This document shows, piece by piece, positions 1 through 64,000 of a stretch of 64,000 bases of DNA (position 1 is its first letter; each line of letters opens with the position of its first letter). Source of the DNA: an uncultured bacterium (GTDB lineage Bacteria > UBA8481); NCBI GenBank assembly GCA_964499705.1, contig CAZCME010000022.1, positions 1-64,000 on the forward strand, given 5' to 3'. The notes under the pieces were generated by a model. It made no database searches. It had not been told where the DNA came from and saw nothing but the letters and a program-made list of their open reading frames with translations. A program made the translations under genes and the position numbers.

Positions 1-63
1 AGGCGGACCTTTCTACCTTGCAGAAAAGCGGAACTTTCTACTTTGCGTTGACACTCGGCGGGA

Positions 64-1494
64 ATGTCGGAGAATCGGGCGGCGCTGGAACGTCTCGCCA
101 CCGCCATCAGCGAGGATTCCGACATGCTCGGCGCGCGCGCGGCGACGCTGGCCGAACGCGAGCGGATGGCCTCCGCGGAAGCGACAGCGTGGCGGGCGCA
201 CGCGACGGAGCTTTCGACGGTCCTGGCGCATGCGCGGTTCAACATGCTCCTCGCGCCGACCACGGAACGGCTCGGCCTGCGCCTGGGCATCGCCCTGGCT
301 CTCGCGCTGGCCCTGTATCTCCTCGTGCGCCTCCATCGCCGCCGGCCGATTCTCCTGGAGTGGTTCTTCCCGCAGGTTTCGGAATCGTCGCGCAACACGC
401 TGCGCGACCTCCTCCTCTCCGTCGCCGCGCTCGTCATCGTCTCCACGGCCCTGTCAGCCGCGCTCGGTTACCTCGGCCTGGCGGCGGCTCTCTTCCGGAA
501 GAACACCGAAACCGCCCTCCTGCTCTTCGTGACGCTCTGGCTCAGCCGCTACACATCCCGCAGCCGGCTCCGCTGGCTGTACGCCTTCGCGCTCGCGATC
601 GGAACCGCGTATGCCATCATCACGATCTGGGAAATCCCCAGGCAATGGATCACGCAGGTCGTCTTCCTCGGGGGGCGCATGATCGTGACACGACTCTTTC
701 GCCTCGGAATCATCGCGCTCACGCTCCTCGTAATCCGGCTCATCTACCGCTCCATCGTCTCCGTCATCATGTCGCGCGCCGGCGGGATCAGTTCGCGCGA
801 GACCGCCTACGAGCGGGAGCAGCGGATCCGGACGCTCATACACGTCTTCCACCGCGTCGGAGATTTCATCCTCGCGATCTGCGGAATCGTCCTCTTTCTC
901 CGCGTCATCGAATTCGACGCCACGCCGCTCCTGGCCGGCGCGGGCATCGCCGGCATCGCGCTCGGCTTCGCCGCGCAATCGCTCATCAAGGATTTCCTGA
1001 ACGGCTTCTTCATCATCCTCGAAGGCCAGTATTCCGTAGGCGACGTGGTCAGGATCGGAGCCATGACCGGGCATGTCGAGCAGATCGGGCTCCGCACGAC
1101 ACGGCTCCGGGAATGGGACGGCACCGTCCATATCATCCCGAACGGAGAAATCTCGTCGGCCTCCAACCTGACGCACAACTGGTCGCGCGCGGTCATGGAT
1201 GTCGGGGTCAGCTACACGGCGGATCCGGAGCATGTGAAGAGGGTGATACACGAGACCGCCGTGGAGATGAGAAAGACGTCGACCTTCGCGTCGGACATCC
1301 TGGATGATCCTGAATTCATCGGGATCGAATCCTTCGGCGATTCCGCCGTCCATTTCCGCGTCATGCTGAAGACGGCGCCCCTCAAGCAATGGGATATCGC
1401 GCGCGAGCTGAGGCTCCGGATCAAGAAGGCCTTCGAGAAGGAAGGCATCGAGATCCCGCTCCCCCAGCGCGTGGTGCACCAGGCGAAGTCGTGA
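64..1494 (+). CDS. Small-conductance mechanosensitive channel (MscS/YbiO-like) with N-terminal membrane extension
   Basis: C-terminal half has MscS motifs: LLAGAGIAGIALGFAAQSLIKDFLNGFFII, GDVVRIG, GHVEQIGLRTT, IIPNG, GIEIPLPQ. Start codon uncertain. Confidence 0.9.
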   Translation: MSENRAALERLATAISEDSDMLGARAATLAERERMASAEATAWRAHATELSTVLAHARFNMLLAPTTERLGLRLGIALALALALYLLVRLHRRRPILLEWFFPQVSESSRNTLRDLLLSVAALVIVSTALSAALGYLGLAAALFRKNTETALLLFVTLWLSRYTSRSRLRWLYAFALAIGTAYAIITIWEIPRQWITQVVFLGGRMIVTRLFRLGIIALTLLVIRLIYRSIVSVIMSRAGGISSRETAYEREQRIRTLIHVFHRVGDFILAICGIVLFLRVIEFDATPLLAGAGIAGIALGFAAQSLIKDFLNGFFIILEGQYSVGDVVRIGAMTGHVEQIGLRTTRLREWDGTVHIIPNGEISSASNLTHNWSRAVMDVGVSYTADPEHVKRVIHETAVEMRKTSTFASDILDDPEFIGIESFGDSAVHFRVMLKTAPLKQWDIARELRLRIKKAFEKEGIEIPLPQRVVHQAKS

Positions 1495-1496
1495 GG

Positions 1497-1704
1497 ACAG
1501 AAGTATCCCAACTGAAAAATCATTAACCACGAACCACTCGAACCACACGAAAAACACGATTAATGCCTTTCGCCGGGAAATAAAGAGTCACCGGTCGCGG
1601 AGGGTCTTCCTTTCTCTCTTCTCGCTTTCGTTTTACATCTTCCCAGAATTTTTGTGTTTTTCGTGTGGTTCGTGGTTTCAGTTTTTTGATTGGGGAGCTT
1701 CTGT
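1497..1704. mobile_element. MITE/REPIN-like nested inverted-repeat element
   Basis: Outer imperfect IR ACAGAAG..CCCAA (1497) / TTGGG..CTTCTGT (to 1704). Inner IR AACCACGAACCAC(TCGAACCAC)ACGAAAAACAC 1525-1557 vs GTGTTTTTCGTGTGGTTCGTGGTT 1654-1677. AT-rich spacer; lies between convergent genes. Confidence 0.65.
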
Positions 1705-1783
1705 AGCCGCTATATAGAGATTTACGAGAAGCTGGTTTAGGATCAAGGATTTCCGGACTTGCGTAATTCCGGTCGCAAAACTA

Positions 1784-1830
1784 ATCCGGCCGCCGCCCCG
1801 CTTTCGCGAGGCGGCCCCCGCTGGCCGGAT
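1784..1830 (-). terminator. GC-rich hairpin downstream of glnK copy 1
   Basis: ATCCGGCC...GGCCGGAT encloses GCCGCCCCGC-TTTC-GCGAGGCGGC. A related hairpin follows the other glnK copy. No clear U-tract. Confidence 0.45.
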
Positions 1831-1850
1831 CGAAGTTCGTTGCGAGTTTC

Positions 1851-2189
1851 TTACAGCGCGTCGGGTCCCCGTTCGCCGGTGCGGATCCGGACCGCCTGCG
1901 AGAGCGTCGTGACAAAGATCTTGCCGTCGCCGATCTTGCCGCTGCGGGCGGCGCTGGAGATCGCCTCGATCACCTTGTCCGTCTGTGAAGCCGGCACCGC
2001 GACCTTGATCTCCGCCTTCGGCAGGAGATCCACCGTGTACTCCGCGCCCCGGTAAACCTCCGTGTGTCCCTTCTGGCGCCCGTGTCCGTGCACTTCCGAG
2101 ACGGTGAATCCCGGGAGATTGAGTTCAGCGAGCGCGTTCTTGATCGCTTCCACGGCCGAGGGCCGGACGATCGCTATGATCAGGTTCAT
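1851..2189 (-). CDS. glnK: P-II nitrogen regulatory protein (copy 1)
   Basis: 112 aa; GRQKGHTEVYRGAEY T-loop, GKIGDGKIFV, VRIRTGE; directly downstream of amt; RBS GGAGG. Confidence 0.96.
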   Translation of the reverse strand: MNLIIAIVRPSAVEAIKNALAELNLPGFTVSEVHGHGRQKGHTEVYRGAEYTVDLLPKAEIKVAVPASQTDKVIEAISSAARSGKIGDGKIFVTTLSQAVRIRTGERGPDAL

Positions 2190-2288
2190 TGTTTTCCTCC
2201 TTCAAAAAGCTCCCCTGCTTCGCGGGGTTCATTCGATTGCGTCATTTTTCTCGCCGCGTCCCGGACTTTAACCGGGACGCGGCGGATA

Positions 2289-4019
2289 TTATTTGATGAT
2301 GAAATCCGGATAGCCGACGGCTCCCATCTCGGGATTGTCGAGCCCTTGGATCTCGGTTTCCTTGGAAACGCGGATCGGCGTGATGAGGTTCGAGAACTTG
2401 AACCAGACATAGGCCATCACGAAACCGAAGACCGCGACGACAACGGCCGAGAGAATCTGCGCTCCCAGTTGCGAGGCGTCTCCATACATGAGACCCCGGA
2501 CGCCGTCCGAACCGTACTTGGCGACCATATCCTCGCGAACAACTCCGTTCCAACCGGCGCCGTATTTGCCGTTGGCGAAGATGCCGACCGAAATGACGCC
2601 CCAGATGCCGTTGACGCCGTGCACGGAAATGGCGCCGACAGGATCGTCGATGCCGATGCGGTCCCAGAAGAAGACGCTGAAGACGACCACAACACCCGCT
2701 ATGCCGCCGATTAAGACGGCCGCCCAGCTGTCGACGAAGGCGCATGGAGCCGTAATGGCGACGAGGCCTGCCAGCATGCCGTTGCACATCATGGACGGAT
2801 CAGGCTTCAAACCCTTCAGCATCATCGTGAGCATGGACGTCAATGCTCCGGCGACTCCCGCAAGCATCGTGTTGACGACCACGACGCTGATCCGCAGATC
2901 CGTTCCCGAAAGAGTGGAGCCCGGGTTGAATCCGAACCAGCCGAACGCGAGAATGAATGTTCCCGCGATGACCATCGGAATGTGATGGCCGGGAATAGCC
3001 TGGGGTTTGCCCTGGATGTATTTGCCGATCCGGGGTCCCAGAACAATACCGCCGGCCAGGCCTATAATTCCTCCCATCGAATGCACCACGCCCGAACCCG
3101 CGAAGTCCACGGCTCCGTGGCCCAGTTGCCAATTCAGACCGGCCTGAGCGAGGAATCCGCCGCCCCATACCCAGTTCGCGTAAAGACAGTACGGAAGCGC
3201 GACCCAGAGGCCGTAGAGGAGAAAATTCTTCGTGGCCCACCGTTCCGCCATCACTCCGGTCGGAATCGTGGCGGTCGTGTCCATGAAGACCATCATGAAG
3301 AAGAAGAGCGCCATGACAGAAACGTCATCCATGCCGCAGAGGAAGAATCCCTTCAGTCCGATGAGTCCATACTTGTAGAGACCCGTCGCGGTATCGAGCG
3401 CCAAGCCCCAGCCGGAATTAAGAATGGATGTACCCGGCCCGAGAGTCGAGTACCAGCCCGGAGGCACGGGACCGTTCCACCAGTTGCCCCAGCCGATCGC
3501 AAATCCATATGCCCAGAACGCGATGCAGCCGAGCGGATAGATGAGAAAGTTCATCGTCATCGTGTGCGCCGAATTTTTCGCGCGGCAGAGACCGGTCTCG
3601 ACCATCGCGAATCCCGTCTGCATGAACATGACGAGAAAACCCGTCACGAGGACCCACACCATATTGATCGAGAAGAGGTTATGCGCGATGCGGTCGTAGA
3701 GGCCGGCCGGCGTCATCGCGGACGGATCGCCGTCGCCGACGGGTCCGGCGGATGGCGTCGTCCAATAGCCGGCGGCTCCGCCTCCCGCGTCCGGCCAGAG
3801 CGGCTTCGTCGGATCAGGGCTCGTGGCGGTCATATACGGCGGAAGAACCGGAGCGGCCGCTTCGGCAGGTGCCGCTTCCGCGGGTGCAGCCGCGGCTTCC
3901 CCGGTGACAGGCGCGCCCTCGGCGGCCGGGTAGGCGGTCTTGTTGTCTTCCGCTCGAGTCAACGGTGCTGCGCAGAGCAGCAACGTCATGGCACAGAGAA
4001 TCGTGACGATTTGCTTCAT
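2289..4019 (-). CDS. amtB: Ammonium transporter with signal peptide and long Ala/Pro-rich N-terminal extension
   Basis: FMQTGFAMVETG, DFAGSGVVH, WFGFNPGS, GLVAITA, DDPVGAISVHG (both pore histidines present); RBS GAGGAGG. Confidence 0.95.
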   Translation of the reverse strand: MKQIVTILCAMTLLLCAAPLTRAEDNKTAYPAAEGAPVTGEAAAAPAEAAPAEAAAPVLPPYMTATSPDPTKPLWPDAGGGAAGYWTTPSAGPVGDGDPSAMTPAGLYDRIAHNLFSINMVWVLVTGFLVMFMQTGFAMVETGLCRAKNSAHTMTMNFLIYPLGCIAFWAYGFAIGWGNWWNGPVPPGWYSTLGPGTSILNSGWGLALDTATGLYKYGLIGLKGFFLCGMDDVSVMALFFFMMVFMDTTATIPTGVMAERWATKNFLLYGLWVALPYCLYANWVWGGGFLAQAGLNWQLGHGAVDFAGSGVVHSMGGIIGLAGGIVLGPRIGKYIQGKPQAIPGHHIPMVIAGTFILAFGWFGFNPGSTLSGTDLRISVVVVNTMLAGVAGALTSMLTMMLKGLKPDPSMMCNGMLAGLVAITAPCAFVDSWAAVLIGGIAGVVVVFSVFFWDRIGIDDPVGAISVHGVNGIWGVISVGIFANGKYGAGWNGVVREDMVAKYGSDGVRGLMYGDASQLGAQILSAVVVAVFGFVMAYVWFKFSNLITPIRVSKETEIQGLDNPEMGAVGYPDFIIK

Positions 4020-4094
4020 TGCTTATCCTCCTCTTTTTTTCCGGGCCAGCCGCCCTGAAATGGAATCGGGGGCACGGTATACCCCCCTGAGGAC

Positions 4095-4110
4095 AGCAAG
4101 GGTGATGCCA
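4095..4110 (-). promoter_or_regulatory. Sigma-54 (-24/-12) promoter for amt-glnK unit 1
   Basis: Minus strand reads TGGCATCACCCTTGCT (GG-N10-GC), close to consensus TGGCAC-N5-TTGCW, 76 nt upstream of the amt start. Confidence 0.8.
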
Positions 4111-4208
4111 TGCTGAAATGCACGAAGTTATCTTTGTGGGGAACTCTTTTGCTGGTCAAATAGGATGCTGGAAAGGTCAGAAAAGTACGATTCGGAGGTT
4201 GCTCTGAT

Positions 4209-4232
4209 GCCGCCCCGCTCGCGCGGGGCGGC
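4209..4232 (-). terminator. GC-rich hairpin downstream of glnK copy 2
   Basis: Perfect 10-bp stem GCCGCCCCGC-TCGC-GCGGGGCGGC. Confidence 0.5.
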
Positions 4233-4260
4233 CCCTCAGGCCGATAGTGCTACTTACAGA

Positions 4261-4599
4261 TTAAAGCGCGTCCGGTCCCTGCTCGCCTGTCCTGATCCGG
4301 ACAGCCTGCAAAAGTGGCGTCACGAAAATCTTTCCATCGCCGATCTTTCCGGATCGGGCCGCGGAGACGATGGCGGCGATGACTTTGTCGGTCGAAGCCT
4401 TCGGCACCGCCAGCTTGATCTCGGCTTTCGGCAGCAGATCGATGGTATACTCCGCTCCACGGTATACCTCCGTGTGCCCCTTCTGCCTCCCGTGGCCATG
4501 CACTTCCGAAACCGTGAACCCGGGCAGGTCCAATTCCGACAAAGCGGTCTTGACCGATTCGACCGCCGCGGGGCGGACGATGGCAATGATGAGATTCAT
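4261..4599 (-). CDS. glnK: P-II nitrogen regulatory protein (copy 2)
   Basis: 112 aa; same motifs as, and very similar to, 1851..2189. Confidence 0.96.
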   Translation of the reverse strand: MNLIIAIVRPAAVESVKTALSELDLPGFTVSEVHGHGRQKGHTEVYRGAEYTIDLLPKAEIKLAVPKASTDKVIAAIVSAARSGKIGDGKIFVTPLLQAVRIRTGEQGPDAL

Positions 4600-4624
4600 C
4601 TTTGTTCCTTCCTCATTTCTTCAC

Positions 4625-6034
4625 TCAGAACTTGTATCCGACTTCGCCGTGCTGCGTGAGGTCCAACCCCTCGACCTCGTCCTGCTTCGAAACGCGAAGC
4701 CCGAGAATCTTATCCACAATCCGGAGAAGAATCCATGTTCCGGCGCCCGCGAAAACGATCGTCACAATCACAGCCGCGACCTGGTGCCCCATCGTCCCGA
4801 CACCGTCCTTCAGGGCGGGATTGACCGCGCTGGAAGCGAAGACGCCCGTCAAGATCGCGCCGAGCGTTCCTCCGACGCCGTGCACGCCGAAGGCGTCGAG
4901 CGAATCGTCATAGCCGAACTTGTTCTTCATGATCGTGACGGAGCCGAAGCAGACAACGCCGGAGGCCAGGCCCATGAGGATCGCCGACGTGGGCGTGATG
5001 AAGCCGGAGGCCGGCGTCACGGCGACGAGGCCGGCTACTGCACCGGAGACCGCTCCAAGCGCGCTCGGCTTGCCCCGGTGAATCCACTCCGCGATGCTCC
5101 ACGAGGTCGCCGCCGCCGCGGTCGCGAAATGCGTCGCGACGAATGCGCTGACGGCGAGCGTTCCGCTGGAGACAGCCGATCCCGCGTTGAAACCGAACCA
5201 GCCCACCCAGAGAAGCCCCGCTCCGATGAAGCTGTACGTGAGATTGTGCGGCTGCATCGGCTCCTTCGGATATCCATGCCGCTTTCCCAGAACAAGCGCG
5301 CAGACGAGAGCGGAATAACCGGAGCTGATATGGACGACGGTTCCGCCGGCGAAGTCGATCGCCTTGATCGGCGCATTTTCGTTCCAGAGCCCGTTCATGA
5401 ATCCGCCTTCGCCCCAGACCCAGTGGGCGAGCGGGCAATAGATGAACGTGAGCCACGCCAAGAGAAAGACGACCATCGAGCTGAACTTCATTCGTTCGGC
5501 GAATGCTCCGGTGATGAGCGCCGGAGTAATAATGGCGAACATGAGCTGATAGACCATGAAGAGCTGGTGCGGGATCGTGGCGGCATAGAACGCATTGGGT
5601 TCGCCGGCGGTCACTCCGCGGAGAAACGCCCAGTCTAATCCGCCCGTCAGGCCGCCGGAGTGAAACGCGAGGCTGTATCCCATGACGTACCAATGGAGCG
5701 TGACGAGCGCGACCATCGCCATGCTCTGCATCATCGTGCCGAGAACATTCTTCGTCCGGACGAGCCCGGAATAAAAAAGCGCGAGTCCTGGGATCGTCAT
5801 CATGAGAACGAGGGCGGAGCTGATGAGAATCCACGCGGTGTCTCCGGTGTCCGGCGCCCAAGGCGATGCCGAGGCAACCACAGGAACGGATACCGCGATG
5901 ACCGGCGCTCCGGAAGCAAGCATGGACGCTGTGGAATCGGGGGATGTGATCGCGGTCACGGTTGTCTCCTGCGACCACGCCGGCACGAGAGCTACGGCCA
6001 AAACCATGATTCCTGCCGCAGCGATTCGACTCAT
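4625..6034 (-). CDS. amtB: Ammonium transporter (canonical AmtB-like)
   Basis: DTAWILISSALVLMMTIPGLALFYSG, FAIITPALITGAFAER, DFAGGTVVH, WFGFNAGS, DDSLDAFGVHG. ATG 6034 preferred over GTG 6055, which lies very close to the predicted transcription start. Confidence 0.96.
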   Translation of the reverse strand: MSRIAAAGIMVLAVALVPAWSQETTVTAITSPDSTASMLASGAPVIAVSVPVVASASPWAPDTGDTAWILISSALVLMMTIPGLALFYSGLVRTKNVLGTMMQSMAMVALVTLHWYVMGYSLAFHSGGLTGGLDWAFLRGVTAGEPNAFYAATIPHQLFMVYQLMFAIITPALITGAFAERMKFSSMVVFLLAWLTFIYCPLAHWVWGEGGFMNGLWNENAPIKAIDFAGGTVVHISSGYSALVCALVLGKRHGYPKEPMQPHNLTYSFIGAGLLWVGWFGFNAGSAVSSGTLAVSAFVATHFATAAAATSWSIAEWIHRGKPSALGAVSGAVAGLVAVTPASGFITPTSAILMGLASGVVCFGSVTIMKNKFGYDDSLDAFGVHGVGGTLGAILTGVFASSAVNPALKDGVGTMGHQVAAVIVTIVFAGAGTWILLRIVDKILGLRVSKQDEVEGLDLTQHGEVGYKF

Positions 6035-6075
6035 ATTCACGCTTCGAGACAACACATCACGCCGGCATCTGATTC

Positions 6076-6091
6076 AGCAAACTACATGCCC
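6076..6091 (-). promoter_or_regulatory. Sigma-54 (-24/-12) promoter for amt-glnK unit 2
   Basis: Minus strand reads GGGCATGTAGTTTGCT (GG-N10-GC), with an AT-rich region upstream. Confidence 0.7.
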
Positions 6092-6282
6092 GCTTGAATA
6101 TATGAAAGTTGGACATTATTAATACCGGCAAACGATCAAAGCGGATCGCGTCGCGGTCAAAATAATTCATAACGGGGAATCAAAATCCCCCATCCCCAGA
6201 TCCCAACCCCAACGAAACACAGAAACTATTTGACGCCGATTCAGGATGGTTTTTTTGGGATATAGGAGTTTTGGACTTGCTG

Positions 6283-6981
6283 TTACCGCTTCAGATCCAA
6301 AACCGTTCCCAGGATTTCGTCTTCAGTTCGGAATACCGCCGCGTTCACCTGCACCGCGCGTTCGTCCCGGATCAGATTGATCATCTGTTCCGCGATATCG
6401 ACGTTGGAACCTTCCATTGTTCCCTGCTGAATCTCTCCATTCCCACGTATGCCCGGACCGGAAGCCGCCGTGGGCACGGAGAGATTGTCTCCGACATTCG
6501 CGAGGCCCGCGGGATTGGAAAAGCGAACCGGCTGAATCTGCCCGAGCGTGGTCTGAGTTCCATCCGCCCGCTGCGCGCTCACGGTCCCATCCCTGCCGAT
6601 GGAAAGCCCCGTCGCGTCCGGAGGAACCGTGATCTGCGGTTCCAGCAGGTCCCCGTTCTGCGTGACGATTCTTCCCTGGCCGTCGATGGAGAACGAACCG
6701 TCGCGCGTGAACGCGAGCCGTCCTCCGTTCTGTCGCACGGAAAAGTATCCGTCCCCGTTGATGGAAATGTCGAGCGATTGGCCGGTAAAAACAACCGGCC
6801 CGGGTGAAGTCGTTTCGGCGATTGAGCCTACCTCGACTCCCCTCCCCCCGGGTCCGGTCGCAAAATTCGTTGAACTGGAACGGAACCCGGTCGTATTAAC
6901 ATTGGCGAGATTGTTGGCCGTGACATCGAGCCCTTGGTTGAAAGCTCGTATCGCCCCCGCTGCGTTATGCAATCCATCCAT
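6283..6981 (-). CDS. Flagellar basal-body rod-like protein (FlgG/FlgF family), stand-alone
   Basis: ANNLANVNTTGF N-terminus, LDISINGDGYF, TRDGSF, EGSNVD near C-terminus; RBS AGGAGG before ATG 6981. Confidence 0.85.
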   Translation of the reverse strand: MDGLHNAAGAIRAFNQGLDVTANNLANVNTTGFRSSSTNFATGPGGRGVEVGSIAETTSPGPVVFTGQSLDISINGDGYFSVRQNGGRLAFTRDGSFSIDGQGRIVTQNGDLLEPQITVPPDATGLSIGRDGTVSAQRADGTQTTLGQIQPVRFSNPAGLANVGDNLSVPTAASGPGIRGNGEIQQGTMEGSNVDIAEQMINLIRDERAVQVNAAVFRTEDEILGTVLDLKR

Positions 6982-7045
6982 GGTTGCGCTCCTCCTGTCC
7001 TGCAAGATTCAATATACCGTGAATTAAGCCCATAAGTCAACTAAG

Positions 7046-9001
7046 ATGGAGGATATGCGCCTCATTTCCGCAGCCATTGCATCCGTCAACACCACGGTCG
7101 GAGCCGTCCGCACGAACACGGACAAGGCGATCGTCCTGGCGCGCGAAGCCGGAGGTCGTGGGGTCACGATCTGCGCGTTCCAGGAGCAGTTGATCGGAGG
7201 ATATCCGCCGGAGGATCTGACGCAGTGGTCGCGGTTCATCGAGGCGCAGCAGGAGGAGCTCGCCCGGTTCGCGCGGGAAACGAGCGGAATCCGGACGGTC
7301 TTCGCCATCGGCGTGACGGCCGACCTGGGAGGACATCGCTTCAACTGCGCGGCGGTGGTTCACGGCGGAGAGATTCTCGCCTTCATCCCCAAGGAAAAAC
7401 TCGCCAACTACAACGTCTTCTACGAGGAGCGAACCTTCACGAAGGGAGGACCGGGATATTTCGCCGAGGTCGCGGGCCCTGCCGGTCGTGGAATCCCCAT
7501 CGGCGATTACATCTTCCGATTCGATTTCGGGATCGTCGCCTTCGAAGTCTGCGAGGATCTCTGGTCGCCCGACGGTCCGCTCATCCGGCGAGCCGCGGCC
7601 GGCGCGGAGCTCATCGTGAATCTTTCCGCGTCGCCGTATCGGCTCGGAGTTCACGACACGCGCCGCGAACTGCTCGGCACGCGTTCCGCCGATGCGCAGT
7701 GCGCGCTCCTCTACGCCAACGCCGTGGGCGGCAACGACAACCTCGTCTTCGACGGCGGAGGCATGATCTGGCAGAACGGCCGGCTGTTTCTCGCCGCGCC
7801 GCGCTTCGTCGAAGGCGTCTGGGACACCGTCCTCGACCTCGACCGGACATTGCGGCTCCGCGCCGAAAATTCGACCTCCCGTTACGACTGGGAAACGCGG
7901 CGCTCCTCGGAACTGGCTCCGCGGATCATCGACGTGAAAAGCCCCACGATCCACGACCGGCGCGACCTGGAGAGCATCGAAGGCGCGCCAGAGGGAGCCG
8001 CGGCGGCGCGGACGTCGCTCTCCTTCATGGCGCCTCCTGAAAAAAGCTTCTTCATCCCCTCGTCTTCCGCTACCGCTCCGACGAACGAACTCTTCTGCGA
8101 GGAAGTTCTCTCCGCCCTGACCCTCGGGATCGGCGATTACTTCGAGAAGAACGGCTGCTTTAAAAAGATCGGGCTCTCCATCTCCGGCGGCCGCGACAGC
8201 CTTCTCGCGCTCCTCGTCGCCCACCGCTACGTCACGTCCCGGGCCGACCATGGAAAAAACATCCTGCACGCCTTCACGATGCCGTCCCAGCACACGAGCG
8301 AGGCCACGTTATCGGCCGCGAAAGCCATCTGCCGCGACCTGGACATCCCGTTGAAGATCGTTCCAATCAAGGACGCCTACGAGCGGGAACTGGTCGCCGT
8401 GAAGGCGATGCTTCCCGCGGGCCGCGAACCGGACGGCCTGACGCTGCAGAATATCCAGGCGCGCATCCGCGCCGCGCGGATGTGGAACTGGGCCAACGCG
8501 GAGTCCGCGCTCTGGCTGCACACCGGCAACATGACGGAGAAAGCCGTCGGGTACACGACGATCGGCGGAGACCTCGAGGGCGGCTTCTCCGTCCTCTCGA
8601 ACATTCCGAAGACGCTCGTCATCCACCTTTTGGAGTATCTCGAAAAGAAGACCCGCCACGAAGGCATCGCGCTCACGATGAAATCCAGGCCCGGCCCGGA
8701 GCTGGCTCCGAACCAGTCCGGCGAGGACGAGCTGATGCCGTACACGGTTCTCGACGCATGCTTCTATCTGCACGCCTCCGAGAAATACGCTCCGCCCGAG
8801 ATGCTCACCGCGCTGAAAGCGATCTTCCCCGAGCATGACGCGGAGCAGCTCGACGCGTGGGTGAAGCGATTCGTGAAGATGTTCGGCAACGCGATCTACA
8901 AGTGGGTGCAGGCTCCGATGGCCGTCCACATCGGCAATCTCGATCTTGACCGCGAGCGCGCCCTGCAGCTGCCGGTCGTCAAGAAGAACGAGTGGATGTA
9001 A
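7046..9001 (+). CDS. nadE: Glutamine-dependent NAD+ synthetase
   Basis: N-terminal nitrilase domain (GYPPEDL, LANYNVFYEER, EVCEDLW) plus synthetase domain (SGGRDS, QNIQARIR, TGNMTE, GYTTIGGD). Confidence 0.95.
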   Translation: MEDMRLISAAIASVNTTVGAVRTNTDKAIVLAREAGGRGVTICAFQEQLIGGYPPEDLTQWSRFIEAQQEELARFARETSGIRTVFAIGVTADLGGHRFNCAAVVHGGEILAFIPKEKLANYNVFYEERTFTKGGPGYFAEVAGPAGRGIPIGDYIFRFDFGIVAFEVCEDLWSPDGPLIRRAAAGAELIVNLSASPYRLGVHDTRRELLGTRSADAQCALLYANAVGGNDNLVFDGGGMIWQNGRLFLAAPRFVEGVWDTVLDLDRTLRLRAENSTSRYDWETRRSSELAPRIIDVKSPTIHDRRDLESIEGAPEGAAAARTSLSFMAPPEKSFFIPSSSATAPTNELFCEEVLSALTLGIGDYFEKNGCFKKIGLSISGGRDSLLALLVAHRYVTSRADHGKNILHAFTMPSQHTSEATLSAAKAICRDLDIPLKIVPIKDAYERELVAVKAMLPAGREPDGLTLQNIQARIRAARMWNWANAESALWLHTGNMTEKAVGYTTIGGDLEGGFSVLSNIPKTLVIHLLEYLEKKTRHEGIALTMKSRPGPELAPNQSGEDELMPYTVLDACFYLHASEKYAPPEMLTALKAIFPEHDAEQLDAWVKRFVKMFGNAIYKWVQAPMAVHIGNLDLDRERALQLPVVKKNEWM

Positions 9002-9008
9002 GCGCCCG

Positions 9009-10100
9009 TCAGTAGTTTTCGGACGAGCTCGAAGGAGAAGCCAGGTGGGGATCGGAAACGTTATAGCGAACAAGGCGACATCCGCCGTCTCGATCCGTCA
9101 CCGTGAAATAGAGAAATGAACCGGACGGCGTGTCGATTTGAAATGCCTTGGAGATGTAGTGCGCTTCGGCGTCAACATCCTCGGGCCGGAGGAACAGGCG
9201 ACGTTCGCTCCACTTCCTGCCATCCCGGCTCATGGCCCGCCCGATGATCGTGCCGGGAACCGTCCGGCTCGGATTGGCGATGTACCACATGTACCAGTTT
9301 CCGCTCTTCGCATCGCGATAAACCGAAGGCTCGGACACATTTCCGGCGTCGAAACCCGGGGCCGGAGCCAGGATCTCGATCGCCTTGCCCCAGCGAATTC
9401 CGTCCGCGCTTTCGGATCGGAAAATATGGCTCGTGCCATTAACGGCACCATGGCTGATGAGAACCCACTTGTCATCGATCAACCTTACGTCCCCGGGATA
9501 GAGACTTGTCTGTCGCGGCCCCTGGTCGACCATCCGCATCGGTTCAAGCTCATCGGCCAGCGAATAGTGTCCCGGAGCGGACGATCTCCAGGCGTACAGG
9601 CCGCGAGTGCGCGGGCGCCCTCCATCGCCGTAAGCAAGGCAGAGCTTCACCTGCGGCATGACGACAGGGTAACTGACCCCTTGAGGACCCTCGGGGGGAT
9701 CGAGGACGGGAGAACGGGACCGGGACCATTCCAGACCATCGCTGCTCGACGCGTATCCCACGCCGTTTGCGGACCGGCCGCCTACATAGAGCATGTGGAG
9801 CCGGTCGTCTTCCTCCCACATGAAGAAAATACTGATGCGGTCTTCATCCCAATCGTCGGGATTCATGGTCATGACCGTCGTGAAATTACGACCATCCTGC
9901 CGCGCGACACCATCGGATCCCGATTCCGGGGATGATCTCTCCATCTCGATGGCGTTCGCGCGATGCGCATCGTTCGCGGTTGGAGAATCCGGTACGACCT
10001 TGGCTCTCTTTTCAGCGCTGGTGATGTTGCCGCCGAAGGCGACGAGAAAGAGAACGCCTGCCGTGAACGTCCGAACTGCCCTCCTTGTGAAATGCCCCAT
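9009..10100 (-). CDS. Exported beta-propeller protein, glycoside hydrolase-like (GH43/32/130-type fold)
   Basis: Signal-peptide-like N-terminus; repeated blade motifs GYASSSDGLEW, SESADGIRW, AMSRDGRKW, VSEPSV, WYMWY. Confidence 0.6.
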   Translation of the reverse strand: MGHFTRRAVRTFTAGVLFLVAFGGNITSAEKRAKVVPDSPTANDAHRANAIEMERSSPESGSDGVARQDGRNFTTVMTMNPDDWDEDRISIFFMWEEDDRLHMLYVGGRSANGVGYASSSDGLEWSRSRSPVLDPPEGPQGVSYPVVMPQVKLCLAYGDGGRPRTRGLYAWRSSAPGHYSLADELEPMRMVDQGPRQTSLYPGDVRLIDDKWVLISHGAVNGTSHIFRSESADGIRWGKAIEILAPAPGFDAGNVSEPSVYRDAKSGNWYMWYIANPSRTVPGTIIGRAMSRDGRKWSERRLFLRPEDVDAEAHYISKAFQIDTPSGSFLYFTVTDRDGGCRLVRYNVSDPHLASPSSSSENY

Positions 10101-10231
10101 GAGAACCGTACCGTATCAGGGAGATGACATCGGCGCCACGTGAAACGGCGGATCCTTGCCGCTCCTGGATAGGCAGGGCATTCCCGCACCGGACTCCCGC
10201 AGTTGGACGGTTCACGGATCGAAACTGACCT

Positions 10232-10690
10232 CTATTGCGTGATCGGAGCCTCCACCTGATACACGGGTGTCGTTCCCGAGGCGGCCGGAAGATTAAACAT
10301 GGCGACGGTGGCGTTGTTGCCGGCCGGCGAGACGCTTCCGCTCCATACCAGCATGCTGCACTGAACCTTGACGCCATCCGCCGGATTCCGGCCCGGCTCG
10401 GCCTTGATGTAATACTCCAGCGGCCCGTTGTAGGCGCCGTTGACAAGCGACGCGTATCGATAACCCCAACCGACGATCTGGCCCGTGCTGTTCATGATAT
10501 TCACCTGCGCCCCGATGTATTTGTAATTGTCCGGCACCCTGGTGGCTTCGATCGGGAGCGTGATCTTCCAATGGTAGTCATACGAACTCGCCGGTTCGGG
10601 CTCATCCGAACCCGCCATCAACGGAGTCACCGCCAGGAACAACGCCGCGACAAGGATCGCGGCTCTCTCCATTCTCCACACTGCTTTCAT
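10232..10690 (-). CDS. Exported hypothetical protein
   Basis: Signal peptide (AAILVAALFLAVTPLMA), RBS AAAGGAGG, beta-rich mature part. Confidence 0.7.
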   Translation of the reverse strand: MKAVWRMERAAILVAALFLAVTPLMAGSDEPEPASSYDYHWKITLPIEATRVPDNYKYIGAQVNIMNSTGQIVGWGYRYASLVNGAYNGPLEYYIKAEPGRNPADGVKVQCSMLVWSGSVSPAGNNATVAMFNLPAASGTTPVYQVEAPITQ

Positions 10691-10727
10691 CTACTTCCTC
10701 CTTTGAGTCCTATGGACTCGATATTCT

Positions 10728-11822
10728 TCACTGTCCCGTGCCTGTAATCCTGAGCCCACCTTCGATCTTCACATCGACGCGTTCAAAAGCCGTGCCTGTG
10801 ATCTTCAGTCCCTCCGGGAGGGCGAGTTCCCGGGGAGGAAACGCCGTTCCCGTGATCTTCAATCCGTCCACGATCCGGAAATCGATCGCCGTCCTCGCGC
10901 CCTCGATCCGAAGCGGCGAACCGAGGACGATATCCCTACGGGCAAATGCCTGCCCCTCAACCCGGAGCGAATCGAGGATCGACATGACGACCGGCGTGAA
11001 CCGTGTTCCCGTGATCGCCAACGGCGTTTCCAGGATCATGCTCCGCGGCGTAAATCGCGTTCCAACGATTCTGAGCGGAGCGTCCATGGTCAGATTCAAC
11101 GGTGCAAATCCCGCTCCGGCAACACGCAGCGCGGAGTCGATCCGCATCTCGACCTGCATGAACCTCCGTCCGACGATCGCGAGCGGTTCCGTCAGCGCCA
11201 TTTCGCGCGGCACGAACTTCAATCCGGCAATGCGCAGGGAATCCGATAAGACCATGTCCACGGGTGCCCATCTCTGGCCCGTGACGCGAAGCGGATCCTT
11301 GAGCTCCATCATCACGGGCTGGAACCTCGTTCCCGTGATGCGAAGGAGATCCGATACGGAAATGTCCTTCCGCGAAAATGCCGGGCCGGGCGGCAAGATC
11401 ACACCGATCGAGAATCTTGATGTCGCCACGTTGTAGTAGGAGGTCGGGGATCGATGAAGCCGAACCTGGAGCCCGGTCTCGATCGACGCTCCATCATTCA
11501 CGGACAGGATCAGTTCCCGTCCGATCGAACCCTGCGCGGGACCAATCGCCGCCACGACGAGCGGACGCGGTTTGCCGCTCTTGACGACCGATGCATGCGT
11601 GACAAGCTGAAGATCAGTGCCGTTCAGCCTGACCGTGATCGGCGTCGCGCCGATCGCGAGATACAGCCGGCGAACGGGCGTGCTTTGCGAATCGACGCTT
11701 GAAACGGACACGGCGGCGGACGCCATCGATCCCATGAGAAAAAGAAGCGCGGCTTGAACAATAACAGCTCCCGATCCGCGTATCCGTTTTGAACCTGTTT
11801 CAGTCGCGCGCGAGTGTCGCAT
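10728..11822 (-). CDS. Exported protein with ~12 tandem 18-aa repeats
   Basis: Hydrophobic signal segment; C-terminal half repeats xxLRITGxxFxPxxMxLx; TATACT 8 nt upstream of ATG 11822. Confidence 0.75.
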   Translation of the reverse strand: MRHSRATETGSKRIRGSGAVIVQAALLFLMGSMASAAVSVSSVDSQSTPVRRLYLAIGATPITVRLNGTDLQLVTHASVVKSGKPRPLVVAAIGPAQGSIGRELILSVNDGASIETGLQVRLHRSPTSYYNVATSRFSIGVILPPGPAFSRKDISVSDLLRITGTRFQPVMMELKDPLRVTGQRWAPVDMVLSDSLRIAGLKFVPREMALTEPLAIVGRRFMQVEMRIDSALRVAGAGFAPLNLTMDAPLRIVGTRFTPRSMILETPLAITGTRFTPVVMSILDSLRVEGQAFARRDIVLGSPLRIEGARTAIDFRIVDGLKITGTAFPPRELALPEGLKITGTAFERVDVKIEGGLRITGTGQ

Positions 11823-11925
11823 CACGGTAGAGTATAGAAGAGCCAAGAAATCAATGTAACGTGATTTTAATCACCCTGTGTTCCGGAAGAAAACGTTCAC
11901 CCGAGCCCGGCCACGGGCCATCAAT

Positions 11926-12162
11926 TCACTCCCCGCGTGTCCTTTTCAGCAGCCTCTGCTGGATGTCCGCGATCTCGGCAATGCGCCGTTTCTGCTCGAC
12001 TTCGTCGATCTCCAGGGTCACCTTCAAAACCGTTCCCTCCCTGACTCCCGGAGGAAGCATGTTTTCCTTCAGGTGGAGTTTCATACCGTCGTCGAAAAGA
12101 AGAACATAGATGTCCTCCTCGACTTCATCGATCACAACATGATGCGACTTTCCTGCTCCCAT
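11926..12162 (-). CDS. Small DUF3006-like protein
   Basis: VIDEVEEDIYVLL...LPPGVREGTVL...EQKRRIAEIADIQQRL pattern; RBS GGGAGG; directly downstream of recJ. Confidence 0.7.
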   Translation of the reverse strand: MGAGKSHHVVIDEVEEDIYVLLFDDGMKLHLKENMLPPGVREGTVLKVTLEIDEVEQKRRIAEIADIQQRLLKRTRGE

Positions 12163-12176
12163 GATAATCCTCCCGA

Positions 12177-14414
12177 CTATAACATGACCGCGGTTCTGTA
12201 ATCCTCGATGAGACATTGCACCCGCACCCGCCCGCGCCATTCGTTCCTCTCGACGCCAAAGGCGACATCAAGCCGGTCTCCGACGGACGGCAGGCGGTCC
12301 TTGTGAACGTTCCACGCGACGGCTTCGATGGACGCCGCGTCGCTTCCTCCGCTTCCGCGAAGAATCAATTTCAAGTGCTGGCTGGAATCGCCCATCCGTC
12401 TCGCCTCGGTCACTTCCACGCCCCGCACGCAGAAGATGGGCGCCTCATTGCCGTGCCCGGTCGGCTCCAGCATGGCGAGCTCATCCAGAATTTTCCCGCC
12501 GACATCCTCGGGTCGGATCTCCGCGTCGATCCTCAGGCGCGGCTTCAAAAGCTCCGGAGACACCTCGCGCCGGATGATCTCGGAGAGGGCCTCCTTGAAC
12601 TCGGGGATCTTATCCGTCCTGACCGCCAGTCCGGCCGCTCCCGCATGCCCGCCGAATCGCTCCGTCAGGTGCGCGATTTTTTCCAGGGCGGCCGTGATGT
12701 CGAACCCTTCGATCGATCGCGTCGTGCCGGCGCAGACTCCGGATTCGTCATCGATGAGGATGACCGTCGGGCGCCCGACATCATTGACGATGCGATTGGC
12801 GAGAATACCCGTGACGCCATGCTCCAGATTTTTCACAAGCGCCAGCGCGAGGACGTCCACGTCGGGATCGAAGGTTTCCTCCAGCATGGCGACGACAGCC
12901 TCCATGTTCGTCTTCACCCGCTGCTTCCGTTCCACGTTCATCGCGGAAAGCTCGGCGACGAGCGGCGCCGCTTCCTCGGCGGAGGCGGCCATGAGGAGCC
13001 GTGCGGCGACGTCGGCGCGGCCCATGCGCCCGGCGGAATTGACGACCGGCACGATCGACCAGGCGACATCCTTGGCGGAGAGAGTCTCGCCCCGCACGAG
13101 AGCGTCTCTCAGGGCGGCGATGCCGGGACGGGTGGATCTGCGGAGCGCTTCCAGGCCGCGCTTCACGAGAACCCTGTTTTCATGCTGGAGCGGCACGACA
13201 TCCGCGAGCGTCGAGAGCGCGACGAGATCGAGCTGGTTTTTCAGGAACGACTGGAGCCTCGCATTGCGCACGCCGACGATCTTCTTGTAGAGCAGGAAAG
13301 TGGCGGCGACATCGGCCATCGCGCGGTGCTTCACATCGTGCTTGAAGTTGAAGCGCGTGGAGAGCGCTCCGAGACTGTGGTCCGTGCCCGGAAACTGCGA
13401 GCGCGCCTCGGTCAATGTATCGATGACGGGATTATTGACCTTGCGCCCGAGACAGCGCTTCGCGGTCTCCTTAAGGAAATTCGTGTCAAAGGAGGCCTTG
13501 TGCGCCACGAGCGTCGCATCGCCGGCGAAGTCCAGGAACTTCGCGATCACGTCCGCGGCGGGCGGCGCCGAGGCGAGCATCCGGTCGCTGATGCCGTGGA
13601 TTTCCGTCAGCGATTTCGGAACGGGATGCTCCGGCTTGATGAACGATTCGAACCGGGAGATCTCCACGCCGTTCCTGGACTTGATCGCGGCGATCTCGAT
13701 GATCTCGTCCTTGTCGGGACGCATCCCCGTCGTCTCCGTGTCGAAGACGACCATCTTCTTTCCGAAAAACTCCTTGTCTTCCGCCATCAGGTACGCCTGC
13801 GCGAACTTGAAGGCGACGCCGCAGGCGGAGAGCCCCTTGAAGGGATACGCGCAGTCCCCGCGCTTCGGATCGACGATGGCCCACGCCGCGGGAAGCGTCG
13901 CGGCGGCCTCGTGATGATCGATGACGACCACGTCGATCCCCTTCTCGCGCGCGTAATCGATCCCGGCGAAATCGCGGATCCCGCAATCGACGGTCACGAT
14001 GAGCGACGAGCCGAAAGCGACCGCGGCATCGACCGCGGGAAGCGAGAGTCCGTAGCCGTCGGCGGGAGTCGGAACCTTCCACCCGGCTTTGATCCCGATA
14101 AAATGGAGAAGGTTCACCAGAAGCGTCGTGGACGTGACACCGTCGGTGTCGCGGTCGCCCGCCACAAAGACCTTCTCCTTCCGGTCGACGGCCATCCGGA
14201 GCCGGACGACGGCTTTCTCCATGTCGCAGATCTTGAATGGATTCTCCAGGAGATCGAAATCGGCGTTGATGAATTCCAGCGCTTCCTCGGGCGTCGAATA
14301 ACCGCGGGCCACGATGAGCTTGGCGACGGCTTCGGAAATGTTAAGGGCGGAGGAAATGCGGAGGACGGTTTCAGGATCCGGCGCGCTTATGATCCAGAGC
14401 TTTTCGAGGTTCAT
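12177..14414 (-). CDS. recJ: ssDNA exonuclease RecJ with an inserted DEDDh (DnaQ/epsilon-like) domain
   Basis: DHH motifs GDRDTDG, TVDCG, IDHH, SACGVAFK, ADVVPL, NSAGRM, FGGHAGAAG; insertion carries DTETTG, AHKASFD, HRAMAD. Confidence 0.92.
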   Translation of the reverse strand: MNLEKLWIISAPDPETVLRISSALNISEAVAKLIVARGYSTPEEALEFINADFDLLENPFKICDMEKAVVRLRMAVDRKEKVFVAGDRDTDGVTSTTLLVNLLHFIGIKAGWKVPTPADGYGLSLPAVDAAVAFGSSLIVTVDCGIRDFAGIDYAREKGIDVVVIDHHEAAATLPAAWAIVDPKRGDCAYPFKGLSACGVAFKFAQAYLMAEDKEFFGKKMVVFDTETTGMRPDKDEIIEIAAIKSRNGVEISRFESFIKPEHPVPKSLTEIHGISDRMLASAPPAADVIAKFLDFAGDATLVAHKASFDTNFLKETAKRCLGRKVNNPVIDTLTEARSQFPGTDHSLGALSTRFNFKHDVKHRAMADVAATFLLYKKIVGVRNARLQSFLKNQLDLVALSTLADVVPLQHENRVLVKRGLEALRRSTRPGIAALRDALVRGETLSAKDVAWSIVPVVNSAGRMGRADVAARLLMAASAEEAAPLVAELSAMNVERKQRVKTNMEAVVAMLEETFDPDVDVLALALVKNLEHGVTGILANRIVNDVGRPTVILIDDESGVCAGTTRSIEGFDITAALEKIAHLTERFGGHAGAAGLAVRTDKIPEFKEALSEIIRREVSPELLKPRLRIDAEIRPEDVGGKILDELAMLEPTGHGNEAPIFCVRGVEVTEARRMGDSSQHLKLILRGSGGSDAASIEAVAWNVHKDRLPSVGDRLDVAFGVERNEWRGRVRVQCLIEDYRTAVML

Positions 14415-14431
14415 GCGCCTGAAAACACTAA

Positions 14432-14628
14432 ACCACGAAATACACGAAACACACGAAAAATGGTTTCCGAGCGAGGGAATCTATTGCGATTTGAAAAACG
14501 GACACCTGAAGGTACATGAAACACGACATTTTTTTGGGGATTGCATCCGAAATGGCCATTTATTCGCTTGGAATCCTGTTGATCACATGCTCCTTTATTT
14601 TTTTCGTGTGTTTCGTGTATTTCGTGGT
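14432..14628. mobile_element. MITE/REPIN-like element with perfect 29-bp inverted repeats
   Basis: ACCACGAAATACACGAAACACACGAAAAA 14432-14460; exact reverse complement at 14600-14628; AT-rich spacer; fills the pdp-recJ gap. Confidence 0.75.
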
Positions 14629-14640
14629 GATTTAAGGACA

Positions 14641-15951
14641 TCACGAAACGCATTCGATGACCAGCGGCATGGTTCTCGCGGGGCCGGAGCCGATCCGGAT
14701 GGCGGCTTTCATCCGCTTCAATGATTCGTGGTACAGCGCCTCGTCGTTATAGTGGTAGACAACGATCACATCCCCGGTGGCGACTGTCTCGCCGGGCTTT
14801 TTCAGGAACTCCACACCAACGGCGTGATCGATCTTGTCGTCGGACCTCTGCCGGCCCGCTCCGAGTACGACAACGGCCATCCCGGCCGCGTACGTGTCGA
14901 TCGACTCCAGTATTCCCGAGTCGGAGGCGGTCAACTCACCCCTCTTCTTCGCTTTCGGCAGCCGCGAAACATCATCCACGACGCGGGGGTCGCCGCCCTG
15001 CGCTTCGATCATCTTCCTGAACTTCTCGAGGCCGCTGCCGTCGGCGATTCTCTTCTCGATTTCGGCGCGACCGGATGCGATGTCCTTGGCGATGCCGGTG
15101 ATCGCCAGCATCCGGGCTCCGAACTCGACCGTGATTTCCCGAAGATCGGACGGGCCCTTCCCCTGCAGGATCGCGATGGATTCCTCCACCTCGTTCGCGT
15201 TACCCGCTGTAACGCCGAGCGGCTGGTCCATGTTCGTGATGAGGGCTTCCGCCTTGCGGCCGGAATTCCGGCAGATGGCGACCATCAGTTTCGCCAGGGC
15301 GCGGGATTCCTCCAGCTTCTGCATGAAGGCTCCGGATCCGGTCTTGACGTCCAAAAGAAGCGCCTGCGGTCCCGCGGCGAGCTTTTTGGAGAGAATCGAT
15401 GCGGCGATCAGGTCCATCGTGTCCACGGTCGCGGTGACGTCGCGCATGGCGTAGATCTTCTTGTCCGCCGGAGCCACGTCGGCGGTCTGGCCTATGATCG
15501 CGCATCCGACGGTCCTGACCGCGCGAACGAATTCCTCGTCCGACAGGCCGACGCGAAATCCCGGGATCGATTCCAGCTTATCGAGCGTGCCGCCGGTATG
15601 CCCGAGTCCGCGGCCGGACATCATCGGGACAAAGCCGCCCGCGGCGGCCACCAGGGGCGCCAGCGGCAGCGACACCTTGTCACCGACGCCGCCGGTCGAG
15701 TGCTTGTCCACGGTCGGACCGGGCACGGACGAAAGATCCATCGACTTGCCCGATGCCTGCATCGATTGCGTCAGCCACGCGGTTTCCTGGTCGTCGAGCT
15801 TTCGGAAGAAGACCGCCATCAGGAATGCGGCCATTTGATATTCCGGAAGCTCCCCGCGGGTGAACTTCTGGATCATGAAGTCGATCTCTTCCGCCGTCAG
15901 TTTTCCTCCGTCCCGCTTCTTCCTGATGATCTCGTACGGAACGAGCATCAC
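14641..15951 (-). CDS. pdp: Pyrimidine-nucleoside / thymidine phosphorylase
   Basis: [62 protein letters not shown]. Confidence 0.95.
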
Positions 15952-16787
15952 ATCCTCTCCAGGACGCCCAGGACGAACTTCCGGAAGGACTGTTTCACGC
16001 GGTTCGTCGTCTCGATCACTTCCTCATGCGACAGCGGCTGCGGCAGAATACCGGCCGCCATGTTGGTGATGCAGGTGATTCCGAGGACGCGGATGCCCGC
16101 ATGACGCGCGACGATCACTTCAGGAACCGTGGACATCCCGGCGGCATCGCCGCCCCAGATCCTGTACATCCGGATCTCCGCCGCCGTTTCATAACTCGGC
16201 CCCGTCGACGCGACATACACTCCCTCGCGCAACGTGATTCCCAGATCCTTCGCGACACTCCGGGCCATGGCGCGATAGTCGGCATCGTAGGCGGTGGACA
16301 TATCGGAGAAACGCGGGCCATGGGAGGCGACGTTAGGTCCGAAGAGAGGATTGGCTCCGTGAAAATTGATGTGATCGGAAATGAGCATGAGGTCGCCGAC
16401 ATCGAAGTTCGTGTTGATCCCGCCGGCCGCGTTCGTCACGATGAGAGAAGAACAACCGAGCTCCTTCATGACCCGCACGGGAAACGTGATCTGCTGCTGC
16501 GAATATCCCTCATAGAAATGGAATCGCCCCGACATGACGGCCACGTTCCGGCCCGCGAGCTTGCCGATGCAGAATTCTCCCGCGTGTCCCTCCACGGTCG
16601 AAACGGGGAAATTCGGGATCTCGCCGTAAGGAATCTTCACACCCTCGACCTCGTTACCGAGGCTCCCCAGCCCCGACCCGAGAATCATGCCTATGTCGGG
16701 CTTCACGGATGCCTTAGTCCGGACGTAGTCCGCGGAGCTCCTTATATTATCTTCCCAAGCCGACTTGGATGCGCTGACCTGACTCAT
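15948..16787 (-). CDS. punA: Purine-nucleoside phosphorylase (trimeric type)
   Basis: [51 protein letters not shown]. Start taken at MSQVSASK (16787). Confidence 0.95.
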
Positions 16788-16837
16788 GTTACCAATCCTT
16801 CTCCCACCTGCCGGGTATTTCTGAATGCCTTTTGCCT

Positions 16838-16865
16838 TTGGACTTCCGTTAAAGTTCCTTATAAT
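16838..16865 (+). promoter_or_regulatory. Sigma-70-like promoter immediately before leuA (possibly leaderless mRNA)
   Basis: TTGGAC-N16-TATAAT ends 9 nt before ATG 16875; no SD sequence. Confidence 0.5.
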
Positions 16866-16874
16866 ACCCGGATC

Positions 16875-18446
<1,572 letters not shown>

Positions 18447-18455
18447 GCCGGAGTC

Positions 18456-18531
18456 AACCACGAAGTCACAAAGACACGAAGCAAGGATAAATATATCTTT
18501 TTCCTCTTCGTGTCTTTGTGCCTTCGTGGTT
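18456..18531. repeat. REP-like hairpin, same family as the 1525 and 14432 elements
   Basis: AACCACGAAGTCACAAAGACACGAAG 18456-18481 vs reverse complement 18506-18531 (25/26 match), 24-nt loop. Confidence 0.75.
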
Positions 18532-18541
18532 AAATCCATCC

Positions 18542-19819
18542 ATGATCGACATTAAAAAGCTCCGTTCCACCCCCGACGCCGTCCGTACCGCGCTCTCCCG
18601 GCGCGTCGGGGACATGTCGATTCTCGACAGAATCATCGGACTGGACGTGAGACGTCGCGCGGCGTTGACGGCGGGCGACGAAATGAAGGCGAAGAAGAAC
18701 GCCGCCTCGAAGGAGATCGGGAAGTTGAAATCGCAGGGGCTTCCGGCCGATGAGCTGATGAAATCGGTCGCCGCGATGGCCGCGGGCATCGCGACCTGCG
18801 ACAAGGAGGCCGGGGAGGCCGACGTCCTCATCGAGCAGTTGCTCCTGGACATTCCCAACGAGCCGGATCCGGCCATTCCTGACGCGGGCAACCTCGTCGA
18901 GAAGACGCTCGGCGAACCCAGGCCGGGCACGGAGCATCACTGGGATATCGCGATCCGGCTCGGGCTCTGCGACTTCGACCGCGGCGCGAAACTGTCGGGC
19001 GCTCGCTTCTATGTCCTGAAGGGGAGCGGCGCGAAACTGGAGCGCGCGCTCATGGACCTGATGCTCTCCATGCATATCGGCTCCGGCTATACGGAAATCC
19101 TGCCGCCGCTTCTCGTGAACAGGGAATCCATGACGGGCACCGGTCAGTATCCGAAATTCATCGAGGAATCCTTTTCGTGCGAGCGGGACGGGCTCGCGCT
19201 CATACCCACCGCGGAAGTTCCGGTCACCAATCTCCATCGCGACGAAATCCTCCCCGCGCTGCCGGTGAAGTATGTGGCCTGCACGCCCTGCTTCCGCCGC
19301 GAAGCGGGCGCGGCGGGAAAAGACACGCGAGGCGTCATTCGCGTGCACCAGTTCCACAAGGTCGAGATCGTGAAATTCGTCCGCCCGGAAGATTCGCCGG
19401 CGGAACATGAAACCCTGACGCGCGACGCGGAGCGGATCCTGGAAGCCCTTGAGCTCCCGTACCGGCGCGTCCTTCTAGCCGCGGACGATCTCGGTTTCGC
19501 TTCATCGAAGACGTACGACCTCGAAGTCTGGATGCCGGGGGCTCCGGAAATGGATCCCAGCGGACTGGAAAAAACCGCGGGCCGATACGTCGAAGTAAGT
19601 TCCTGTTCCAACTTCACCGATTACCAGGCGCGGCGGATGAGCATCCGGTTCAAGCGCGAGCCGGGGGCCAGGCCCGAGCTTGTGCATACGTTGAACGGGA
19701 GCGGACTTGCCGTCGGGAGGACGTGGGCGGCGATTCTCGAGAATTATCTTCAACCGGATGGAGCGGTCCGGATTCCGAATGTCCTGCGCGCCTTCATGGG
19801 TTGTGACGTCCTCCGTTGA
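18542..19819 (+). CDS. serS: Serine--tRNA ligase
   Basis: MIDIKKLR start, [58 protein letters not shown]. Confidence 0.97.
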
Positions 19820-21663
19820 ACCGGGAAAAGTCCGGCCACGCGGATCGCGGAACCGCGTTCGTTCATCCGCGTTATCCCGTCCCTGAAGTCGTCGTCCTCG
19901 GATCTCCCTCGCTGGACTTCATCCGAAAGGGCGATCGCACGGAGACTATGACGGGCGGGAACGCGCTGTTTGCCGCGATGGGCGCGGAGCTGGCCGGCGC
20001 GGAAGCGGCGATCCTGGGCCGCTGGCCCGAAAGCTTCGCTCCGAACGATCTCGCGGCCCTCGCCTGCCGGGTCGACACGTCGAGGCTGCTCATCGTCGCC
20101 GGCAGGCCGGGCCGGCGCGATTTCCTTTACGATGCCAGCGGCCATCTGGACTCCTCCACGGAATCGGCCGGACTGGAAACCCTGATCGCTCCGGCGGAAA
20201 TCCCCTCCGAATGGTCGCGCGCGAAGGCCGTCATCGTTCCGCTTCTCGGGCATCCTTCCCATCAGCTCGCCCACCTCATGTGGATCCGGGCATCGACGGA
20301 AATTCCGCTCGTCGCCGTCACGCTTGCTCCGGGCGTCGCGCATCGCGAACGCGGGTACTGCATCGACATTCTCCGCAACTGCGACGTCGCCTTCCTTTCG
20401 CTCGCCGACGCCTGCGTAATGGCGGATTCCGCCGACGTCTTCGCGTGGCTGGAGGAGAATGTCCGATGGAGCATCGTCTCGATGGGAGCGGCCGGCGTGG
20501 CCTTTGTGAGCGGCGGGCCGACGCGGGTGCTGCGCCTGGCCTTCGAGCCCGTGGATATCACGGGAGCGGAAGACGCGCTGGCGGGAGCCGTCATCGGATC
20601 GCTCTCTATGGGCCGGCCCATCGAAAACGCCCTCTTGTACGGCCTCGTGGCACGCCACGCCGCCTCGACCGATCTCGGCCTGCAGGGGCTCTATTCCTCC
20701 GATAGGCTCCATATCTCTCCCGATGCATCCGGCGCTTCGGCGACATCGACGGAACCGGTCGTTCCCGATTTCAACCGCATCGCCGCCCTCGCCAGGATCA
20801 TCGGCGGAGGCGGCCACAAGGCGTTCACTTTCACGGCGCCGGAACACTTCTATCCGCCCGTCGATCACCCCCGGGCTCTCGAATATTTCTTCGCCGTTGT
20901 GATGCATCAGTATGGATTCTGGAATCTCGATGACGGCGCTTGGGCGGGCTCGATGTTCGGCGTGGTCGACGGAATCCGGCTGAAGGGCTCCGACTTCGTC
21001 TGGAGATCGGCGACGAAAGCGCTCCTGGAGGAAAGGGACGATCTGACGGAATTTCTCGACGACGACGGCAGGTGTCCCCTGCCCATGCTGGATACGCATC
21101 GCGAGTTCTCGCGGCGATTCCGCGAATACAGCGCCCGGACCGGCCCGCGAGCGCTCCTCGATGAAGCGCTCGCATGCGACCGTCCGCTCGAAAAGCTGCT
21201 GGACATCCTCGATGACGTCCCCGGCTATTCCGGCGACAAGTTCCGGAAAAAATCGATGCTCCTGGCCATGACGCTCGTGAACCGCCCGGAGAAATTCCTC
21301 CGGGCGCGCGGCGAGGCCGAGCTGAGCGGATGGGCGCCGGTCGTCGATTACCACATCCAGAGAACTTCGCTCCGAACCGGCATCGTGCTCCCGCTGGACA
21401 GGGATCTGCGGGACAGGTTGAACGCGCGGCGGGAGCTTGCGGCGGAGGAGGAAGATGCGGTGAGGACCGCGACGTTTCGCGCCATGGAGGAACTTTCGCG
21501 GATATCGGGCGCCTCACACGCCGCGCTGGACCTGCTCTTCTTCCAGGCCCGCTCCCGGTGCCCCGAGGCGGAGGAACCGGATTGCCCGCATTGCCTCCTG
21601 GAATCCGCCTGCGCGAAGCAGAAGAAACTGTTTCAACCCGTGTTCAGGACGACCAGCTACTAG
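19816..21663 (+). CDS. Fusion: PfkB-family kinase-like domain + QNG1/DUF2419-like N-glycosylase domain with C-terminal 4-Cys motif
   Basis: N-terminal GG..AA PfkB motif and DITGAED; C-terminal [36 protein letters not shown]-x7-C-x2-C-x5-C, FRTTSY-stop. Overlaps the serS stop (TTGA). Confidence 0.7.
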
Positions 21664-22274
21664 GAAAATATTCTCCCGAGCAATCCCGTCTTCTTAACCG
21701 CCATGGGAGGCCTCCCGGCGCTCCCGGATGAATCCACCCCGCTTGTCGTGCTGACGCTGACGTAGCGTTCCAGCGTGAGCCGGTAATCCGAGTCCACTTC
21801 CGTAAATTCCACGGCAACACCCCAGGCGTCATCCGGCGTCCTGATGCAGCGGACGACTCGTCCGCGCGCCTCGAAGGATTCGGGCGCGCTCGGCAACGAA
21901 ATTCGGAACCTGCCCGAGGCGCCTTCCGGAATCGGATCGGGGTACAGAAAGCAGACACCGCCGCCCGAGGCGTTGATGACCGTGGCGATGAGCGGGCCGT
22001 GCCTGGCGGCATCCGACATCAGCACTTCCATGACGAAGTTGACGTTGAAGCGCTCGTGCTGCCGGCGATCCGCGCCCGATTTCTCACCGGCATCCGGATC
22101 GATGAGCACATGATCGGGATAGAACTTGCGGCAGGAAGAACAGTACCAGAGCTCGCAGATTTTCCTGCCCGTGTCGTCGAAGCAGTCGGTCATGCGTTTT
22201 ACGGTGGTCGAGCTACAGAGTACGCAGGCGCGTGTCAGACCGGACATGGAAATATCATCCGGGAATCCGGTCAT
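21660..22274 (-). CDS. PilZ-domain (c-di-GMP-binding) protein with N-terminal Zn-ribbon-like CxxC pairs
   Basis: RRQHER (RxxxR) and NASGGG (D/NxSxxG); CVLC...CSSC upstream. Confidence 0.8.
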   Translation of the reverse strand: MTGFPDDISMSGLTRACVLCSSTTVKRMTDCFDDTGRKICELWYCSSCRKFYPDHVLIDPDAGEKSGADRRQHERFNVNFVMEVLMSDAARHGPLIATVINASGGGVCFLYPDPIPEGASGRFRISLPSAPESFEARGRVVRCIRTPDDAWGVAVEFTEVDSDYRLTLERYVSVSTTSGVDSSGSAGRPPMAVKKTGLLGRIFS

Positions 22275-22402
22275 GAAGGTCAAGGGGGACGAGCGTCATG
22301 CCGCGTTTTATTCTTGTCCCACGGCATGTCCTTCGCTACCTTGGCGGGCATGGCCTCGCATGTCGACACCTGTAGACGACCCCCTCCGGTGCATCAGGAC
22401 CC

Positions 22403-23455
22403 ATGAACGGGGGCAAGATCGAGCCGGTCCGCAAGGGTGAAAACCTCATATTCGCAGTCAATTTCGAGCGGGAGACCAAGAAGGTCTACGCGTTCAACAT
22501 CGACGACCTGAAGGGCGAGATCGAGAATGTCGAGGCCTTCTCCTGGATCGACATCCAGGGCCCGGATATCAGCGCCCTCAACGACATCCTCAGGCTGGTT
22601 GAAATCGACCTGAAGCTCATCAGCTATTTCGACAAGCCTGAAGTGCTGCCGCGCATCGTCGAGCGGCACGACTGTCTCGCTTTCTACCTCTACGAAGTGG
22701 AGGATCCGGAGAACCATCTCGATACCAGCTTGGGCCTCAACACGATCGATTCCGTCCGCGTCCTTCTCGTGCTCGGAATCGATTACATCCTGACATATCA
22801 CAAGACGGAGCTGGATACCGTGAACTACGTGCGCGAGCACTGCGCCGAATGCTTCCTGCACTGGGGCAAGACGCCGGGCTTCATCGCGTTCCTCTTCCTG
22901 CAGCGATGCCTGTACGACTACTCGCACCTGAATCTCGCCAACGACAACTACCTCGACAATCTCGAAGGCCAGGTGCTGGATGGCGATCGCACGAAATTCG
23001 CGGAGCACATATCGAACGCGGGGCGTAATATTCTCACGCTCAAAAAGCTCGTCTCCAGCCTCCATATCGTCCTGATGATCCTGGCGACGAAGAAGAGCCG
23101 GTTCATCAGCGAGGAGTCGCGGCTGTTCTACAAGGAGATGCTCGAAAACGCCGTGGCCGTCCGCGCCGCCGTCGACTCCTCACGCGATCTCCTCGACGGC
23201 ATCATCTCCACCATCCAGGCGGAGACGACACACCGCACCAGCGACATCACCGGAGTCCTCACGATCATGTCCTCCATCGTGCTCCCGCTTTCCCTCATCG
23301 CCGGCATCTACGGAATGAACTTCGAGTACATGCCGGAGCTGGCCTGGCGGTGGGGATATTTCGGCGTCCTGGGATTGATGATCGTGCTGGCCGTCATCCT
23401 CATCGCGGTTTTCCACCGCCTGGGTTGGATCGGCAGCAGGAAAGAACGGTACTAA
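22403..23455 (+). CDS. corA: CorA-family Mg2+/Co2+ transporter
   Basis: WIDI, GIYGMNFEYMPELAW signature, two C-terminal transmembrane helices. Confidence 0.92.
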   Translation: MNGGKIEPVRKGENLIFAVNFERETKKVYAFNIDDLKGEIENVEAFSWIDIQGPDISALNDILRLVEIDLKLISYFDKPEVLPRIVERHDCLAFYLYEVEDPENHLDTSLGLNTIDSVRVLLVLGIDYILTYHKTELDTVNYVREHCAECFLHWGKTPGFIAFLFLQRCLYDYSHLNLANDNYLDNLEGQVLDGDRTKFAEHISNAGRNILTLKKLVSSLHIVLMILATKKSRFISEESRLFYKEMLENAVAVRAAVDSSRDLLDGIISTIQAETTHRTSDITGVLTIMSSIVLPLSLIAGIYGMNFEYMPELAWRWGYFGVLGLMIVLAVILIAVFHRLGWIGSRKERY

Positions 23456-23485
23456 GGGGCCGAAACAGTTGTTTCTTCACGGGCC

Positions 23486-24049
23486 CTAGGGAACGAGCCG
23501 GCCATTTTCTATCTTCGTGCCCGGACCGGGAGAGGCTCCGCGCACCGTGCCGGACACGACCCTGATGATGCCGAAGCCGTCGGAAACGCCGAAGAGCGGA
23601 TCTCCCTCGATCGCCCAGAGCTTCCATGATCCGCTTTCTTTCTTCAGCATGAGCGCCGAGTCCTGCTCCCTCACCAGCCACTCCTGGCCGCCGAACGGAA
23701 TATAGGCGCGACGAAACCAGCGCATCTGCACGCGGCAGAGCGTATTCTCTTCGAAGAACTGGACGGACTCCACGAAGACCTCGAAGGAGGGATTGTCGAT
23801 GTTGCGGAAATCGTCCCTCACCGCCTGCGAAAACCAGACCCTGTTGCTGCCGCTGCCGGATGCGCCTCGAAATTCATCGGAGACCTGTTCCTCGAAGGAG
23901 AAGATATCCTCCATTTCATAGGCGCGGAAGAGCGCTTCGACGGCATCCCTGACGGGTGTCGCCGGGCGACGGAGATGCTGACGATATTTAATGTCCACGG
24001 CGCTGCAGCCGCAGGCCAGCAGAAGAGTCAGGACGATCAGTCTTCTCAT
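23486..24049 (-). CDS. Putative lipoprotein, possibly NTF2/SnoaL-like
   Basis: MRRLIVLTLLLACGC lipobox-like signal; 'VEALFRAYE..D...' and 'LKKESGSWKL' resemble the NTF2-like fold. Confidence 0.6.
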   Translation of the reverse strand: MRRLIVLTLLLACGCSAVDIKYRQHLRRPATPVRDAVEALFRAYEMEDIFSFEEQVSDEFRGASGSGSNRVWFSQAVRDDFRNIDNPSFEVFVESVQFFEENTLCRVQMRWFRRAYIPFGGQEWLVREQDSALMLKKESGSWKLWAIEGDPLFGVSDGFGIIRVVSGTVRGASPGPGTKIENGRLVP

Positions 24050-24101
24050 GGTGCCCCCCGTTTTCCGCACGCGCCCGCGATCTCGCGGCCACATGGAAAT
24101 C

Positions 24102-25376
24102 TTACACCCTCCCGCCGTACTTGATCACCGCCCGGAATGTCCGCAGGAGGATGGAAATGTCCATCTCGAGCGACCTGTTCATGGCGTAAAAGAGATCGAG
24201 CCGGGCTTTTTCCTCGTCGGTCAGCTCGTCACGGCCCGCCACCTGCACAAGGCCGGTCAGACCCGGCGTGGCTTCCAGCACCTGCATGCGCCAGGCCGGA
24301 TAGGTCGCCACCAGCTCAGGGAGCTCCGGGCGCGGTCCCACAAGCGACATCGAACCGAAGAGCACGTTGACGAGCTGCGGGAGCTCATCGAGCGACCAGC
24401 GCCTGAGAAATTTCCCGATGGGCGTGATGCGCCCGTCTTCCACGGCCGTCAGTCGCGGTCCAGGCGCGCCATGGATCATCGTCCTGAACTTCAGGATCCG
24501 GAACGATCGTCCGAAATGACCGGCACGTTCCTGGAGAAAAAAGACCGGGCCGGGCGAAGAAAGTTTCACGGCCATGGCCACGAGCACGATGAGCGGAGAG
24601 AGCGCGAGAAGCGATGCGATGGAGACCGAGATGTCGATGGCCCGCTTGGCATAGTGGTAGTGACGGTCCCGGCGCACGCTGCCCACTTCCATCGCCACGC
24701 ATCCGCCCAGGTCGACCGCCCGCGAACCGGACAGGAGAATATCCTCCACGTCCGCCAGGACAAAGACGCTCCGCCCCGCCGCCCGCACGAGGATCGACGG
24801 CTCGAAGTCGGCCGCGGCGACGAAGACCGCTTCCGCGGCATTCCCGTCCCGGGATTCGTCGAGACGGCTGTTGACGGCGGAGACGCGGTATTCCCATCCT
24901 TCCTGCTCCAGAAACATGTTCAGCCGCTCCGCCGTGATCCTGTTTCCCACGAGGATGGCCGCGCGGACCGGACGAAGAACGCGCGCGGCTTCTCCCTGGA
25001 GAAATCTCCAGAAAGTGGCCAGGGTGAGAAAGCAGAGCGATTCGTAAACAAGAACGAGCCGGGATGTTTCCAGGATCCGCGTGAAGAAAACCGAGGCCGC
25101 GAGGAGGACCGTTCCGGCCGCCCAGGCCTGGACGAGATCGGCGTAGTCGAAGCCGCGAGGAAACGCGAACGAGCGGCGATAGAGCCCGGCCGCGTAGAAT
25201 CCTCCGAGCCGGCACAGCACGATGACCGGCATCAGGACGCGGGCGTCCTCGAAATCGGCGACGGGAATGAGGGCTCCGAATCGAAGATAGAGGGCGACCT
25301 CCACGGCGACATAGACGACGATCGCGTCCAGCAAAAGAGCGGCCGCGGGCTCGAAGCCCCGCAATCTACCGCGCAT
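24102..25376 (-). CDS. Polyprenyl-phosphate sugar phosphotransferase (initiating glycosyl-1-P transferase)
   Basis: KRAIDI, PGPVFFLQERAG, ILKFRTM, RITPIGKFLRRWSLDELPQL, MSLVGPRPE, PGLTG. Confidence 0.92.
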   Translation of the reverse strand: MRGRLRGFEPAAALLLDAIVVYVAVEVALYLRFGALIPVADFEDARVLMPVIVLCRLGGFYAAGLYRRSFAFPRGFDYADLVQAWAAGTVLLAASVFFTRILETSRLVLVYESLCFLTLATFWRFLQGEAARVLRPVRAAILVGNRITAERLNMFLEQEGWEYRVSAVNSRLDESRDGNAAEAVFVAAADFEPSILVRAAGRSVFVLADVEDILLSGSRAVDLGGCVAMEVGSVRRDRHYHYAKRAIDISVSIASLLALSPLIVLVAMAVKLSSPGPVFFLQERAGHFGRSFRILKFRTMIHGAPGPRLTAVEDGRITPIGKFLRRWSLDELPQLVNVLFGSMSLVGPRPELPELVATYPAWRMQVLEATPGLTGLVQVAGRDELTDEEKARLDLFYAMNRSLEMDISILLRTFRAVIKYGGRV

Positions 25377-25418
25377 CAGGACGCGGGCGCGTGGAACGGA
25401 ATTTCGGCAGACGGGAGG

Positions 25419-27254
25419 TCATTGCGGAGCGTATTCCGGAACCAGCTTCTTCAACGCCGTCCTCAGACCGGCCTCGTCGAAAAGTTTGCCGCCGAGCGAA
25501 TCCAGTTCGGCCGTGAAGTCCGCGGACACATCCTCGTCGCGCGTGATGCGGAAAACCTTTTCCACTCCGGCCGGCGCCACGTTCTCCCCTTCCGTCAGGA
25601 CTTCCTCGAAGAGTTTTTCCCCGGGACGAAGTCCCGTGAAATGGATGGGGATATCCAGTTCGGGCCGGAGACCCGCGAGCGTGATCATGTTCTTCGCCAG
25701 GTCGAGGATCCGGATCGGCTGCCCCATCTCCAGCACGAACAACTCGTGGCGCTTCGCGAGAATCGAAGCCTGGATCACGAGAAAGACCGCCTCCTGCACC
25801 GTCATGAAGAACCGGACGACATGCGGATGCGTCACGGTCACGGGACCGCCCGACTCGATCTGGCGGCGGAACAGGAGCGGCGCGGAGCCGCTGGAGCCGA
25901 AGACGTTGCCAAAGCGCACGGCGGAAACGAGCATTCCTCCGCCATGATGACGCGCCATGGCGAAGAGCCACTTCTCCGCCGCGCGCTTGGTGGCGCCCAT
26001 CACGCTGGCTGGGCGCACCGCCTTGTCCGTGGAGATGAAAACGAATCGCGACACGCCGCTCGCCGCGGCAGCCTCGGCGACATTCCTCGTTCCGATGATG
26101 TTGACGGAAACGGCCTCGCTGACGTTCTCCTCCATCAAGGGCACATGCTTGAACGCGGCGGCATGGAAGACGATTTCGGGCTTCTCCCGGTCCATGATCT
26201 CCCGGATCCTGTCCGCCCGCCGCACGTCGGCAATGTAGGCGCGCATCCGGCCGGACGCGCCTTCCCGCCCACCGAGCTCCTGCGTGATCATGTAGATGGC
26301 CGTCTCCGAAAGATCGACGAGCACGATCCGCGCGTCGGCATCGAGAAGCTGCCGGCAGAGCTCCGAACCGATGGACCCTCCCGCGCCGGTCACGAGCACC
26401 TTCCTGCCGGACATCTCCTTCCGAAACTGGCCGGGATCGATCTCGATCATTTCACGCCCCAGGAGGTCCTCCGGCTTCAATTCCCTGATCCGCTCGAAAT
26501 CGACATCGCCCTTGATGATCGACAACAGGCCCGGCACGACGCGGAACCTCGTCTTCACCTCGCGGCAGGCGGCGATCATCTCCCGGACGGTCTCCCCCGA
26601 CGCGGAAGGAATCGCGATGATGAGCTCCTCCGCTTTCAACGCGGCCACCGCCGCCGGAATCTCCTCACGGCCGCCGATGACGCGCACGCCGTCGATCCAG
26701 AGCCCCTTCTTCGAAGCGTTGTCGTCGATGAATCCGACGACATTCATGTCCGATTGCGGATGCTTGCGGATCTCCCGCAGCGTCATGACGCCCGCGTCGC
26801 CCGCGCCGATGATGATGATGTTCCGACCCGACTCCGAAATGCTCCGGGGGCGCCGGCCCGTCTTCGGAAAAAGAATGCGGTCGGGCAGCACGCGAAAGCC
26901 GAAGCGATAGGAACCGAGGATGAAGAGCGTGAAGAGGGGTTCGAGGAGCAGCGAACCGCGGGAGGCGCCGGAAGGGCCGGCGAGGTAGGTCGCGGCCCAC
27001 CCGAGGAGCGTGCCGAGCGAAATCGCCGAAAGCAGCCAGCGCAGTTCCGTGGGGCCCGCGTAACGGAACGACCATCGGTGGCAGTTGAAGAGGTGAAGCG
27101 CGACGAGCTTTCCGACGACGACACCGGGCAGCGCGTAGAGAATAAGCTGCAGCTCGTCGCGCGGAATATCGCCGTCGAATCGCACGGAGGCGGCGAGGAA
27201 GAGCGCGCTGATGATGCCCAGCGAGTCCACGAGAAGCATGGTCAGGCGCCGCAT
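25419..27254 (-). CDS. Membrane-anchored UDP-GlcNAc 4,6-dehydratase (CapD/PglF family)
   Basis: Four N-terminal TMs, GAGDAG, VTGAGGSIGSELCRQ, HAAAFKHVP, STDKAV, GATK, VRFGNV, GLRPGEKL. Confidence 0.92.
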   Translation of the reverse strand: MRRLTMLLVDSLGIISALFLAASVRFDGDIPRDELQLILYALPGVVVGKLVALHLFNCHRWSFRYAGPTELRWLLSAISLGTLLGWAATYLAGPSGASRGSLLLEPLFTLFILGSYRFGFRVLPDRILFPKTGRRPRSISESGRNIIIIGAGDAGVMTLREIRKHPQSDMNVVGFIDDNASKKGLWIDGVRVIGGREEIPAAVAALKAEELIIAIPSASGETVREMIAACREVKTRFRVVPGLLSIIKGDVDFERIRELKPEDLLGREMIEIDPGQFRKEMSGRKVLVTGAGGSIGSELCRQLLDADARIVLVDLSETAIYMITQELGGREGASGRMRAYIADVRRADRIREIMDREKPEIVFHAAAFKHVPLMEENVSEAVSVNIIGTRNVAEAAAASGVSRFVFISTDKAVRPASVMGATKRAAEKWLFAMARHHGGGMLVSAVRFGNVFGSSGSAPLLFRRQIESGGPVTVTHPHVVRFFMTVQEAVFLVIQASILAKRHELFVLEMGQPIRILDLAKNMITLAGLRPELDIPIHFTGLRPGEKLFEEVLTEGENVAPAGVEKVFRITRDEDVSADFTAELDSLGGKLFDEAGLRTALKKLVPEYAPQ

Positions 27255-27345
27255 GTGTCAGGCGACCCGCTGCGTGGGACGAGCGACTGTCATGGCGCGG
27301 TCAGCATGAAGGCTCATCGTAAATCGTATTCGCCGCAGCGTAAAA

Positions 27346-28803
27346 TCATCTTTGTCGCTTCCATTCCAGAAAGAGTCCCGCCGGAATCAATTCCCCGCGG
27401 CGACCGAGTTCCTCCGGAGCATGATATTCGGGATCGACGCCCGCCAGGAAGATGGGAAGACCGCCGGATTGACGGATCAGCCGGTCGAAATCGGACAGCC
27501 TGTCTTCCTCGGAGAGCGCCAGGGCCCGGATCCCGGGCAGTCGTTTCTCCACGCGCGAGGCGTAATCGACGACGGGCATGATCTCCGGATCGGCGATCAG
27601 CACGGCATCGCGCGGCAGGAACTTTTCCATGTCGTCGATGCAGGGCGCGGCGCCCTCGTAACGCTTCACAGGCCACAGGGCATACCAGAGCGCGTTCTGC
27701 CAGGGGGTGCTGAGGAGCCGGGCTCGCGGGCCGGACGCGGTCACAAGACGTTGTTCCATGTCGGACGCATGCGCAAGGTAGACGATGGACGCCGTTGTCG
27801 CGATCGGCAGGACGGCGAGCGAGAACGCGAGGACGGGCGTCATGAAGAGCACGCGTTCCTTGCGAAGCGCGCGCAGCCTGTAGAGATGATCGAGGCCGTA
27901 TGCGATCAGGATTGTCGCGGCCAGTGAAGCGGGAAGGAGCGCGTCCAGATGGTCGCGGAACGTGAGCGGATGAGAGGACAGCGCGTTCCAGGGCATGGCG
28001 GAAAGGAGCATCGTCAGGAGAATTTCAAGAATGAGCGGGGAGCGGCGGCTCAGGTGCTTCATCCCCCAGGCCAGGAGCAACCAGTTGACGAACGGAAACT
28101 GAAATGCGATGGAAAGAAGGAGAATCCAGGAGGCGTGAAATCCGAAATCCGACGTGCTGGATGAAACGGCAAGGATCAACAGGATCCACGGAACGAACAG
28201 TTTCGGCGAGCGGAAACGAAGCCGAAGGCCGAGCCAGGCGAACGGGAGCAACGACGCCGCCACGGAGACCGGCTGGACCGAGAAGGCGAGAAGGGACCCG
28301 CACGCCGCGATGAGGACGTCTCGCTTTGTCTTCAGGTGCAGGAAGCGGACCAGGAAGTGGAGCTCCACCGCGAGAAACAACATCGCCATGGCGGAGACAT
28401 TGGGACGGGTCGAATGGGAAAACCAGGCCTGCGACAGGGCGAGGGCGGCCAGGGCGATGAGCGCCGTGCGGCCCGGAATGTTGCAGAGACGGATCGTCAG
28501 GTAGACGACGAGAAGCGTTGCCACCGACAGGAGGACGCAGAAGATCGTAACGGCCGCGGCGGGATTACCGAACGGCATCGCCAACACGAAGAGCCGGGCC
28601 GGAATGCGGAAGATCGCGGGGAAGATGTCGCCGCTTCCGGAGGCGCCCGTGATGCAGGTCGTCTGGAGCGCCGCTTCCGTGCCCCAACCCGGACCTGTCA
28701 GGCATGTCGCGGCATAAAGCGCGAGGCTGCAGAATAACAGGACGATGATGTCGCGCCCGGTTTCCGCATCCGGGCCCGCAAGATCGGATTCCGGTTCCAT
28801 CAT
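27346..28803 (-). CDS. Multi-pass membrane protein, degenerate DUF2723/TMEM260-like GT-C
   Basis: YAAT..., RLFVLAMPFGNPAAAV and ALSQAWFSHS follow the DUF2723 layout as I recall it, but the DSGE, HPPG and EVY motifs are altered. Start MMEPES at 28803. Confidence 0.55.
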   Translation of the reverse strand: MMEPESDLAGPDAETGRDIIVLLFCSLALYAATCLTGPGWGTEAALQTTCITGASGSGDIFPAIFRIPARLFVLAMPFGNPAAAVTIFCVLLSVATLLVVYLTIRLCNIPGRTALIALAALALSQAWFSHSTRPNVSAMAMLFLAVELHFLVRFLHLKTKRDVLIAACGSLLAFSVQPVSVAASLLPFAWLGLRLRFRSPKLFVPWILLILAVSSSTSDFGFHASWILLLSIAFQFPFVNWLLLAWGMKHLSRRSPLILEILLTMLLSAMPWNALSSHPLTFRDHLDALLPASLAATILIAYGLDHLYRLRALRKERVLFMTPVLAFSLAVLPIATTASIVYLAHASDMEQRLVTASGPRARLLSTPWQNALWYALWPVKRYEGAAPCIDDMEKFLPRDAVLIADPEIMPVVDYASRVEKRLPGIRALALSEEDRLSDFDRLIRQSGGLPIFLAGVDPEYHAPEELGRRGELIPAGLFLEWKRQR

Positions 28804-29987
28804 CGGCCGGAACGCAGGGGGCCGGTTTCGGGCGAACAAGCGCGGCGCGTCGAAGCGGCCTTCTCCCAGGAAGCCTGCGATCTGCCGAACAGGCCGGAAA
28901 GGGCGCCGATGAACGCGGCCGCGGTGGCTCCCGCGAGATAGCAGACCGCGGAGATCACGGGAATTCTCCGGCCGGTCCATGCCGCGATGGAACCCGTCAG
29001 GAGGACCGCCGTGGAGAGGGGGAGCGCGGATCGGCAGGCGATCGCGACCGGACGCATCGCCGCGCTTTTCTCGAAGACTCGGGAAGCCGGGCGCGCGGAG
29101 ACGAGCGCGAGAAGCCCCAGCGGAAAAAGAAACCAGCGGATCGCTTTCTGAGAAACGAGCGCGAAGCAGGTGAGCGGATTCGGCAGACCGAACGTGAGGC
29201 TCCTCGCCACCCGGATATCCTGCGCCACCATCCGGACGCGGCGGCGCCATTCCTCCCTCATCGCCGTTCCCGCCCGCTCGTACGCCACCGCGTCACGGAC
29301 GAATATGTTCCGGCGGCCCGCCCGATGCAGCGAGAGAGGCACGTAGGAATCGTCGGCCAGATCGGTCTCCAGCGCGGCCGGCCAATCCTCCTTCCTGACC
29401 GCGTAGATGCCGCCCGCGCCCATCAGCAGGAGACCGCTGTCCGACGCATAAGTCTTGATCATGGTCTCGTATTTCCAGTAGAGATTCTCCCCTTCCGCCG
29501 AACCCGCTTCCGCCGGATTGGAATAGCGGAGATCTCCCGCGGCGATGCCGACGTCGGGATCGCGGAGCGGCTCTACGAGGAGGTCGACGGCGCCGGTCTC
29601 GAAGCGCGTGTTCGCGTCGGTGATCACGAGGACGTCGCCCGCCGCGGCGCTCACGCCCTCGTGAAGCGCGCGGATCTTGCCGCCGCGAGGAAGTTCGATG
29701 ACCCTGGCTCCCGCGTCACGCGCGCATTCCGCGGTGCGGTCCGTGGAGCCGTCGGAGATGACGATGACTTCCAGCAGGCGCGCCGAACCATTCTCCAGAA
29801 GATTCGCGACACGTTCTCCGATCTCAGTCTCCTCGTTGTGCGCGGCGACGAGCGCGGTGACGCGCGGCGAGGGCAGGATGTTGCGCGAAGCAAAGGGCTC
29901 CCTCCTGCCGGCAAGCACTTTCACGAAGAAGGGATAGCCGGCGATATTCCAGGTTATGATCGAGAGCGAGGCGAGAAAAACGATCAT
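28800..29987 (-). CDS. Glycosyltransferase family 2 (membrane-associated)
   Basis: VAAHNEE, SDGSTDRT, GKIRAL, TDAN, GGIYAVRK, DD, EWRRRVR. Confidence 0.9.
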   Translation of the reverse strand: MIVFLASLSIITWNIAGYPFFVKVLAGRREPFASRNILPSPRVTALVAAHNEETEIGERVANLLENGSARLLEVIVISDGSTDRTAECARDAGARVIELPRGGKIRALHEGVSAAAGDVLVITDANTRFETGAVDLLVEPLRDPDVGIAAGDLRYSNPAEAGSAEGENLYWKYETMIKTYASDSGLLLMGAGGIYAVRKEDWPAALETDLADDSYVPLSLHRAGRRNIFVRDAVAYERAGTAMREEWRRRVRMVAQDIRVARSLTFGLPNPLTCFALVSQKAIRWFLFPLGLLALVSARPASRVFEKSAAMRPVAIACRSALPLSTAVLLTGSIAAWTGRRIPVISAVCYLAGATAAAFIGALSGLFGRSQASWEKAASTRRACSPETGPLRSGR

Positions 29988-30940
29988 GGATTCTTCTCCG
30001 GAGTTTCCCGCGCACGAAGGCTCCAGGGCATCCCGTCCTCCGCGCGCATTTCCAGCTGTGGCGAATCGGGACGACTCAGGCAGGCTCCAAGTTCACGCAA
30101 TCCCGCGCGGCGCGCCGGATCGCGCGCGAGGAGCGCTCCCAGTCGGGAAGCGACCTTCAAACGCGCCGCCAGCCTCACGGCGGCGGCCTCCCCGCAATGC
30201 TTGCGGATCAGCGTGACGGCTCCCGTGTAATACAGAACCTCCCGCCCCGGAGGAACATCCACGCCGCCCGCGTGGACGATCGAGACCGTCGGATCGTAGA
30301 TGTTGACGAAGCCGCGTGCTCGCGCCCGGAGACACCAGTCGACCTCCTCGTGATACAGGAAAAACCGCTCATCAAAGGGTCCCACTTCTTTCCAGGCGCG
30401 AGGCGAGATCATGAAGCACGAGCCCTGAACGGCGACGACATCGGTCCGATGATCCGGCATCGTGCGGGAAATGCCGAGCGACTTCACCCAGCGCTGAATG
30501 CCGAGCGCCTCCATCCACGGTCCGTGTTCCGCGGGTTCTCCGTACACGGATGCCTGGACATCTCCGCCCGGCGTCAGCACGCGCGGAGCCGCGATGCCGA
30601 CATTGCCGACGACCCAGGTCACGAACGACGCCCATCTTCCGTCGACGAGGTAGGCGTCGGGATTCATGACAAGTACCGGTCTCCGGTGACGCGACCGCTC
30701 CAGCGACCAGCCGACTCCCGCGTTCACGCCCGAGGCGAAACCACGGTTCTCGCGATATTCGATCAGGTTGATCCTTCGCCCCGCATCCCGATGAGTGCGA
30801 AACTGATCCGCCTCCCCTGTTCCATTCTCCACGACGCAGATGTCCGCGAGCGCCGGACCGAGGTGATGCCGAGCCGACCGGATCGCGGTCAGCGCTTCGC
30901 GGCAGGAACCGTGGTTGATGATGACAAGATCGCATTGCAT
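29984..30940 (-). CDS. Glycosyltransferase family 2 (rhamnosyl/galactofuranosyl-transferase-like)
   Basis: ENRGFASGVN, MNPD, GSCFMI, FDERFFLYHEEVDWCLR. Confidence 0.9.
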   Translation of the reverse strand: MQCDLVIINHGSCREALTAIRSARHHLGPALADICVVENGTGEADQFRTHRDAGRRINLIEYRENRGFASGVNAGVGWSLERSRHRRPVLVMNPDAYLVDGRWASFVTWVVGNVGIAAPRVLTPGGDVQASVYGEPAEHGPWMEALGIQRWVKSLGISRTMPDHRTDVVAVQGSCFMISPRAWKEVGPFDERFFLYHEEVDWCLRARARGFVNIYDPTVSIVHAGGVDVPPGREVLYYTGAVTLIRKHCGEAAAVRLAARLKVASRLGALLARDPARRAGLRELGACLSRPDSPQLEMRAEDGMPWSLRARETPEKNP

Positions 30941-30981
30941 GGGATGAGCTTACAGGGATGACGGAGGAAGGATGAAGTACT

Positions 30982-32058
30982 TCATCCTTTTCTCATGCCG
31001 TACAGTTTCAACAGCGCATCCGCCATGGTCTCCAGCCGGAATCTTTCCCGGTAGCGCGCGCGCGCGCGGAGCCCGGTCTCGGCACGGAACACGGGATCTT
31101 CCAGGTACCGCTTCACCGCGGAAGCGAAGTGCGCGGCCCGGTCCGCATCGGGAAGTTCCACGGGCACGATGAGCCCGGCGCCGCCGATCACTTCCGGATT
31201 CCCGCCGGCCGAGGTCGCGACGATCGCGCGGCCCGCGGCCAGGGCTTCCAGCAGCACAAGCGATGCTCCTTCGGACACGGAGGTATTAAGAACGATGGCG
31301 GCGGAAGCGAGCGCCTCCCGGAGCGACTTCACGGGAGGCTCCAGCAGGAATTTCGGAATCGTGGCGCCGACAAGCGCGGGCCGGCAGGGACCGTCGCCGA
31401 TCATGCGGATCCGCAGGAGATTCGGATGGGAGTGCACCATCCGGGCGATATCGAGCATCGTGCCGGGCGATTTTTCCGGCGAGAATCGCCCGGCCCACAG
31501 GATTTCGACCGCTCCATCGTGGTCCGGAGGATCGACGAATCCCGGATCAGGAACGCCGTTGGGAATCGTCACGGTCCTCTGCGCCGAAAAACCGGACGCG
31601 ATCAGCTCGCGCCTGTCCGCTTCGCACACCGCTATGACGGCCTCCGCCTTGCGCGCCGACCACATGTCCGCCCACTTGTACCACGCCGCCGGCACGGAGC
31701 TCGTCATGGCAAATTGCCGGTGGCTTCCGTGAATCGTGATGATCCGCCGGCAGGGCGTGGCGAGCATGGCGGCCAGGAGCGTCGCCTTCGTCTGATGCGA
31801 ATGCAGAATGTCCGGCTCGAACCGCGCCACGATCCGCTCCAGTTCCGGAACGGACTGCAGCGGAATTTTTCCCGGCGTCGGAAGGATCTCAATGTCCGCC
31901 CCGGCGTCGGTGTAACGTTCCACCATCGGCCCGTCCGCGAGAACCACGACGAGGTGCTGAGCGGGCACGGACTTCACGATGTGCTCCACGTGGATCTCCG
32001 CGCCGCCAAGGTCCGCGCCGGAGAGAAGACTCAGGACCCTCACGGCGCTCTTCTCCAC
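30982..32058 (-). CDS. Glycosyltransferase family 4
   Basis: GGAE, IPNGV, GRFSPEK, EGASLVLLEALAAG, GGNPEVI. Confidence 0.9.
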   Translation of the reverse strand: MEKSAVRVLSLLSGADLGGAEIHVEHIVKSVPAQHLVVVLADGPMVERYTDAGADIEILPTPGKIPLQSVPELERIVARFEPDILHSHQTKATLLAAMLATPCRRIITIHGSHRQFAMTSSVPAAWYKWADMWSARKAEAVIAVCEADRRELIASGFSAQRTVTIPNGVPDPGFVDPPDHDGAVEILWAGRFSPEKSPGTMLDIARMVHSHPNLLRIRMIGDGPCRPALVGATIPKFLLEPPVKSLREALASAAIVLNTSVSEGASLVLLEALAAGRAIVATSAGGNPEVIGGAGLIVPVELPDADRAAHFASAVKRYLEDPVFRAETGLRARARYRERFRLETMADALLKLYGMRKG

Positions 32059-33941
32059 CAGGAAGAGTTGTCGCCGGTCGAGAAGATCCTGTGGCGGTAC
32101 ATGAGGGGCGCGAAGACGCGGTACGGCAGGGCGGGATCACGTCGCGCTTCGGCGCGCTTTTGAAGCTCCGCGGCGAATTCAGGAGCCGCTTCCGCGTAAA
32201 GCCGGCACAGCACCGCGTCCGTGCCGTATTGCTGTAGCGCCAGGAGGTGCGCTTTTTCGAGCAGGCGACGCGCGCGCGGCCGGTCGTCCTCCAGGAGCGC
32301 GCGTGCTCCCAGGTAGCGATAATGCCTCCAGCTCAGCACGTCTCCGTCGGCCGGGACCATCGACGGCGCGATGGCGAAGGGATCGGGAAACTCGATGCCG
32401 TAATGCCGATCGATGAAGGAAGGCTCCACGGGCCGGGACTCGCGGAGAAACCACGCCGCTAGAACCGGCGCGAGCTCGCGTGTTGTCTCGATCATCCTCC
32501 TGGATTCCTCCTGCCGCCCGTTGGATCGATATGTCCACGCGAGATCGAGGGTGTGCGGCCCGAGAATGAGGCGCGGATCGAGCGCGGCGGCGCGAAGGAA
32601 CGACGCGACGGCGCCGGGAGTGTCGCCGCGCGCCAGGAGCGCGTATCCCGAGATCCTGAGGGCGAACGGATCGTGTTCCGCTCCGCGGTAGTTCGCCGGA
32701 ACATTCTTCTCGACGCACGCATCCAACTGCTGCGATAGAGGCGCGAGCGGCAACCCGGGCTGGATGTCGTGCAGGACGGGAAGCAGCGCGGCGGCGAAAC
32801 CGGAGACGATGAGAAGAGAGGACGCCTCGCGCGCGGACAGTCGATAACGGGACGCGGCGACCATCGTCGCGGCCGCGGCGAAGAAGACGAACGCGAGCAT
32901 GGGGATCCAGAACATGTCGTCCGTCAGAGAGCCGCCGAGGATCGCGAGCATGACGCCGGGCGCCCACGCCGCGCGCGCGGAACGCACGGCTCCGTGAACA
33001 GCCGCGGCCAGGAACGAGGCCCATGCCAGAAGACCGATGATACCGCTTTCAAAGGCCACGCGGAGGATGAGGCTGTGCGGATGCAGTTCCCATTTCGGCC
33101 AGGAGAGAAAGGACTGACCGAGCACGGGAAAAGACCAGGGGCCGAAACCGAGGAGCGGCCTGTCGAGGAACGCGCGACCCACGCCGCGCCACATCGAGAG
33201 GCGCTGAGCGTTCGTCAGGTAGGCCGGATCCAGCCTGTCTATGAACTTGGGGAGAAACAGGACGGTCGCGACCGCCAGGACGACGGCGCCGGCGAGGAGA
33301 ACAAGGCGGCGCGACTGCGACGGCATCCTCAGGAACGGCCAGGCCATGCCGAGGGCAGCGGCCACGAGCCCCGTTCTCGACTCCGTCAGCACGATGGCGG
33401 AAACGATCGCAAGCGAAAGGATCGCGAAGAGCGGCCGCGCGAATCGGGTTCGCAATTCCCAGAGCGCCGGCAGCGAAGCCGCAAGCGCGACCGACGATAC
33501 GCCGGCGCCCGCAAGGAATCCGGCGGCGCCGAGACCGAGCCCGGCCCGGCCGAGGACCATGTAATTCCCGAGAGCCTCGACATGAATGGAAGCCGCGAGC
33601 GCGAGCGAGGCGAAGACAAGCGACATCGCGAAATGATGATCGTCGTCGGCCGGGAAAAGGATGTTGGCGGCTACCGCGCAGAAGAAGAGCTGAAAAAGTT
33701 CCTCGAAACCGAGTCCCGGAATGAGGGCGGTCGAGAGGGACGCAAGCGCCGCGAAGACGGGGAGGAAAAGTGGAAGGCGGAGCGGGATGACATCCCCGCT
33801 TCGGAGCGAAGCCAATGCTGCCAGTGTGACAAGACCGAGCGTCACCATCCGGCCTCGGGGATCGATACCGCCGGCCGAGACCGTCCACCCCAGCACCAGC
33901 GCAGATCCAAATAATGAGGGAACGATACGCGCGCTTTTCAT
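32040..33941 (-). CDS. O-antigen ligase / oligosaccharyltransferase-like (Wzy_C) protein with C-terminal TPR-like helices
   Basis: LTESRTG, QRLSMW, PLLGFGPWSF, HPHSLILRVAFESGIIG; many TMs followed by a helical tail. Confidence 0.8.
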   Translation of the reverse strand: MKSARIVPSLFGSALVLGWTVSAGGIDPRGRMVTLGLVTLAALASLRSGDVIPLRLPLFLPVFAALASLSTALIPGLGFEELFQLFFCAVAANILFPADDDHHFAMSLVFASLALAASIHVEALGNYMVLGRAGLGLGAAGFLAGAGVSSVALAASLPALWELRTRFARPLFAILSLAIVSAIVLTESRTGLVAAALGMAWPFLRMPSQSRRLVLLAGAVVLAVATVLFLPKFIDRLDPAYLTNAQRLSMWRGVGRAFLDRPLLGFGPWSFPVLGQSFLSWPKWELHPHSLILRVAFESGIIGLLAWASFLAAAVHGAVRSARAAWAPGVMLAILGGSLTDDMFWIPMLAFVFFAAAATMVAASRYRLSAREASSLLIVSGFAAALLPVLHDIQPGLPLAPLSQQLDACVEKNVPANYRGAEHDPFALRISGYALLARGDTPGAVASFLRAAALDPRLILGPHTLDLAWTYRSNGRQEESRRMIETTRELAPVLAAWFLRESRPVEPSFIDRHYGIEFPDPFAIAPSMVPADGDVLSWRHYRYLGARALLEDDRPRARRLLEKAHLLALQQYGTDAVLCRLYAEAAPEFAAELQKRAEARRDPALPYRVFAPLMYRHRIFSTGDNSSWWRRAP

Positions 33942-35131
33942 GATCCGGATCCTGCCAATCGAGCAAGCTGTTTTTCCGCGGCGAGTTCCTGGTAGAGGTG
34001 TTCCAGCCTGCGAAACATTTCCTCCAGCGTGAACTCATCCCGGAACGCGACGCGGGCCCTGTCGCCCATAGCCGCGCGTCGATCGCGATCGCGGAGAAGT
34101 TCACCCGCGGCATCGGCCATGTTCTCCACGGCTCCGGGCGGGAAAAGCATGCCCGTGTCGCCGTCGCGAACCGCTTCCGGTATGCCGTCGACGTTCGTCG
34201 AAACGCAGGACACTCCCAGCGCCGCCGCCTCCAGGATCACGCGGGGCAGACCCTCGAAGAGCGCCGTATGAAGTAGAAGGTCCGAGGCCGCGAGCAGCCG
34301 CGTCGCATCGGATCTCCACCCCAGGAGGCGAACCCTGGAAGACCAAGGGGCCAGGAGCGCCTCGACCTTCGCGCGCAACGGACCATCTCCTGCCACGATG
34401 AAATGCGCATCCGGATTCGCGGCGAGGACGCGCGCGGCGGTTCGCGACAGATCGATCGGAGCCTTCTGCGGCTTGAAATTTCCGACGGCGATCATGAGCG
34501 GCGCTTCGGGCGGAATATCCAGTTCCCGGCGCGTCTCCCCGCGCTGCATTAACAGCGCGGTATCCACGGAAATACCCGATCGGATCGTGACGTATTGCTC
34601 CGGTCGACCGATGCCAGCGGAAAGCGCCTTCTCGCGGTTCGCATCCGCGACAACCACGATCCTGTCCGTCAGGCGCGCCGCGCGACGTTCCACCGCCTGG
34701 TAGATCGCGCGGACGACAGGAGGCTGGTGGTCGTGAAACGCCCACCCATGCGCGGTATGCACGACGGCCGGCACATGCTCGGCGCGCGCCGCTTCGCGGC
34801 CGAGGATTCCCGCTTTCGAAGAATGCGTGTGGACGATGTCGGGTCGGAGCCTTCTGATGATCTCGCGCAACGTCGAAAGCGCTTCCGCGTCCCGAACGGG
34901 GGCGATTTCACGCACGAGAGAGCGAACCGGGATGTAACCGCGGCCGAGCCGGTCAGCGGCTTCTTTCTCCAACGCGCCGGGCGCCGCGGCGACCCAGGAT
35001 TCATGACCGCGACGCCTCGCCTCTTCAGCGGATAAAATCGTGTTCCATTGCGCGCCGCCCATCTCCAGCATCGTGACGACATGGAGAATGCGGAGCCGGG
35101 CATCGGGTCTCCCGGACACGATATTCGTCAT
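33938..35131 (-). CDS. Glycosyltransferase family 4
   Basis: GGAQ, PDIVHTHSSKAG, HTAHGWAF, EGLPRVILEA, VDGIPEAV. Start MTNIVSG at 35131 overlaps the MFS stop. Confidence 0.9.
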   Translation of the reverse strand: MTNIVSGRPDARLRILHVVTMLEMGGAQWNTILSAEEARRRGHESWVAAAPGALEKEAADRLGRGYIPVRSLVREIAPVRDAEALSTLREIIRRLRPDIVHTHSSKAGILGREAARAEHVPAVVHTAHGWAFHDHQPPVVRAIYQAVERRAARLTDRIVVVADANREKALSAGIGRPEQYVTIRSGISVDTALLMQRGETRRELDIPPEAPLMIAVGNFKPQKAPIDLSRTAARVLAANPDAHFIVAGDGPLRAKVEALLAPWSSRVRLLGWRSDATRLLAASDLLLHTALFEGLPRVILEAAALGVSCVSTNVDGIPEAVRDGDTGMLFPPGAVENMADAAGELLRDRDRRAAMGDRARVAFRDEFTLEEMFRRLEHLYQELAAEKQLARLAGSGS

Positions 35132-36357
35132 GCGGCGGCCGTCTCGGATACAGGTTTCGGTTCGCCCATGATCCTGCATCGCATCATGACAAGGCTCCCG
35201 GCCACGATGATAAGCCCTCCCGCCAGGAGAAAAACAGGCTCCCCGTACCGGTCGGCGATGATGCCCGCGAGAAAACCTCCCATGGGCAGCGCGCCCATGA
35301 ACGTGGAGGAATAGAGCGCCATGACGCGACCGCGCAGCCTGTCCGGTGTCAAAGATTGGAGGAGCGTGTTGGTGGAGGACGATTGAATGAGACATCCGAA
35401 GCCGGCGAAGAAGAGGAGCATCGCGGCGGGAGGGATCGCTCTCATGAAAGCGAACACAGCCAGCGAGATTCCGAACAGGACTCCGCCGTACACCGGCCAC
35501 GACCGGAAGTCGGATCCCGAGCGGCGCGACGCCACGAGGAGCGCGCCGCAGAAAGCTCCCACGCCCGTGGACGCCATCAGGTAACCGAGAGTGTCTGGAC
35601 CTCCCCCGAGGACGCGGCTGACGTGGGCGGGAAGGAGGATGACGTAGGGATTGCCGAAGAAAGCGCAGACGATGTGCAGCAGCAGGAGCGACGCGACGGA
35701 AGGATGGGTCCGGGCGAAATGAATGCCTTCGCGCACCTCCGCGACAAGCGAACTTCCCGATTCGACTTTCAACTCCCCCGGAAGTTTCATCGACGCGAAA
35801 CCGGCGATGATCGGCAGGAAAGAAATCGCGTTGAAGGCGAAGCACCAGCCTTCTCCGACGGCGGAGATCATGACGCCGGCCATGGCCGGACCCAGGACGC
35901 GGGCGCCGTTGACGATCGCGGAATTCAAGGCGATCGCGTTCGGCAGATCGTCCCGACCCACCATGGAGATGAAGAGCGACTGGCGGGCCGGAATATCGAC
36001 GGCCCACGCCAGACCGGAGAGGATCGCGATCGCCACGACATGCCAGGGCATGACCATGCCGGAAATGGTCAGGGCGGAAAGAATTCCGGCGAGAAGCATC
36101 ACGGAAATCTGCGTGACGATGATGAGGATGCGCTTGTCGTGCCGGTCGCACAATGCTCCCGCGAACGGCCCCACGAGAAAGCCCGTCCCCTGTTGCGCGA
36201 GAGCGACGAGACCGAGCATGGACGCGGAGCCGGTGAGCCGGTAAACGAGCCATCCCAGGGCGACCGACTGCATCCACGATCCGACGTGCGAGACGGCCTG
36301 GCCCGCCAGATACATCCGGTAATTCGCATGGCGTAAAGCTCTGAAAACGAAGCGCAT
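35128..36357 (-). CDS. MFS transporter (MFS_3/DHA3-like)
   Basis: FRALRHANYR..GQAVS.VGSWMQ, DIPARQ, NAIALNS, LRGRVMA; ~12 TMs. Confidence 0.9.
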   Translation of the reverse strand: MRFVFRALRHANYRMYLAGQAVSHVGSWMQSVALGWLVYRLTGSASMLGLVALAQQGTGFLVGPFAGALCDRHDKRILIIVTQISVMLLAGILSALTISGMVMPWHVVAIAILSGLAWAVDIPARQSLFISMVGRDDLPNAIALNSAIVNGARVLGPAMAGVMISAVGEGWCFAFNAISFLPIIAGFASMKLPGELKVESGSSLVAEVREGIHFARTHPSVASLLLLHIVCAFFGNPYVILLPAHVSRVLGGGPDTLGYLMASTGVGAFCGALLVASRRSGSDFRSWPVYGGVLFGISLAVFAFMRAIPPAAMLLFFAGFGCLIQSSSTNTLLQSLTPDRLRGRVMALYSSTFMGALPMGGFLAGIIADRYGEPVFLLAGGLIIVAGSLVMMRCRIMGEPKPVSETAAA

Positions 36358-36388
36358 AAGCGGGCGAGTGTATCATAAACGGGCGTCG

Positions 36389-36418
36389 TTGACATAAAGC
36401 TGTGGAGAAGCGGATACT
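36389..36418 (+). promoter_or_regulatory. Sigma-70-like promoter for the DprE1/DprE2-like pair
   Basis: TTGACA-N18-GATACT, 6 nt before ATG 36425. Confidence 0.5.
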
Positions 36419-36424
36419 TCGAGG

Positions 36425-37756
36425 ATGCGCCTGACTTCTCACGAATCATGGGGCCGTTACCCCTCCGCGCGCCAGGAAGTCATCCCTCTGAACTGGTCGA
36501 AGGATTCCTGGCCCGCGACGGAGAAGAAAGTTCTGCCGAGAGGGCTCGGCCGGAGCTACGGCGACTGCTGTCTCAACGACGACGGCGTGCTTCTCGAAAC
36601 GACGCCGCTGGACAGGCTCCTGGATTTCAATCCCTCCACGGGAATCCTCACATGCGAATCCGGAGTCACTCTTGCGGAGATCATCCGCGTCTTTTCTCCG
36701 AGGGGATATTTTCCTCCCGTCGTTCCGGGCACGAAATTCGTCACGGTCGGCGGAGCCATCGCCAACGACGTTCACGGCAAGAATCACCATCAGGCGGGAA
36801 CATTCGGCTGTCATGTGAAGAGCCTGGCCCTGCGCCGATCCTCAGGCGAAATCCTGGCCTGTTCTGCGGAATCGAATCCGGAGCTCTTCGCCGCGACGAT
36901 CGGGGGTCTCGGCCTGACCGGCGTCATACTCCGGGCGGAAATCATCCTGAAACCGATCGCAAGTTCCGTCATCGAGGTGGAAAGCGTCCGCTTCGAAGAC
37001 TTCGATTCCTTCTGGGACCTGGCGGTCGCGTCGGAGCAAACCTACGAATATACCGTCGCATGGATGGACTGCCTTCCGGGCCGCCCCTGCCGCGGTCTGT
37101 TCCTCCGTGGCGATCACGCGGACGGCGAGCCCGGTATTCCTGTAAGCGCTCCTGCCGCGATAGCTGATTCCTTATTCGAAGTACCGGATGTCATTCCCGA
37201 TTTCCTGATGAACTCATGGAAAATGCGCGCCTTCAATTTCGCCTATTTTCACCGGCAGACAAGCCGACTCTCCAGGAAGCGCGTCGGCGTCGATCCCTTC
37301 TTCTTCCCCCTCGACGCCGTCGGATCCTGGAACAGGCTCTACGGTACCCGAGGATTCCTTCAGCACCAGTGCGTCATCCCACAGGACGAGAACCGCTCCT
37401 CGGCCCGCCGGATCCTGGGTTATATCAAGGGTTGTTCCGATCGGGTGTTCTGCAGCCTCGCGGTCGTGAAGACATTCGGAGACCGGCGGTCGCCCGGCAT
37501 CCTGTCGTTTCCTCGAAAGGGCATCACGTTCGCGCTCGACTTCCCCGCCGATCGGCGGGAGACTTTCGCGCTCCTCGACCGCATCGACGGAATCGTCCGG
37601 GATTCGGGAGGCGCGATCTACCCCGCGAAGGACGCGCGCATGTCTCCGGAGACGTTCCGCGCGTCCTTTCCTCGCTGGAAGGAATTCGCGCGGCAGATCG
37701 ATCCGGCCTTTTCGTCCGGCTTCTGGCGAAGGGTATGTGGAAAAGATGAGGGATGA
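36425..37756 (+). CDS. FAD-dependent oxidoreductase, decaprenylphosphoryl-ribose 2'-oxidase (DprE1)-like
   Basis: RGLGRSYGD, VVPGTKFVTVGGAIANDVHGKNHH, YTVAWMD, FFFPLD, GFLQHQ, LSFP..G.TFALDF, YPAKD. Confidence 0.88.
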   Translation: MRLTSHESWGRYPSARQEVIPLNWSKDSWPATEKKVLPRGLGRSYGDCCLNDDGVLLETTPLDRLLDFNPSTGILTCESGVTLAEIIRVFSPRGYFPPVVPGTKFVTVGGAIANDVHGKNHHQAGTFGCHVKSLALRRSSGEILACSAESNPELFAATIGGLGLTGVILRAEIILKPIASSVIEVESVRFEDFDSFWDLAVASEQTYEYTVAWMDCLPGRPCRGLFLRGDHADGEPGIPVSAPAAIADSLFEVPDVIPDFLMNSWKMRAFNFAYFHRQTSRLSRKRVGVDPFFFPLDAVGSWNRLYGTRGFLQHQCVIPQDENRSSARRILGYIKGCSDRVFCSLAVVKTFGDRRSPGILSFPRKGITFALDFPADRRETFALLDRIDGIVRDSGGAIYPAKDARMSPETFRASFPRWKEFARQIDPAFSSGFWRRVCGKDEG

Positions 37757-37779
37757 ATTGTGAAGGGTGAGGAGATTTC

Positions 37780-38517
37780 GTGAATAAGATCGCGATATTC
37801 GGAGCCACGTCGGCGATCGCGCAGGGGGCGGCGCGGTGTTTTGCGGCCGAAGAAGCCGAGTTTTTCCTGGTGGCGCGCCACGCGGAGAAGCTGGAAGCGG
37901 CGGCGGCCGATCTCCGGGTGCGCGGCGCTTCGCGTGTCGTCACGCGCCTCAGTGATCTCAACGCGTTCGACCAGCACCTCGCGCTGGTGCAGGAAGCCGA
38001 CTCGGCGCTGGGCGGGATCCAGGTCGCGATCATCGCGCACGGAACATTGTCGGATCAGGCTCGATGCGAAGGAGACGCGACGCTCGCACGGCAGGAACTC
38101 GACACCAACTTCGTAGGACCCGTATCGCTTCTGACTCACCTGGCCAATCTGCTCGAATCGCGACCGGGAAGCGTCATCGCGGTCATCACTTCCGTCGCGG
38201 GCGACCGGGGCCGAAAGAAGAACTACGTCTATGGCGCCGCGAAAGGCGGCCTCGGCATCTTCCTTCAGGGTCTTCGCAACAGGCTCGCGGATAAGCACGT
38301 TTCCGTCATCACCGCCAAGCCCGGCTTCGTCTCCACGCCCATGACCGCGCACCTCCGGCAGGGTCCCCTTTATGCATCTCCGTCCAGGGTCGGTCGCGGC
38401 ATCCATGACGCCATATGTGCCCGGAAGAATATCGTCTACCTGCCCTGGTTCTGGCGGCCGATCATGTTCATCATCCGCGCCATCCCGGAACGTTTCTTCA
38501 AAAGGATGAACTTATAG
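37780..38517 (+). CDS. Short-chain dehydrogenase, DprE2-like
   Basis: GATSAIA, SVAGDRGRKKNYVYGAAK, KPGFVSTPMT; directly after the DprE1-like gene. Confidence 0.85.
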   Translation: MNKIAIFGATSAIAQGAARCFAAEEAEFFLVARHAEKLEAAAADLRVRGASRVVTRLSDLNAFDQHLALVQEADSALGGIQVAIIAHGTLSDQARCEGDATLARQELDTNFVGPVSLLTHLANLLESRPGSVIAVITSVAGDRGRKKNYVYGAAKGGLGIFLQGLRNRLADKHVSVITAKPGFVSTPMTAHLRQGPLYASPSRVGRGIHDAICARKNIVYLPWFWRPIMFIIRAIPERFFKRMNL

Positions 38518-38630
38518 GGGGACATTCTCCAACATTCCAACATTCAGATTACTGGTACTTGCGTGAGTAAGGACACCCATTTCTCGTAACTCCCTGCATT
38601 TTCAATGTTGGAATGTTGGAGAATGTCCCC
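38518..38630. mobile_element. MITE-like element with perfect 27-bp inverted repeats between convergent stop codons
   Basis: GGGGACATTCTCCAACATTCCAACATT 38518-38544; exact reverse complement at 38604-38630. Confidence 0.7.
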
Positions 38631-39148
38631 TATTCCTCTGTCGTCTGCATCGCTTTCAGCCACATCGCCGCAGGATCGATGTCGAAGACAAGCTCCGGAG
38701 TGGCGTCGGCGAGGAGCCAGTAACCGCCTTCCATCTCCTTCTCCAGCTGTCCGGGGCCCCAGCCGGAATAACCGAGGCAGATGCGGAACCGGCCGGCGGG
38801 TTCCATCAGCATGGACCGGATGGCCGGCGCGGACGACGAGAACGCGACATGACTGACGACCTCCGACGCGACGCCGATGCCCCGGCCTCCGTCATGCACC
38901 ACCCAGACCGTCTGCGTCTCCACGGGTCCCCCGAGGCAGACGTTCGGCGCGGGATCCGATCCGCCCCAGGATATGCCGAGCGAATCGGAGAGCTTATCGA
39001 CGGTGAGCTCGAGCGGGCGGTTCATGACGAGCCCGAATGCTCCTTCATCCTCGTATTCGATCACGAGCACCACCGTCTGGATGAAATTGGGATCCAGGAG
39101 AAAGGGGTGCGCGATAAGAAGTTTTCCTTTTTCGATCGTCGTGTTCAT
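38630..39148 (-). CDS. YqgE/AlgH (DUF179) family protein
   Basis: LLIAHP..LDPNF..TVV, GAFGLVMNRP, GGPV, GYSGWGPGQLEKE. Confidence 0.92.
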   Translation of the reverse strand: MNTTIEKGKLLIAHPFLLDPNFIQTVVLVIEYEDEGAFGLVMNRPLELTVDKLSDSLGISWGGSDPAPNVCLGGPVETQTVWVVHDGGRGIGVASEVVSHVAFSSSAPAIRSMLMEPAGRFRICLGYSGWGPGQLEKEMEGGYWLLADATPELVFDIDPAAMWLKAMQTTEE

Positions 39149-40182
39149 TTGTACAAGGATAGCTCATGGCCCACGCGGATCGCGTGAGGAAATTTGTTCC
39201 GGATCCATGTTTCCTGCCGCTTGGCGTAACGCCTCGTGTTGCGCTGAACGAGACGCACCATCTCCGGGCGATCGATCACACCCTCGAGAAATTCGTGAAC
39301 TTCCCTGTATCCGATCGCTTTTTGCGAGACCATATCCGGGCGAACGCCCCGCGCTCGCAGCGCCTCGACTTCCTCCACGAGGCCTCCGGCAAACATCCGC
39401 TCGACGCGCGCGTTGATCCGGCGATAAAGCTCGCTCCTGTCGAGCGAGATCGTGTGCAATGCGAATGAAAACCGGGATTTGTGGCGTTGGCCGCTCCGGA
39501 GCTCGGCAAGCGTCCTCCCCGATCCGGCCAGAACTTCCAGTGTGCGAACCAGCCTGTGGCTGGGCGCGTCGCGAAGTTCATCCGCGGCCGCCGGATCCCG
39601 CTCGCGGATCGACTCCAAGAGCTCTTCCCGATCCGAAACCTTGTCCCGTGACGATGGCGTGGCGGTCGGGAGGTCATGAAGCCCTTCCACGAGCGCTGAG
39701 ATGTAGAGTCCGCTTCCGCCGCAGATGACCGGCAGGCGATGGCGGGAGAGGATGTCAGCCAGGGCCGTCTCGGCGTCGGCGGCGAACCGGCCCGCGGAAT
39801 AGCTTTCCACCGGGTCGAGGATATCGACGAGGTGATGCGGCAGTTGCTCCCGGATTTCAGCCGACGGCTTTGCGGTGCCGATGTCCATTCCCCTGTATAC
39901 CGTGAAAGCGTCTGCCGATATAATCTCAAGCTGAGCAGCAGCGCGGCCTTGGCCGATGGCGAGTCTCTCCGACGACCCCCACGGATGGGGGGAGTGTCGC
40001 GAGAGTCCATGGATGGACGGAGCGGCCAACGATACAAGCAAATCGGTTTTTCCCGATGCCGTGGGTCCGACGATGACCGGGATCACGCCCCGTGTCGCGG
40101 CTTCCGGCCATGATTCGGGACGAAACCCGTCCTGACGGGCTTCGTCTAAATCGGAGATATGCGCGAACGATCGGGACCCCAT
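39145..40182 (-). CDS. miaA: tRNA dimethylallyltransferase with a ~25-30 aa insertion after the P-loop helix
   Basis: GPTASGKT, EIISAD..VYRGMDIGTAKP, HHLVD, GGSGLY, RINARVERM, AIGYRE, TRRYAKRQETW. Start uncertain. Confidence 0.93.
   Translation of the reverse strand: MGSRSFAHISDLDEARQDGFRPESWPEAATRGVIPVIVGPTASGKTDLLVSLAAPSIHGLSRHSPHPWGSSERLAIGQGRAAAQLEIISADAFTVYRGMDIGTAKPSAEIREQLPHHLVDILDPVESYSAGRFAADAETALADILSRHRLPVICGGSGLYISALVEGLHDLPTATPSSRDKVSDREELLESIRERDPAAADELRDAPSHRLVRTLEVLAGSGRTLAELRSGQRHKSRFSFALHTISLDRSELYRRINARVERMFAGGLVEEVEALRARGVRPDMVSQKAIGYREVHEFLEGVIDRPEMVRLVQRNTRRYAKRQETWIRNKFPHAIRVGHELSLYK
39965..40018. repeat. Palindromic element within the miaA coding sequence
   Basis: Nested hairpin CTCTC-CGAC..CCCCCA-CGGA-TGGGGG..GTCG-C-GAGAG followed by GTCCA-TGGA-TGGAC. 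Confidence 0.6.
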
Positions 40183-40216
40183 ACGTGAGAACGAGAAAGA
40201 GTACGCGGTTAATACG

Positions 40217-43200
40217 ATGAATGCAACGGAGCCCGAGGAAAAGTCCAGTCCCGCGCAGGAGACGCCTGCTCCGGGCGCGCGCATCGCCTCTCTCCCTCCC
40301 GCCCGACGACGCGCGCTCGTGATTCTTGCTTTCTCGGCTGTCCTGATACTCGGGGCCGGCGGAGCAGTGCGGATGCTCATAGAGCGCGCCGTTCGTGTCG
40401 ACCAGGTCGAAGCGGCGGCGTCCGCCGCGCTGGGAAGACCCGTCCGCGCAGGCTCGATCGAGGTGTCGGCGATCCACGGATTGGTCATGACCGACGTTCT
40501 TATCTTCGACACGAGCGGGACACGGCCGGGTTCGCCTGCGCCAGGCGGGGCCGGCATCGACACGGCCCGGGCGATGTTCACCGCGCGAACGATCCGCGTC
40601 CGGCCAAGCTGGTGGGAATTGATCCAGGGAAATTTCCATGTCGCCCACATCCGCGTGCTCGATGCGGAGGTTCATCTGAATCGCGATTCCGGATACGATT
40701 CGGACGATCACGCCGCGTGGAATTTTTTCCGGCTGGCGAGCGAGCTCTCGGCGCGTCCGGGCCCCGCGGGTCCCCCTCCTTATCTCTCCGCCTCCAACCT
40801 GACGCTCGTGGTCGCGGCTCCCGGAAACTGCTTTGACGCGTGGCGCATCGGAGCTCAGAAGGCGAACTGGAGCCCGGAGAAGAATTCCGGCGAATGTGTC
40901 ATCGATAAGTTCAACACGGAGCCGTGCAGGATCGGGGCGATGTTCCGGAGCGGCATCGACCGGGCCGAGCTGGATGTGGAATTCGAAAACTTCCCGGCGG
41001 CGGTGGCGAGCATCCTGGATCAACGGGAACGTTCGAGCCGGATCGCGGCGCGCTATACCGGAATCAACGGCCGCCTGACCGCGGCCTGGACTCCGTCGGA
41101 TACGAACCCGTCCGCGAGGATCGGCGTGGAAACCGGGGTCAATTCCACTCATCCGGCATTTTCCGGCCATGGTCTCATCACGGTCGAGGGTTCGCTGAAC
41201 GGCAAAACGCTGTCCGTGGCCCTGCCCGGACAGGGCGCGGTCCGGATGGAGGATTTCTCGGTCCAGGCCGTCGCCGGCCGGTACGATCTGGCCACGTCCT
41301 CTTGGTCGGCGGACGTGACGAATATGAAGATCGGTCCTCGCGGCACAGCGCGCGCACACCCGCTCCGCATCGGAGCCCAGCTTTCCGGGACAGGCGGGTC
41401 CGCCAGGGGAAAAGTGGAATGGGAAGGAGAGATCGAGGCGCTGCTGGCCATGCTCCCCGCTTCCGCCACCGGCGACGCGGCGCGATTCAAGCCGAGGGGC
41501 GGATCCGCAGGTCATGCGCTCATCAATTCCCGCGACGGCGCCACGGAAATTTCCGTCACGGCGCGCGGCATGTCGATCCGGATCCCGTCCGCGCTCTCGG
41601 CGACGGAAAAAAGCCCGCTGCCCGACAACGCCGAATTGAACGAGATCCGCGGCCGCATCGGGCTTGCGGGTTCATCCCTCACCCTGGACAGCCTTGCGAT
41701 CCAGTATCTCGGAGATCCTCTCATGATCTCCGGTGTCATGAAGACGAGTCGCCGCGACACCGCATCCTCCTACGATCTCACTCTGACGAGTCCCGGTTTC
41801 ACCGTCGCTTCCGTCCCCGGAATTCTCCCAACCGATATCAGGCTGGACGGCAAGGTCGCGACCGACCTGCACCTGACTCCGCGGAGAATCTCGGGCCGCG
41901 TTCAATTCCTCGGCAACAACATGGAAATCTCCACGCGCGACAAGTCCGACACAACTTCCGCGGCGGAACCGGCGGGGGACGGATCGGATGCTTCGGAGAG
42001 AAGCGCGCGCGTCCGCCTGACCGGCGGCGGCGTCTCGTTCGGAACGGGAGCGTCCGCCCGGCTGGATGCGCTGACGCTGGAACGGGTCGTCGCGGAGATC
42101 GGATCGGGTTCGGCGATCGCCAGCGGGGAGATCCGCGGCCTCACCGGCGAAACGAGGATGCGCGTCAGGCTGGAGCTCCAGAACGCTGACATGAATGCGC
42201 TTTCAGAGGCCTCCCGGATGCCTCTGGAATTCTCCGGAGCGAAGCTGCGGGGCGGCATCGTCGACGGGACCGTTGCGATCGACGGATTCCTGAAGGCTCC
42301 GATCGTGGAGGGCGGCATCACGCTGCGACACGCGGCCATGGACTACATGGGCTCCTCGCTGACGGAGATCGAGGGGCCCGTGAAGTTCGACTCCGTGACG
42401 TTCCGCACTCCCGGCCTGACCGCGCGTTCGGGCGAAGGTTCTGTCCGCATCGTGGGCTACCATACTCCGGTCGAATCGAAATTTTCCATCGCCCTCTCCG
42501 GCGCCAACGCGGCCATCCTGACACCCGCCGTCGCGACCGTTTACCCCGACGTCGCGCTCGCGGGCCCGGTCGACGCCGAACTGGTTGTTTCGATGCGCAG
42601 GAATGTTCCGTCCGCCGAAGGCACCATGACGTTCAGGGGAACGGACATCACGGGCCGGGACGATCTCGCGATCAGAGGTTTGGCCGGTTCCATCGAGCTC
42701 CATGCGGACCGGGTCGTGGCGAAAAACCTGGCGGCGACGTACCTCGGCGCTCCCGCGTCGTTCAACGGCGTGATTCCGCGCGCCGACACCGGCCGGTTCG
42801 CGCTGGACGTCAGGATCGGCAAGGCGAAGCTGGAGCACTTCGCGAAGTTCGCTCCGGAGGGATTCGTCACGAACGGATCCGCGGAAGCGATCGACGTGCG
42901 CGTCGAGGGATTGCGGACTTCGCCGCGGGTGACGGGCAGCGTGAAGCTGACCGGCACCACGGTCAAGACTCCGTTTCTCGCCGCGACGCTTTCGGATGTC
43001 AGAGGCGATGCCTCGTTCACGCCCGATTCGTTCATGACGCACGGCTTGTCGTTCAAGACGACGAGCGCGACCGAAGGCGCTCCGGAGAGAAATCCATCGA
43101 CCGTGGAAGTGACGGGCGGCGTGGACCGATTCGACAACCCCATCTTCCGGCATGTGCGCGTGACCTCGCGGAATGCGAGGCTGGACGATCTGCTGAATCT

Positions 43201-44377
43201 CCTGCCGGACGACGTGAAGCCCCTGCCGAAAGGCGCGGCTCTCGGCGGCGAAGTTCAGATCGACGAGGTGACGATCGACGGCCCGCTTGAGAACGCGAGG
43301 TGGACCGGAGCCATCGTCCTGAAAAACGGCGTAGGACAGCTTCCCGGCCTGAAAAGCGGCATTTCGGGCATCGAGGGCGCTCTGAAGTTCGGTGAAGGAA
43401 AAGCGAAGGCGGAAGGCTTGAAGGGCAGGATCGGCGCGACGGATGTGAGGATCGAGGGGGAGATCGATCTCGCGAAACCGTACGGCATGCACATGAAGCT
43501 GGCGATGAAGGACGCGGACATCGCGGAGCTTTTCGGGACGATCCCGAAGTCGGACGGCTGGAAAGGGCTCGACTTCAAGGGCCGCGCCACGATGACCGCG
43601 TCGATCCACTTCGCGAACAACCGCCTGAAGCTCGACGGAACTTTCCTCGACGGCAGCGCGGAAGGATTTGGAATGCCGTTTTCGGACATGTCCGGGAGCT
43701 ACAAGTATGACAGCGATAATGATGTCGTGACGCTCTCCAACCTGAACGCGGGGTGGGCCGGAGGACGAACATCCGAGGGATCCATGAAGATCCTGCTCGC
43801 CGAGTCTCCCGTCGCCTTCGAAGCGCGCGGCGCCGTCGCGGGCGTCCGCCTCGACGAAGTCCTGAAGCTCTCGGGCTTCCAGTCCAGCGGCTATTCCGGC
43901 CTCGTCGACGGCTCCATGTCGGCCTCCGGCAGGTTCGGCCTGAAGCAGTCGGTCAACGGCTCCGGTTCGTTCGTCATCCGGAAAGCCCGTTTCGAGAAGC
44001 TCGCCGCGCTCGACGCGATCTCCCGGGCCCTGCGGCTCGATTTCTTCACGAAAAGCACGTATGAGTCGGCCAAGGGGAGCTTCTCGATCGAGAAGGGAGT
44101 GGTGAAGACCGCGGAGCCCGATCATTTCCGGATGATGGGCTCCTCGTTCACGATCGAGTTAAGGGGTTACACGAGCCTGGAAGGTGAATGCGCTTATAAC
44201 TTCGCTTGCGGCATGCAGGCTGGTCTCGTCGGTAACGTCCTGACCCGCCTGCAGCTCGGTAAGTTCTTCGCCGTCTCCGGTGACGGCGGCATCATCCGCA
44301 CGAGCGGCACGATTTCGGGACGGATCGAGAATCCGACCGTGAAATCCGACCTGGGGATCCTGAACCTCTTCAATTAG
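40217..44377 (+). CDS. AsmA/TamB-like periplasm-spanning beta-rich protein
   Basis: Single N-terminal TM; 'ASAALGRPVRAGSIEVS' AsmA-like start; long Gly-rich beta repeats; AsmA-type C-terminus (GSFSIEKGVV...ISGRIENPTV). Confidence 0.8.
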   Translation: MNATEPEEKSSPAQETPAPGARIASLPPARRRALVILAFSAVLILGAGGAVRMLIERAVRVDQVEAAASAALGRPVRAGSIEVSAIHGLVMTDVLIFDTSGTRPGSPAPGGAGIDTARAMFTARTIRVRPSWWELIQGNFHVAHIRVLDAEVHLNRDSGYDSDDHAAWNFFRLASELSARPGPAGPPPYLSASNLTLVVAAPGNCFDAWRIGAQKANWSPEKNSGECVIDKFNTEPCRIGAMFRSGIDRAELDVEFENFPAAVASILDQRERSSRIAARYTGINGRLTAAWTPSDTNPSARIGVETGVNSTHPAFSGHGLITVEGSLNGKTLSVALPGQGAVRMEDFSVQAVAGRYDLATSSWSADVTNMKIGPRGTARAHPLRIGAQLSGTGGSARGKVEWEGEIEALLAMLPASATGDAARFKPRGGSAGHALINSRDGATEISVTARGMSIRIPSALSATEKSPLPDNAELNEIRGRIGLAGSSLTLDSLAIQYLGDPLMISGVMKTSRRDTASSYDLTLTSPGFTVASVPGILPTDIRLDGKVATDLHLTPRRISGRVQFLGNNMEISTRDKSDTTSAAEPAGDGSDASERSARVRLTGGGVSFGTGASARLDALTLERVVAEIGSGSAIASGEIRGLTGETRMRVRLELQNADMNALSEASRMPLEFSGAKLRGGIVDGTVAIDGFLKAPIVEGGITLRHAAMDYMGSSLTEIEGPVKFDSVTFRTPGLTARSGEGSVRIVGYHTPVESKFSIALSGANAAILTPAVATVYPDVALAGPVDAELVVSMRRNVPSAEGTMTFRGTDITGRDDLAIRGLAGSIELHADRVVAKNLAATYLGAPASFNGVIPRADTGRFALDVRIGKAKLEHFAKFAPEGFVTNGSAEAIDVRVEGLRTSPRVTGSVKLTGTTVKTPFLAATLSDVRGDASFTPDSFMTHGLSFKTTSATEGAPERNPSTVEVTGGVDRFDNPIFRHVRVTSRNARLDDLLNLLPDDVKPLPKGAALGGEVQIDEVTIDGPLENARWTGAIVLKNGVGQLPGLKSGISGIEGALKFGEGKAKAEGLKGRIGATDVRIEGEIDLAKPYGMHMKLAMKDADIAELFGTIPKSDGWKGLDFKGRATMTASIHFANNRLKLDGTFLDGSAEGFGMPFSDMSGSYKYDSDNDVVTLSNLNAGWAGGRTSEGSMKILLAESPVAFEARGAVAGVRLDEVLKLSGFQSSGYSGLVDGSMSASGRFGLKQSVNGSGSFVIRKARFEKLAALDAISRALRLDFFTKSTYESAKGSFSIEKGVVKTAEPDHFRMMGSSFTIELRGYTSLEGECAYNFACGMQAGLVGNVLTRLQLGKFFAVSGDGGIIRTSGTISGRIENPTVKSDLGILNLFN

Positions 44378-44416
44378 AAAGCGGACCGGATCGTCCTTTC
44401 CCGCTCAATAGCCTCA

Positions 44417-44487
44417 TTTTACGTGTAAAAATTTATACCGACTTCTTCGGGCTTTTCCGTAGCTTTCAAACCTTCGAAAATTTATAC
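44417..44487 (+). promoter_or_regulatory. Candidate regulatory sites upstream of the giant gene
   Basis: Palindrome TTTTAC-GT-GTAAAA 44417-44430; direct repeat AAAATTTATAC at 44428 and 44477; AT-rich intergenic region. Confidence 0.35.
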
Positions 44488-44594
44488 TTCCTTCCAGTAT
44501 GTCCTATCGGGGTTGATGGGGCTCCAAAAACAGACATGAGGAGAGAGGCGAGATCAGACAGGGACGTTTGAGAGTTGGGGCAATCGTGCCGCGC

Positions 44595-47500
44595 ATGCCG
44601 ACGCTTGGGGGAGCGCCGAATGTGGCACGGTCAGGAGCGCAGGAGCGGTGGATTTCGTCCTCCCTGGCTGCGTCCGTTCTCCTCTGCATCTTCGCGCTGG
44701 CCGCGCCGTCGTGGGGCGCGGCGAATTCATGGTCGTCCCTGGCGAACACGACAGCCACCGTGGACGCGGGCGGCGCGCTCGTCTATCCGGGAACGGGCGA
44801 CACCATCTACGCCTTCCGCGGCGGCATCACCAATATGTTCTGGGCGTATTCCATTTCGAACAACAATTGGAATTCCAAAGCGAGCGCGCCCAATTCGGTG
44901 AACGATGGCGCCTGCCTCGTCTATCCCGGCGCTGGCGATACCATATACGCGTTGCGGGGCAACAATTTCACCGATTTCTGGGCTTACTCCATCAGCGGCG
45001 ACACGTGGAAAATACGGACTCCAACACCCAACGTGGTGAACAGCGGCGGCGCCATGGCCTATCCCGGTACCGGCGACACGATTTACGCTTTCCGAGGCAA
45101 CAACTTCACCGATTTCTGGGCCTACTCCATCAGCGGCGACACATGGAAAATGCGGGCGCCCGCTCCTGCCACCGTCGGCGCCGGCGGCGCCCTGGCGTAC
45201 GGCGGTATCGGCGACACGTTGTATGCGCTGCGAGGAAATTCCTCCGGCAGCTTCTGGTCCTACAACATCGTGAGCAACATGTGGGAAACAAAGACTCCGA
45301 CTCCCCTGGCGGTTTCAGGCGGCGGAGCTCTCATTCATGCCGGGCCGGGCGACACGCTCTATGCGCTGCGCGGATGGGCCTCGACGAACTTCTGGGCGTA
45401 TTCCATTACCGGCGACACCTGGGTGGACAAAGCCATCACGCCGAATCCCATCGGCACGGGCGGATCTCTCGCGTATCCCAGCCCTGGCGATACCATCTAT
45501 GCGCTGGGAGGCAATGTCGCCTCCAACTTCTTCGGCTACACCATCCGCACCCCGCGTCCTCCGTCGCAGACGTCGTTCCGCGGTCACCGTGGAAACTTCA
45601 GCGTCGCGCGCGGCGACACGGCGCAGATCATCGCGACGCTCCATGTCGTCGGCGACACCGACGGACCTGACACGCTCCAGTTTCTCCGCGTCCAGACCGC
45701 CGGCGCCTTCGTTCCCGGAAACGTCAAGGCGGTCCGCGTCTACGTGGATGCCGGGCTTGATTCCGTCTTCGACGGCTCCGACCAGCTTGCGGGCACTCTC
45801 GTTCCACAGGGCAACGGCTGGGAATCATCCAGCCTGGCGATTCCAGCGGCATTTTCCGGCACCATTCTTCTCATCGCGATCGAAATCGGCGACACCGCAA
45901 ACTTTAGCGACACGTTTCAGGCGGTTATTCCTCCGAATGGCGCTCGATTCTATAACGCGGAATCGTCCCCATTTGCGCCGCTGATCACCTCGACCATCCT
46001 GACGATCGTCGATACTTCCGGGCCGAACACCTGGTTCGTCAACGACACGTCGCCGGCCGGAGATGTTTTCACCTCGGACAAGGGCGAGTTCTATTACTCG
46101 GGCCTGTCGCCGAATGTTCCGAAGCGCCTCAACCGCACGACGATCGAGAAGCTGACCATCGGCGACACGCTGAGGATCGACGCCGGCACGTATTACGATA
46201 CGATCTCGATCAAGACCGACAGCGTCTGGATCCTCGGGAAGGACTCCGTCGCGACGACCATCCTGGCGCCTGACACGAACGGCTCCGTCGGAGCCGCATT
46301 CATCATCGACAGCCGTCAGAACGTGGTGGTCAAGGACCTGAGAGTCGAAAAGGGCTGGGACGGAATCCGGATCTTCAACTCCGACAGTTGCCGCATCGAA
46401 AACGTCGCGGCCAAGTTCGCCGGAAACTACGGCCTCTATTTCGACAACAACTCGAACCTCAATGTGATCCGCAACTCGGAGTTCAGCTTCACGGGCTTCC
46501 GCGGCGTCTCGATCCACAACTCTGACCAGAACGAATTCCTGGGGAACCTGATCAGAAACAATCCGGGATTCACCTTCTTCTTCGACAGCTCGACAAATTG
46601 CCTCATCCAGTCGAACAGGTCGGAGAACAACGGCAATGACGGTTTCCGGTTTACGGTCGCGGGCGGCAACAGGATTCTCGACAATATCTCCAGAAATAAC
46701 CTGGGCGCCGGCTTCTACATCAACTGCAACGCCAACGCGATCGCTGGAAATACCGCCGAGAACAACATCGAAGGCTTCTATTTCTCCGCCGCCGACAACA
46801 ACACGGTCATTCGAAACGTCTCGCGCAACAACAGCAGCAATGGCGTGCTCGTCGAAAACGGCGCCGATCTCAATTACTTTGCGCAGAACACGTTCGACTC
46901 GAACGCACAGTATGCGATCCGGCTCAACACGTCCGGCCCGGCGCCTCTGGCTGATACGTTTGTCAGAAACAACATCATCACGCCGCCCCAGAGTCCCGAC
47001 TCCGGAGTCAACACCTCCGTCGCAAGTCCGTTCCTCTTCACCCGGAACTGGTGGAGCGCCGTCGATTCCACTCAGATCCGGAACAAGATCTTCGGATCAG
47101 GCGCAACGAATCTGACGTACATTCCGTACCGGCTCTCCGGCCAGGTCGATACGGCCCCGGGCGCCGACACGATCGCGCCGAGGGCGCCCGACACGGTGAC
47201 GGCGGAGGGCATCGGGGCCGGGCAAGTCCGAGTCCGCTGGGCACTGCCGACGATCGATGAAGAGCCGAGCGGCGTCGGCTTCAATGTCAGCACGTATCAT
47301 ATCTTCCGCGCGCCCTCTCCCGCATCAGACAGCTGGAATCTCGTCGGTGTTGCCGGAGCGGGCGGCCCGCAGGAATTCGCCGATTCCGGCGTCGCCGCGG
47401 GCGAAACCAAGTTCTACCGCGTCGCAGCCGGCGATAATGCCGCATACAAGAACTTCTCCTTCTTCTCCGATTCGACCCCGAGCGCTGTAAATTACTCGAT

Positions 47501-50500
47501 CGCAACCGAGAGCGAGCCGCCGCCGGGCGTGACGGGGCAGTACGAGACGACGGCGAATGGCGCGGTCGGGTCCGATACCGGATTCAGCTTCGGGCAGGGT
47601 AATGCCGACACGCTGCAGCTCACGTTCACAAACGGCAGCGGCAACGACACGTGGATCGTGAAGGTGCCGTTCAAGGATGGCGACACGGGAGGATCGATGC
47701 GTTCGCGCGGGATCAACAACGCGACGATGGCGACATCGGACACGTCGCGAATCCGCGGATACGCTTACGGCGTCAATGCAAAGTTCGATGTCACGGTGTA
47801 TGACTCCGCAGGCGTCAAGCTGACCGAGGCCTACTGGAACCAGGCGGGCGAATCTCCCGTGCTTCGCTACTTCACCGCGGGAACAGCTTTGAACCCAAAC
47901 CGCACCGCCTTCTACTGGCTCAATACGTTGGACAGCAAGTGGTACGACGTCGCGCATCCCGATTCAGGAATGACGAAGGACTCGTACCTCCGGACTCCCG
48001 AGAGCTTCTCGATCCGGATCGACCACTTCACGCACTTCTTCCCGGGCGAAGGATTGGTCGATACGGTGACCGTCGTACCCGCGGACACGACGACAATCCG
48101 AAACCACGCGCGGGGAGAAGCTAATGTCACGGTCTGGGCGGGGTACATCCTGGCCGATACGGCCGCGGGCGGAGACACACTCACGCAGTTCGAGATCAAC
48201 AACGCGGGCGCGATGGACTCGACGAAGGTCGCGAGTGTCCGCCTCTTCAAGGATGCCAACAACAACCAACGTTTCGAACAGGGCGTCGACACGTTCATCG
48301 CCAACCTGGCCAACGTCGTAGGAACCAATACGACATGGCGCGATGCGGCGATAACCTACCCGCTCTCGGACCTCGGCGAATCCTTCATCGTCGTACTGGA
48401 TATCACGAACAACGCGACCGGGAGCGACACATTCCAGGCGAGAATCAAGGCCTTCACGATCAAGACGACTGACGAGGATACCGGCCCGTTGTTCGATCGC
48501 GTGAATAATGGCTACATTCGCGTCATCGACACGAGCGGGCCGAACATCTGGTATGTGAACGAGGCGACGACCTTCGGAGACTCCTTCACGTCCGTGATCG
48601 GCGACACGACGAACAACGGGCTCGGGGCCAACTCCCCGAAGCGATTCATCAACCAGGTCGATCCGTTCCTGACGCCGGGGGATACGGTCTACATCGACTC
48701 CGGTATCTTCTACGAGGCGGAATCGATCGTGATTTCCGTCGGTGGCGTGGCCCTCATCGGCGTCGATTCGCTCTCGACGATCATCGACTTCAGCGATTCG
48801 AGCTTTGGTGCGGACCGGATGATTTACGTGAACGGAGGGACGAATCATACATTTCGCAAATTCCAGATCACGCGAGGGCGCAGGGGAATTCATCTCCAGG
48901 GATCGGACCTTTCCCTCATCGAAAATATCACATTCCAAACATGCAACCCCGCGCAGACCGCCCTCTATTTTTTCTCGAACGCGGATAGCAACACGGTCAC
49001 AAACCTCCACATAATAAACAGCGGCTATGGCGTGGAAGTGTCCGGAGCGAGCGTGGGCAACGTGCTTTCGAACCTTCTCATCGAGGCGAACGCGGTGGAT
49101 GGAATCCTGATCACCGGCGCAAATACGTCCCTGACTGGTAGCCGAAGCATCAGCAATGGCGGGGATGGCATCTCGGTTGGCTCGAGCAACAATCGTATTG
49201 TCGGAAATCTCGTCTCAGGCAATGTGCTGAACGGCATCAAGATCTCGGGAGGCGCGAATGACAACTACTTCGCGCAGAATCACATCGACTCGAACTCGCT
49301 GTATGCCGTCAACTTCCTCGTCGGCGGAACGTCGCGCGACACGTTCGTCCAGAACAACTTCGTCTTCGGCGCCAACATCGAGTCAGGCGTCAACAATCCG
49401 AACGGCAATCCGCTCCTCTTCACGCGTAACTGGTGGAGTACAACCGATTCGACACTCCTGCGGAACAAGATCTTCGGCGCTGGAGCGACGGCCTTGACGT
49501 ACATCCCCTTCCGGCTCGGCATCGTCGATACCGCGACGGGCGCCGACTCGGTTGCGCCGCGCGCGCCGGACACTGTCTCTGTCGTGATCGTCGACTCGAC
49601 GAAGCTCCGGATCTCCTGGGCGTCCGTCACGGTGAACGAGGAGACGACTGCGTTCGCGGTGAATCTCTCCGGTTACCGCGTCTACCGGTCCCGAACTTCG
49701 GACACGGCGCTCTGGATCCAGATCGCGCAGGTCGGCGCGACCGTCGACACTTACATCGACGTCGGGCTCATCACGGATACGAACTATTTCTATCGCGTGA
49801 CCGCTTTCGACGGTTCGAGCGTGGAGAACCAGTCCTTCTATTCGGACTCGATCATCGGCGGCACGCCGTCTATCGACACCTCGGGGCCGAACAAGTGGTA
49901 TGTGAACGACCTCGACACGACCGGCGACGTGTATGCGACGGCGCTCGGCAGCGATGCCAACAGCGGCGTGGAAATCTCGAAGCCGAAGCGGAACATCCAC
50001 GCGGTCGTCCAATTCCTGACCGTCGGCGACACGGTTTACATTGACGCGGGAACGTACAACGGGTTCATCACGGTGAACGGCAACGAGACGGCGTCCTTCA
50101 ATATCAACCAGGACACCGTCTGGATTATCGGCAAGGATTCCACGTCCACGATCATCGACCCCCCGGGGTCGCCGGGTCAGGCCGGCTTGTACGGGATCTA
50201 CTCCGACACGCGATCGAACATCACGATCCAGGACATCGGCGTCACGGGCGCGAACAAGGGGATCTATCTATATAATGTGTCGAACTCGCGGTTGACCCGC
50301 GACAGCTCCTGCGTGAACGGCAACGTGGGCATTTCCCTCCTGTCGGGATCGAATAACAACACGGTCTCGAATATCGTCGCGAGCTCAAACACCGGCGCGG
50401 GACTTAGTCTCGTCGCATCAAGCTCCAACATCTTCTCGAATCTCGAAGCCGTCGCCAACAGCTCGGCCGGCATCGACCTTGCCAGCGCGTCCAACAACAA

Positions 50501-53500
50501 TACTTGGACCGGCGTGACGACCAAGCTAAATGTGACCAACGGCTTCTATGTGGACGCATCGTCCGGCAATTCCATAGCGAACTCCATCATCTCCAACAAC
50601 AGCTTCCACGGCGTTCAGGTCGCGACCTCCGGCGGATCGCACACGCTCGCCGGTAACAGGATCGAGAACAACGGCTCGAAGGGAATCGATATCGCATCAA
50701 GCATCACCGGGCTCCGAATCGTCGGCAATTCGATCAAGAACAGCAACAGCTTCGGCGTCGACCTCGGCAACGGAGCCAACGACAATTACTTCGCCCAGAA
50801 CGTCTTCGACTCCAACGGCAACTACGCGATCAACTTCCAGGCCGGAGCGTTCAACTCCGACACGTTCCACAAGAACACGTTCGTTTTCGGATCGGCGAAC
50901 CCGGAGTCCGGCGTCTACTACACCGGCGGCACTCTGCTGGACTTCACCCGCAACTTCTGGAGCGTGACGGACTCAGCCGCGGTGAGGGGCAAGTTCTTCG
51001 TCGGCGGATCGAACTTCCAGCATATTCCCTTCCTTCTCCGGCGGACCGACTCCACGGTCGGCGGGGACTCCGTCGCGCCGAAGGCTCCGGACACGGTTGT
51101 CGCGACGTCGCTCGGAGCGGGACAGGTCCGGGTGCAATGGGCGCTGCCGACTCTCGACGAGGAGCAATCCGGCGTCGCGTTCAACGTCTCCACTTTCCGA
51201 ATCTACCGCGCGACGGCGCCGGACTCGAACAACTGGATCCTGCGCGCGCAGCAGGGATCGGGTTCGCAGACGTTCATCGACTCGGGCGTTAATAACGGTG
51301 ACACGAAGTACTACCGGATCACTTCCTCGGATAACGCGACGCCGTATCCGAACGAATCGTTCTTCTCCGACTCCAAGCCCCTCGGCGTCAATTACTCCCT
51401 CCCGACTGATTCCTCGCCACCCCCGGGCGCAACCGGACAGTACGACACGACGGCAACGGGCGCGATCGGCTCCGACACCGGCATCGTCTTCGGACAAGGA
51501 AACGCGGACACGCTGAACATGACGTTCACCGGACCTGCGGGCGGCGATACCTGGAACGTGAAAATCCCGTTCAGGGACGGCGACACGGGCGGCTCGTTCC
51601 GCGCGCGTCGTGTTAATGACGCCGAGATTGCGGCGTCGGACACGAAGCGGATCCGCGGCTTCGCCTACGGCAACGGCGCCCGCTTCGACGTCACGGTCTA
51701 CGATTCACAGGGCCAGAGGCTGACAGCCGCCTACTGGAACCAGGCAGGCGAATCGCCCGTCCTGCGGTATTTCACGGCCGGGACGAACCTGAATCCCAAC
51801 CGGACGGCCTTCTTCTGGTTGAATCCCGCGGATAGCAAGTGGTATGACGTCGCCGACGTCGACTCCGGCATGACGAATGACGTGTATCTCCGGACGCCGG
51901 AAAGCTTCTCGATCCGGATCGACCACTTCACGCACTTCTTCCCGGGCGAAGGATTGGTGGATACGGTCTCGATCCTGCCGGCAGACACGACGACGATCCG
52001 GAATCACGGCCGCAACGAATTGAACGTGACGGTGCTCGCGCTATCGATCTTCGGAGACACGACGAACGGCGACACGCTTACGCTGTTCGAGATCACGAAC
52101 ACGGGCAACGTCGATTCCAACAAGGTGTCGAACGTCCGCCTTGCGCGTGACGCAAATCAGAACAACCGGTTCGATACGGGAATCGATACGGTGGTCACAA
52201 ACCTCCCCAACGTCATATCGTCGTTCGCGACGTGGCGGCAGGCCGGAATAAACTATGCGATCGCCGGGACCGGCGATTCATTCGTCGTGGCGCTCGACAT
52301 CGGCGCCACCGCCCAGAACCTCGATACCTTCCAGGCCAAGATCGCGGCCTTCACGATCAAGACCACGGACGAGGATACCGGGCCGCTCGTCGATAAGATC
52401 AACCAGGGTTACGTCCGCGTCATCGACGCCAGCGGCCCGAATATCTGGTATGTAAACGACCTCTCCACGGTCGGCGACTCCTTCACGTCGGCCGTCGGCG
52501 ATTCGGCCAACAACGGGCTCGGCGCCAATTCGCCCAAGAGGTTCCTGACGTACTTCGACGAGCAATTGACGCCCGGCGACACAATTCTCATCGACTCGGG
52601 CACGTTCACGGAGGGCGACACGATCACCTACGCGACGAACAGCATCTGGATGATCGGCGTCGACTCGCTATCGACGATCATCGACTTCAACGACGTAACG
52701 CCGGCGAATGCGCGGGCGGTCTACTTCAACAACTCCATCGGCTCGATCGCTAGGAACTTCAAGGTCTATCGATCCGGCCTCGGTGTCGCTCTGAACAATT
52801 CCGACTCCACGCTCGTCTCCTTCGTCGCCGTCGATTCGCACGCATCCTCCGGGATCATTGTCCTGAACACTTCCGACGCCGCGATTCTCCAGGATAACCG
52901 CATCACGAACGGAAACTCCGTCGGCATCCACGTCGACGGCACTAACAACGTGACGATCCGCAGGAACACCGTGACGGGCATGGCCTCCGACGCCATCTTC
53001 TTCGTCACCGGCACCGGCAACACCATCGTCAACAACGTCGTCACGCGGAACGCGTCGCACGGCATCACGTTCCAGTCGGGCGTCGGGTCCAGTTACATCG
53101 AGAGCAACGTCATCACGCTGAATACGCTCAGCGGCCTGAACCTCTCGACTTCAAACAACTTCAACTTCGTCTTCTCGAACCTCTTCGGCAACAACGGCCA
53201 GTATGGAGTCAACATCGGAAGCGCTTCGAACGACAACTACTTCGCTCAGAACCACTTCGATTCCAACGGCACCTATGCGCTCTTTTTCGCGGCCGGCGGC
53301 ACAAGCCGCGACACGTTCGAGAAGAACGTCTTCACGTTCTCGTCGCAATTCCCCGATTCGGCGATCTTCACAAACATCGGTAATCCGATGAAACTCTCGA
53401 GAAACTGGTGGTCGTCAACCGATTCCGTCGTGATCCGGAACCGGTTCTTCGGATCCGGCGTCACGGGAATCACGTATATTCCCTATCTCCTCTCCCGCCC

Positions 53501-56500
53501 CGACACCGTTCTCGGCTCCGATACAATCGCTCCGCGCGCGCCGGATACCGTAACGGCATCGATCCTCGATTCGGCGACGCTCCTCATCAAGTGGGCAAGG
53601 GTAACGCAGGACGAGGATTCCTCGCCGTTCTCCGTTAATCTCTCGGGATACAGGCTCTTCCGGTCCCAGATCTTCGACACCTCTCTCTGGGTCCAGCGCG
53701 CGCAGCTCTCCAGTTCGACGGATACCTACATCGACACGGGTCTCGTAGCGGACACGACCTACTACTACCGCGTGACGGCGTTCGATGGATCGACGCCGTT
53801 CGAAAATACCTCCTTCTTCTCCGATTCGATCGCGTCCGCAACACCGGGGATCGACACGACCGGACCGAACAACTGGTATGTGAATGACAATGACACGACG
53901 GGCGACGTCTACGCGACCGCATTCGGCGATACGGCCAACAGCGGAACATTGCCGACGAAACCGAAGAGGTATCTGAACCAGATCGAAGCGTTCCTCACGG
54001 CGGGCGACACGGTGTACGTGGACTCAGGAACGTATCAGGAGAACGATTCGTTCTGCATTTCCCAGATGGGAGTAAGGCTCATCGGTAAGGATTCGGCGTC
54101 AACGATCGTCCGGTTCGTCGCGCCGAGCCTGGACTCGTCGATCAGCATCCTGGGCGCCGCGAACGTGACGATCCGGGATCTGAAGGTGGAAGGCGGGCAA
54201 TACGGCATTTACTTGAACAGCGCCGTCGGCGCGACGATCCTCCGGGTCTGGGCCGATACGACAGCGCCCCTTACAGGGAACCACGGGTTCCACATCTTCA
54301 ACAACAGCACGGATAATTTCATCTCGAATTGCGTGGCGCGTGGTTCCTACGGCGTCGGATTCCGCATCGGGTCGAACTCGCACCGGAACACGTTGGTCGG
54401 AAACCTGGTATTCAACACCCAGGTCAGTTCTCCCGGCTTCGGAATCTTCGCCAACTGCGATTCATTAGTCCTCGACAACAACGTCTCCCGAAACAATTCC
54501 CAGTCCGGATTCCAGATCGACGATGCCGCATCCGGCACCGGCGGTTGCGACACGATTCACATGAGCGGCAATACGATCGAGAATAACAACGGGAGCGGCA
54601 TCGATTTCTTCGGTTCGTTCCAGAACCATACGGACGGATATATCCGGAACAACGACATCCGTAACAACAGCTCTGACGGCATCAACATCGGCGGCGTCAA
54701 ACGCTCGGTCTTCATCCAGAACCGGCTCGATTCGAACGCTCAATGGCAGATCACCTTCACGGACGGGACGCTCGATACGTTTACGCGAAATAACATCCTG
54801 CCCAGCCCCACTCGTCCCGATTCCGGCTTCAGGAACACGTTCTCCGGCAACCTCACCGCCACAAGGAACTGGTGGGGGACGATTGATTCTGTGGCTGTCA
54901 AGGCCAAGATCGGAGGCTCCGCGCGGGACTCGATCATCTATATTCCGTACCGCCTTGATGTCGCCGATTCGGCCTCCGGCGCCGACACGGTCGCTCCGAA
55001 GGCGCCAGACACCGTCGCAGCCCAGGCGCTAGGCGCGGGCGAGAACCGGATCACGTGGGCGATCTCGACGACGGAAGAAGATCCGAGCGGCGTGGGTTTC
55101 AACGTCAGCTCGTACCGAATCTATTCTTCCAACGCCATCGATTCGAACAACTGGTTCCTGCGGGGAACGGTCGGAACGACGAACCAGATGTATATCGACT
55201 CGAACGTCGCGCCTGGGGACACAAAGTTTTACCGCGTCTCCTCCGGTGACAACGCGACATACGTGAACTATTCGTTCTTCTCCGACTCGCAGCCTTCGGC
55301 CATCCTGAATCACGTCGTCGTCGATAGCGCGACCCCGGCCGGAATCACCGGGCAGTACGACACGACTGCCAGGGGCGTGGTTGACCAGGAGACGGGCTTT
55401 GAGTTCGGACAGGGCAATGCGGATACCCTGCAGCTCACCTTTACGGACGCGGGCGGCAACGACACCTGGATCATCCTTGTTCCCTTCGCCGCGGACACAG
55501 GTGGCGCGGTGCGGGCCCGCAGAATCAACAACGCGGAGATGGCGACGTCCGACACATCGCGGATCCGCGGCCGAATTTACGGCGACGGCGCGCGATTCGA
55601 TGTGACGCAGTACGACTCGCAGGGCATAAAACGGAACAACGCGTACTGGACTCAGTTGGGCGAATCGCCGGTTCTGCGGTACTTCACGAGCGGCACGGCC
55701 TTGAACCCGAACCGGACGGCATTCTTCTGGCTGAATCCGGTGGACTCCAAGTGGTATGATGTGAGAGATCCGGATTCCGGCATCACGAACGACGTCTACA
55801 TCCGGACGCCCGACAGCTTCTCGATCCGCGTCAACCACTTCACGCACTTTTTCCCGGGCGAGGGGTTGGTGGACACGGTCTCCATCGTGACGCACGACAC
55901 GACGTCGTTCGATAATGCCGCGCGCGGGGAGCCGATGGTCACCATCATGGCGCTCTCGATCTTCGGCGATACGACCCTCGGGGACACGATCACGCAGTTC
56001 GAGATCTCGAGCGCGGGCAATGTGGACACAAACAAACTGCAATTCGTCCAGCTCGCCCGTGACGCGAACCAGAACAACCGATTCGACACCGGCATCGACA
56101 CGATCGTCGCGAGCATCTCGTCCGTGGCCCAGACCCGCGCAACCTGGCGAGCCTCGGCGATCTCCGTGACTCTCGGTGGATCCGGCGAATCCTTCGTTGT
56201 GATCGGGGACATCGGAGCGGGCGCCGCGAATCTCGACACGTTCCAGGCGAAGATCACGGCCTACACGATCAAGACGTTCGACGAGGAGACCGGACCTTCG
56301 TTGACGTTCACCAACTCGGGATTCATCACCATCATCGACACGAACGGCGCGAACATCTGGTATGTCAACGACGGCTCGACGGTCGGCGATTCGTTCACAT
56401 CCGCAATCGGAGATACATTGAACAACGGCCTCGGGATCAATTCGCCGAAGCGTTTCATCAACCAGGTGGAGCCGTTCCTGACGGCGGGAGACACGATCTA

Positions 56501-59500
56501 CGTAGACTCGGGAACGTATCAGGAAAACGACACGGTCACGCTCAACGGAGCGGGAATCGCGCTGATCGGCATCGATTCGCAGACGTCGATCATCGACTTC
56601 AACGATCTTGGCGCGGCCAATGCCCGGTCGATCCAGGTCTTGAACTCCGTCAACGTAACGATCCGCAACCTCCGGGTCTACCGTTCCCGCAACGCCTTCA
56701 CGCTCGAAAACGCGGACACGGCGACGATCTCGCAAGTAACGATGGATTCGCATTCCAACTCGGGCGTCAGCCTCCAGAACGGATCGGATAATGTCGTTAT
56801 CACGGACAATCTGATCACGAACGGAAACTCCACAGGAATCTACGTCGACGCCAGCTTCTTCGCCACCATCCGCCGGAACACGATCCGGGGCATGGGGTCG
56901 GACCAGATCCTCGTCGTCTCCGGCGATGGCGCCACTCTCACGAACAACGTCGTGACCCAGGGCGCGTCGCATGGCATCACGCTTCAAGCGGGAGTCGGGG
57001 CGTTCGAGATCAGCAGGAATATTGTCACCTTGAACGGCATCGACGGAATTAACCTGAACAGTTCGAATTCTTCCAACCGCGTTTTCGGGAATTTGTTGGG
57101 GAACAACGGTCGGTACGGCGTGAACATCGGCAACGGTGCGAGCGACAACCTCTTCGCGCAGAACCATTTCGACTCCAACGCGAGCTACGCAATCTTCTTT
57201 GCCGCGGGCGGCACGCTGCGCGACACATTCGAGAAGAATATCTTCACGTTCGCGGCGCAGAATCCGGATTCCGCGGTCTTCACAAACATCGGCAACCCGA
57301 TGCGGTACATCCGGAACTGGTGGAGCACGACCGACTCGGCGCAGATCAAGAACCGGTTCTTCGGCTCGGGCATCACCGGCATCACGCACATTCCGTTCCT
57401 TCTCTCCGCGCCCGACACGAACATCGGCGCCGACACGATCGCGCCGAAGGCGCCGGACACGGTTGTCGCGATTGCGACCGATTCGACGAAGGTCACGATC
57501 ACGTGGACAAACGTGACGCTTTCGGAAGAGTCCGAGACCTCGATCGACGGCGGAGGTTATCGGGTCTACAGGGCGCTGGCGGCGGATTCGAACTTCTACT
57601 TCCTCCGCGGCGCCACGAGCGGCGGAGGACAATCGTACATCGATTCCGGACTCACCCCCGGCCAGACATTCTTCTATCGCGTGACAACATTCGATACGCA
57701 CATTCCCGAGAACCAGAGCTTCTACTCCGACTCGCAGCCATCGGCGACGACAGCGAATGGCGGCGTGATTCTCTCGCCGGGCAGCCAGAACCCAGGACCG
57801 ATACATCGTCAGGCAACTTTCGGAACCGACTCCGCCGTAGCGGCGCTATCGATCACCGGCGCGCCCGTGGACACGATTACGTTCGTCTCCGTCCGATTGA
57901 TCGGCGCGACGGCGATCACTGACGTGGACTCGGTGATCTTCTACCGCGACGGCAATAAGAACGCGCAGTTCGAGTCGAACCAGGACACCCTGATCCAGTA
58001 TGTTTCGGTCGCCATCGTCGACACGTGGTACGATCCGGCTGGCGGGATCTCGCTCAACGGGAGCGACTCCTTCCTCATCGTCGTCGCTTTCGAGGACACG
58101 GCCAGCTTCGCCGATACGTTCACAGTCACGATTCCCGCAGGAGGATTCAGCCTCGTCAACGCCGGTCCCGTCCCAGCCGCGCCTCTGAATATGGCTGGAA
58201 TCTGGACGGTCTCGGCCGGCGTCGATACATCGATCGCCAACATCTGGTATGTGAACGACAACGCTACGACGGGCGACAGCTTCACGTCCGCCGTCGGAGC
58301 GGACTATTACAATGGCCTCACGATCCAGACACCGAAGCGGAACATCACGATGGTGACGCCGTTCCTCACGCCCGGCGATACGATCTTCATTGATGCCGGT
58401 CTCTTCGATTCGATCGTGACGATCGCGCCGAGCGAGACCGCCGCCATCCATATCGATACGGACTACGTCTTTGTCGTCGGCAAGGATTCGCTCTCTACGA
58501 TCATCGATCCCTTAGGATCGGTAGCGACGACAAACCTCAACGGCATCTATGCGGATACCGTGATCGGTCTGACCATCAGAAACCTGGCGGTCACCGGCGC
58601 CAGCAATGGCATCAACCTCTATAATATCGACTCATCCCTGATTGAAGGCGACAGCGCCAGTTCCACGGGTTCGCGCGGCATATGGCTCCGGGCCGGATCA
58701 GACAACGGCATCATCAGGAGCAATATCGCCAATCTGAACTCCAGCAGCGGCATCGAGATCGACGCTTCGAGCAATAACACGGTCTCCGGCAATTCTACCG
58801 CCTCAAATTCGCTCCATGGAATCATCGTCATCTCAGGCGGCACAGGCAACACCATCACCGGAAACGCCTCTCAGTTAAACGGTCAATCCGGAATCACAGT
58901 CCAGAGCACGAACGGCCACTTCATTACCGGCAATACGTCGATCCTCAATACAAGTCATGGAGTGCAACTCGTCACATCCGACGCCAATTTCGTGATCAAC
59001 AACCTCCTGGCATCCAACTCGAGCGCCGGCGTCCGGCTCGATGCCGGCGCCAACGCGAATCGCATCCATCAGAACGAGATCGTGGGCAACGAAACGGGGG
59101 TGCAGATCGTTTCGAGCGCGACCGGCAACACCATCACGAAGAACAACATCCGAGGCAACAGCATTTACAACCTCCTGAACCTCGCGACGACAAGCGACAC
59201 GATCACGCGGAACTGGTGGGGTTCGGCGGACACGACCGTCATAGCGGCTAAGATCGGCGATACTAACAATACATTCACGCCGTTCCGGATCGGGATCGTC
59301 GACACGGCGGCACTCGCGGACACGGTCGCGCCGAAGGCGCCGGATACAGTGACGGCGACGGCGACCGACTCCACACGGATCCGGATCGATTGGACCGATC
59401 CGATCCTGACTACCGAAGAGACGGAGACGTCGGTCAATTTCCTGCTTTACCGCGTCTATCGAGCCACAACTGCCGACTCCGCGACCTGGAATTATCGCGG

Positions 59501-62500
59501 CGGCTCTGTCTCCGGAACTTTCACGGACTCCGGGCTCTCCCAGGGCTCCAGCTTCTTCTACCGCGTCACTTCGGTCGACAATCATACGCCTTACGAGAAC
59601 CAGAGCTTCTACTCCGATTCGACCCCGTCGGCGACGACGCCGACAGCTTCAATCCTCGCGGCGGCGTTGATGCCGCAACCGGGGCCGATTCACCGCGCCT
59701 CAACCGGCACCGACTCGACGATCTTCGCAATCACGATCTATGGAGCGAATCCGGACACGGTCGCCAGCATCACGCTCTCCTTACTGGGCTCGAACATCCC
59801 CGACTCCGATGTCGACACGGTCGCACTCTACCGCGACGGCAACCGAAACGGCCTCTTCGAATCGGCGCAGGACACCTTCGTCGCGAATCTGACGGCGGCG
59901 GGCAGCGGCAATTTCCTCGCGACGAATTCCTGCACGATCGCGGGCGTCGACTCGTTCGTCTTCGTCTTTGCCTTCGAGGATACGTCCTTCTTCACCGATA
60001 CCTTCACTGTCCGGCTGCCGGCGGGAGGCGTTGTGCTTTCGAACGCAGGCTCGGGTCCTGGATCGCCGATCAACCTTGCTGGGAATTGGACGGTCAACGC
60101 CGGCATCGACACCTCGATCGCGAATATCTGGTATGTGAACGACTCTGCGACCACCGGCGACTCGTTCACGTCCGCCGTCGGCGCGGACTATTACAACGGC
60201 CTCACGATCCAGACGCCGTTCCGAACAATCAATCAGGTCGAGCCGTTCCTCACCGCCGGCGACACAATCAAAGTCGACGGTGGGTTCTACTATGAGAACG
60301 ACACGATCACGATCAATCAGAACGGGGTGTTTCTGATCGGAATGGATTCGGTGAATACGGTGATTCGGTTTGATACGACCGGCACTGGAGGCGGACGAGC
60401 GATCTACGCCACGGGACAAACAAATCTGGTGCTCCGCGACTTCCGCGTGACGAACGGCCGTCGCGGTATCTGGTGGAACAATGTCGATCTCTCAGCGATC
60501 GAGCGGGTGCGCTCGGAGACGAATGGGCAGATCGGGATTGCGCTTCTGGGGAACAGCGACACGAACACGCTGACGTTGAACGCCAGTTCGGGGAACGGGA
60601 CCTACGGCATCTACCTTTTCAGCTCGTCGAGCAACAACACGCTGACGTCGAACACCAGCTCGGGGAACTCGATCGACGGCTTCTATTTGGATGCCTCATT
60701 GAACAATACGCTGACGTCGAATACCAGCTCGGGAAATTCCGGGTACGGCATCCTCCTCTTTTCCTCCTCGAACAACAACACACTGACGTCGAACACGTGC
60801 TCTGGGAATTCGAATTCTGGCATCGCCCTTTCTTCATCCTCGAATAACACACTGACGTCGAACACGAGCTCCGGAAATTCGAGTAGAGGAATCGATATTG
60901 CTTCGTCCTCGAACAACACACTGACATCGAACACTGTCGACTCGAACGCTTCTTGGGGCTTCTACATCAGCGGCACGTCGGTAACGGATACAATTAGCAA
61001 GAACAACTGGCGCGGACAACCGTCCGGCCCCGCCATCGATTCGGCGGCCTTCATCGATGTCGGCCTCGGTAAATTCGACTTCAAGCGGAACTGGTGGGAC
61101 ACGGCCGACTCGGGCGTGCTTCGAAGTCGCATCAATCCGGGATCGCGCGACTCCGTCACCTACTATCCCTTCCGCCTTGGCCTCGTCGACACCGCACCGC
61201 TCGCCGACACCGTCGCGCCGAAAGCGCCGGACACGGTGACGGCGACGGCGGTAGACTCGACACGGATCCGGATCGACTTCACAAACCCGATCGTGACGTC
61301 GGAAGAATCCGAGACGACGATCGGGTTCTCGACGCACCGCGTGTATCGTTCCAACACCGTCGATTCGACGAACTGGATCCTCCGCGGCGCGACGACGTCC
61401 GGAATGTACACCGACTCCGGATTGTCGCAGGGTGCGACTGCCTTCTACCGCGTAACCTCCGTCGACAATCATACGCCGACGGAAAACCAGAGCTTCTACT
61501 CCGACTCGATTCCGTCGGCGACGACGGCAACGGCGAGCGTCCTCGCGGCGGCGGCGATGCCGATCGCGGGGCCAATTCATCGCTCGTCTGTGGGACCAAC
61601 GGACTCGACGATCTTCGCGATCACGATCTCCGGAGCCAATCCCGACACTGTCGCCTCGATCACGCTCGCGCTTCTCGGATCCAACATCCCCGATTCCGAC
61701 GTGGACACGATTGCGATGTACCGCGACGGTAACCGGAACGGAATTTACGAGTCGAACCAGGACACATTCGTCGCCAATCTCACCGCGGGCGGCAGCAGCA
61801 ATTTCCTCGCGTCGAACTCCTGCACCATCGCGGGCGTGGACTCTTTCGTATTCACCTTCGCATTCGAAGACACGTCCTTCTTCACCGACACCTTCACTGT
61901 TCGCCTGCCGGCCGGAGGCGTCGTCCTCTCGAACGCGGGCACGGGGCCCGGCACACCGATCAACCTCGCAGGGAATTGGACTGTCAACGCGGGGATCGAC
62001 ACGAACGGCGCGAACAAATGGTATGTCAATGACACGTCCACGTCCGGCGACAGTTTCACGTCCCGCGAAGGCGCGTCCTACTGGTCCGGTCTCTCGTCGC
62101 AGACGCCGAAGCGGCACATTCATGAGGTGACGCCGTTCCTGACGTCCGGCGACACGATCATGATCGACGCCGGTTTGTACGAGTCCTACTCGATCATCGT
62201 CCTCGGCGTCGAATCCGCCGTCATCAAGATCGACACGGACGGTGTCTTCGTCATCGGCAGAGACTCCGCCATGACGATCATCGATCCCGACGGCACGAAC
62301 AGCACGGTCGGCCTCTACGGTCTCTACGCCGATACGCAGACGGGCCTCACGATCCGGAATATCGGTTTCACCGGCGCGTGGAACGGCATCAACTTCTACA
62401 ACGTCGACAGCTCGGTCATCTCAGGCGACAGCGTTCTCTCTTCGGGCGAGCACGGTATCCTCCTGCAGGAGGGTTCGGACACGAACACGGTCACGGCGAC

Positions 62501-64000
62501 GGTCTCGAGCGGCAACAGCCAGCACGGTGTGATGGTGACGACCGCATCGTCGAACAACACGATCACGGCCGGCAAGTTCGCGACCAACAACACCGGCATC
62601 CGGCTGAACCCCAACACGGGAAACAACACCGTGACGCAGAACACGGTCACGTCTCCGTCCGTCTACGGCATCGATCTCACGACCAGCTCCGGAAACTTCG
62701 TCGCCTCGAACACGGTCATCGGCTCCTCGGTCGACGGAATCATCCTCTCCAGCTCATCCTCGAACAACACGCTCTCCGGCAATTCCGTCGTCGGAAGCAT
62801 TCAGCATGGCGTTTACCTGACGTCCTCGACCGGCAACACGGTGATCAACAACGCGGTGAAGGGCAACGGGCAGCACGGCATCTACCTGTTGTCCGCCTCG
62901 AATAACAACATTCTCGGCAATCTCATCTCCGGAAACACCGGCCGCGGCCTCTTCCTCGATATCAGTTCGAACGTCGTCGCCGAGCGGAACCAGATCGACT
63001 CGAATGCGAATTACCAGTTCTACATCGACGGCGCATCCGTCTCCGACACGATCCGGAAGAACAACATCCTCGCATCGCCCACGTTCCCCGACTCGCTCGC
63101 CTACAGCGGCATCACGACAGCGGGAGTGCAGATCGACGTGCAGAGGAACTGGTGGGGCACCGTCGACTCGTCGATCCTGAAGTCGCGGATCTGGGGGCCG
63201 AGTCGGGACTCGATCGCGTATGTGAGATACCGCCTCGGCTTCGTCGACACGACGCTTTACGCCGACACCGTCGCGCCGGCGCGGCCGGACACTGTCACCG
63301 CGACCGCGATCGACTCGACGCGCGTGCTCGTCCTGTGGACGTCCGTCCAGACGTCCGAGGAAACCGAGACGTCGTTCGACCTCATGACATACCGCGTCTG
63401 GCGCGCGAATTCCCCCGAGTCGAGCATCTATATACTCCGTGGAACAATCGCGACGCCTTCGTTCACCGATTCCGGCCTCACGCAAGGCCAGACCGCTTAC
63501 TACCGCGTCACGTCGATCGACAATCACGTCCCGGAAAACCAGAGCTTCTACTCCGATTCCCAGCCGTCGGCGACGACGGCGACGGCAAGTGTGGCTACGG
63601 CGGCGTTGATGCCGATCGCGGGGCCGATTCACCGAGCCATCTCTGTCAATCCGGATTCGACGATTTTCGCTTTCAGTGTGTACGGCGCGAATCCCGACAC
63701 GATCAACGCCGTCGGCGTCAACCTCCTGGGGAACATGCCGGACTCCGACGTCGACACGATCGCGTTCTATCGTGACGGCAACAAGGATGGACTCTACCAG
63801 TCGAACCAGGACACATTCATCTCGAATCTGCCCTTCGTCTCCGGCGTCACCTGGCGCGCCACCGCCCTTTCGGCGGTCCTGTCCGGCGCAGACTCGTTCG
63901 TCCTGACGTTCGCATTGGAAGATACCGCGAACTTCCGCGACACTTTCACGGTCTCGATCCCCTCCAGCGAGATCACGATGTCCCTGGCGGGCTCGGCTCC
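44595..64000 (+). CDS. Giant exported multi-domain surface protein (>6,400 aa, runs off the window end): Kelch propeller + 9 parallel beta-helix/FN3-like modules
   Basis: Frame with codon starts at multiples of 3 opens after TGA at 44514. It gave coherent repeated protein motifs wherever I translated it, up to ...FTVSIPSSEITMSLAGSA at 64000. Missing from the ORF track, consistent with no stop in the window. Signal peptide ...LAASVLLCIFALAAPSWG. Alternative start GTG 44622. Confidence 0.9.
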   Translation, partial: MPTLGGAPNVARSGAQERWISSSLAASVLLCIFALAAPSWGAANSWSSLANTTATVDAGGALVYPGTGDTIYAFRGGITNMFWAYSISNNNWNSKASAPNSVNDGACLVYPGAGDTIYALRGNNFTDFWAYSISGDTWKIRTPTPNVVNSGGAMAYPGTGDTIYAFRGNNFTDFWAYSISGDTWKMRAPAPATVGAGGALAYGGIGDTLYALRGNSSGSFWSYNIVSNMWETKTPTPLAVSGGGALIHAGPGDTLYALRGWASTNFWAYSITGDTWVDKAITPNPIGTGGSLAYPSPGDTIYALGGNVASNFFGYTIRTPRPPSQTSFRGHRGNFSVARGDTAQIIATLHVVGDTDGPDTLQFLRVQTAGAFVPGNVKAVRVYVDAGLDSVFDGSDQLAGTLVPQGNGWESSSLAIPAAFSGTILLIAIEIGDTANFSDTFQAVIPPNGARFYNAESSPFAPLITSTILTIVDTSGPNTWFVNDTSPAGDVFTSDKGEFYYSGLSPNVPKRLNRTTIEKLTIGDTLRIDAGTYYDTISIKTDSVWILGKDSVATTILAPDTNGSVGAAFIIDSRQNVVVKDLRVEKGWDGIRIFNSDSCRIENVAAKFAGNYGLYFDNNSNLNVIRNSEFSFTGFRGVSIHNSDQNEFLGNLIRNNPGFTFFFDSSTNCLIQSNRSENNGNDGFRFTVAGGNRILDNISRNNLGAGFYINCNANAIAGNTAENNIEGFYFSAADNNTVIRNVSRNNSSNGVLVENGADLNYFAQNTFDSNAQYAIRLNTSGPAPLADTFVRNNIITPPQSPDSGVNTSVASPFLFTRNWWSAVDSTQIRNKIFGSGATNLTYIPYRLSGQVDTAPGADTIAPRAPDTVTAEGIGAGQVRVRWALPTIDEEPSGVGFNVSTYHIFRAPSPASDSWNLVGVAGAGGPQEFADSGVAAGETKFYRVAAGDNAAYKNFSFFSDSTPSAVNYSIATESEPPPGVTGQYETTANGAVGSDTGFSFGQGNADTLQLTFTNGSGNDTWIVKVPFKDGDTGGSMRSRGINNATMATSDTSRIRGYAYGVNAKFDVTVYDSAGVKLTEAYWNQAGESPVLRYFTAGTALNPNRTAFYWLNTLDSKWYDVAHPDSGMTKDSYLRTPESFSIRIDHFTHFFPGEGLVDTVTVVPADTTTIRNHARGEANVTVWAGYILADTAAGGDTLTQFEINNAGAMDSTKVASVRLFKDANNNQRFEQGVDTFIANLANVVGTNTTWRDAAITYPLSDLGESFIVVLDITNNATGSDTFQARIKAFTIKTTDEDTGPLFDRVNNGYIRVIDTSGPNIWYVNEATTFGDSFTSVIGDTTNNGLGANSPKRFINQVDPFLTPGDTVYIDSGIFYEAESIVISVGGVALIGVDSLSTIIDFSDSSFGADRMIYVNGGTNHTFRKFQITRGRRGIHLQGSDLSLIENITFQTCNPAQTALYFFSNADSNTVTNLHIINSGYGVEVSGASVGNVLSNLLIEANAVDGILITGANTSLTGSRSISNGGDGISVGSSNNRIVGNLVSGNVLNGIKISGGANDNYFAQNHIDSNSLYAVNFLVGGTSRDTFVQNNFVFGANIESGVNNPNGNPLLFTRNWWSTTDSTLLRNKIFGAGATALTYIPFRLGIVDTATGADSVAPRAPDTVSVVIVDSTKLRISWASVTVNEETTAFAVNLSGYRVYRSRTSDTALWIQIAQVGATVDTYIDVGLITDTNYFYRVTAFDGSSVENQSFYSDSIIGGTPSIDTSGPNKWYVNDLDTTGDVYATALGSDANSGVEISKPKRNIHAVVQFLTVGDTVYIDAGTYNGFITVNGNETASFNINQDTVWIIGKDSTSTIIDPPGSPGQAGLYGIYSDTRSNITIQDIGVTGANKGIYLYNVSNSRLTRDSSCVNGNVGISLLSGSNNNTVSNIVASSNTGAGLSLVASSSNIFSNLEAVANSSAGIDLASASNNNTWTGVTTKLNVTNGFYVDASSGNSIANSIISNNSFHGVQVATSGGSHTLAGNRIENNGSKGIDIASSITGLRIVGNSIKNSNSFGVDLGNGANDNYFAQNVFDSNGNYAINFQAGAFNSDTFHKNTFVFGSANPESGVYYTGGTLLDFTRNFWSVTDSAAVRGKFFVGGSNFQHIPFLLRRTDSTVGGDSVAPKAPDTVVATSLGAGQVRVQWALPTLDEEQSGVAFNVSTFRIYRATAPDSNNWILRAQQGSGSQTFIDSGVNNGDTKYYRITSSDNATPYPNESFFSDSKPLGVNYSLPTDSSPPPGATGQYDTTATGAIGSDTGIVFGQGNADTLNMTFTGPAGGDTWNVKIPFRDGDTGGSFRARRVNDAEIAASDTKRIRGFAYGNGARFDVTVYDSQGQRLTAAYWNQAGESPVLRYFTAGTNLNPNRTAFFWLNPADSKWYDVADVDSGMTNDVYLRTPESFSIRIDHFTHFFPGEGLVDTVSILPADTTTIRNHGRNELNVTVLALSIFGDTTNGDTLTLFEITNTGNVDSNKVSNVRLARDANQNNRFDTGIDTVVTNLPNVISSFATWRQAGINYAIAGTGDSFVVALDIGATAQNLDTFQAKIAAFTIKTTDEDTGPLVDKINQGYVRVIDASGPNIWYVNDLSTVGDSFTSAVGDSANNGLGANSPKRFLTYFDEQLTPGDTILIDSGTFTEGDTITYATNSIWMIGVDSLSTIIDFNDVTPANARAVYFNNSIGSIARNFKVYRSGLGVALNNSDSTLVSFVAVDSHASSGIIVLNTSDAAILQDNRITNGNSVGIHVDGTNNVTIRRNTVTGMASDAIFFVTGTGNTIVNNVVTRNASHGITFQSGVGSSYIESNVITLNTLSGLNLSTSNNFNFVFSNLFGNNGQYGVNIGSASNDNYFAQNHFDSNGTYALFFAAGGTSRDTFEKNVFTFSSQFPDSAIFTNIGNPMKLSRNWWSSTDSVVIRNRFFGSGVTGITYIPYLLSRPDTVLGSDTIAPRAPDTVTASILDSATLLIKWARVTQDEDSSPFSVNLSGYRLFRSQIFDTSLWVQRAQLSSSTDTYIDTGLVADTTYYYRVTAFDGSTPFENTSFFSDSIASATPGIDTTGPNNWYVNDNDTTGDVYATAFGDTANSGTLPTKPKRYLNQIEAFLTAGDTVYVDSGTYQENDSFCISQMGVRLIGKDSASTIVRFVAPSLDSSISILGAANVTIRDLKVEGGQYGIYLNSAVGATILRVWADTTAPLTGNHGFHIFNNSTDNFISNCVARGSYGVGFRIGSNSHRNTLVGNLVFNTQVSSPGFGIFANCDSLVLDNNVSRNNSQSGFQIDDAASGTGGCDTIHMSGNTIENNNGSGIDFFGSFQNHTDGYIRNNDIRNNSSDGINIGGVKRSVFIQNRLDSNAQWQITFTDGTLDTFTRNNILPSPTRPDSGFRNTFSGNLTATRNWWGTIDSVAVKAKIGGSARDSIIYIPYRLDVADSASGADTVAPKAPDTVAAQALGAGENRITWAISTTEEDPSGVGFNVSSYRIYSSNAIDSNNWFLRGTVGTTNQMYIDSNVAPGDTKFYRVSSGDNATYVNYSFFSDSQPSAILNHVVVDSATPAGITGQYDTTARGVVDQETGFEFGQGNADTLQLTFTDAGGNDTWIILVPFAADTGGAVRARRINNAEMATSDTSRIRGRIYGDGARFDVTQYDSQGIKRNNAYWTQLGESPVLRYFTSGTALNPNRTAFFWLNPVDSKWYDVRDPDSGITNDVYIRTPDSFSIRVNHFTHFFPGEGLVDTVSIVTHDTTSFDNAARGEPMVTIMALSIFGDTTLGDTITQFEISSAGNVDTNKLQFVQLARDANQNNRFDTGIDTIVASISSVAQTRATWRASAISVTLGGSGESFVVIGDIGAGAANLDTFQAKITAYTIKTFDEETGPSLTFTNSGFITIIDTNGANIWYVNDGSTVGDSFTSAIGDTLNNGLGINSPKRFINQVEPFLTAGDTIYVDSGTYQENDTVTLNGAGIALIGIDSQTSIIDFNDLGAANARSIQVLNSVNVTIRNLRVYRSRNAFTLENADTATISQVTMDSHSNSGVSLQNGSDNVVITDNLITNGNSTGIYVDASFFATIRRNTIRGMGSDQILVVSGDGATLTNNVVTQGASHGITLQAGVGAFEISRNIVTLNGIDGINLNSSNSSNRVFGNLLGNNGRYGVNIGNGASDNLFAQNHFDSNASYAIFFAAGGTLRDTFEKNIFTFAAQNPDSAVFTNIGNPMRYIRNWWSTTDSAQIKNRFFGSGITGITHIPFLLSAPDTNIGADTIAPKAPDTVVAIATDSTKVTITWTNVTLSEESETSIDGGGYRVYRALAADSNFYFLRGATSGGGQSYIDSGLTPGQTFFYRVTTFDTHIPENQSFYSDSQPSATTANGGVILSPGSQNPGPIHRQATFGTDSAVAALSITGAPVDTITFVSVRLIGATAITDVDSVIFYRDGNKNAQFESNQDTLIQYVSVAIVDTWYDPAGGISLNGSDSFLIVVAFEDTASFADTFTVTIPAGGFSLVNAGPVPAAPLNMAGIWTVSAGVDTSIANIWYVNDNATTGDSFTSAVGADYYNGLTIQTPKRNITMVTPFLTPGDTIFIDAGLFDSIVTIAPSETAAIHIDTDYVFVVGKDSLSTIIDPLGSVATTNLNGIYADTVIGLTIRNLAVTGASNGINLYNIDSSLIEGDSASSTGSRGIWLRAGSDNGIIRSNIANLNSSSGIEIDASSNNTVSGNSTASNSLHGIIVISGGTGNTITGNASQLNGQSGITVQSTNGHFITGNTSILNTSHGVQLVTSDANFVINNLLASNSSAGVRLDAGANANRIHQNEIVGNETGVQIVSSATGNTITKNNIRGNSIYNLLNLATTSDTITRNWWGSADTTVIAAKIGDTNNTFTPFRIGIVDTAALADTVAPKAPDTVTATATDSTRIRIDWTDPILTTEETETSVNFLLYRVYRATTADSATWNYRGGSVSGTFTDSGLSQGSSFFYRVTSVDNHTPYENQSFYSDSTPSATTPTASILAAALMPQPGPIHRASTGTDSTIFAITIYGANPDTVASITLSLLGSNIPDSDVDTVALYRDGNRNGLFESAQDTFVANLTAAGSGNFLATNSCTIAGVDSFVFVFAFEDTSFFTDTFTVRLPAGGVVLSNAGSGPGSPINLAGNWTVNAGIDTSIANIWYVNDSATTGDSFTSAVGADYYNGLTIQTPFRTINQVEPFLTAGDTIKVDGGFYYENDTITINQNGVFLIGMDSVNTVIRFDTTGTGGGRAIYATGQTNLVLRDFRVTNGRRGIWWNNVDLSAIERVRSETNGQIGIALLGNSDTNTLTLNASSGNGTYGIYLFSSSSNNTLTSNTSSGNSIDGFYLDASLNNTLTSNTSSGNSGYGILLFSSSNNNTLTSNTCSGNSNSGIALSSSSNNTLTSNTSSGNSSRGIDIASSSNNTLTSNTVDSNASWGFYISGTSVTDTISKNNWRGQPSGPAIDSAAFIDVGLGKFDFKRNWWDTADSGVLRSRINPGSRDSVTYYPFRLGLVDTAPLADTVAPKAPDTVTATAVDSTRIRIDFTNPIVTSEESETTIGFSTHRVYRSNTVDSTNWILRGATTSGMYTDSGLSQGATAFYRVTSVDNHTPTENQSFYSDSIPSATTATASVLAAAAMPIAGPIHRSSVGPTDSTIFAITISGANPDTVASITLALLGSNIPDSDVDTIAMYRDGNRNGIYESNQDTFVANLTAGGSSNFLASNSCTIAGVDSFVFTFAFEDTSFFTDTFTVRLPAGGVVLSNAGTGPGTPINLAGNWTVNAGIDTNGANKWYVNDTSTSGDSFTSREGASYWSGLSSQTPKRHIHEVTPFLTSGDTIMIDAGLYESYSIIVLGVESAVIKIDTDGVFVIGRDSAMTIIDPDGTNSTVGLYGLYADTQTGLTIRNIGFTGAWNGINFYNVDSSVISGDSVLSSGEHGILLQEGSDTNTVTATVSSGNSQHGVMVTTASSNNTITAGKFATNNTGIRLNPNTGNNTVTQNTVTSPSVYGIDLTTSSGNFVASNTVIGSSVDGIILSSSSSNNTLSGNSVVGSIQHGVYLTSSTGNTVINNAVKGNGQHGIYLLSASNNNILGNLISGNTGRGLFLDISSNVVAERNQIDSNANYQFYIDGASVSDTIRKNNILASPTFPDSLAYSGITTAGVQIDVQRNWWGTVDSSILKSRIWGPSRDSIAYVRYRLGFVDTTLYADTVAPARPDTVTATAIDSTRVLVLWTSVQTSEETETSFDLMTYRVWRANSPESSIYILRGTIATPSFTDSGLTQGQTAYYRVTSIDNHVPENQSFYSDSQPSATTATASVATAALMPIAGPIHRAISVNPDSTIFAFSVYGANPDTINAVGVNLLGNMPDSDVDTIAFYRDGNKDGLYQSNQDTFISNLPFVSGVTWRATALSAVLSGADSFVLTFALEDTANFRDTFTVSIPSSEITMSLAGSA
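44730..45540 (+). repeat. Six Kelch-like repeats (46 aa, exact 138-nt period)
   Basis: GDT(I/L)YA at 44796, 44934, 45072, 45210, 45348, 45486; most followed by (L/F)RG...FWAYSI...W. Confidence 0.85.
46032..64000 (+). repeat. Nine large tandem modules (W[YF]VN cap + beta-helix + RN[WF]W + D[TS]xAPxxPDTV + FN3-like domain)
   Basis: W[YF]VN starts at 46032, 48549, 49896, 52446, 53874, 56358, 58245, 60129, 62019. Confidence 0.85.
60564..60945 (+). repeat. Six near-identical beta-helix coils (23-24 aa)
   Basis: NTLT(S/L)N at 60564, 60636, 60705, 60777, 60846, 60915; first five continue (T/A)xSGN. Confidence 0.85.

Follow-up and report, generated by a model that had tools for sequence, protein, structure and literature searches.

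The window, by which we mean the whole stretch of 64,000 nucleotides analysed here, carries a glycan locus followed by the first part of a gene coding a giant secreted protein (Table 1). The gene content announced in the original prediction was recovered: an initiating transferase (Bac_transf), a Polysacc_synt_2 protein, a GT-C glycosyltransferase with a weak PMT_2 match, a Wzy_C protein extended by TPR repeats, and two GT2-type and two GT4 glycosyltransferases. As also stated there, no Wzx, Wzz or Wzc family was identified on any of the ORFs scanned from 64 to 44377; neither a flippase nor an ABC exporter gene was found in the locus. A DprE1-like/DprE2-like gene pair at 36425-38517 had been overlooked. 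The Pfam scan of the N-terminal 400 aa of the protein encoded by 33938..36442 assigned no family. The gene order of the locus is kept in the four relatives (4/4), all of which have orthologues of the initiating transferase and of the PglF/CapD-type protein (58-69% identity). Three housekeeping-type genes (AlgH-like, MiaA and AsmA/YhdP-like) separate the locus from the giant gene. The AsmA-like gene is found directly behind the DprE pair in relatives G001 and G002.

Table 1. Annotated features of the window (positions in nucleotides; bit scores are given with model cut-offs where these apply).
Feature	Position	Strand	Evidence or remark
Initiating polyprenyl-phosphate glycosylphosphotransferase (Bac_transf)	24102..25376	-	PF02397 199 bits; TIGR03025 296.8 vs cut-off 295.55
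PglF/CapD-type membrane nucleotide-sugar 4,6-dehydratase	25419..27254	-	PF02719 (Polysacc_synt_2) 351 bits
GT-C, PMT_2/TMEM260-like type, ~485 aa	27346..28803	-	PMT_2 27.7 bits vs cut-off 26.1
GT2 glycosyltransferase	28800..29987	-	PF00535 77 bits
GT2-like glycosyltransferase	29984..30940	-	PF13632 26.5 bits, just under cut-off 27; rhamnosyltransferase subfamily model E 1.6e-11
GT4 glycosyltransferase	30982..32058	-	PF13439/PF13692
Wzy_C (O-antigen-ligase family) membrane enzyme with C-terminal TPR domain	32040..33941	-	PF04932
834-aa protein with C-terminal GT4	33938..36442	-	N-terminal ~440 aa without family
DprE1-like FAD oxidase (polyprenyl-phospho-sugar 2'-oxidase type)	36425..37756	+	NF053785 E 3.5e-105
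DprE2-like short-chain reductase	37780..38517	+	NF053786 E 2.6e-48; NF005489
AlgH-like	38630-39148	-	Between locus and giant, outside glycan pathway
MiaA	39145-40650	-	Between locus and giant, outside glycan pathway
AsmA/YhdP/TamB-like protein, 1,386 aa	40217-44377	+	Between locus and giant, outside glycan pathway
Giant secreted protein	44568..64000	+	First 6,477 codons of 11,530 aa

The Wzy_C-TPR protein scores well above the PF04932 cut-off of 31.7 (61.2 bits, or 65.8 bits in the genome scan). Its sequence matched no PDB chain, and its predicted model (pLDDT 95.3) has the LPS ligase WaaL as best PDB fold (7TPG, E 9.3e-5, TM 0.42 over the target). In a 91-sequence alignment, H289 of the H-x-H-N motif is invariant and R247 is found in at least 90% of the sequences; the two are presumably the catalytic residues. 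These properties are shared with WaaL, PglL and PilO. The protein differs from them by a 13th transmembrane (TM) helix that, by helix parity in the model, would place the ~230-aa TPR domain in the periplasm, and by belonging to a subfamily nearly confined to one clade: full-length orthologues were found only in the four sister genomes, only 10 representatives reach E<=1e-30 among 1.84 billion, and beyond about 10 close relatives scores drop to generic Wzy_C matches near E 1e-8. Going by sequence and model, a ligase and a protein O-oligosaccharyltransferase cannot be told apart. The genome codes 8 Wzy_C proteins over cut-off in at least 4 conserved groups, as judged by ORF length rather than by clustering or a tree. 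One of these groups, ~390 aa long and more like classical WaaL, is conserved in all five genomes.

The GT-C had been described as DUF2723-like. This holds for its wider relationship and fails for the Pfam family itself: PF11028 misses the window gene and is detected in one of five positional orthologues (E 0.0019), while a profile of the five orthologues has a single PDB match, TMEM260 (9RQL, E 6.6e-7, profile positions 42-203). The PDB search with the single sequence yielded nothing useful. Translation starts probably at Met150/151 of a longer ORF, hydropathy predicts about 9-11 TM helices, and the positional orthologues of the four relatives (4/4) have 10-11. The genome contains 23 GT-C (PMT_2) matches. 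Its only PF11028 match, at C6:26738-27178, was discarded as a candidate because the genes around it are unrelated. The GT2 gene 28800..29987 overlaps the start of the GT-C gene and possibly codes a polyprenyl-phosphate-sugar synthase, as suggested by weak NCBIfam matches to dolichyl-P-hexose transferase and PpgS models. PMT-type protein O-mannosyltransferases pair with such a synthase (the Ppm1/Pmt logic), and pilin O-arabinosylation in Pseudomonas aeruginosa uses TfpW with DprE1/E2 homologues. The cluster is reminiscent of both arrangements in its TMEM260 profile match, its overlapping GT2 gene and its DprE1/E2-like pair. It departs from TMEM260 in that the window GT-C has no PF11028 match over cut-off and is barely over that of PMT_2, and from the TfpW system in that the locus shows no UbiA-type phosphoribosyltransferase and the DprE models stay under their curated cut-offs (NF053785, 352.8 bits vs 500; NF053786, 164.8 bits vs 250). 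The reductase does exceed the cut-off of NF005489 (293.9 bits vs 267). By sequence, the two proteins appear clearly related to DprE1 and DprE2 without being equivalogs.

A locus of this composition could have no role in glycosylation of Ser or Thr and instead produce a glycan of the outer membrane (LPS O-antigen, or an anchor like A-LPS that carries cleaved cargo); polymerization or ligation would then fall to the Wzy_C-TPR protein, and side-branch transfer of the Gtr or arabinosyl type to the GT-C. We give this account slightly less than an even chance. Genes for a PGT, a PglF-like protein, GT4/GT2 enzymes and a Wzy_C protein are what an O-antigen-type cluster usually contains, the set of GT2, GT-C and DprE1/E2-like genes resembles lipid-linked sugar branch systems, and the fold closest to the Wzy_C-TPR model is that of an LPS ligase. 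The gene behind the cluster, in the window as in G001 and G002, is AsmA/YhdP-like and of the outer-membrane lipid-transport type, and the part of PMC11611037 available to us describes type IX secretion system (T9SS) cargo of P. gingivalis as anchored via A-LPS. The account fits less well with the presence in all five genomes of the more WaaL-like ~390-aa group, with the lack of Wzx, Wzz or an ABC exporter in the locus, and with the TPR domain on its extra helix which, if periplasmic, would be superfluous for reaching lipid A-core.

The giant ORF runs beyond the window end and stops at contig position 79160. Its product, a 1.2-MDa protein, begins with a hydrophobic signal-like stretch and has Kelch-like repeats in the N-terminal part, followed by ~630-aa units composed of a right-handed beta-helix, an FN3 domain and a beta-sandwich. 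FN3-like arrays make up the later part. Pfam matches are to Beta_helix, NosD and fn3. A C-terminal T9SS-style domain, recognized by the HMM of the tail family, lies outside the window, and the next gene codes a protein of the PorV/PorQ family (162 bits vs cut-off 90). The signal-like N-terminus, the tail and the PorV/PorQ partner are together what is expected of a protein that reaches the periplasm.

The frequent occurrence of Asp directly followed by Ser or Thr (D-S/T) in the giant was confirmed. Seven of the 10 Asp codons in the frame at 45960-46280 precede Ser or Thr (DTS, DTS, DTL, DTI, DSV, DSV, DTN), and the pattern continues to 64000 and beyond, with fractions of 0.53-0.88 per 500-aa block and 0.38 in the last full block. 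Over the complete protein this is the case for 522 of 781 Asp (66.8%), Ser and Thr representing 23.0% of residues. Composition, which had been named as a potential cause, does not explain the excess because shuffled sequences reach only 180±11.5 (1000 shuffles, maximum 215; z=31 with 300 shuffles). The motif D[ST][AILMTV] is found 266 times compared to 75±8 after shuffling. Using Ser/Thr without a preceding Asp as reference, the third position is enriched in V (1.40x), I (1.37x), F (1.34x), Y (1.87x) and also T, depleted in P (0.47x), D (0.45x), E (0.37x) and G (0.67x), and not raised for L and A. This bias is compatible with a glycosylation sequon and likewise with a beta-strand starting at that position. 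The sequence context around the sites is diffuse. Each Ser and Thr codon occurs behind Asp at 0.72-1.12 of its overall share, and Asp itself is written with both of its codons; the motif thus acts at the protein level and codon or DNA bias is no explanation. In homologues, Ser/Thr behind Asp stays Ser/Thr in 78% of cases compared to 48% for other Ser/Thr, and is retained in 90% where the Asp is kept and in 46% where it is lost. These sequence comparisons show that selection at the protein level acts on Asp and Ser/Thr as a unit. The N-x-S/T motif, also pointed out in the original prediction, does recur in the repeats (the invariant repeat motif ENQSFYSDS, for example), but its number is barely raised (237 vs 202.5±11.4, z=3.0). 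N-glycosylation was rejected on this z score of 3 only and because no STT3 was found in the genome search (genome completeness 96%).

Several D-S/T pairs are invariant columns of the giant repeats (GDSF, GDTI, VDTA, PDTV, SDS), and the FN3-like arrays carry D-S/T at the same recurring positions. On the mediocre model of a giant unit (pLDDT 66.6), 18 of 27 Asp of the motif are found in loops or directly ahead of strands. It is therefore conceivable, if unlikely, that D-S/T reflects a structural or historical preference for turns or strand caps (Asx/ST-type) in stalk subfamilies that were duplicated within the clade, with no modification involved. DSSP assigns loop or strand-start positions in that same model to 20/27 Ser/Thr following Asp and to 94/126 other Ser/Thr, and so does not distinguish the two groups. 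The high-confidence beta-helix core itself is devoid of D-S/T, which argues against a purely structural origin.

The signature is not a property of the giant alone, so that a system dedicated to it, as first proposed, is not what we find. The genome codes 33 proteins with the same T9SS-style tail, in which 4,680 of 8,808 Asp precede Ser or Thr (53%) compared to 7,596 of 70,151 (10.8%) in the remaining proteome. The D-S/T ratio is at least 1.6 in 29 of the 33, whose genes are scattered across many contigs. Within this cargo the motif comes about once per 25 residues in stalks, linkers and beta-helix caps, all of them non-catalytic. It is missing from the tail region and, in the amylase giant, from catalytic chunks (0/30 and 0/29). 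The suggested comparison of exported and cytoplasmic proteins gave a divided answer: tail-bearing cargo is enriched, whereas ordinary signal-peptide proteins are not (ratios 0.80-1.0). With our own gene calls and signal-peptide classes, which are crude, ratios below 0.4 were obtained for 29.3% of 215 signal-peptide-class proteins without tail and for 19.4% of 521 cytoplasmic-class proteins. The excess is seen in Beta_helix, Big_13, Big_7, Big_1, LTD, fn3 and Ig_Rha78A domains and in unannotated chunks. This spread over at least seven Pfam families and unannotated regions, together with the diffuse sequence context, speaks against a preference inherent to a fold, as does an Ig-like giant of 7,822 aa without tail coded by the same genome (4/347).

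Cargo genes are located immediately upstream of 21 of 24 PorV-like genes, and the tails of four paralogues exceed the cut-off of Por_Secre_tail (PF18962), joining the tail family to PF18962. In this the genome resembles those coding T9SS cargo next to PorV/PorQ/SprF partners. It is unlike a canonical T9SS in that the SprA-like ORF scores below cut-off (97.8 bits vs 200) and GldM was not found in the genome, in a search that matched no control genome either. Another GT-C gene (C4:35839-37818) is closely flanked by the two cargo operons richest in D-S/T but was rejected as a candidate: its one full-length orthologue is in G002, where neither a cargo gene nor a PorV gene lies within 1.5 kb of it. 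By rough estimate, about one adjacency of this kind is expected by chance.

The four sister genomes have the same excess in their cargo, with 595 of 1062 Asp before Ser/Thr (56%) and ratios of at least 1.8 in 8/8 ORFs. The loci of two of them are labelled Hydrogenedentes/Hydrogenedentota, which places them outside Bacteroidota. Cargo of Elusimicrobia-labelled genomes has the same Pfam families and a PorV partner, and is at baseline: 348/2712 (12.8%) overall, 0/34 ORFs with a ratio of at least 1.8, 22/124 in fn3/Big_7/Ig_Rha78A proteins and 24/142 in Beta_helix/NosD proteins. Fold therefore does not explain the excess. This control holds at the Pfam level only since BLAST between the cargo of the studied genome and Elusimicrobia-labelled cargo gave just 6 HSPs; in these the D-S/T fraction is 53% in our genome and 27% in the partner. 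Tail-bearing cargo of two genomes labelled Bacteroidetes, the phylum with the proven sequon, in small samples of 10 and 4 ORFs picked by size, reaches 34% and 23% compared to 12% in random stretches. No excess was found in Ignavibacteriota cargo (52/390) nor in 20 tail-bearing ORFs of four Zixibacteria-like genomes (pooled ratios 0.70-0.87), one of which (L206) is an apparent wrong-frame ORF. An intermediate class, suggested by single PorV-adjacent Zixibacteria-like proteins with ratios of 1.6-2.2, was abandoned in view of these 20 further ORFs. FCB-type secretion is thus not generally accompanied by a D-S/T excess. The search for PorV-based loci used a 6-sequence PorV alignment, the 19-sequence set being too divergent. 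The GC content of D-S/T-positive genomes spans 0.44 to 0.67. All genomes with a strong signal belong to one small clade, a GTDB phylum of 5 species (5 species representatives). A match between the motif and any clade-specific gene is consequently a single evolutionary event, and inheritance remains an alternative because expanded domain subfamilies could have passed on the signal. The phyletic profile of PF11028 was discarded as a discriminator, this family being present in 24 of 25 genomes irrespective of the motif.

Asp-Ser/Thr followed by a hydrophobic residue is, to our knowledge, the only defined O-glycosylation motif of bacteria, and the known O-glycoproteins of Bacteroidota are exported cargo of T9SS type. 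Their general sequon is D-(S/T)-(A/I/L/V/M/T) (PMC12871550), extended in Tannerella forsythia to S/G/C/F as third residue (PMC11611037). The strict motif fits 266 of the 522 sites of the giant and the extended one 406. The sections available of the latter source report that the T9SS substrates TfsA and TfsB are glycosylated in the periplasm (PMC11611037), and those of a 2025 review describe the sequon as unique to Bacteroidota and its oligosaccharyltransferase and ligase as still undiscovered (PMC12871550). The proteins described here share with that system an Asp directly before Ser/Thr, a next residue whose bias towards hydrophobic residues and away from Pro, Asp, Glu and Gly is compatible with the sequon, and an assignment as Sec-exported, type-IX-style secretion cargo; the weaker excess in the two Bacteroidetes-labelled genomes is of the same kind. 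They differ from it by the position of the host outside the phylum, by a far higher density (53% of Asp in 33 proteins), and by ordinary periplasmic proteins that are not enriched. From the counts, the specificity for one protein class and lineage, and the coupling of Asp with Ser/Thr, we infer that the motif is glycosylated. Our preferred reading, that D-S/T is a Bacteroidota-type O-glycosylation sequon which a lineage outside Bacteroidota employs at extreme density, with the Ser/Thr as putative acceptor sites, has in our judgement an even chance of being right. In the scheme we envisage, cargo with a T9SS-style tail would pass the inner membrane via Sec, a general O-glycosylation step would attach a glycan in the periplasm to Ser/Thr following Asp, and the glycosylated cargo would then be exported and displayed as a sugar-coated, protease-resistant stalk. 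The giant would be one of 33 putative substrates and offer as many as 522 sites.

The motif might also be read by something other than a glycosyltransferase. Another Ser/Thr modification (phosphate, acyl or similar) could be directed to it, or D-S/T could be recognized by a chaperone or export factor and keep giant cargo competent for a SprA-like/PorV-like route; jointly we regard these variants as very improbable. Such a reader would account for a motif that tracks the tail and the PorV pairing almost perfectly, couples Asp and Ser/Thr as a unit, and is missing from catalytic modules and the tail region. A system in which D-S/T serves as a phosphorylation or acylation site or as a chaperone or export signal is not known to us. 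The Elusimicrobia-labelled genomes arrange cargo and PorV genes in the same way but lack the motif, which shows that export as such needs no D-S/T, and as an O-glycosylation sequon D-S/T is established, according to the accessible part of PMC12871550.

Whether the locus of the window supplies the glycan for D-S/T glycosylation is a separate question, and its link to the motif is circumstantial. Among the four relatives, just one (G002) has the giant behind the locus; G003 and G005 do not, and the contig of G001 is too short to tell. Since the genome has 8 Wzy_C genes over cut-off and 23 PMT_2 matches, there are many other candidates besides this locus. The comparison with the Bacteroidota enzyme has no counterpart to draw on because that transferase is itself unidentified in the part consulted of PMC12871550. 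If the locus does take part, the PGT, the PglF-like protein and the four glycosyltransferases would build a lipid-linked oligosaccharide. Two of its enzymes may act outside the cytoplasm, namely the Wzy_C protein with its putatively periplasmic TPR domain and the TMEM260/PMT_2-like GT-C, the latter probably fed by the GT2 enzyme and the DprE1/E2-like epimerase pair. We consider the locus a candidate supplier and no more. The complete proposal, in which D-S/T general O-glycosylation occurs outside Bacteroidota on ~4,700 potential sites of 33 cargo proteins (522 of them on the giant), which would be the highest density yet seen, with the Wzy_C-TPR protein or the TMEM260-like GT-C as transferase, is in our opinion rather improbable. 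We know of no lfg-type locus or glycan for the host lineage. Our literature searches found no paper linking Hydrogenedentes to type IX secretion and, as judged by title and the start of the abstract, nothing on-topic for Hydrogenedent* combined with O-glycosylation; DUF2723 was absent among the matches listed, and the literature retrieved on TMEM260 did not mention Bacteroidota.

Should D-S/T glycosylation be correct, the range of this O-glycosylation system would extend to a second, distant lineage where it is under much stronger selection, and the survival of megadalton stalk proteins outside the cell would be explained. The motif-free secretion architectures of Elusimicrobia-labelled genomes would then allow a sharp comparison that might help to single out the enzyme. 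If the transferase is the Wzy_C-TPR protein or the GT-C, this would provide a concrete enzyme class for the D-S/T O-glycosyltransferase. Even if its origin is purely structural, D-S/T would stand out as a sequence rule that beta-rich surface domains follow throughout the clade.

Aspartate directly followed by serine or threonine (D-S/T) is strongly over-represented in the 11,530-residue secreted protein (hereafter the giant) whose ORF starts in the window, the leading 64 kb of an 81-kb contig from a 4.67-Mb genome. The pattern originally reported at 45960-46280 was confirmed by an in-frame count (exactly 7 of 10 Asp) and persists along the whole protein, where S/T follows 522 of 781 Asp (66.8%) and makes up 23% of all residues. 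Shuffling the giant yields 180±11.5 such dipeptides (maximum 215 in 1000 shuffles), ruling out composition as sole cause of the excess. The Bacteroidota three-residue motif D[ST][AILMTV] occurs 266 times (75±8 in shuffles) and the extended T. forsythia motif 406 times (120±9 expected). Both D-x-D and the reversed dipeptide [ST]D are under-represented, and the residues flanking D-S/T form a diffuse context. N-x-S was originally noted as recurrent; counted as N-x-S/T it is raised just marginally (z = 3.0); STT3 had no match in the genome, which is 96% complete. In a 2025 review (PMC12871550), D-(S/T)-hydrophobic is the sole known bacterial O-glycosylation sequon, is described as unique to Bacteroidota, acts on non-cytoplasmic proteins, and has an undiscovered oligosaccharyltransferase and ligase. 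Another study (PMC11611037) reports that TfsA and TfsB, substrates of type IX secretion (the T9SS), receive their O-glycans in the periplasm and that the motif of T. forsythia is widened to S/G/C/F. Our literature search found no report tying Hydrogenedentes to O-glycosylation or T9SS.

After Asp, all ten S/T codons occur at 0.72-1.12 of the share they have in general, and each of the two Asp codons contributes, which rules out a DNA motif behind D-S/T as well as codon bias as sole cause. Conservation was assessed against 11 metagenomic homologues (alignments of 30-60% identity) in which D-S/T reaches 45-70%. In aligned cells, which are non-independent as they are drawn from repeats and related proteins, S/T is preserved as S/T in 78% of cases after D versus 48% elsewhere, D in 73% before S/T versus 49% elsewhere, and S/T in 90% where D is kept versus 46% where it is lost. 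The codon counts place D-S/T at the protein level, and this comparison of homologues indicates that it is selected as a unit. The excess also spans unrelated annotations: when 15 loci were cut into 400-aa chunks, each scanned with Pfam and counted, it was found in Beta_helix, Big_13 (16-22 D-S/T for about 31 Asp in each chunk), Big_7, Big_1, LTD, fn3 and Ig_Rha78A_N, as well as in many chunks with no annotation. In a 9,660-aa amylase giant, the counts for the catalytic chunks are 0/30 (alpha-amylase) and 0/29 (GH57). A preference of beta-turns or folds in general is ruled out as sole cause. A 7,822-aa giant lacking the C-terminal T9SS-style domain (the tail) has D-S/T at 4/347 Asp, a 17-fold depletion (binomial p about 3e-28), and looks as if it actively avoided the dipeptide.

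The D-S/T observation is confirmed and is wider than the giant alone. A crude codon-usage gene caller of our own predicted 3,102 proteins, over which an HMM built from the giant's tail was iterated. The tail was found on 33 proteins, in which S/T follows 4,680 of 8,808 Asp (53%, 2.47 times composition); for the remaining proteome the figures are 7,596 of 70,151 (10.8%, 0.91 times). The D-S/T share relative to S+T composition (the ratio) is at least 1.6 in 29/33 tail-bearing proteins, the four exceptions being the smallest (311-595 aa), and a system dedicated to the giant, as originally proposed, is not borne out. The contrast expected between exported and cytoplasmic proteins holds for this tail-bearing cargo but not for the heuristic signal-peptide class as a whole, which is not enriched: among tail-free proteins, 29.3% of 215 in that class have a ratio below 0.4, versus 19.4% of 521 in the cytoplasmic class. 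Four proteins with dockerin-like ends have ratios of 2.3-2.8; two were Pfam-scanned and carry beta-helix and Sortilin/BNR-type domains. Of 24 PorV-like paralogues in the genome, 21 are the immediate downstream neighbour of a gene for tail-bearing cargo, a pairing also seen in dozens of Elusimicrobia-labelled loci. A sub-cut-off SprA match and a GldM search with no match in this genome, nor in any control genome, suggest that export may run through a T9SS relative that is reduced or divergent. In D-S/T share, the two cargo proteins of a tight array on another contig (C4) rank highest genome-wide, at 76.5% each; the G002 orthologue of the GT-C in that array is not adjacent to cargo.

With an alignment of six PorV sequences, 80 named loci were found in species-representative genomes, the scored ORF being the one ending just before the PorV match. 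The GTDB phylum of the organism comprises five species; the four sister genomes contributed 8 loci (GC 0.44 to 0.67, two labelled Hydrogenedentes/Hydrogenedentota), whose 8 ORFs with a length of 500 aa or more show D-S/T at 595/1,062 (56%) and a ratio of at least 1.8 in 8/8. The excess may be a structural habit inherited by this clade. Elusimicrobia-labelled loci (45, with 34 such ORFs) share the cargo-PorV layout, and the tails are alike; their D-S/T is 348/2,712 (12.8%), the ratio reaches 1.8 in 0/34, and one protein with fn3, Big_7 and Ig_Rha78A_N has 22/124 and one with Beta_helix/NosD 24/142. The other 27 loci (18 ORFs of that length) have 292/1,971, three reaching 1.8, and 20 further tail-bearing ORFs of Zixibacteria-like genomes have pooled ratios of 0.70-0.87. 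Ten tail-bearing ORFs of one Bacteroidetes-labelled genome, hand-picked by size, have 167/485 (34%) against 151/1,257 (12%) in the ORFs of four arbitrary 20-kb stretches; a second has 43/190 against 113/974, and an Ignavibacteriota genome 52/390 against 113/835. The phylum where experiments have established the sequon, sampled here by the two Bacteroidetes-labelled genomes, thus shows a weaker form of the same cargo-specific excess.

Coordinates of the features (other contigs of the genome are given by C numbers)
Feature	Position	Strand	Remarks
FlgE/F/G-type flagellar rod/hook gene	6283-7005		lone, amid housekeeping genes (Amt, NadE, RecJ)
202-aa ORF	23486-24094		beside phosphotransferase gene; no Pfam or NCBIfam match
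Glycan locus	24102-38517		
GT-C	27346-28803	-	~485 aa, about 9-11 predicted TM helices
GT2	28800-29987		
Wzy_C-TPR	32040-33941	-	
GT4, 834 aa	33938-36442		N-terminal ~440 aa: no Pfam or NCBIfam match
DprE1-like FAD oxidase, DprE2-like reductase	36425-38517	opposite to other locus genes	both below equivalog cut-offs
Spacer between locus and giant			AlgH-like, MiaA, 1,386-aa AsmA/YhdP-like gene
Giant	44568-79160	+	extends beyond window end
Giant, N-terminus			signal-like hydrophobic stretch, then Kelch-like repeats
Giant, middle			~630-aa units: right-handed beta-helix, FN3, another beta-sandwich
Giant, later part			long FN3-like arrays, after the ~630-aa units
Giant, C-terminus			domain of type-IX-secretion kind
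PorV/PorQ-family barrel	79169-80224		next gene after giant; 162 bits (cut-off 90)
Tail-free 7,822-aa giant	C14:2206-25674	-	loci L010/L011; 20% S/T; Ig-like/TIG/ALTTAQ repeats
SprA-like ORF, 2,150 aa	C5:203980-210432		three collinear stretches match translocon model; 97.8 bits (cut-off 200)
Four large tail-free proteins	C10:41487-53428, C3:57475-62793, C33:10427-17203		dockerin/EF-hand-like ends
Same-strand array	C4:23353-51762	-	cargo, PorV-like, GT-C, cargo, PorV-like; gaps 29 and 56 bp
GT-C of array	C4:35839-37818		659 aa, PMT_2-type

Pfam and NCBIfam scans upheld the glycan locus predicted upstream of the giant, identifying an initiating phosphotransferase, a PglF-like dehydratase, the GT-C, two GT2-type and two GT4 glycosyltransferases and the Wzy_C-TPR protein; as originally noted, Wzx, Wzz and Wzc families are absent from the ORFs scanned between 64 and 44377, where no flippase, chain-length regulator or exporter was found. 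The DprE-like pair is grouped with the GT2 and the GT-C in what looks like a module making and epimerising a polyprenyl-phosphate sugar for extracytoplasmic use; the locus showed no UbiA-type phosphoribosyltransferase. Wzy_C-TPR has full-length orthologues (36-47% identity) only in the four sister genomes among 25 tested, and about 10 representatives among 1.84 billion are related at E<=1e-30 (5 found by word-indexed search). Its predicted model (pLDDT 95.3) best matches WaaL (7TPG). Assuming the N-in topology of WaaL, the helix order, the way charges are distributed and a beta-bridge joining loop 51-53 to loop 367-369 suggest a total of 13 TM helices and a periplasmic TPR domain. The GT-C is barely above cut-off for PMT_2; a profile of five positional orthologues has TMEM260 (9RQL, E 6.6e-7) as its single PDB match. 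Strong TMEM260-like PF11028 genes (~900-1,075 aa, 170-237 bits) are present in genomes labelled Zixibacteria, Caldithrix, Ignavibacteriota, Fibrobacteraceae or Bacteroidetes (G007, G008, G009, G019, G021-G025) and, among 14 control genomes, in Bacteroides thetaiotaomicron alone; matches in the window genome and Elusimicrobia-labelled genomes are mostly weaker (55-135 bits).

All 4 sister genomes keep the order phosphotransferase, PglF-like, multi-TM ORF, GT2, GT2, GT4, Wzy_C-TPR, GT4, and in 2/4 it continues with the DprE pair and the AsmA-like gene. Co-occurrence with the giant is partial: a beta-helix giant follows the locus in G002 but not in G003 or G005, and the G001 contig ends too early. 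That this locus encodes a system dedicated to the giant is not supported as originally put, and its link to D-S/T is circumstantial: 8 genes in the genome exceed the Wzy_C cut-off and 23 match PMT_2, the five genomes share at least 4 Wzy_C groups as judged by ORF length (a classical ~390-aa group and an ~860-aa group among them), and PF11028 is present in 24/25 genomes regardless of motif status. Any clade-specific gene correlates with the motif because all strong-motif genomes form one clade. The locus is a reasonable candidate for encoding D-S/T glycosylation, although an improbable one, and at least as likely serves an outer-membrane glycan. The best reading of D-S/T itself, with about an even chance of being right, is an O-glycosylation sequon that a lineage outside Bacteroidota uses at extreme density on its type-IX-style cargo.
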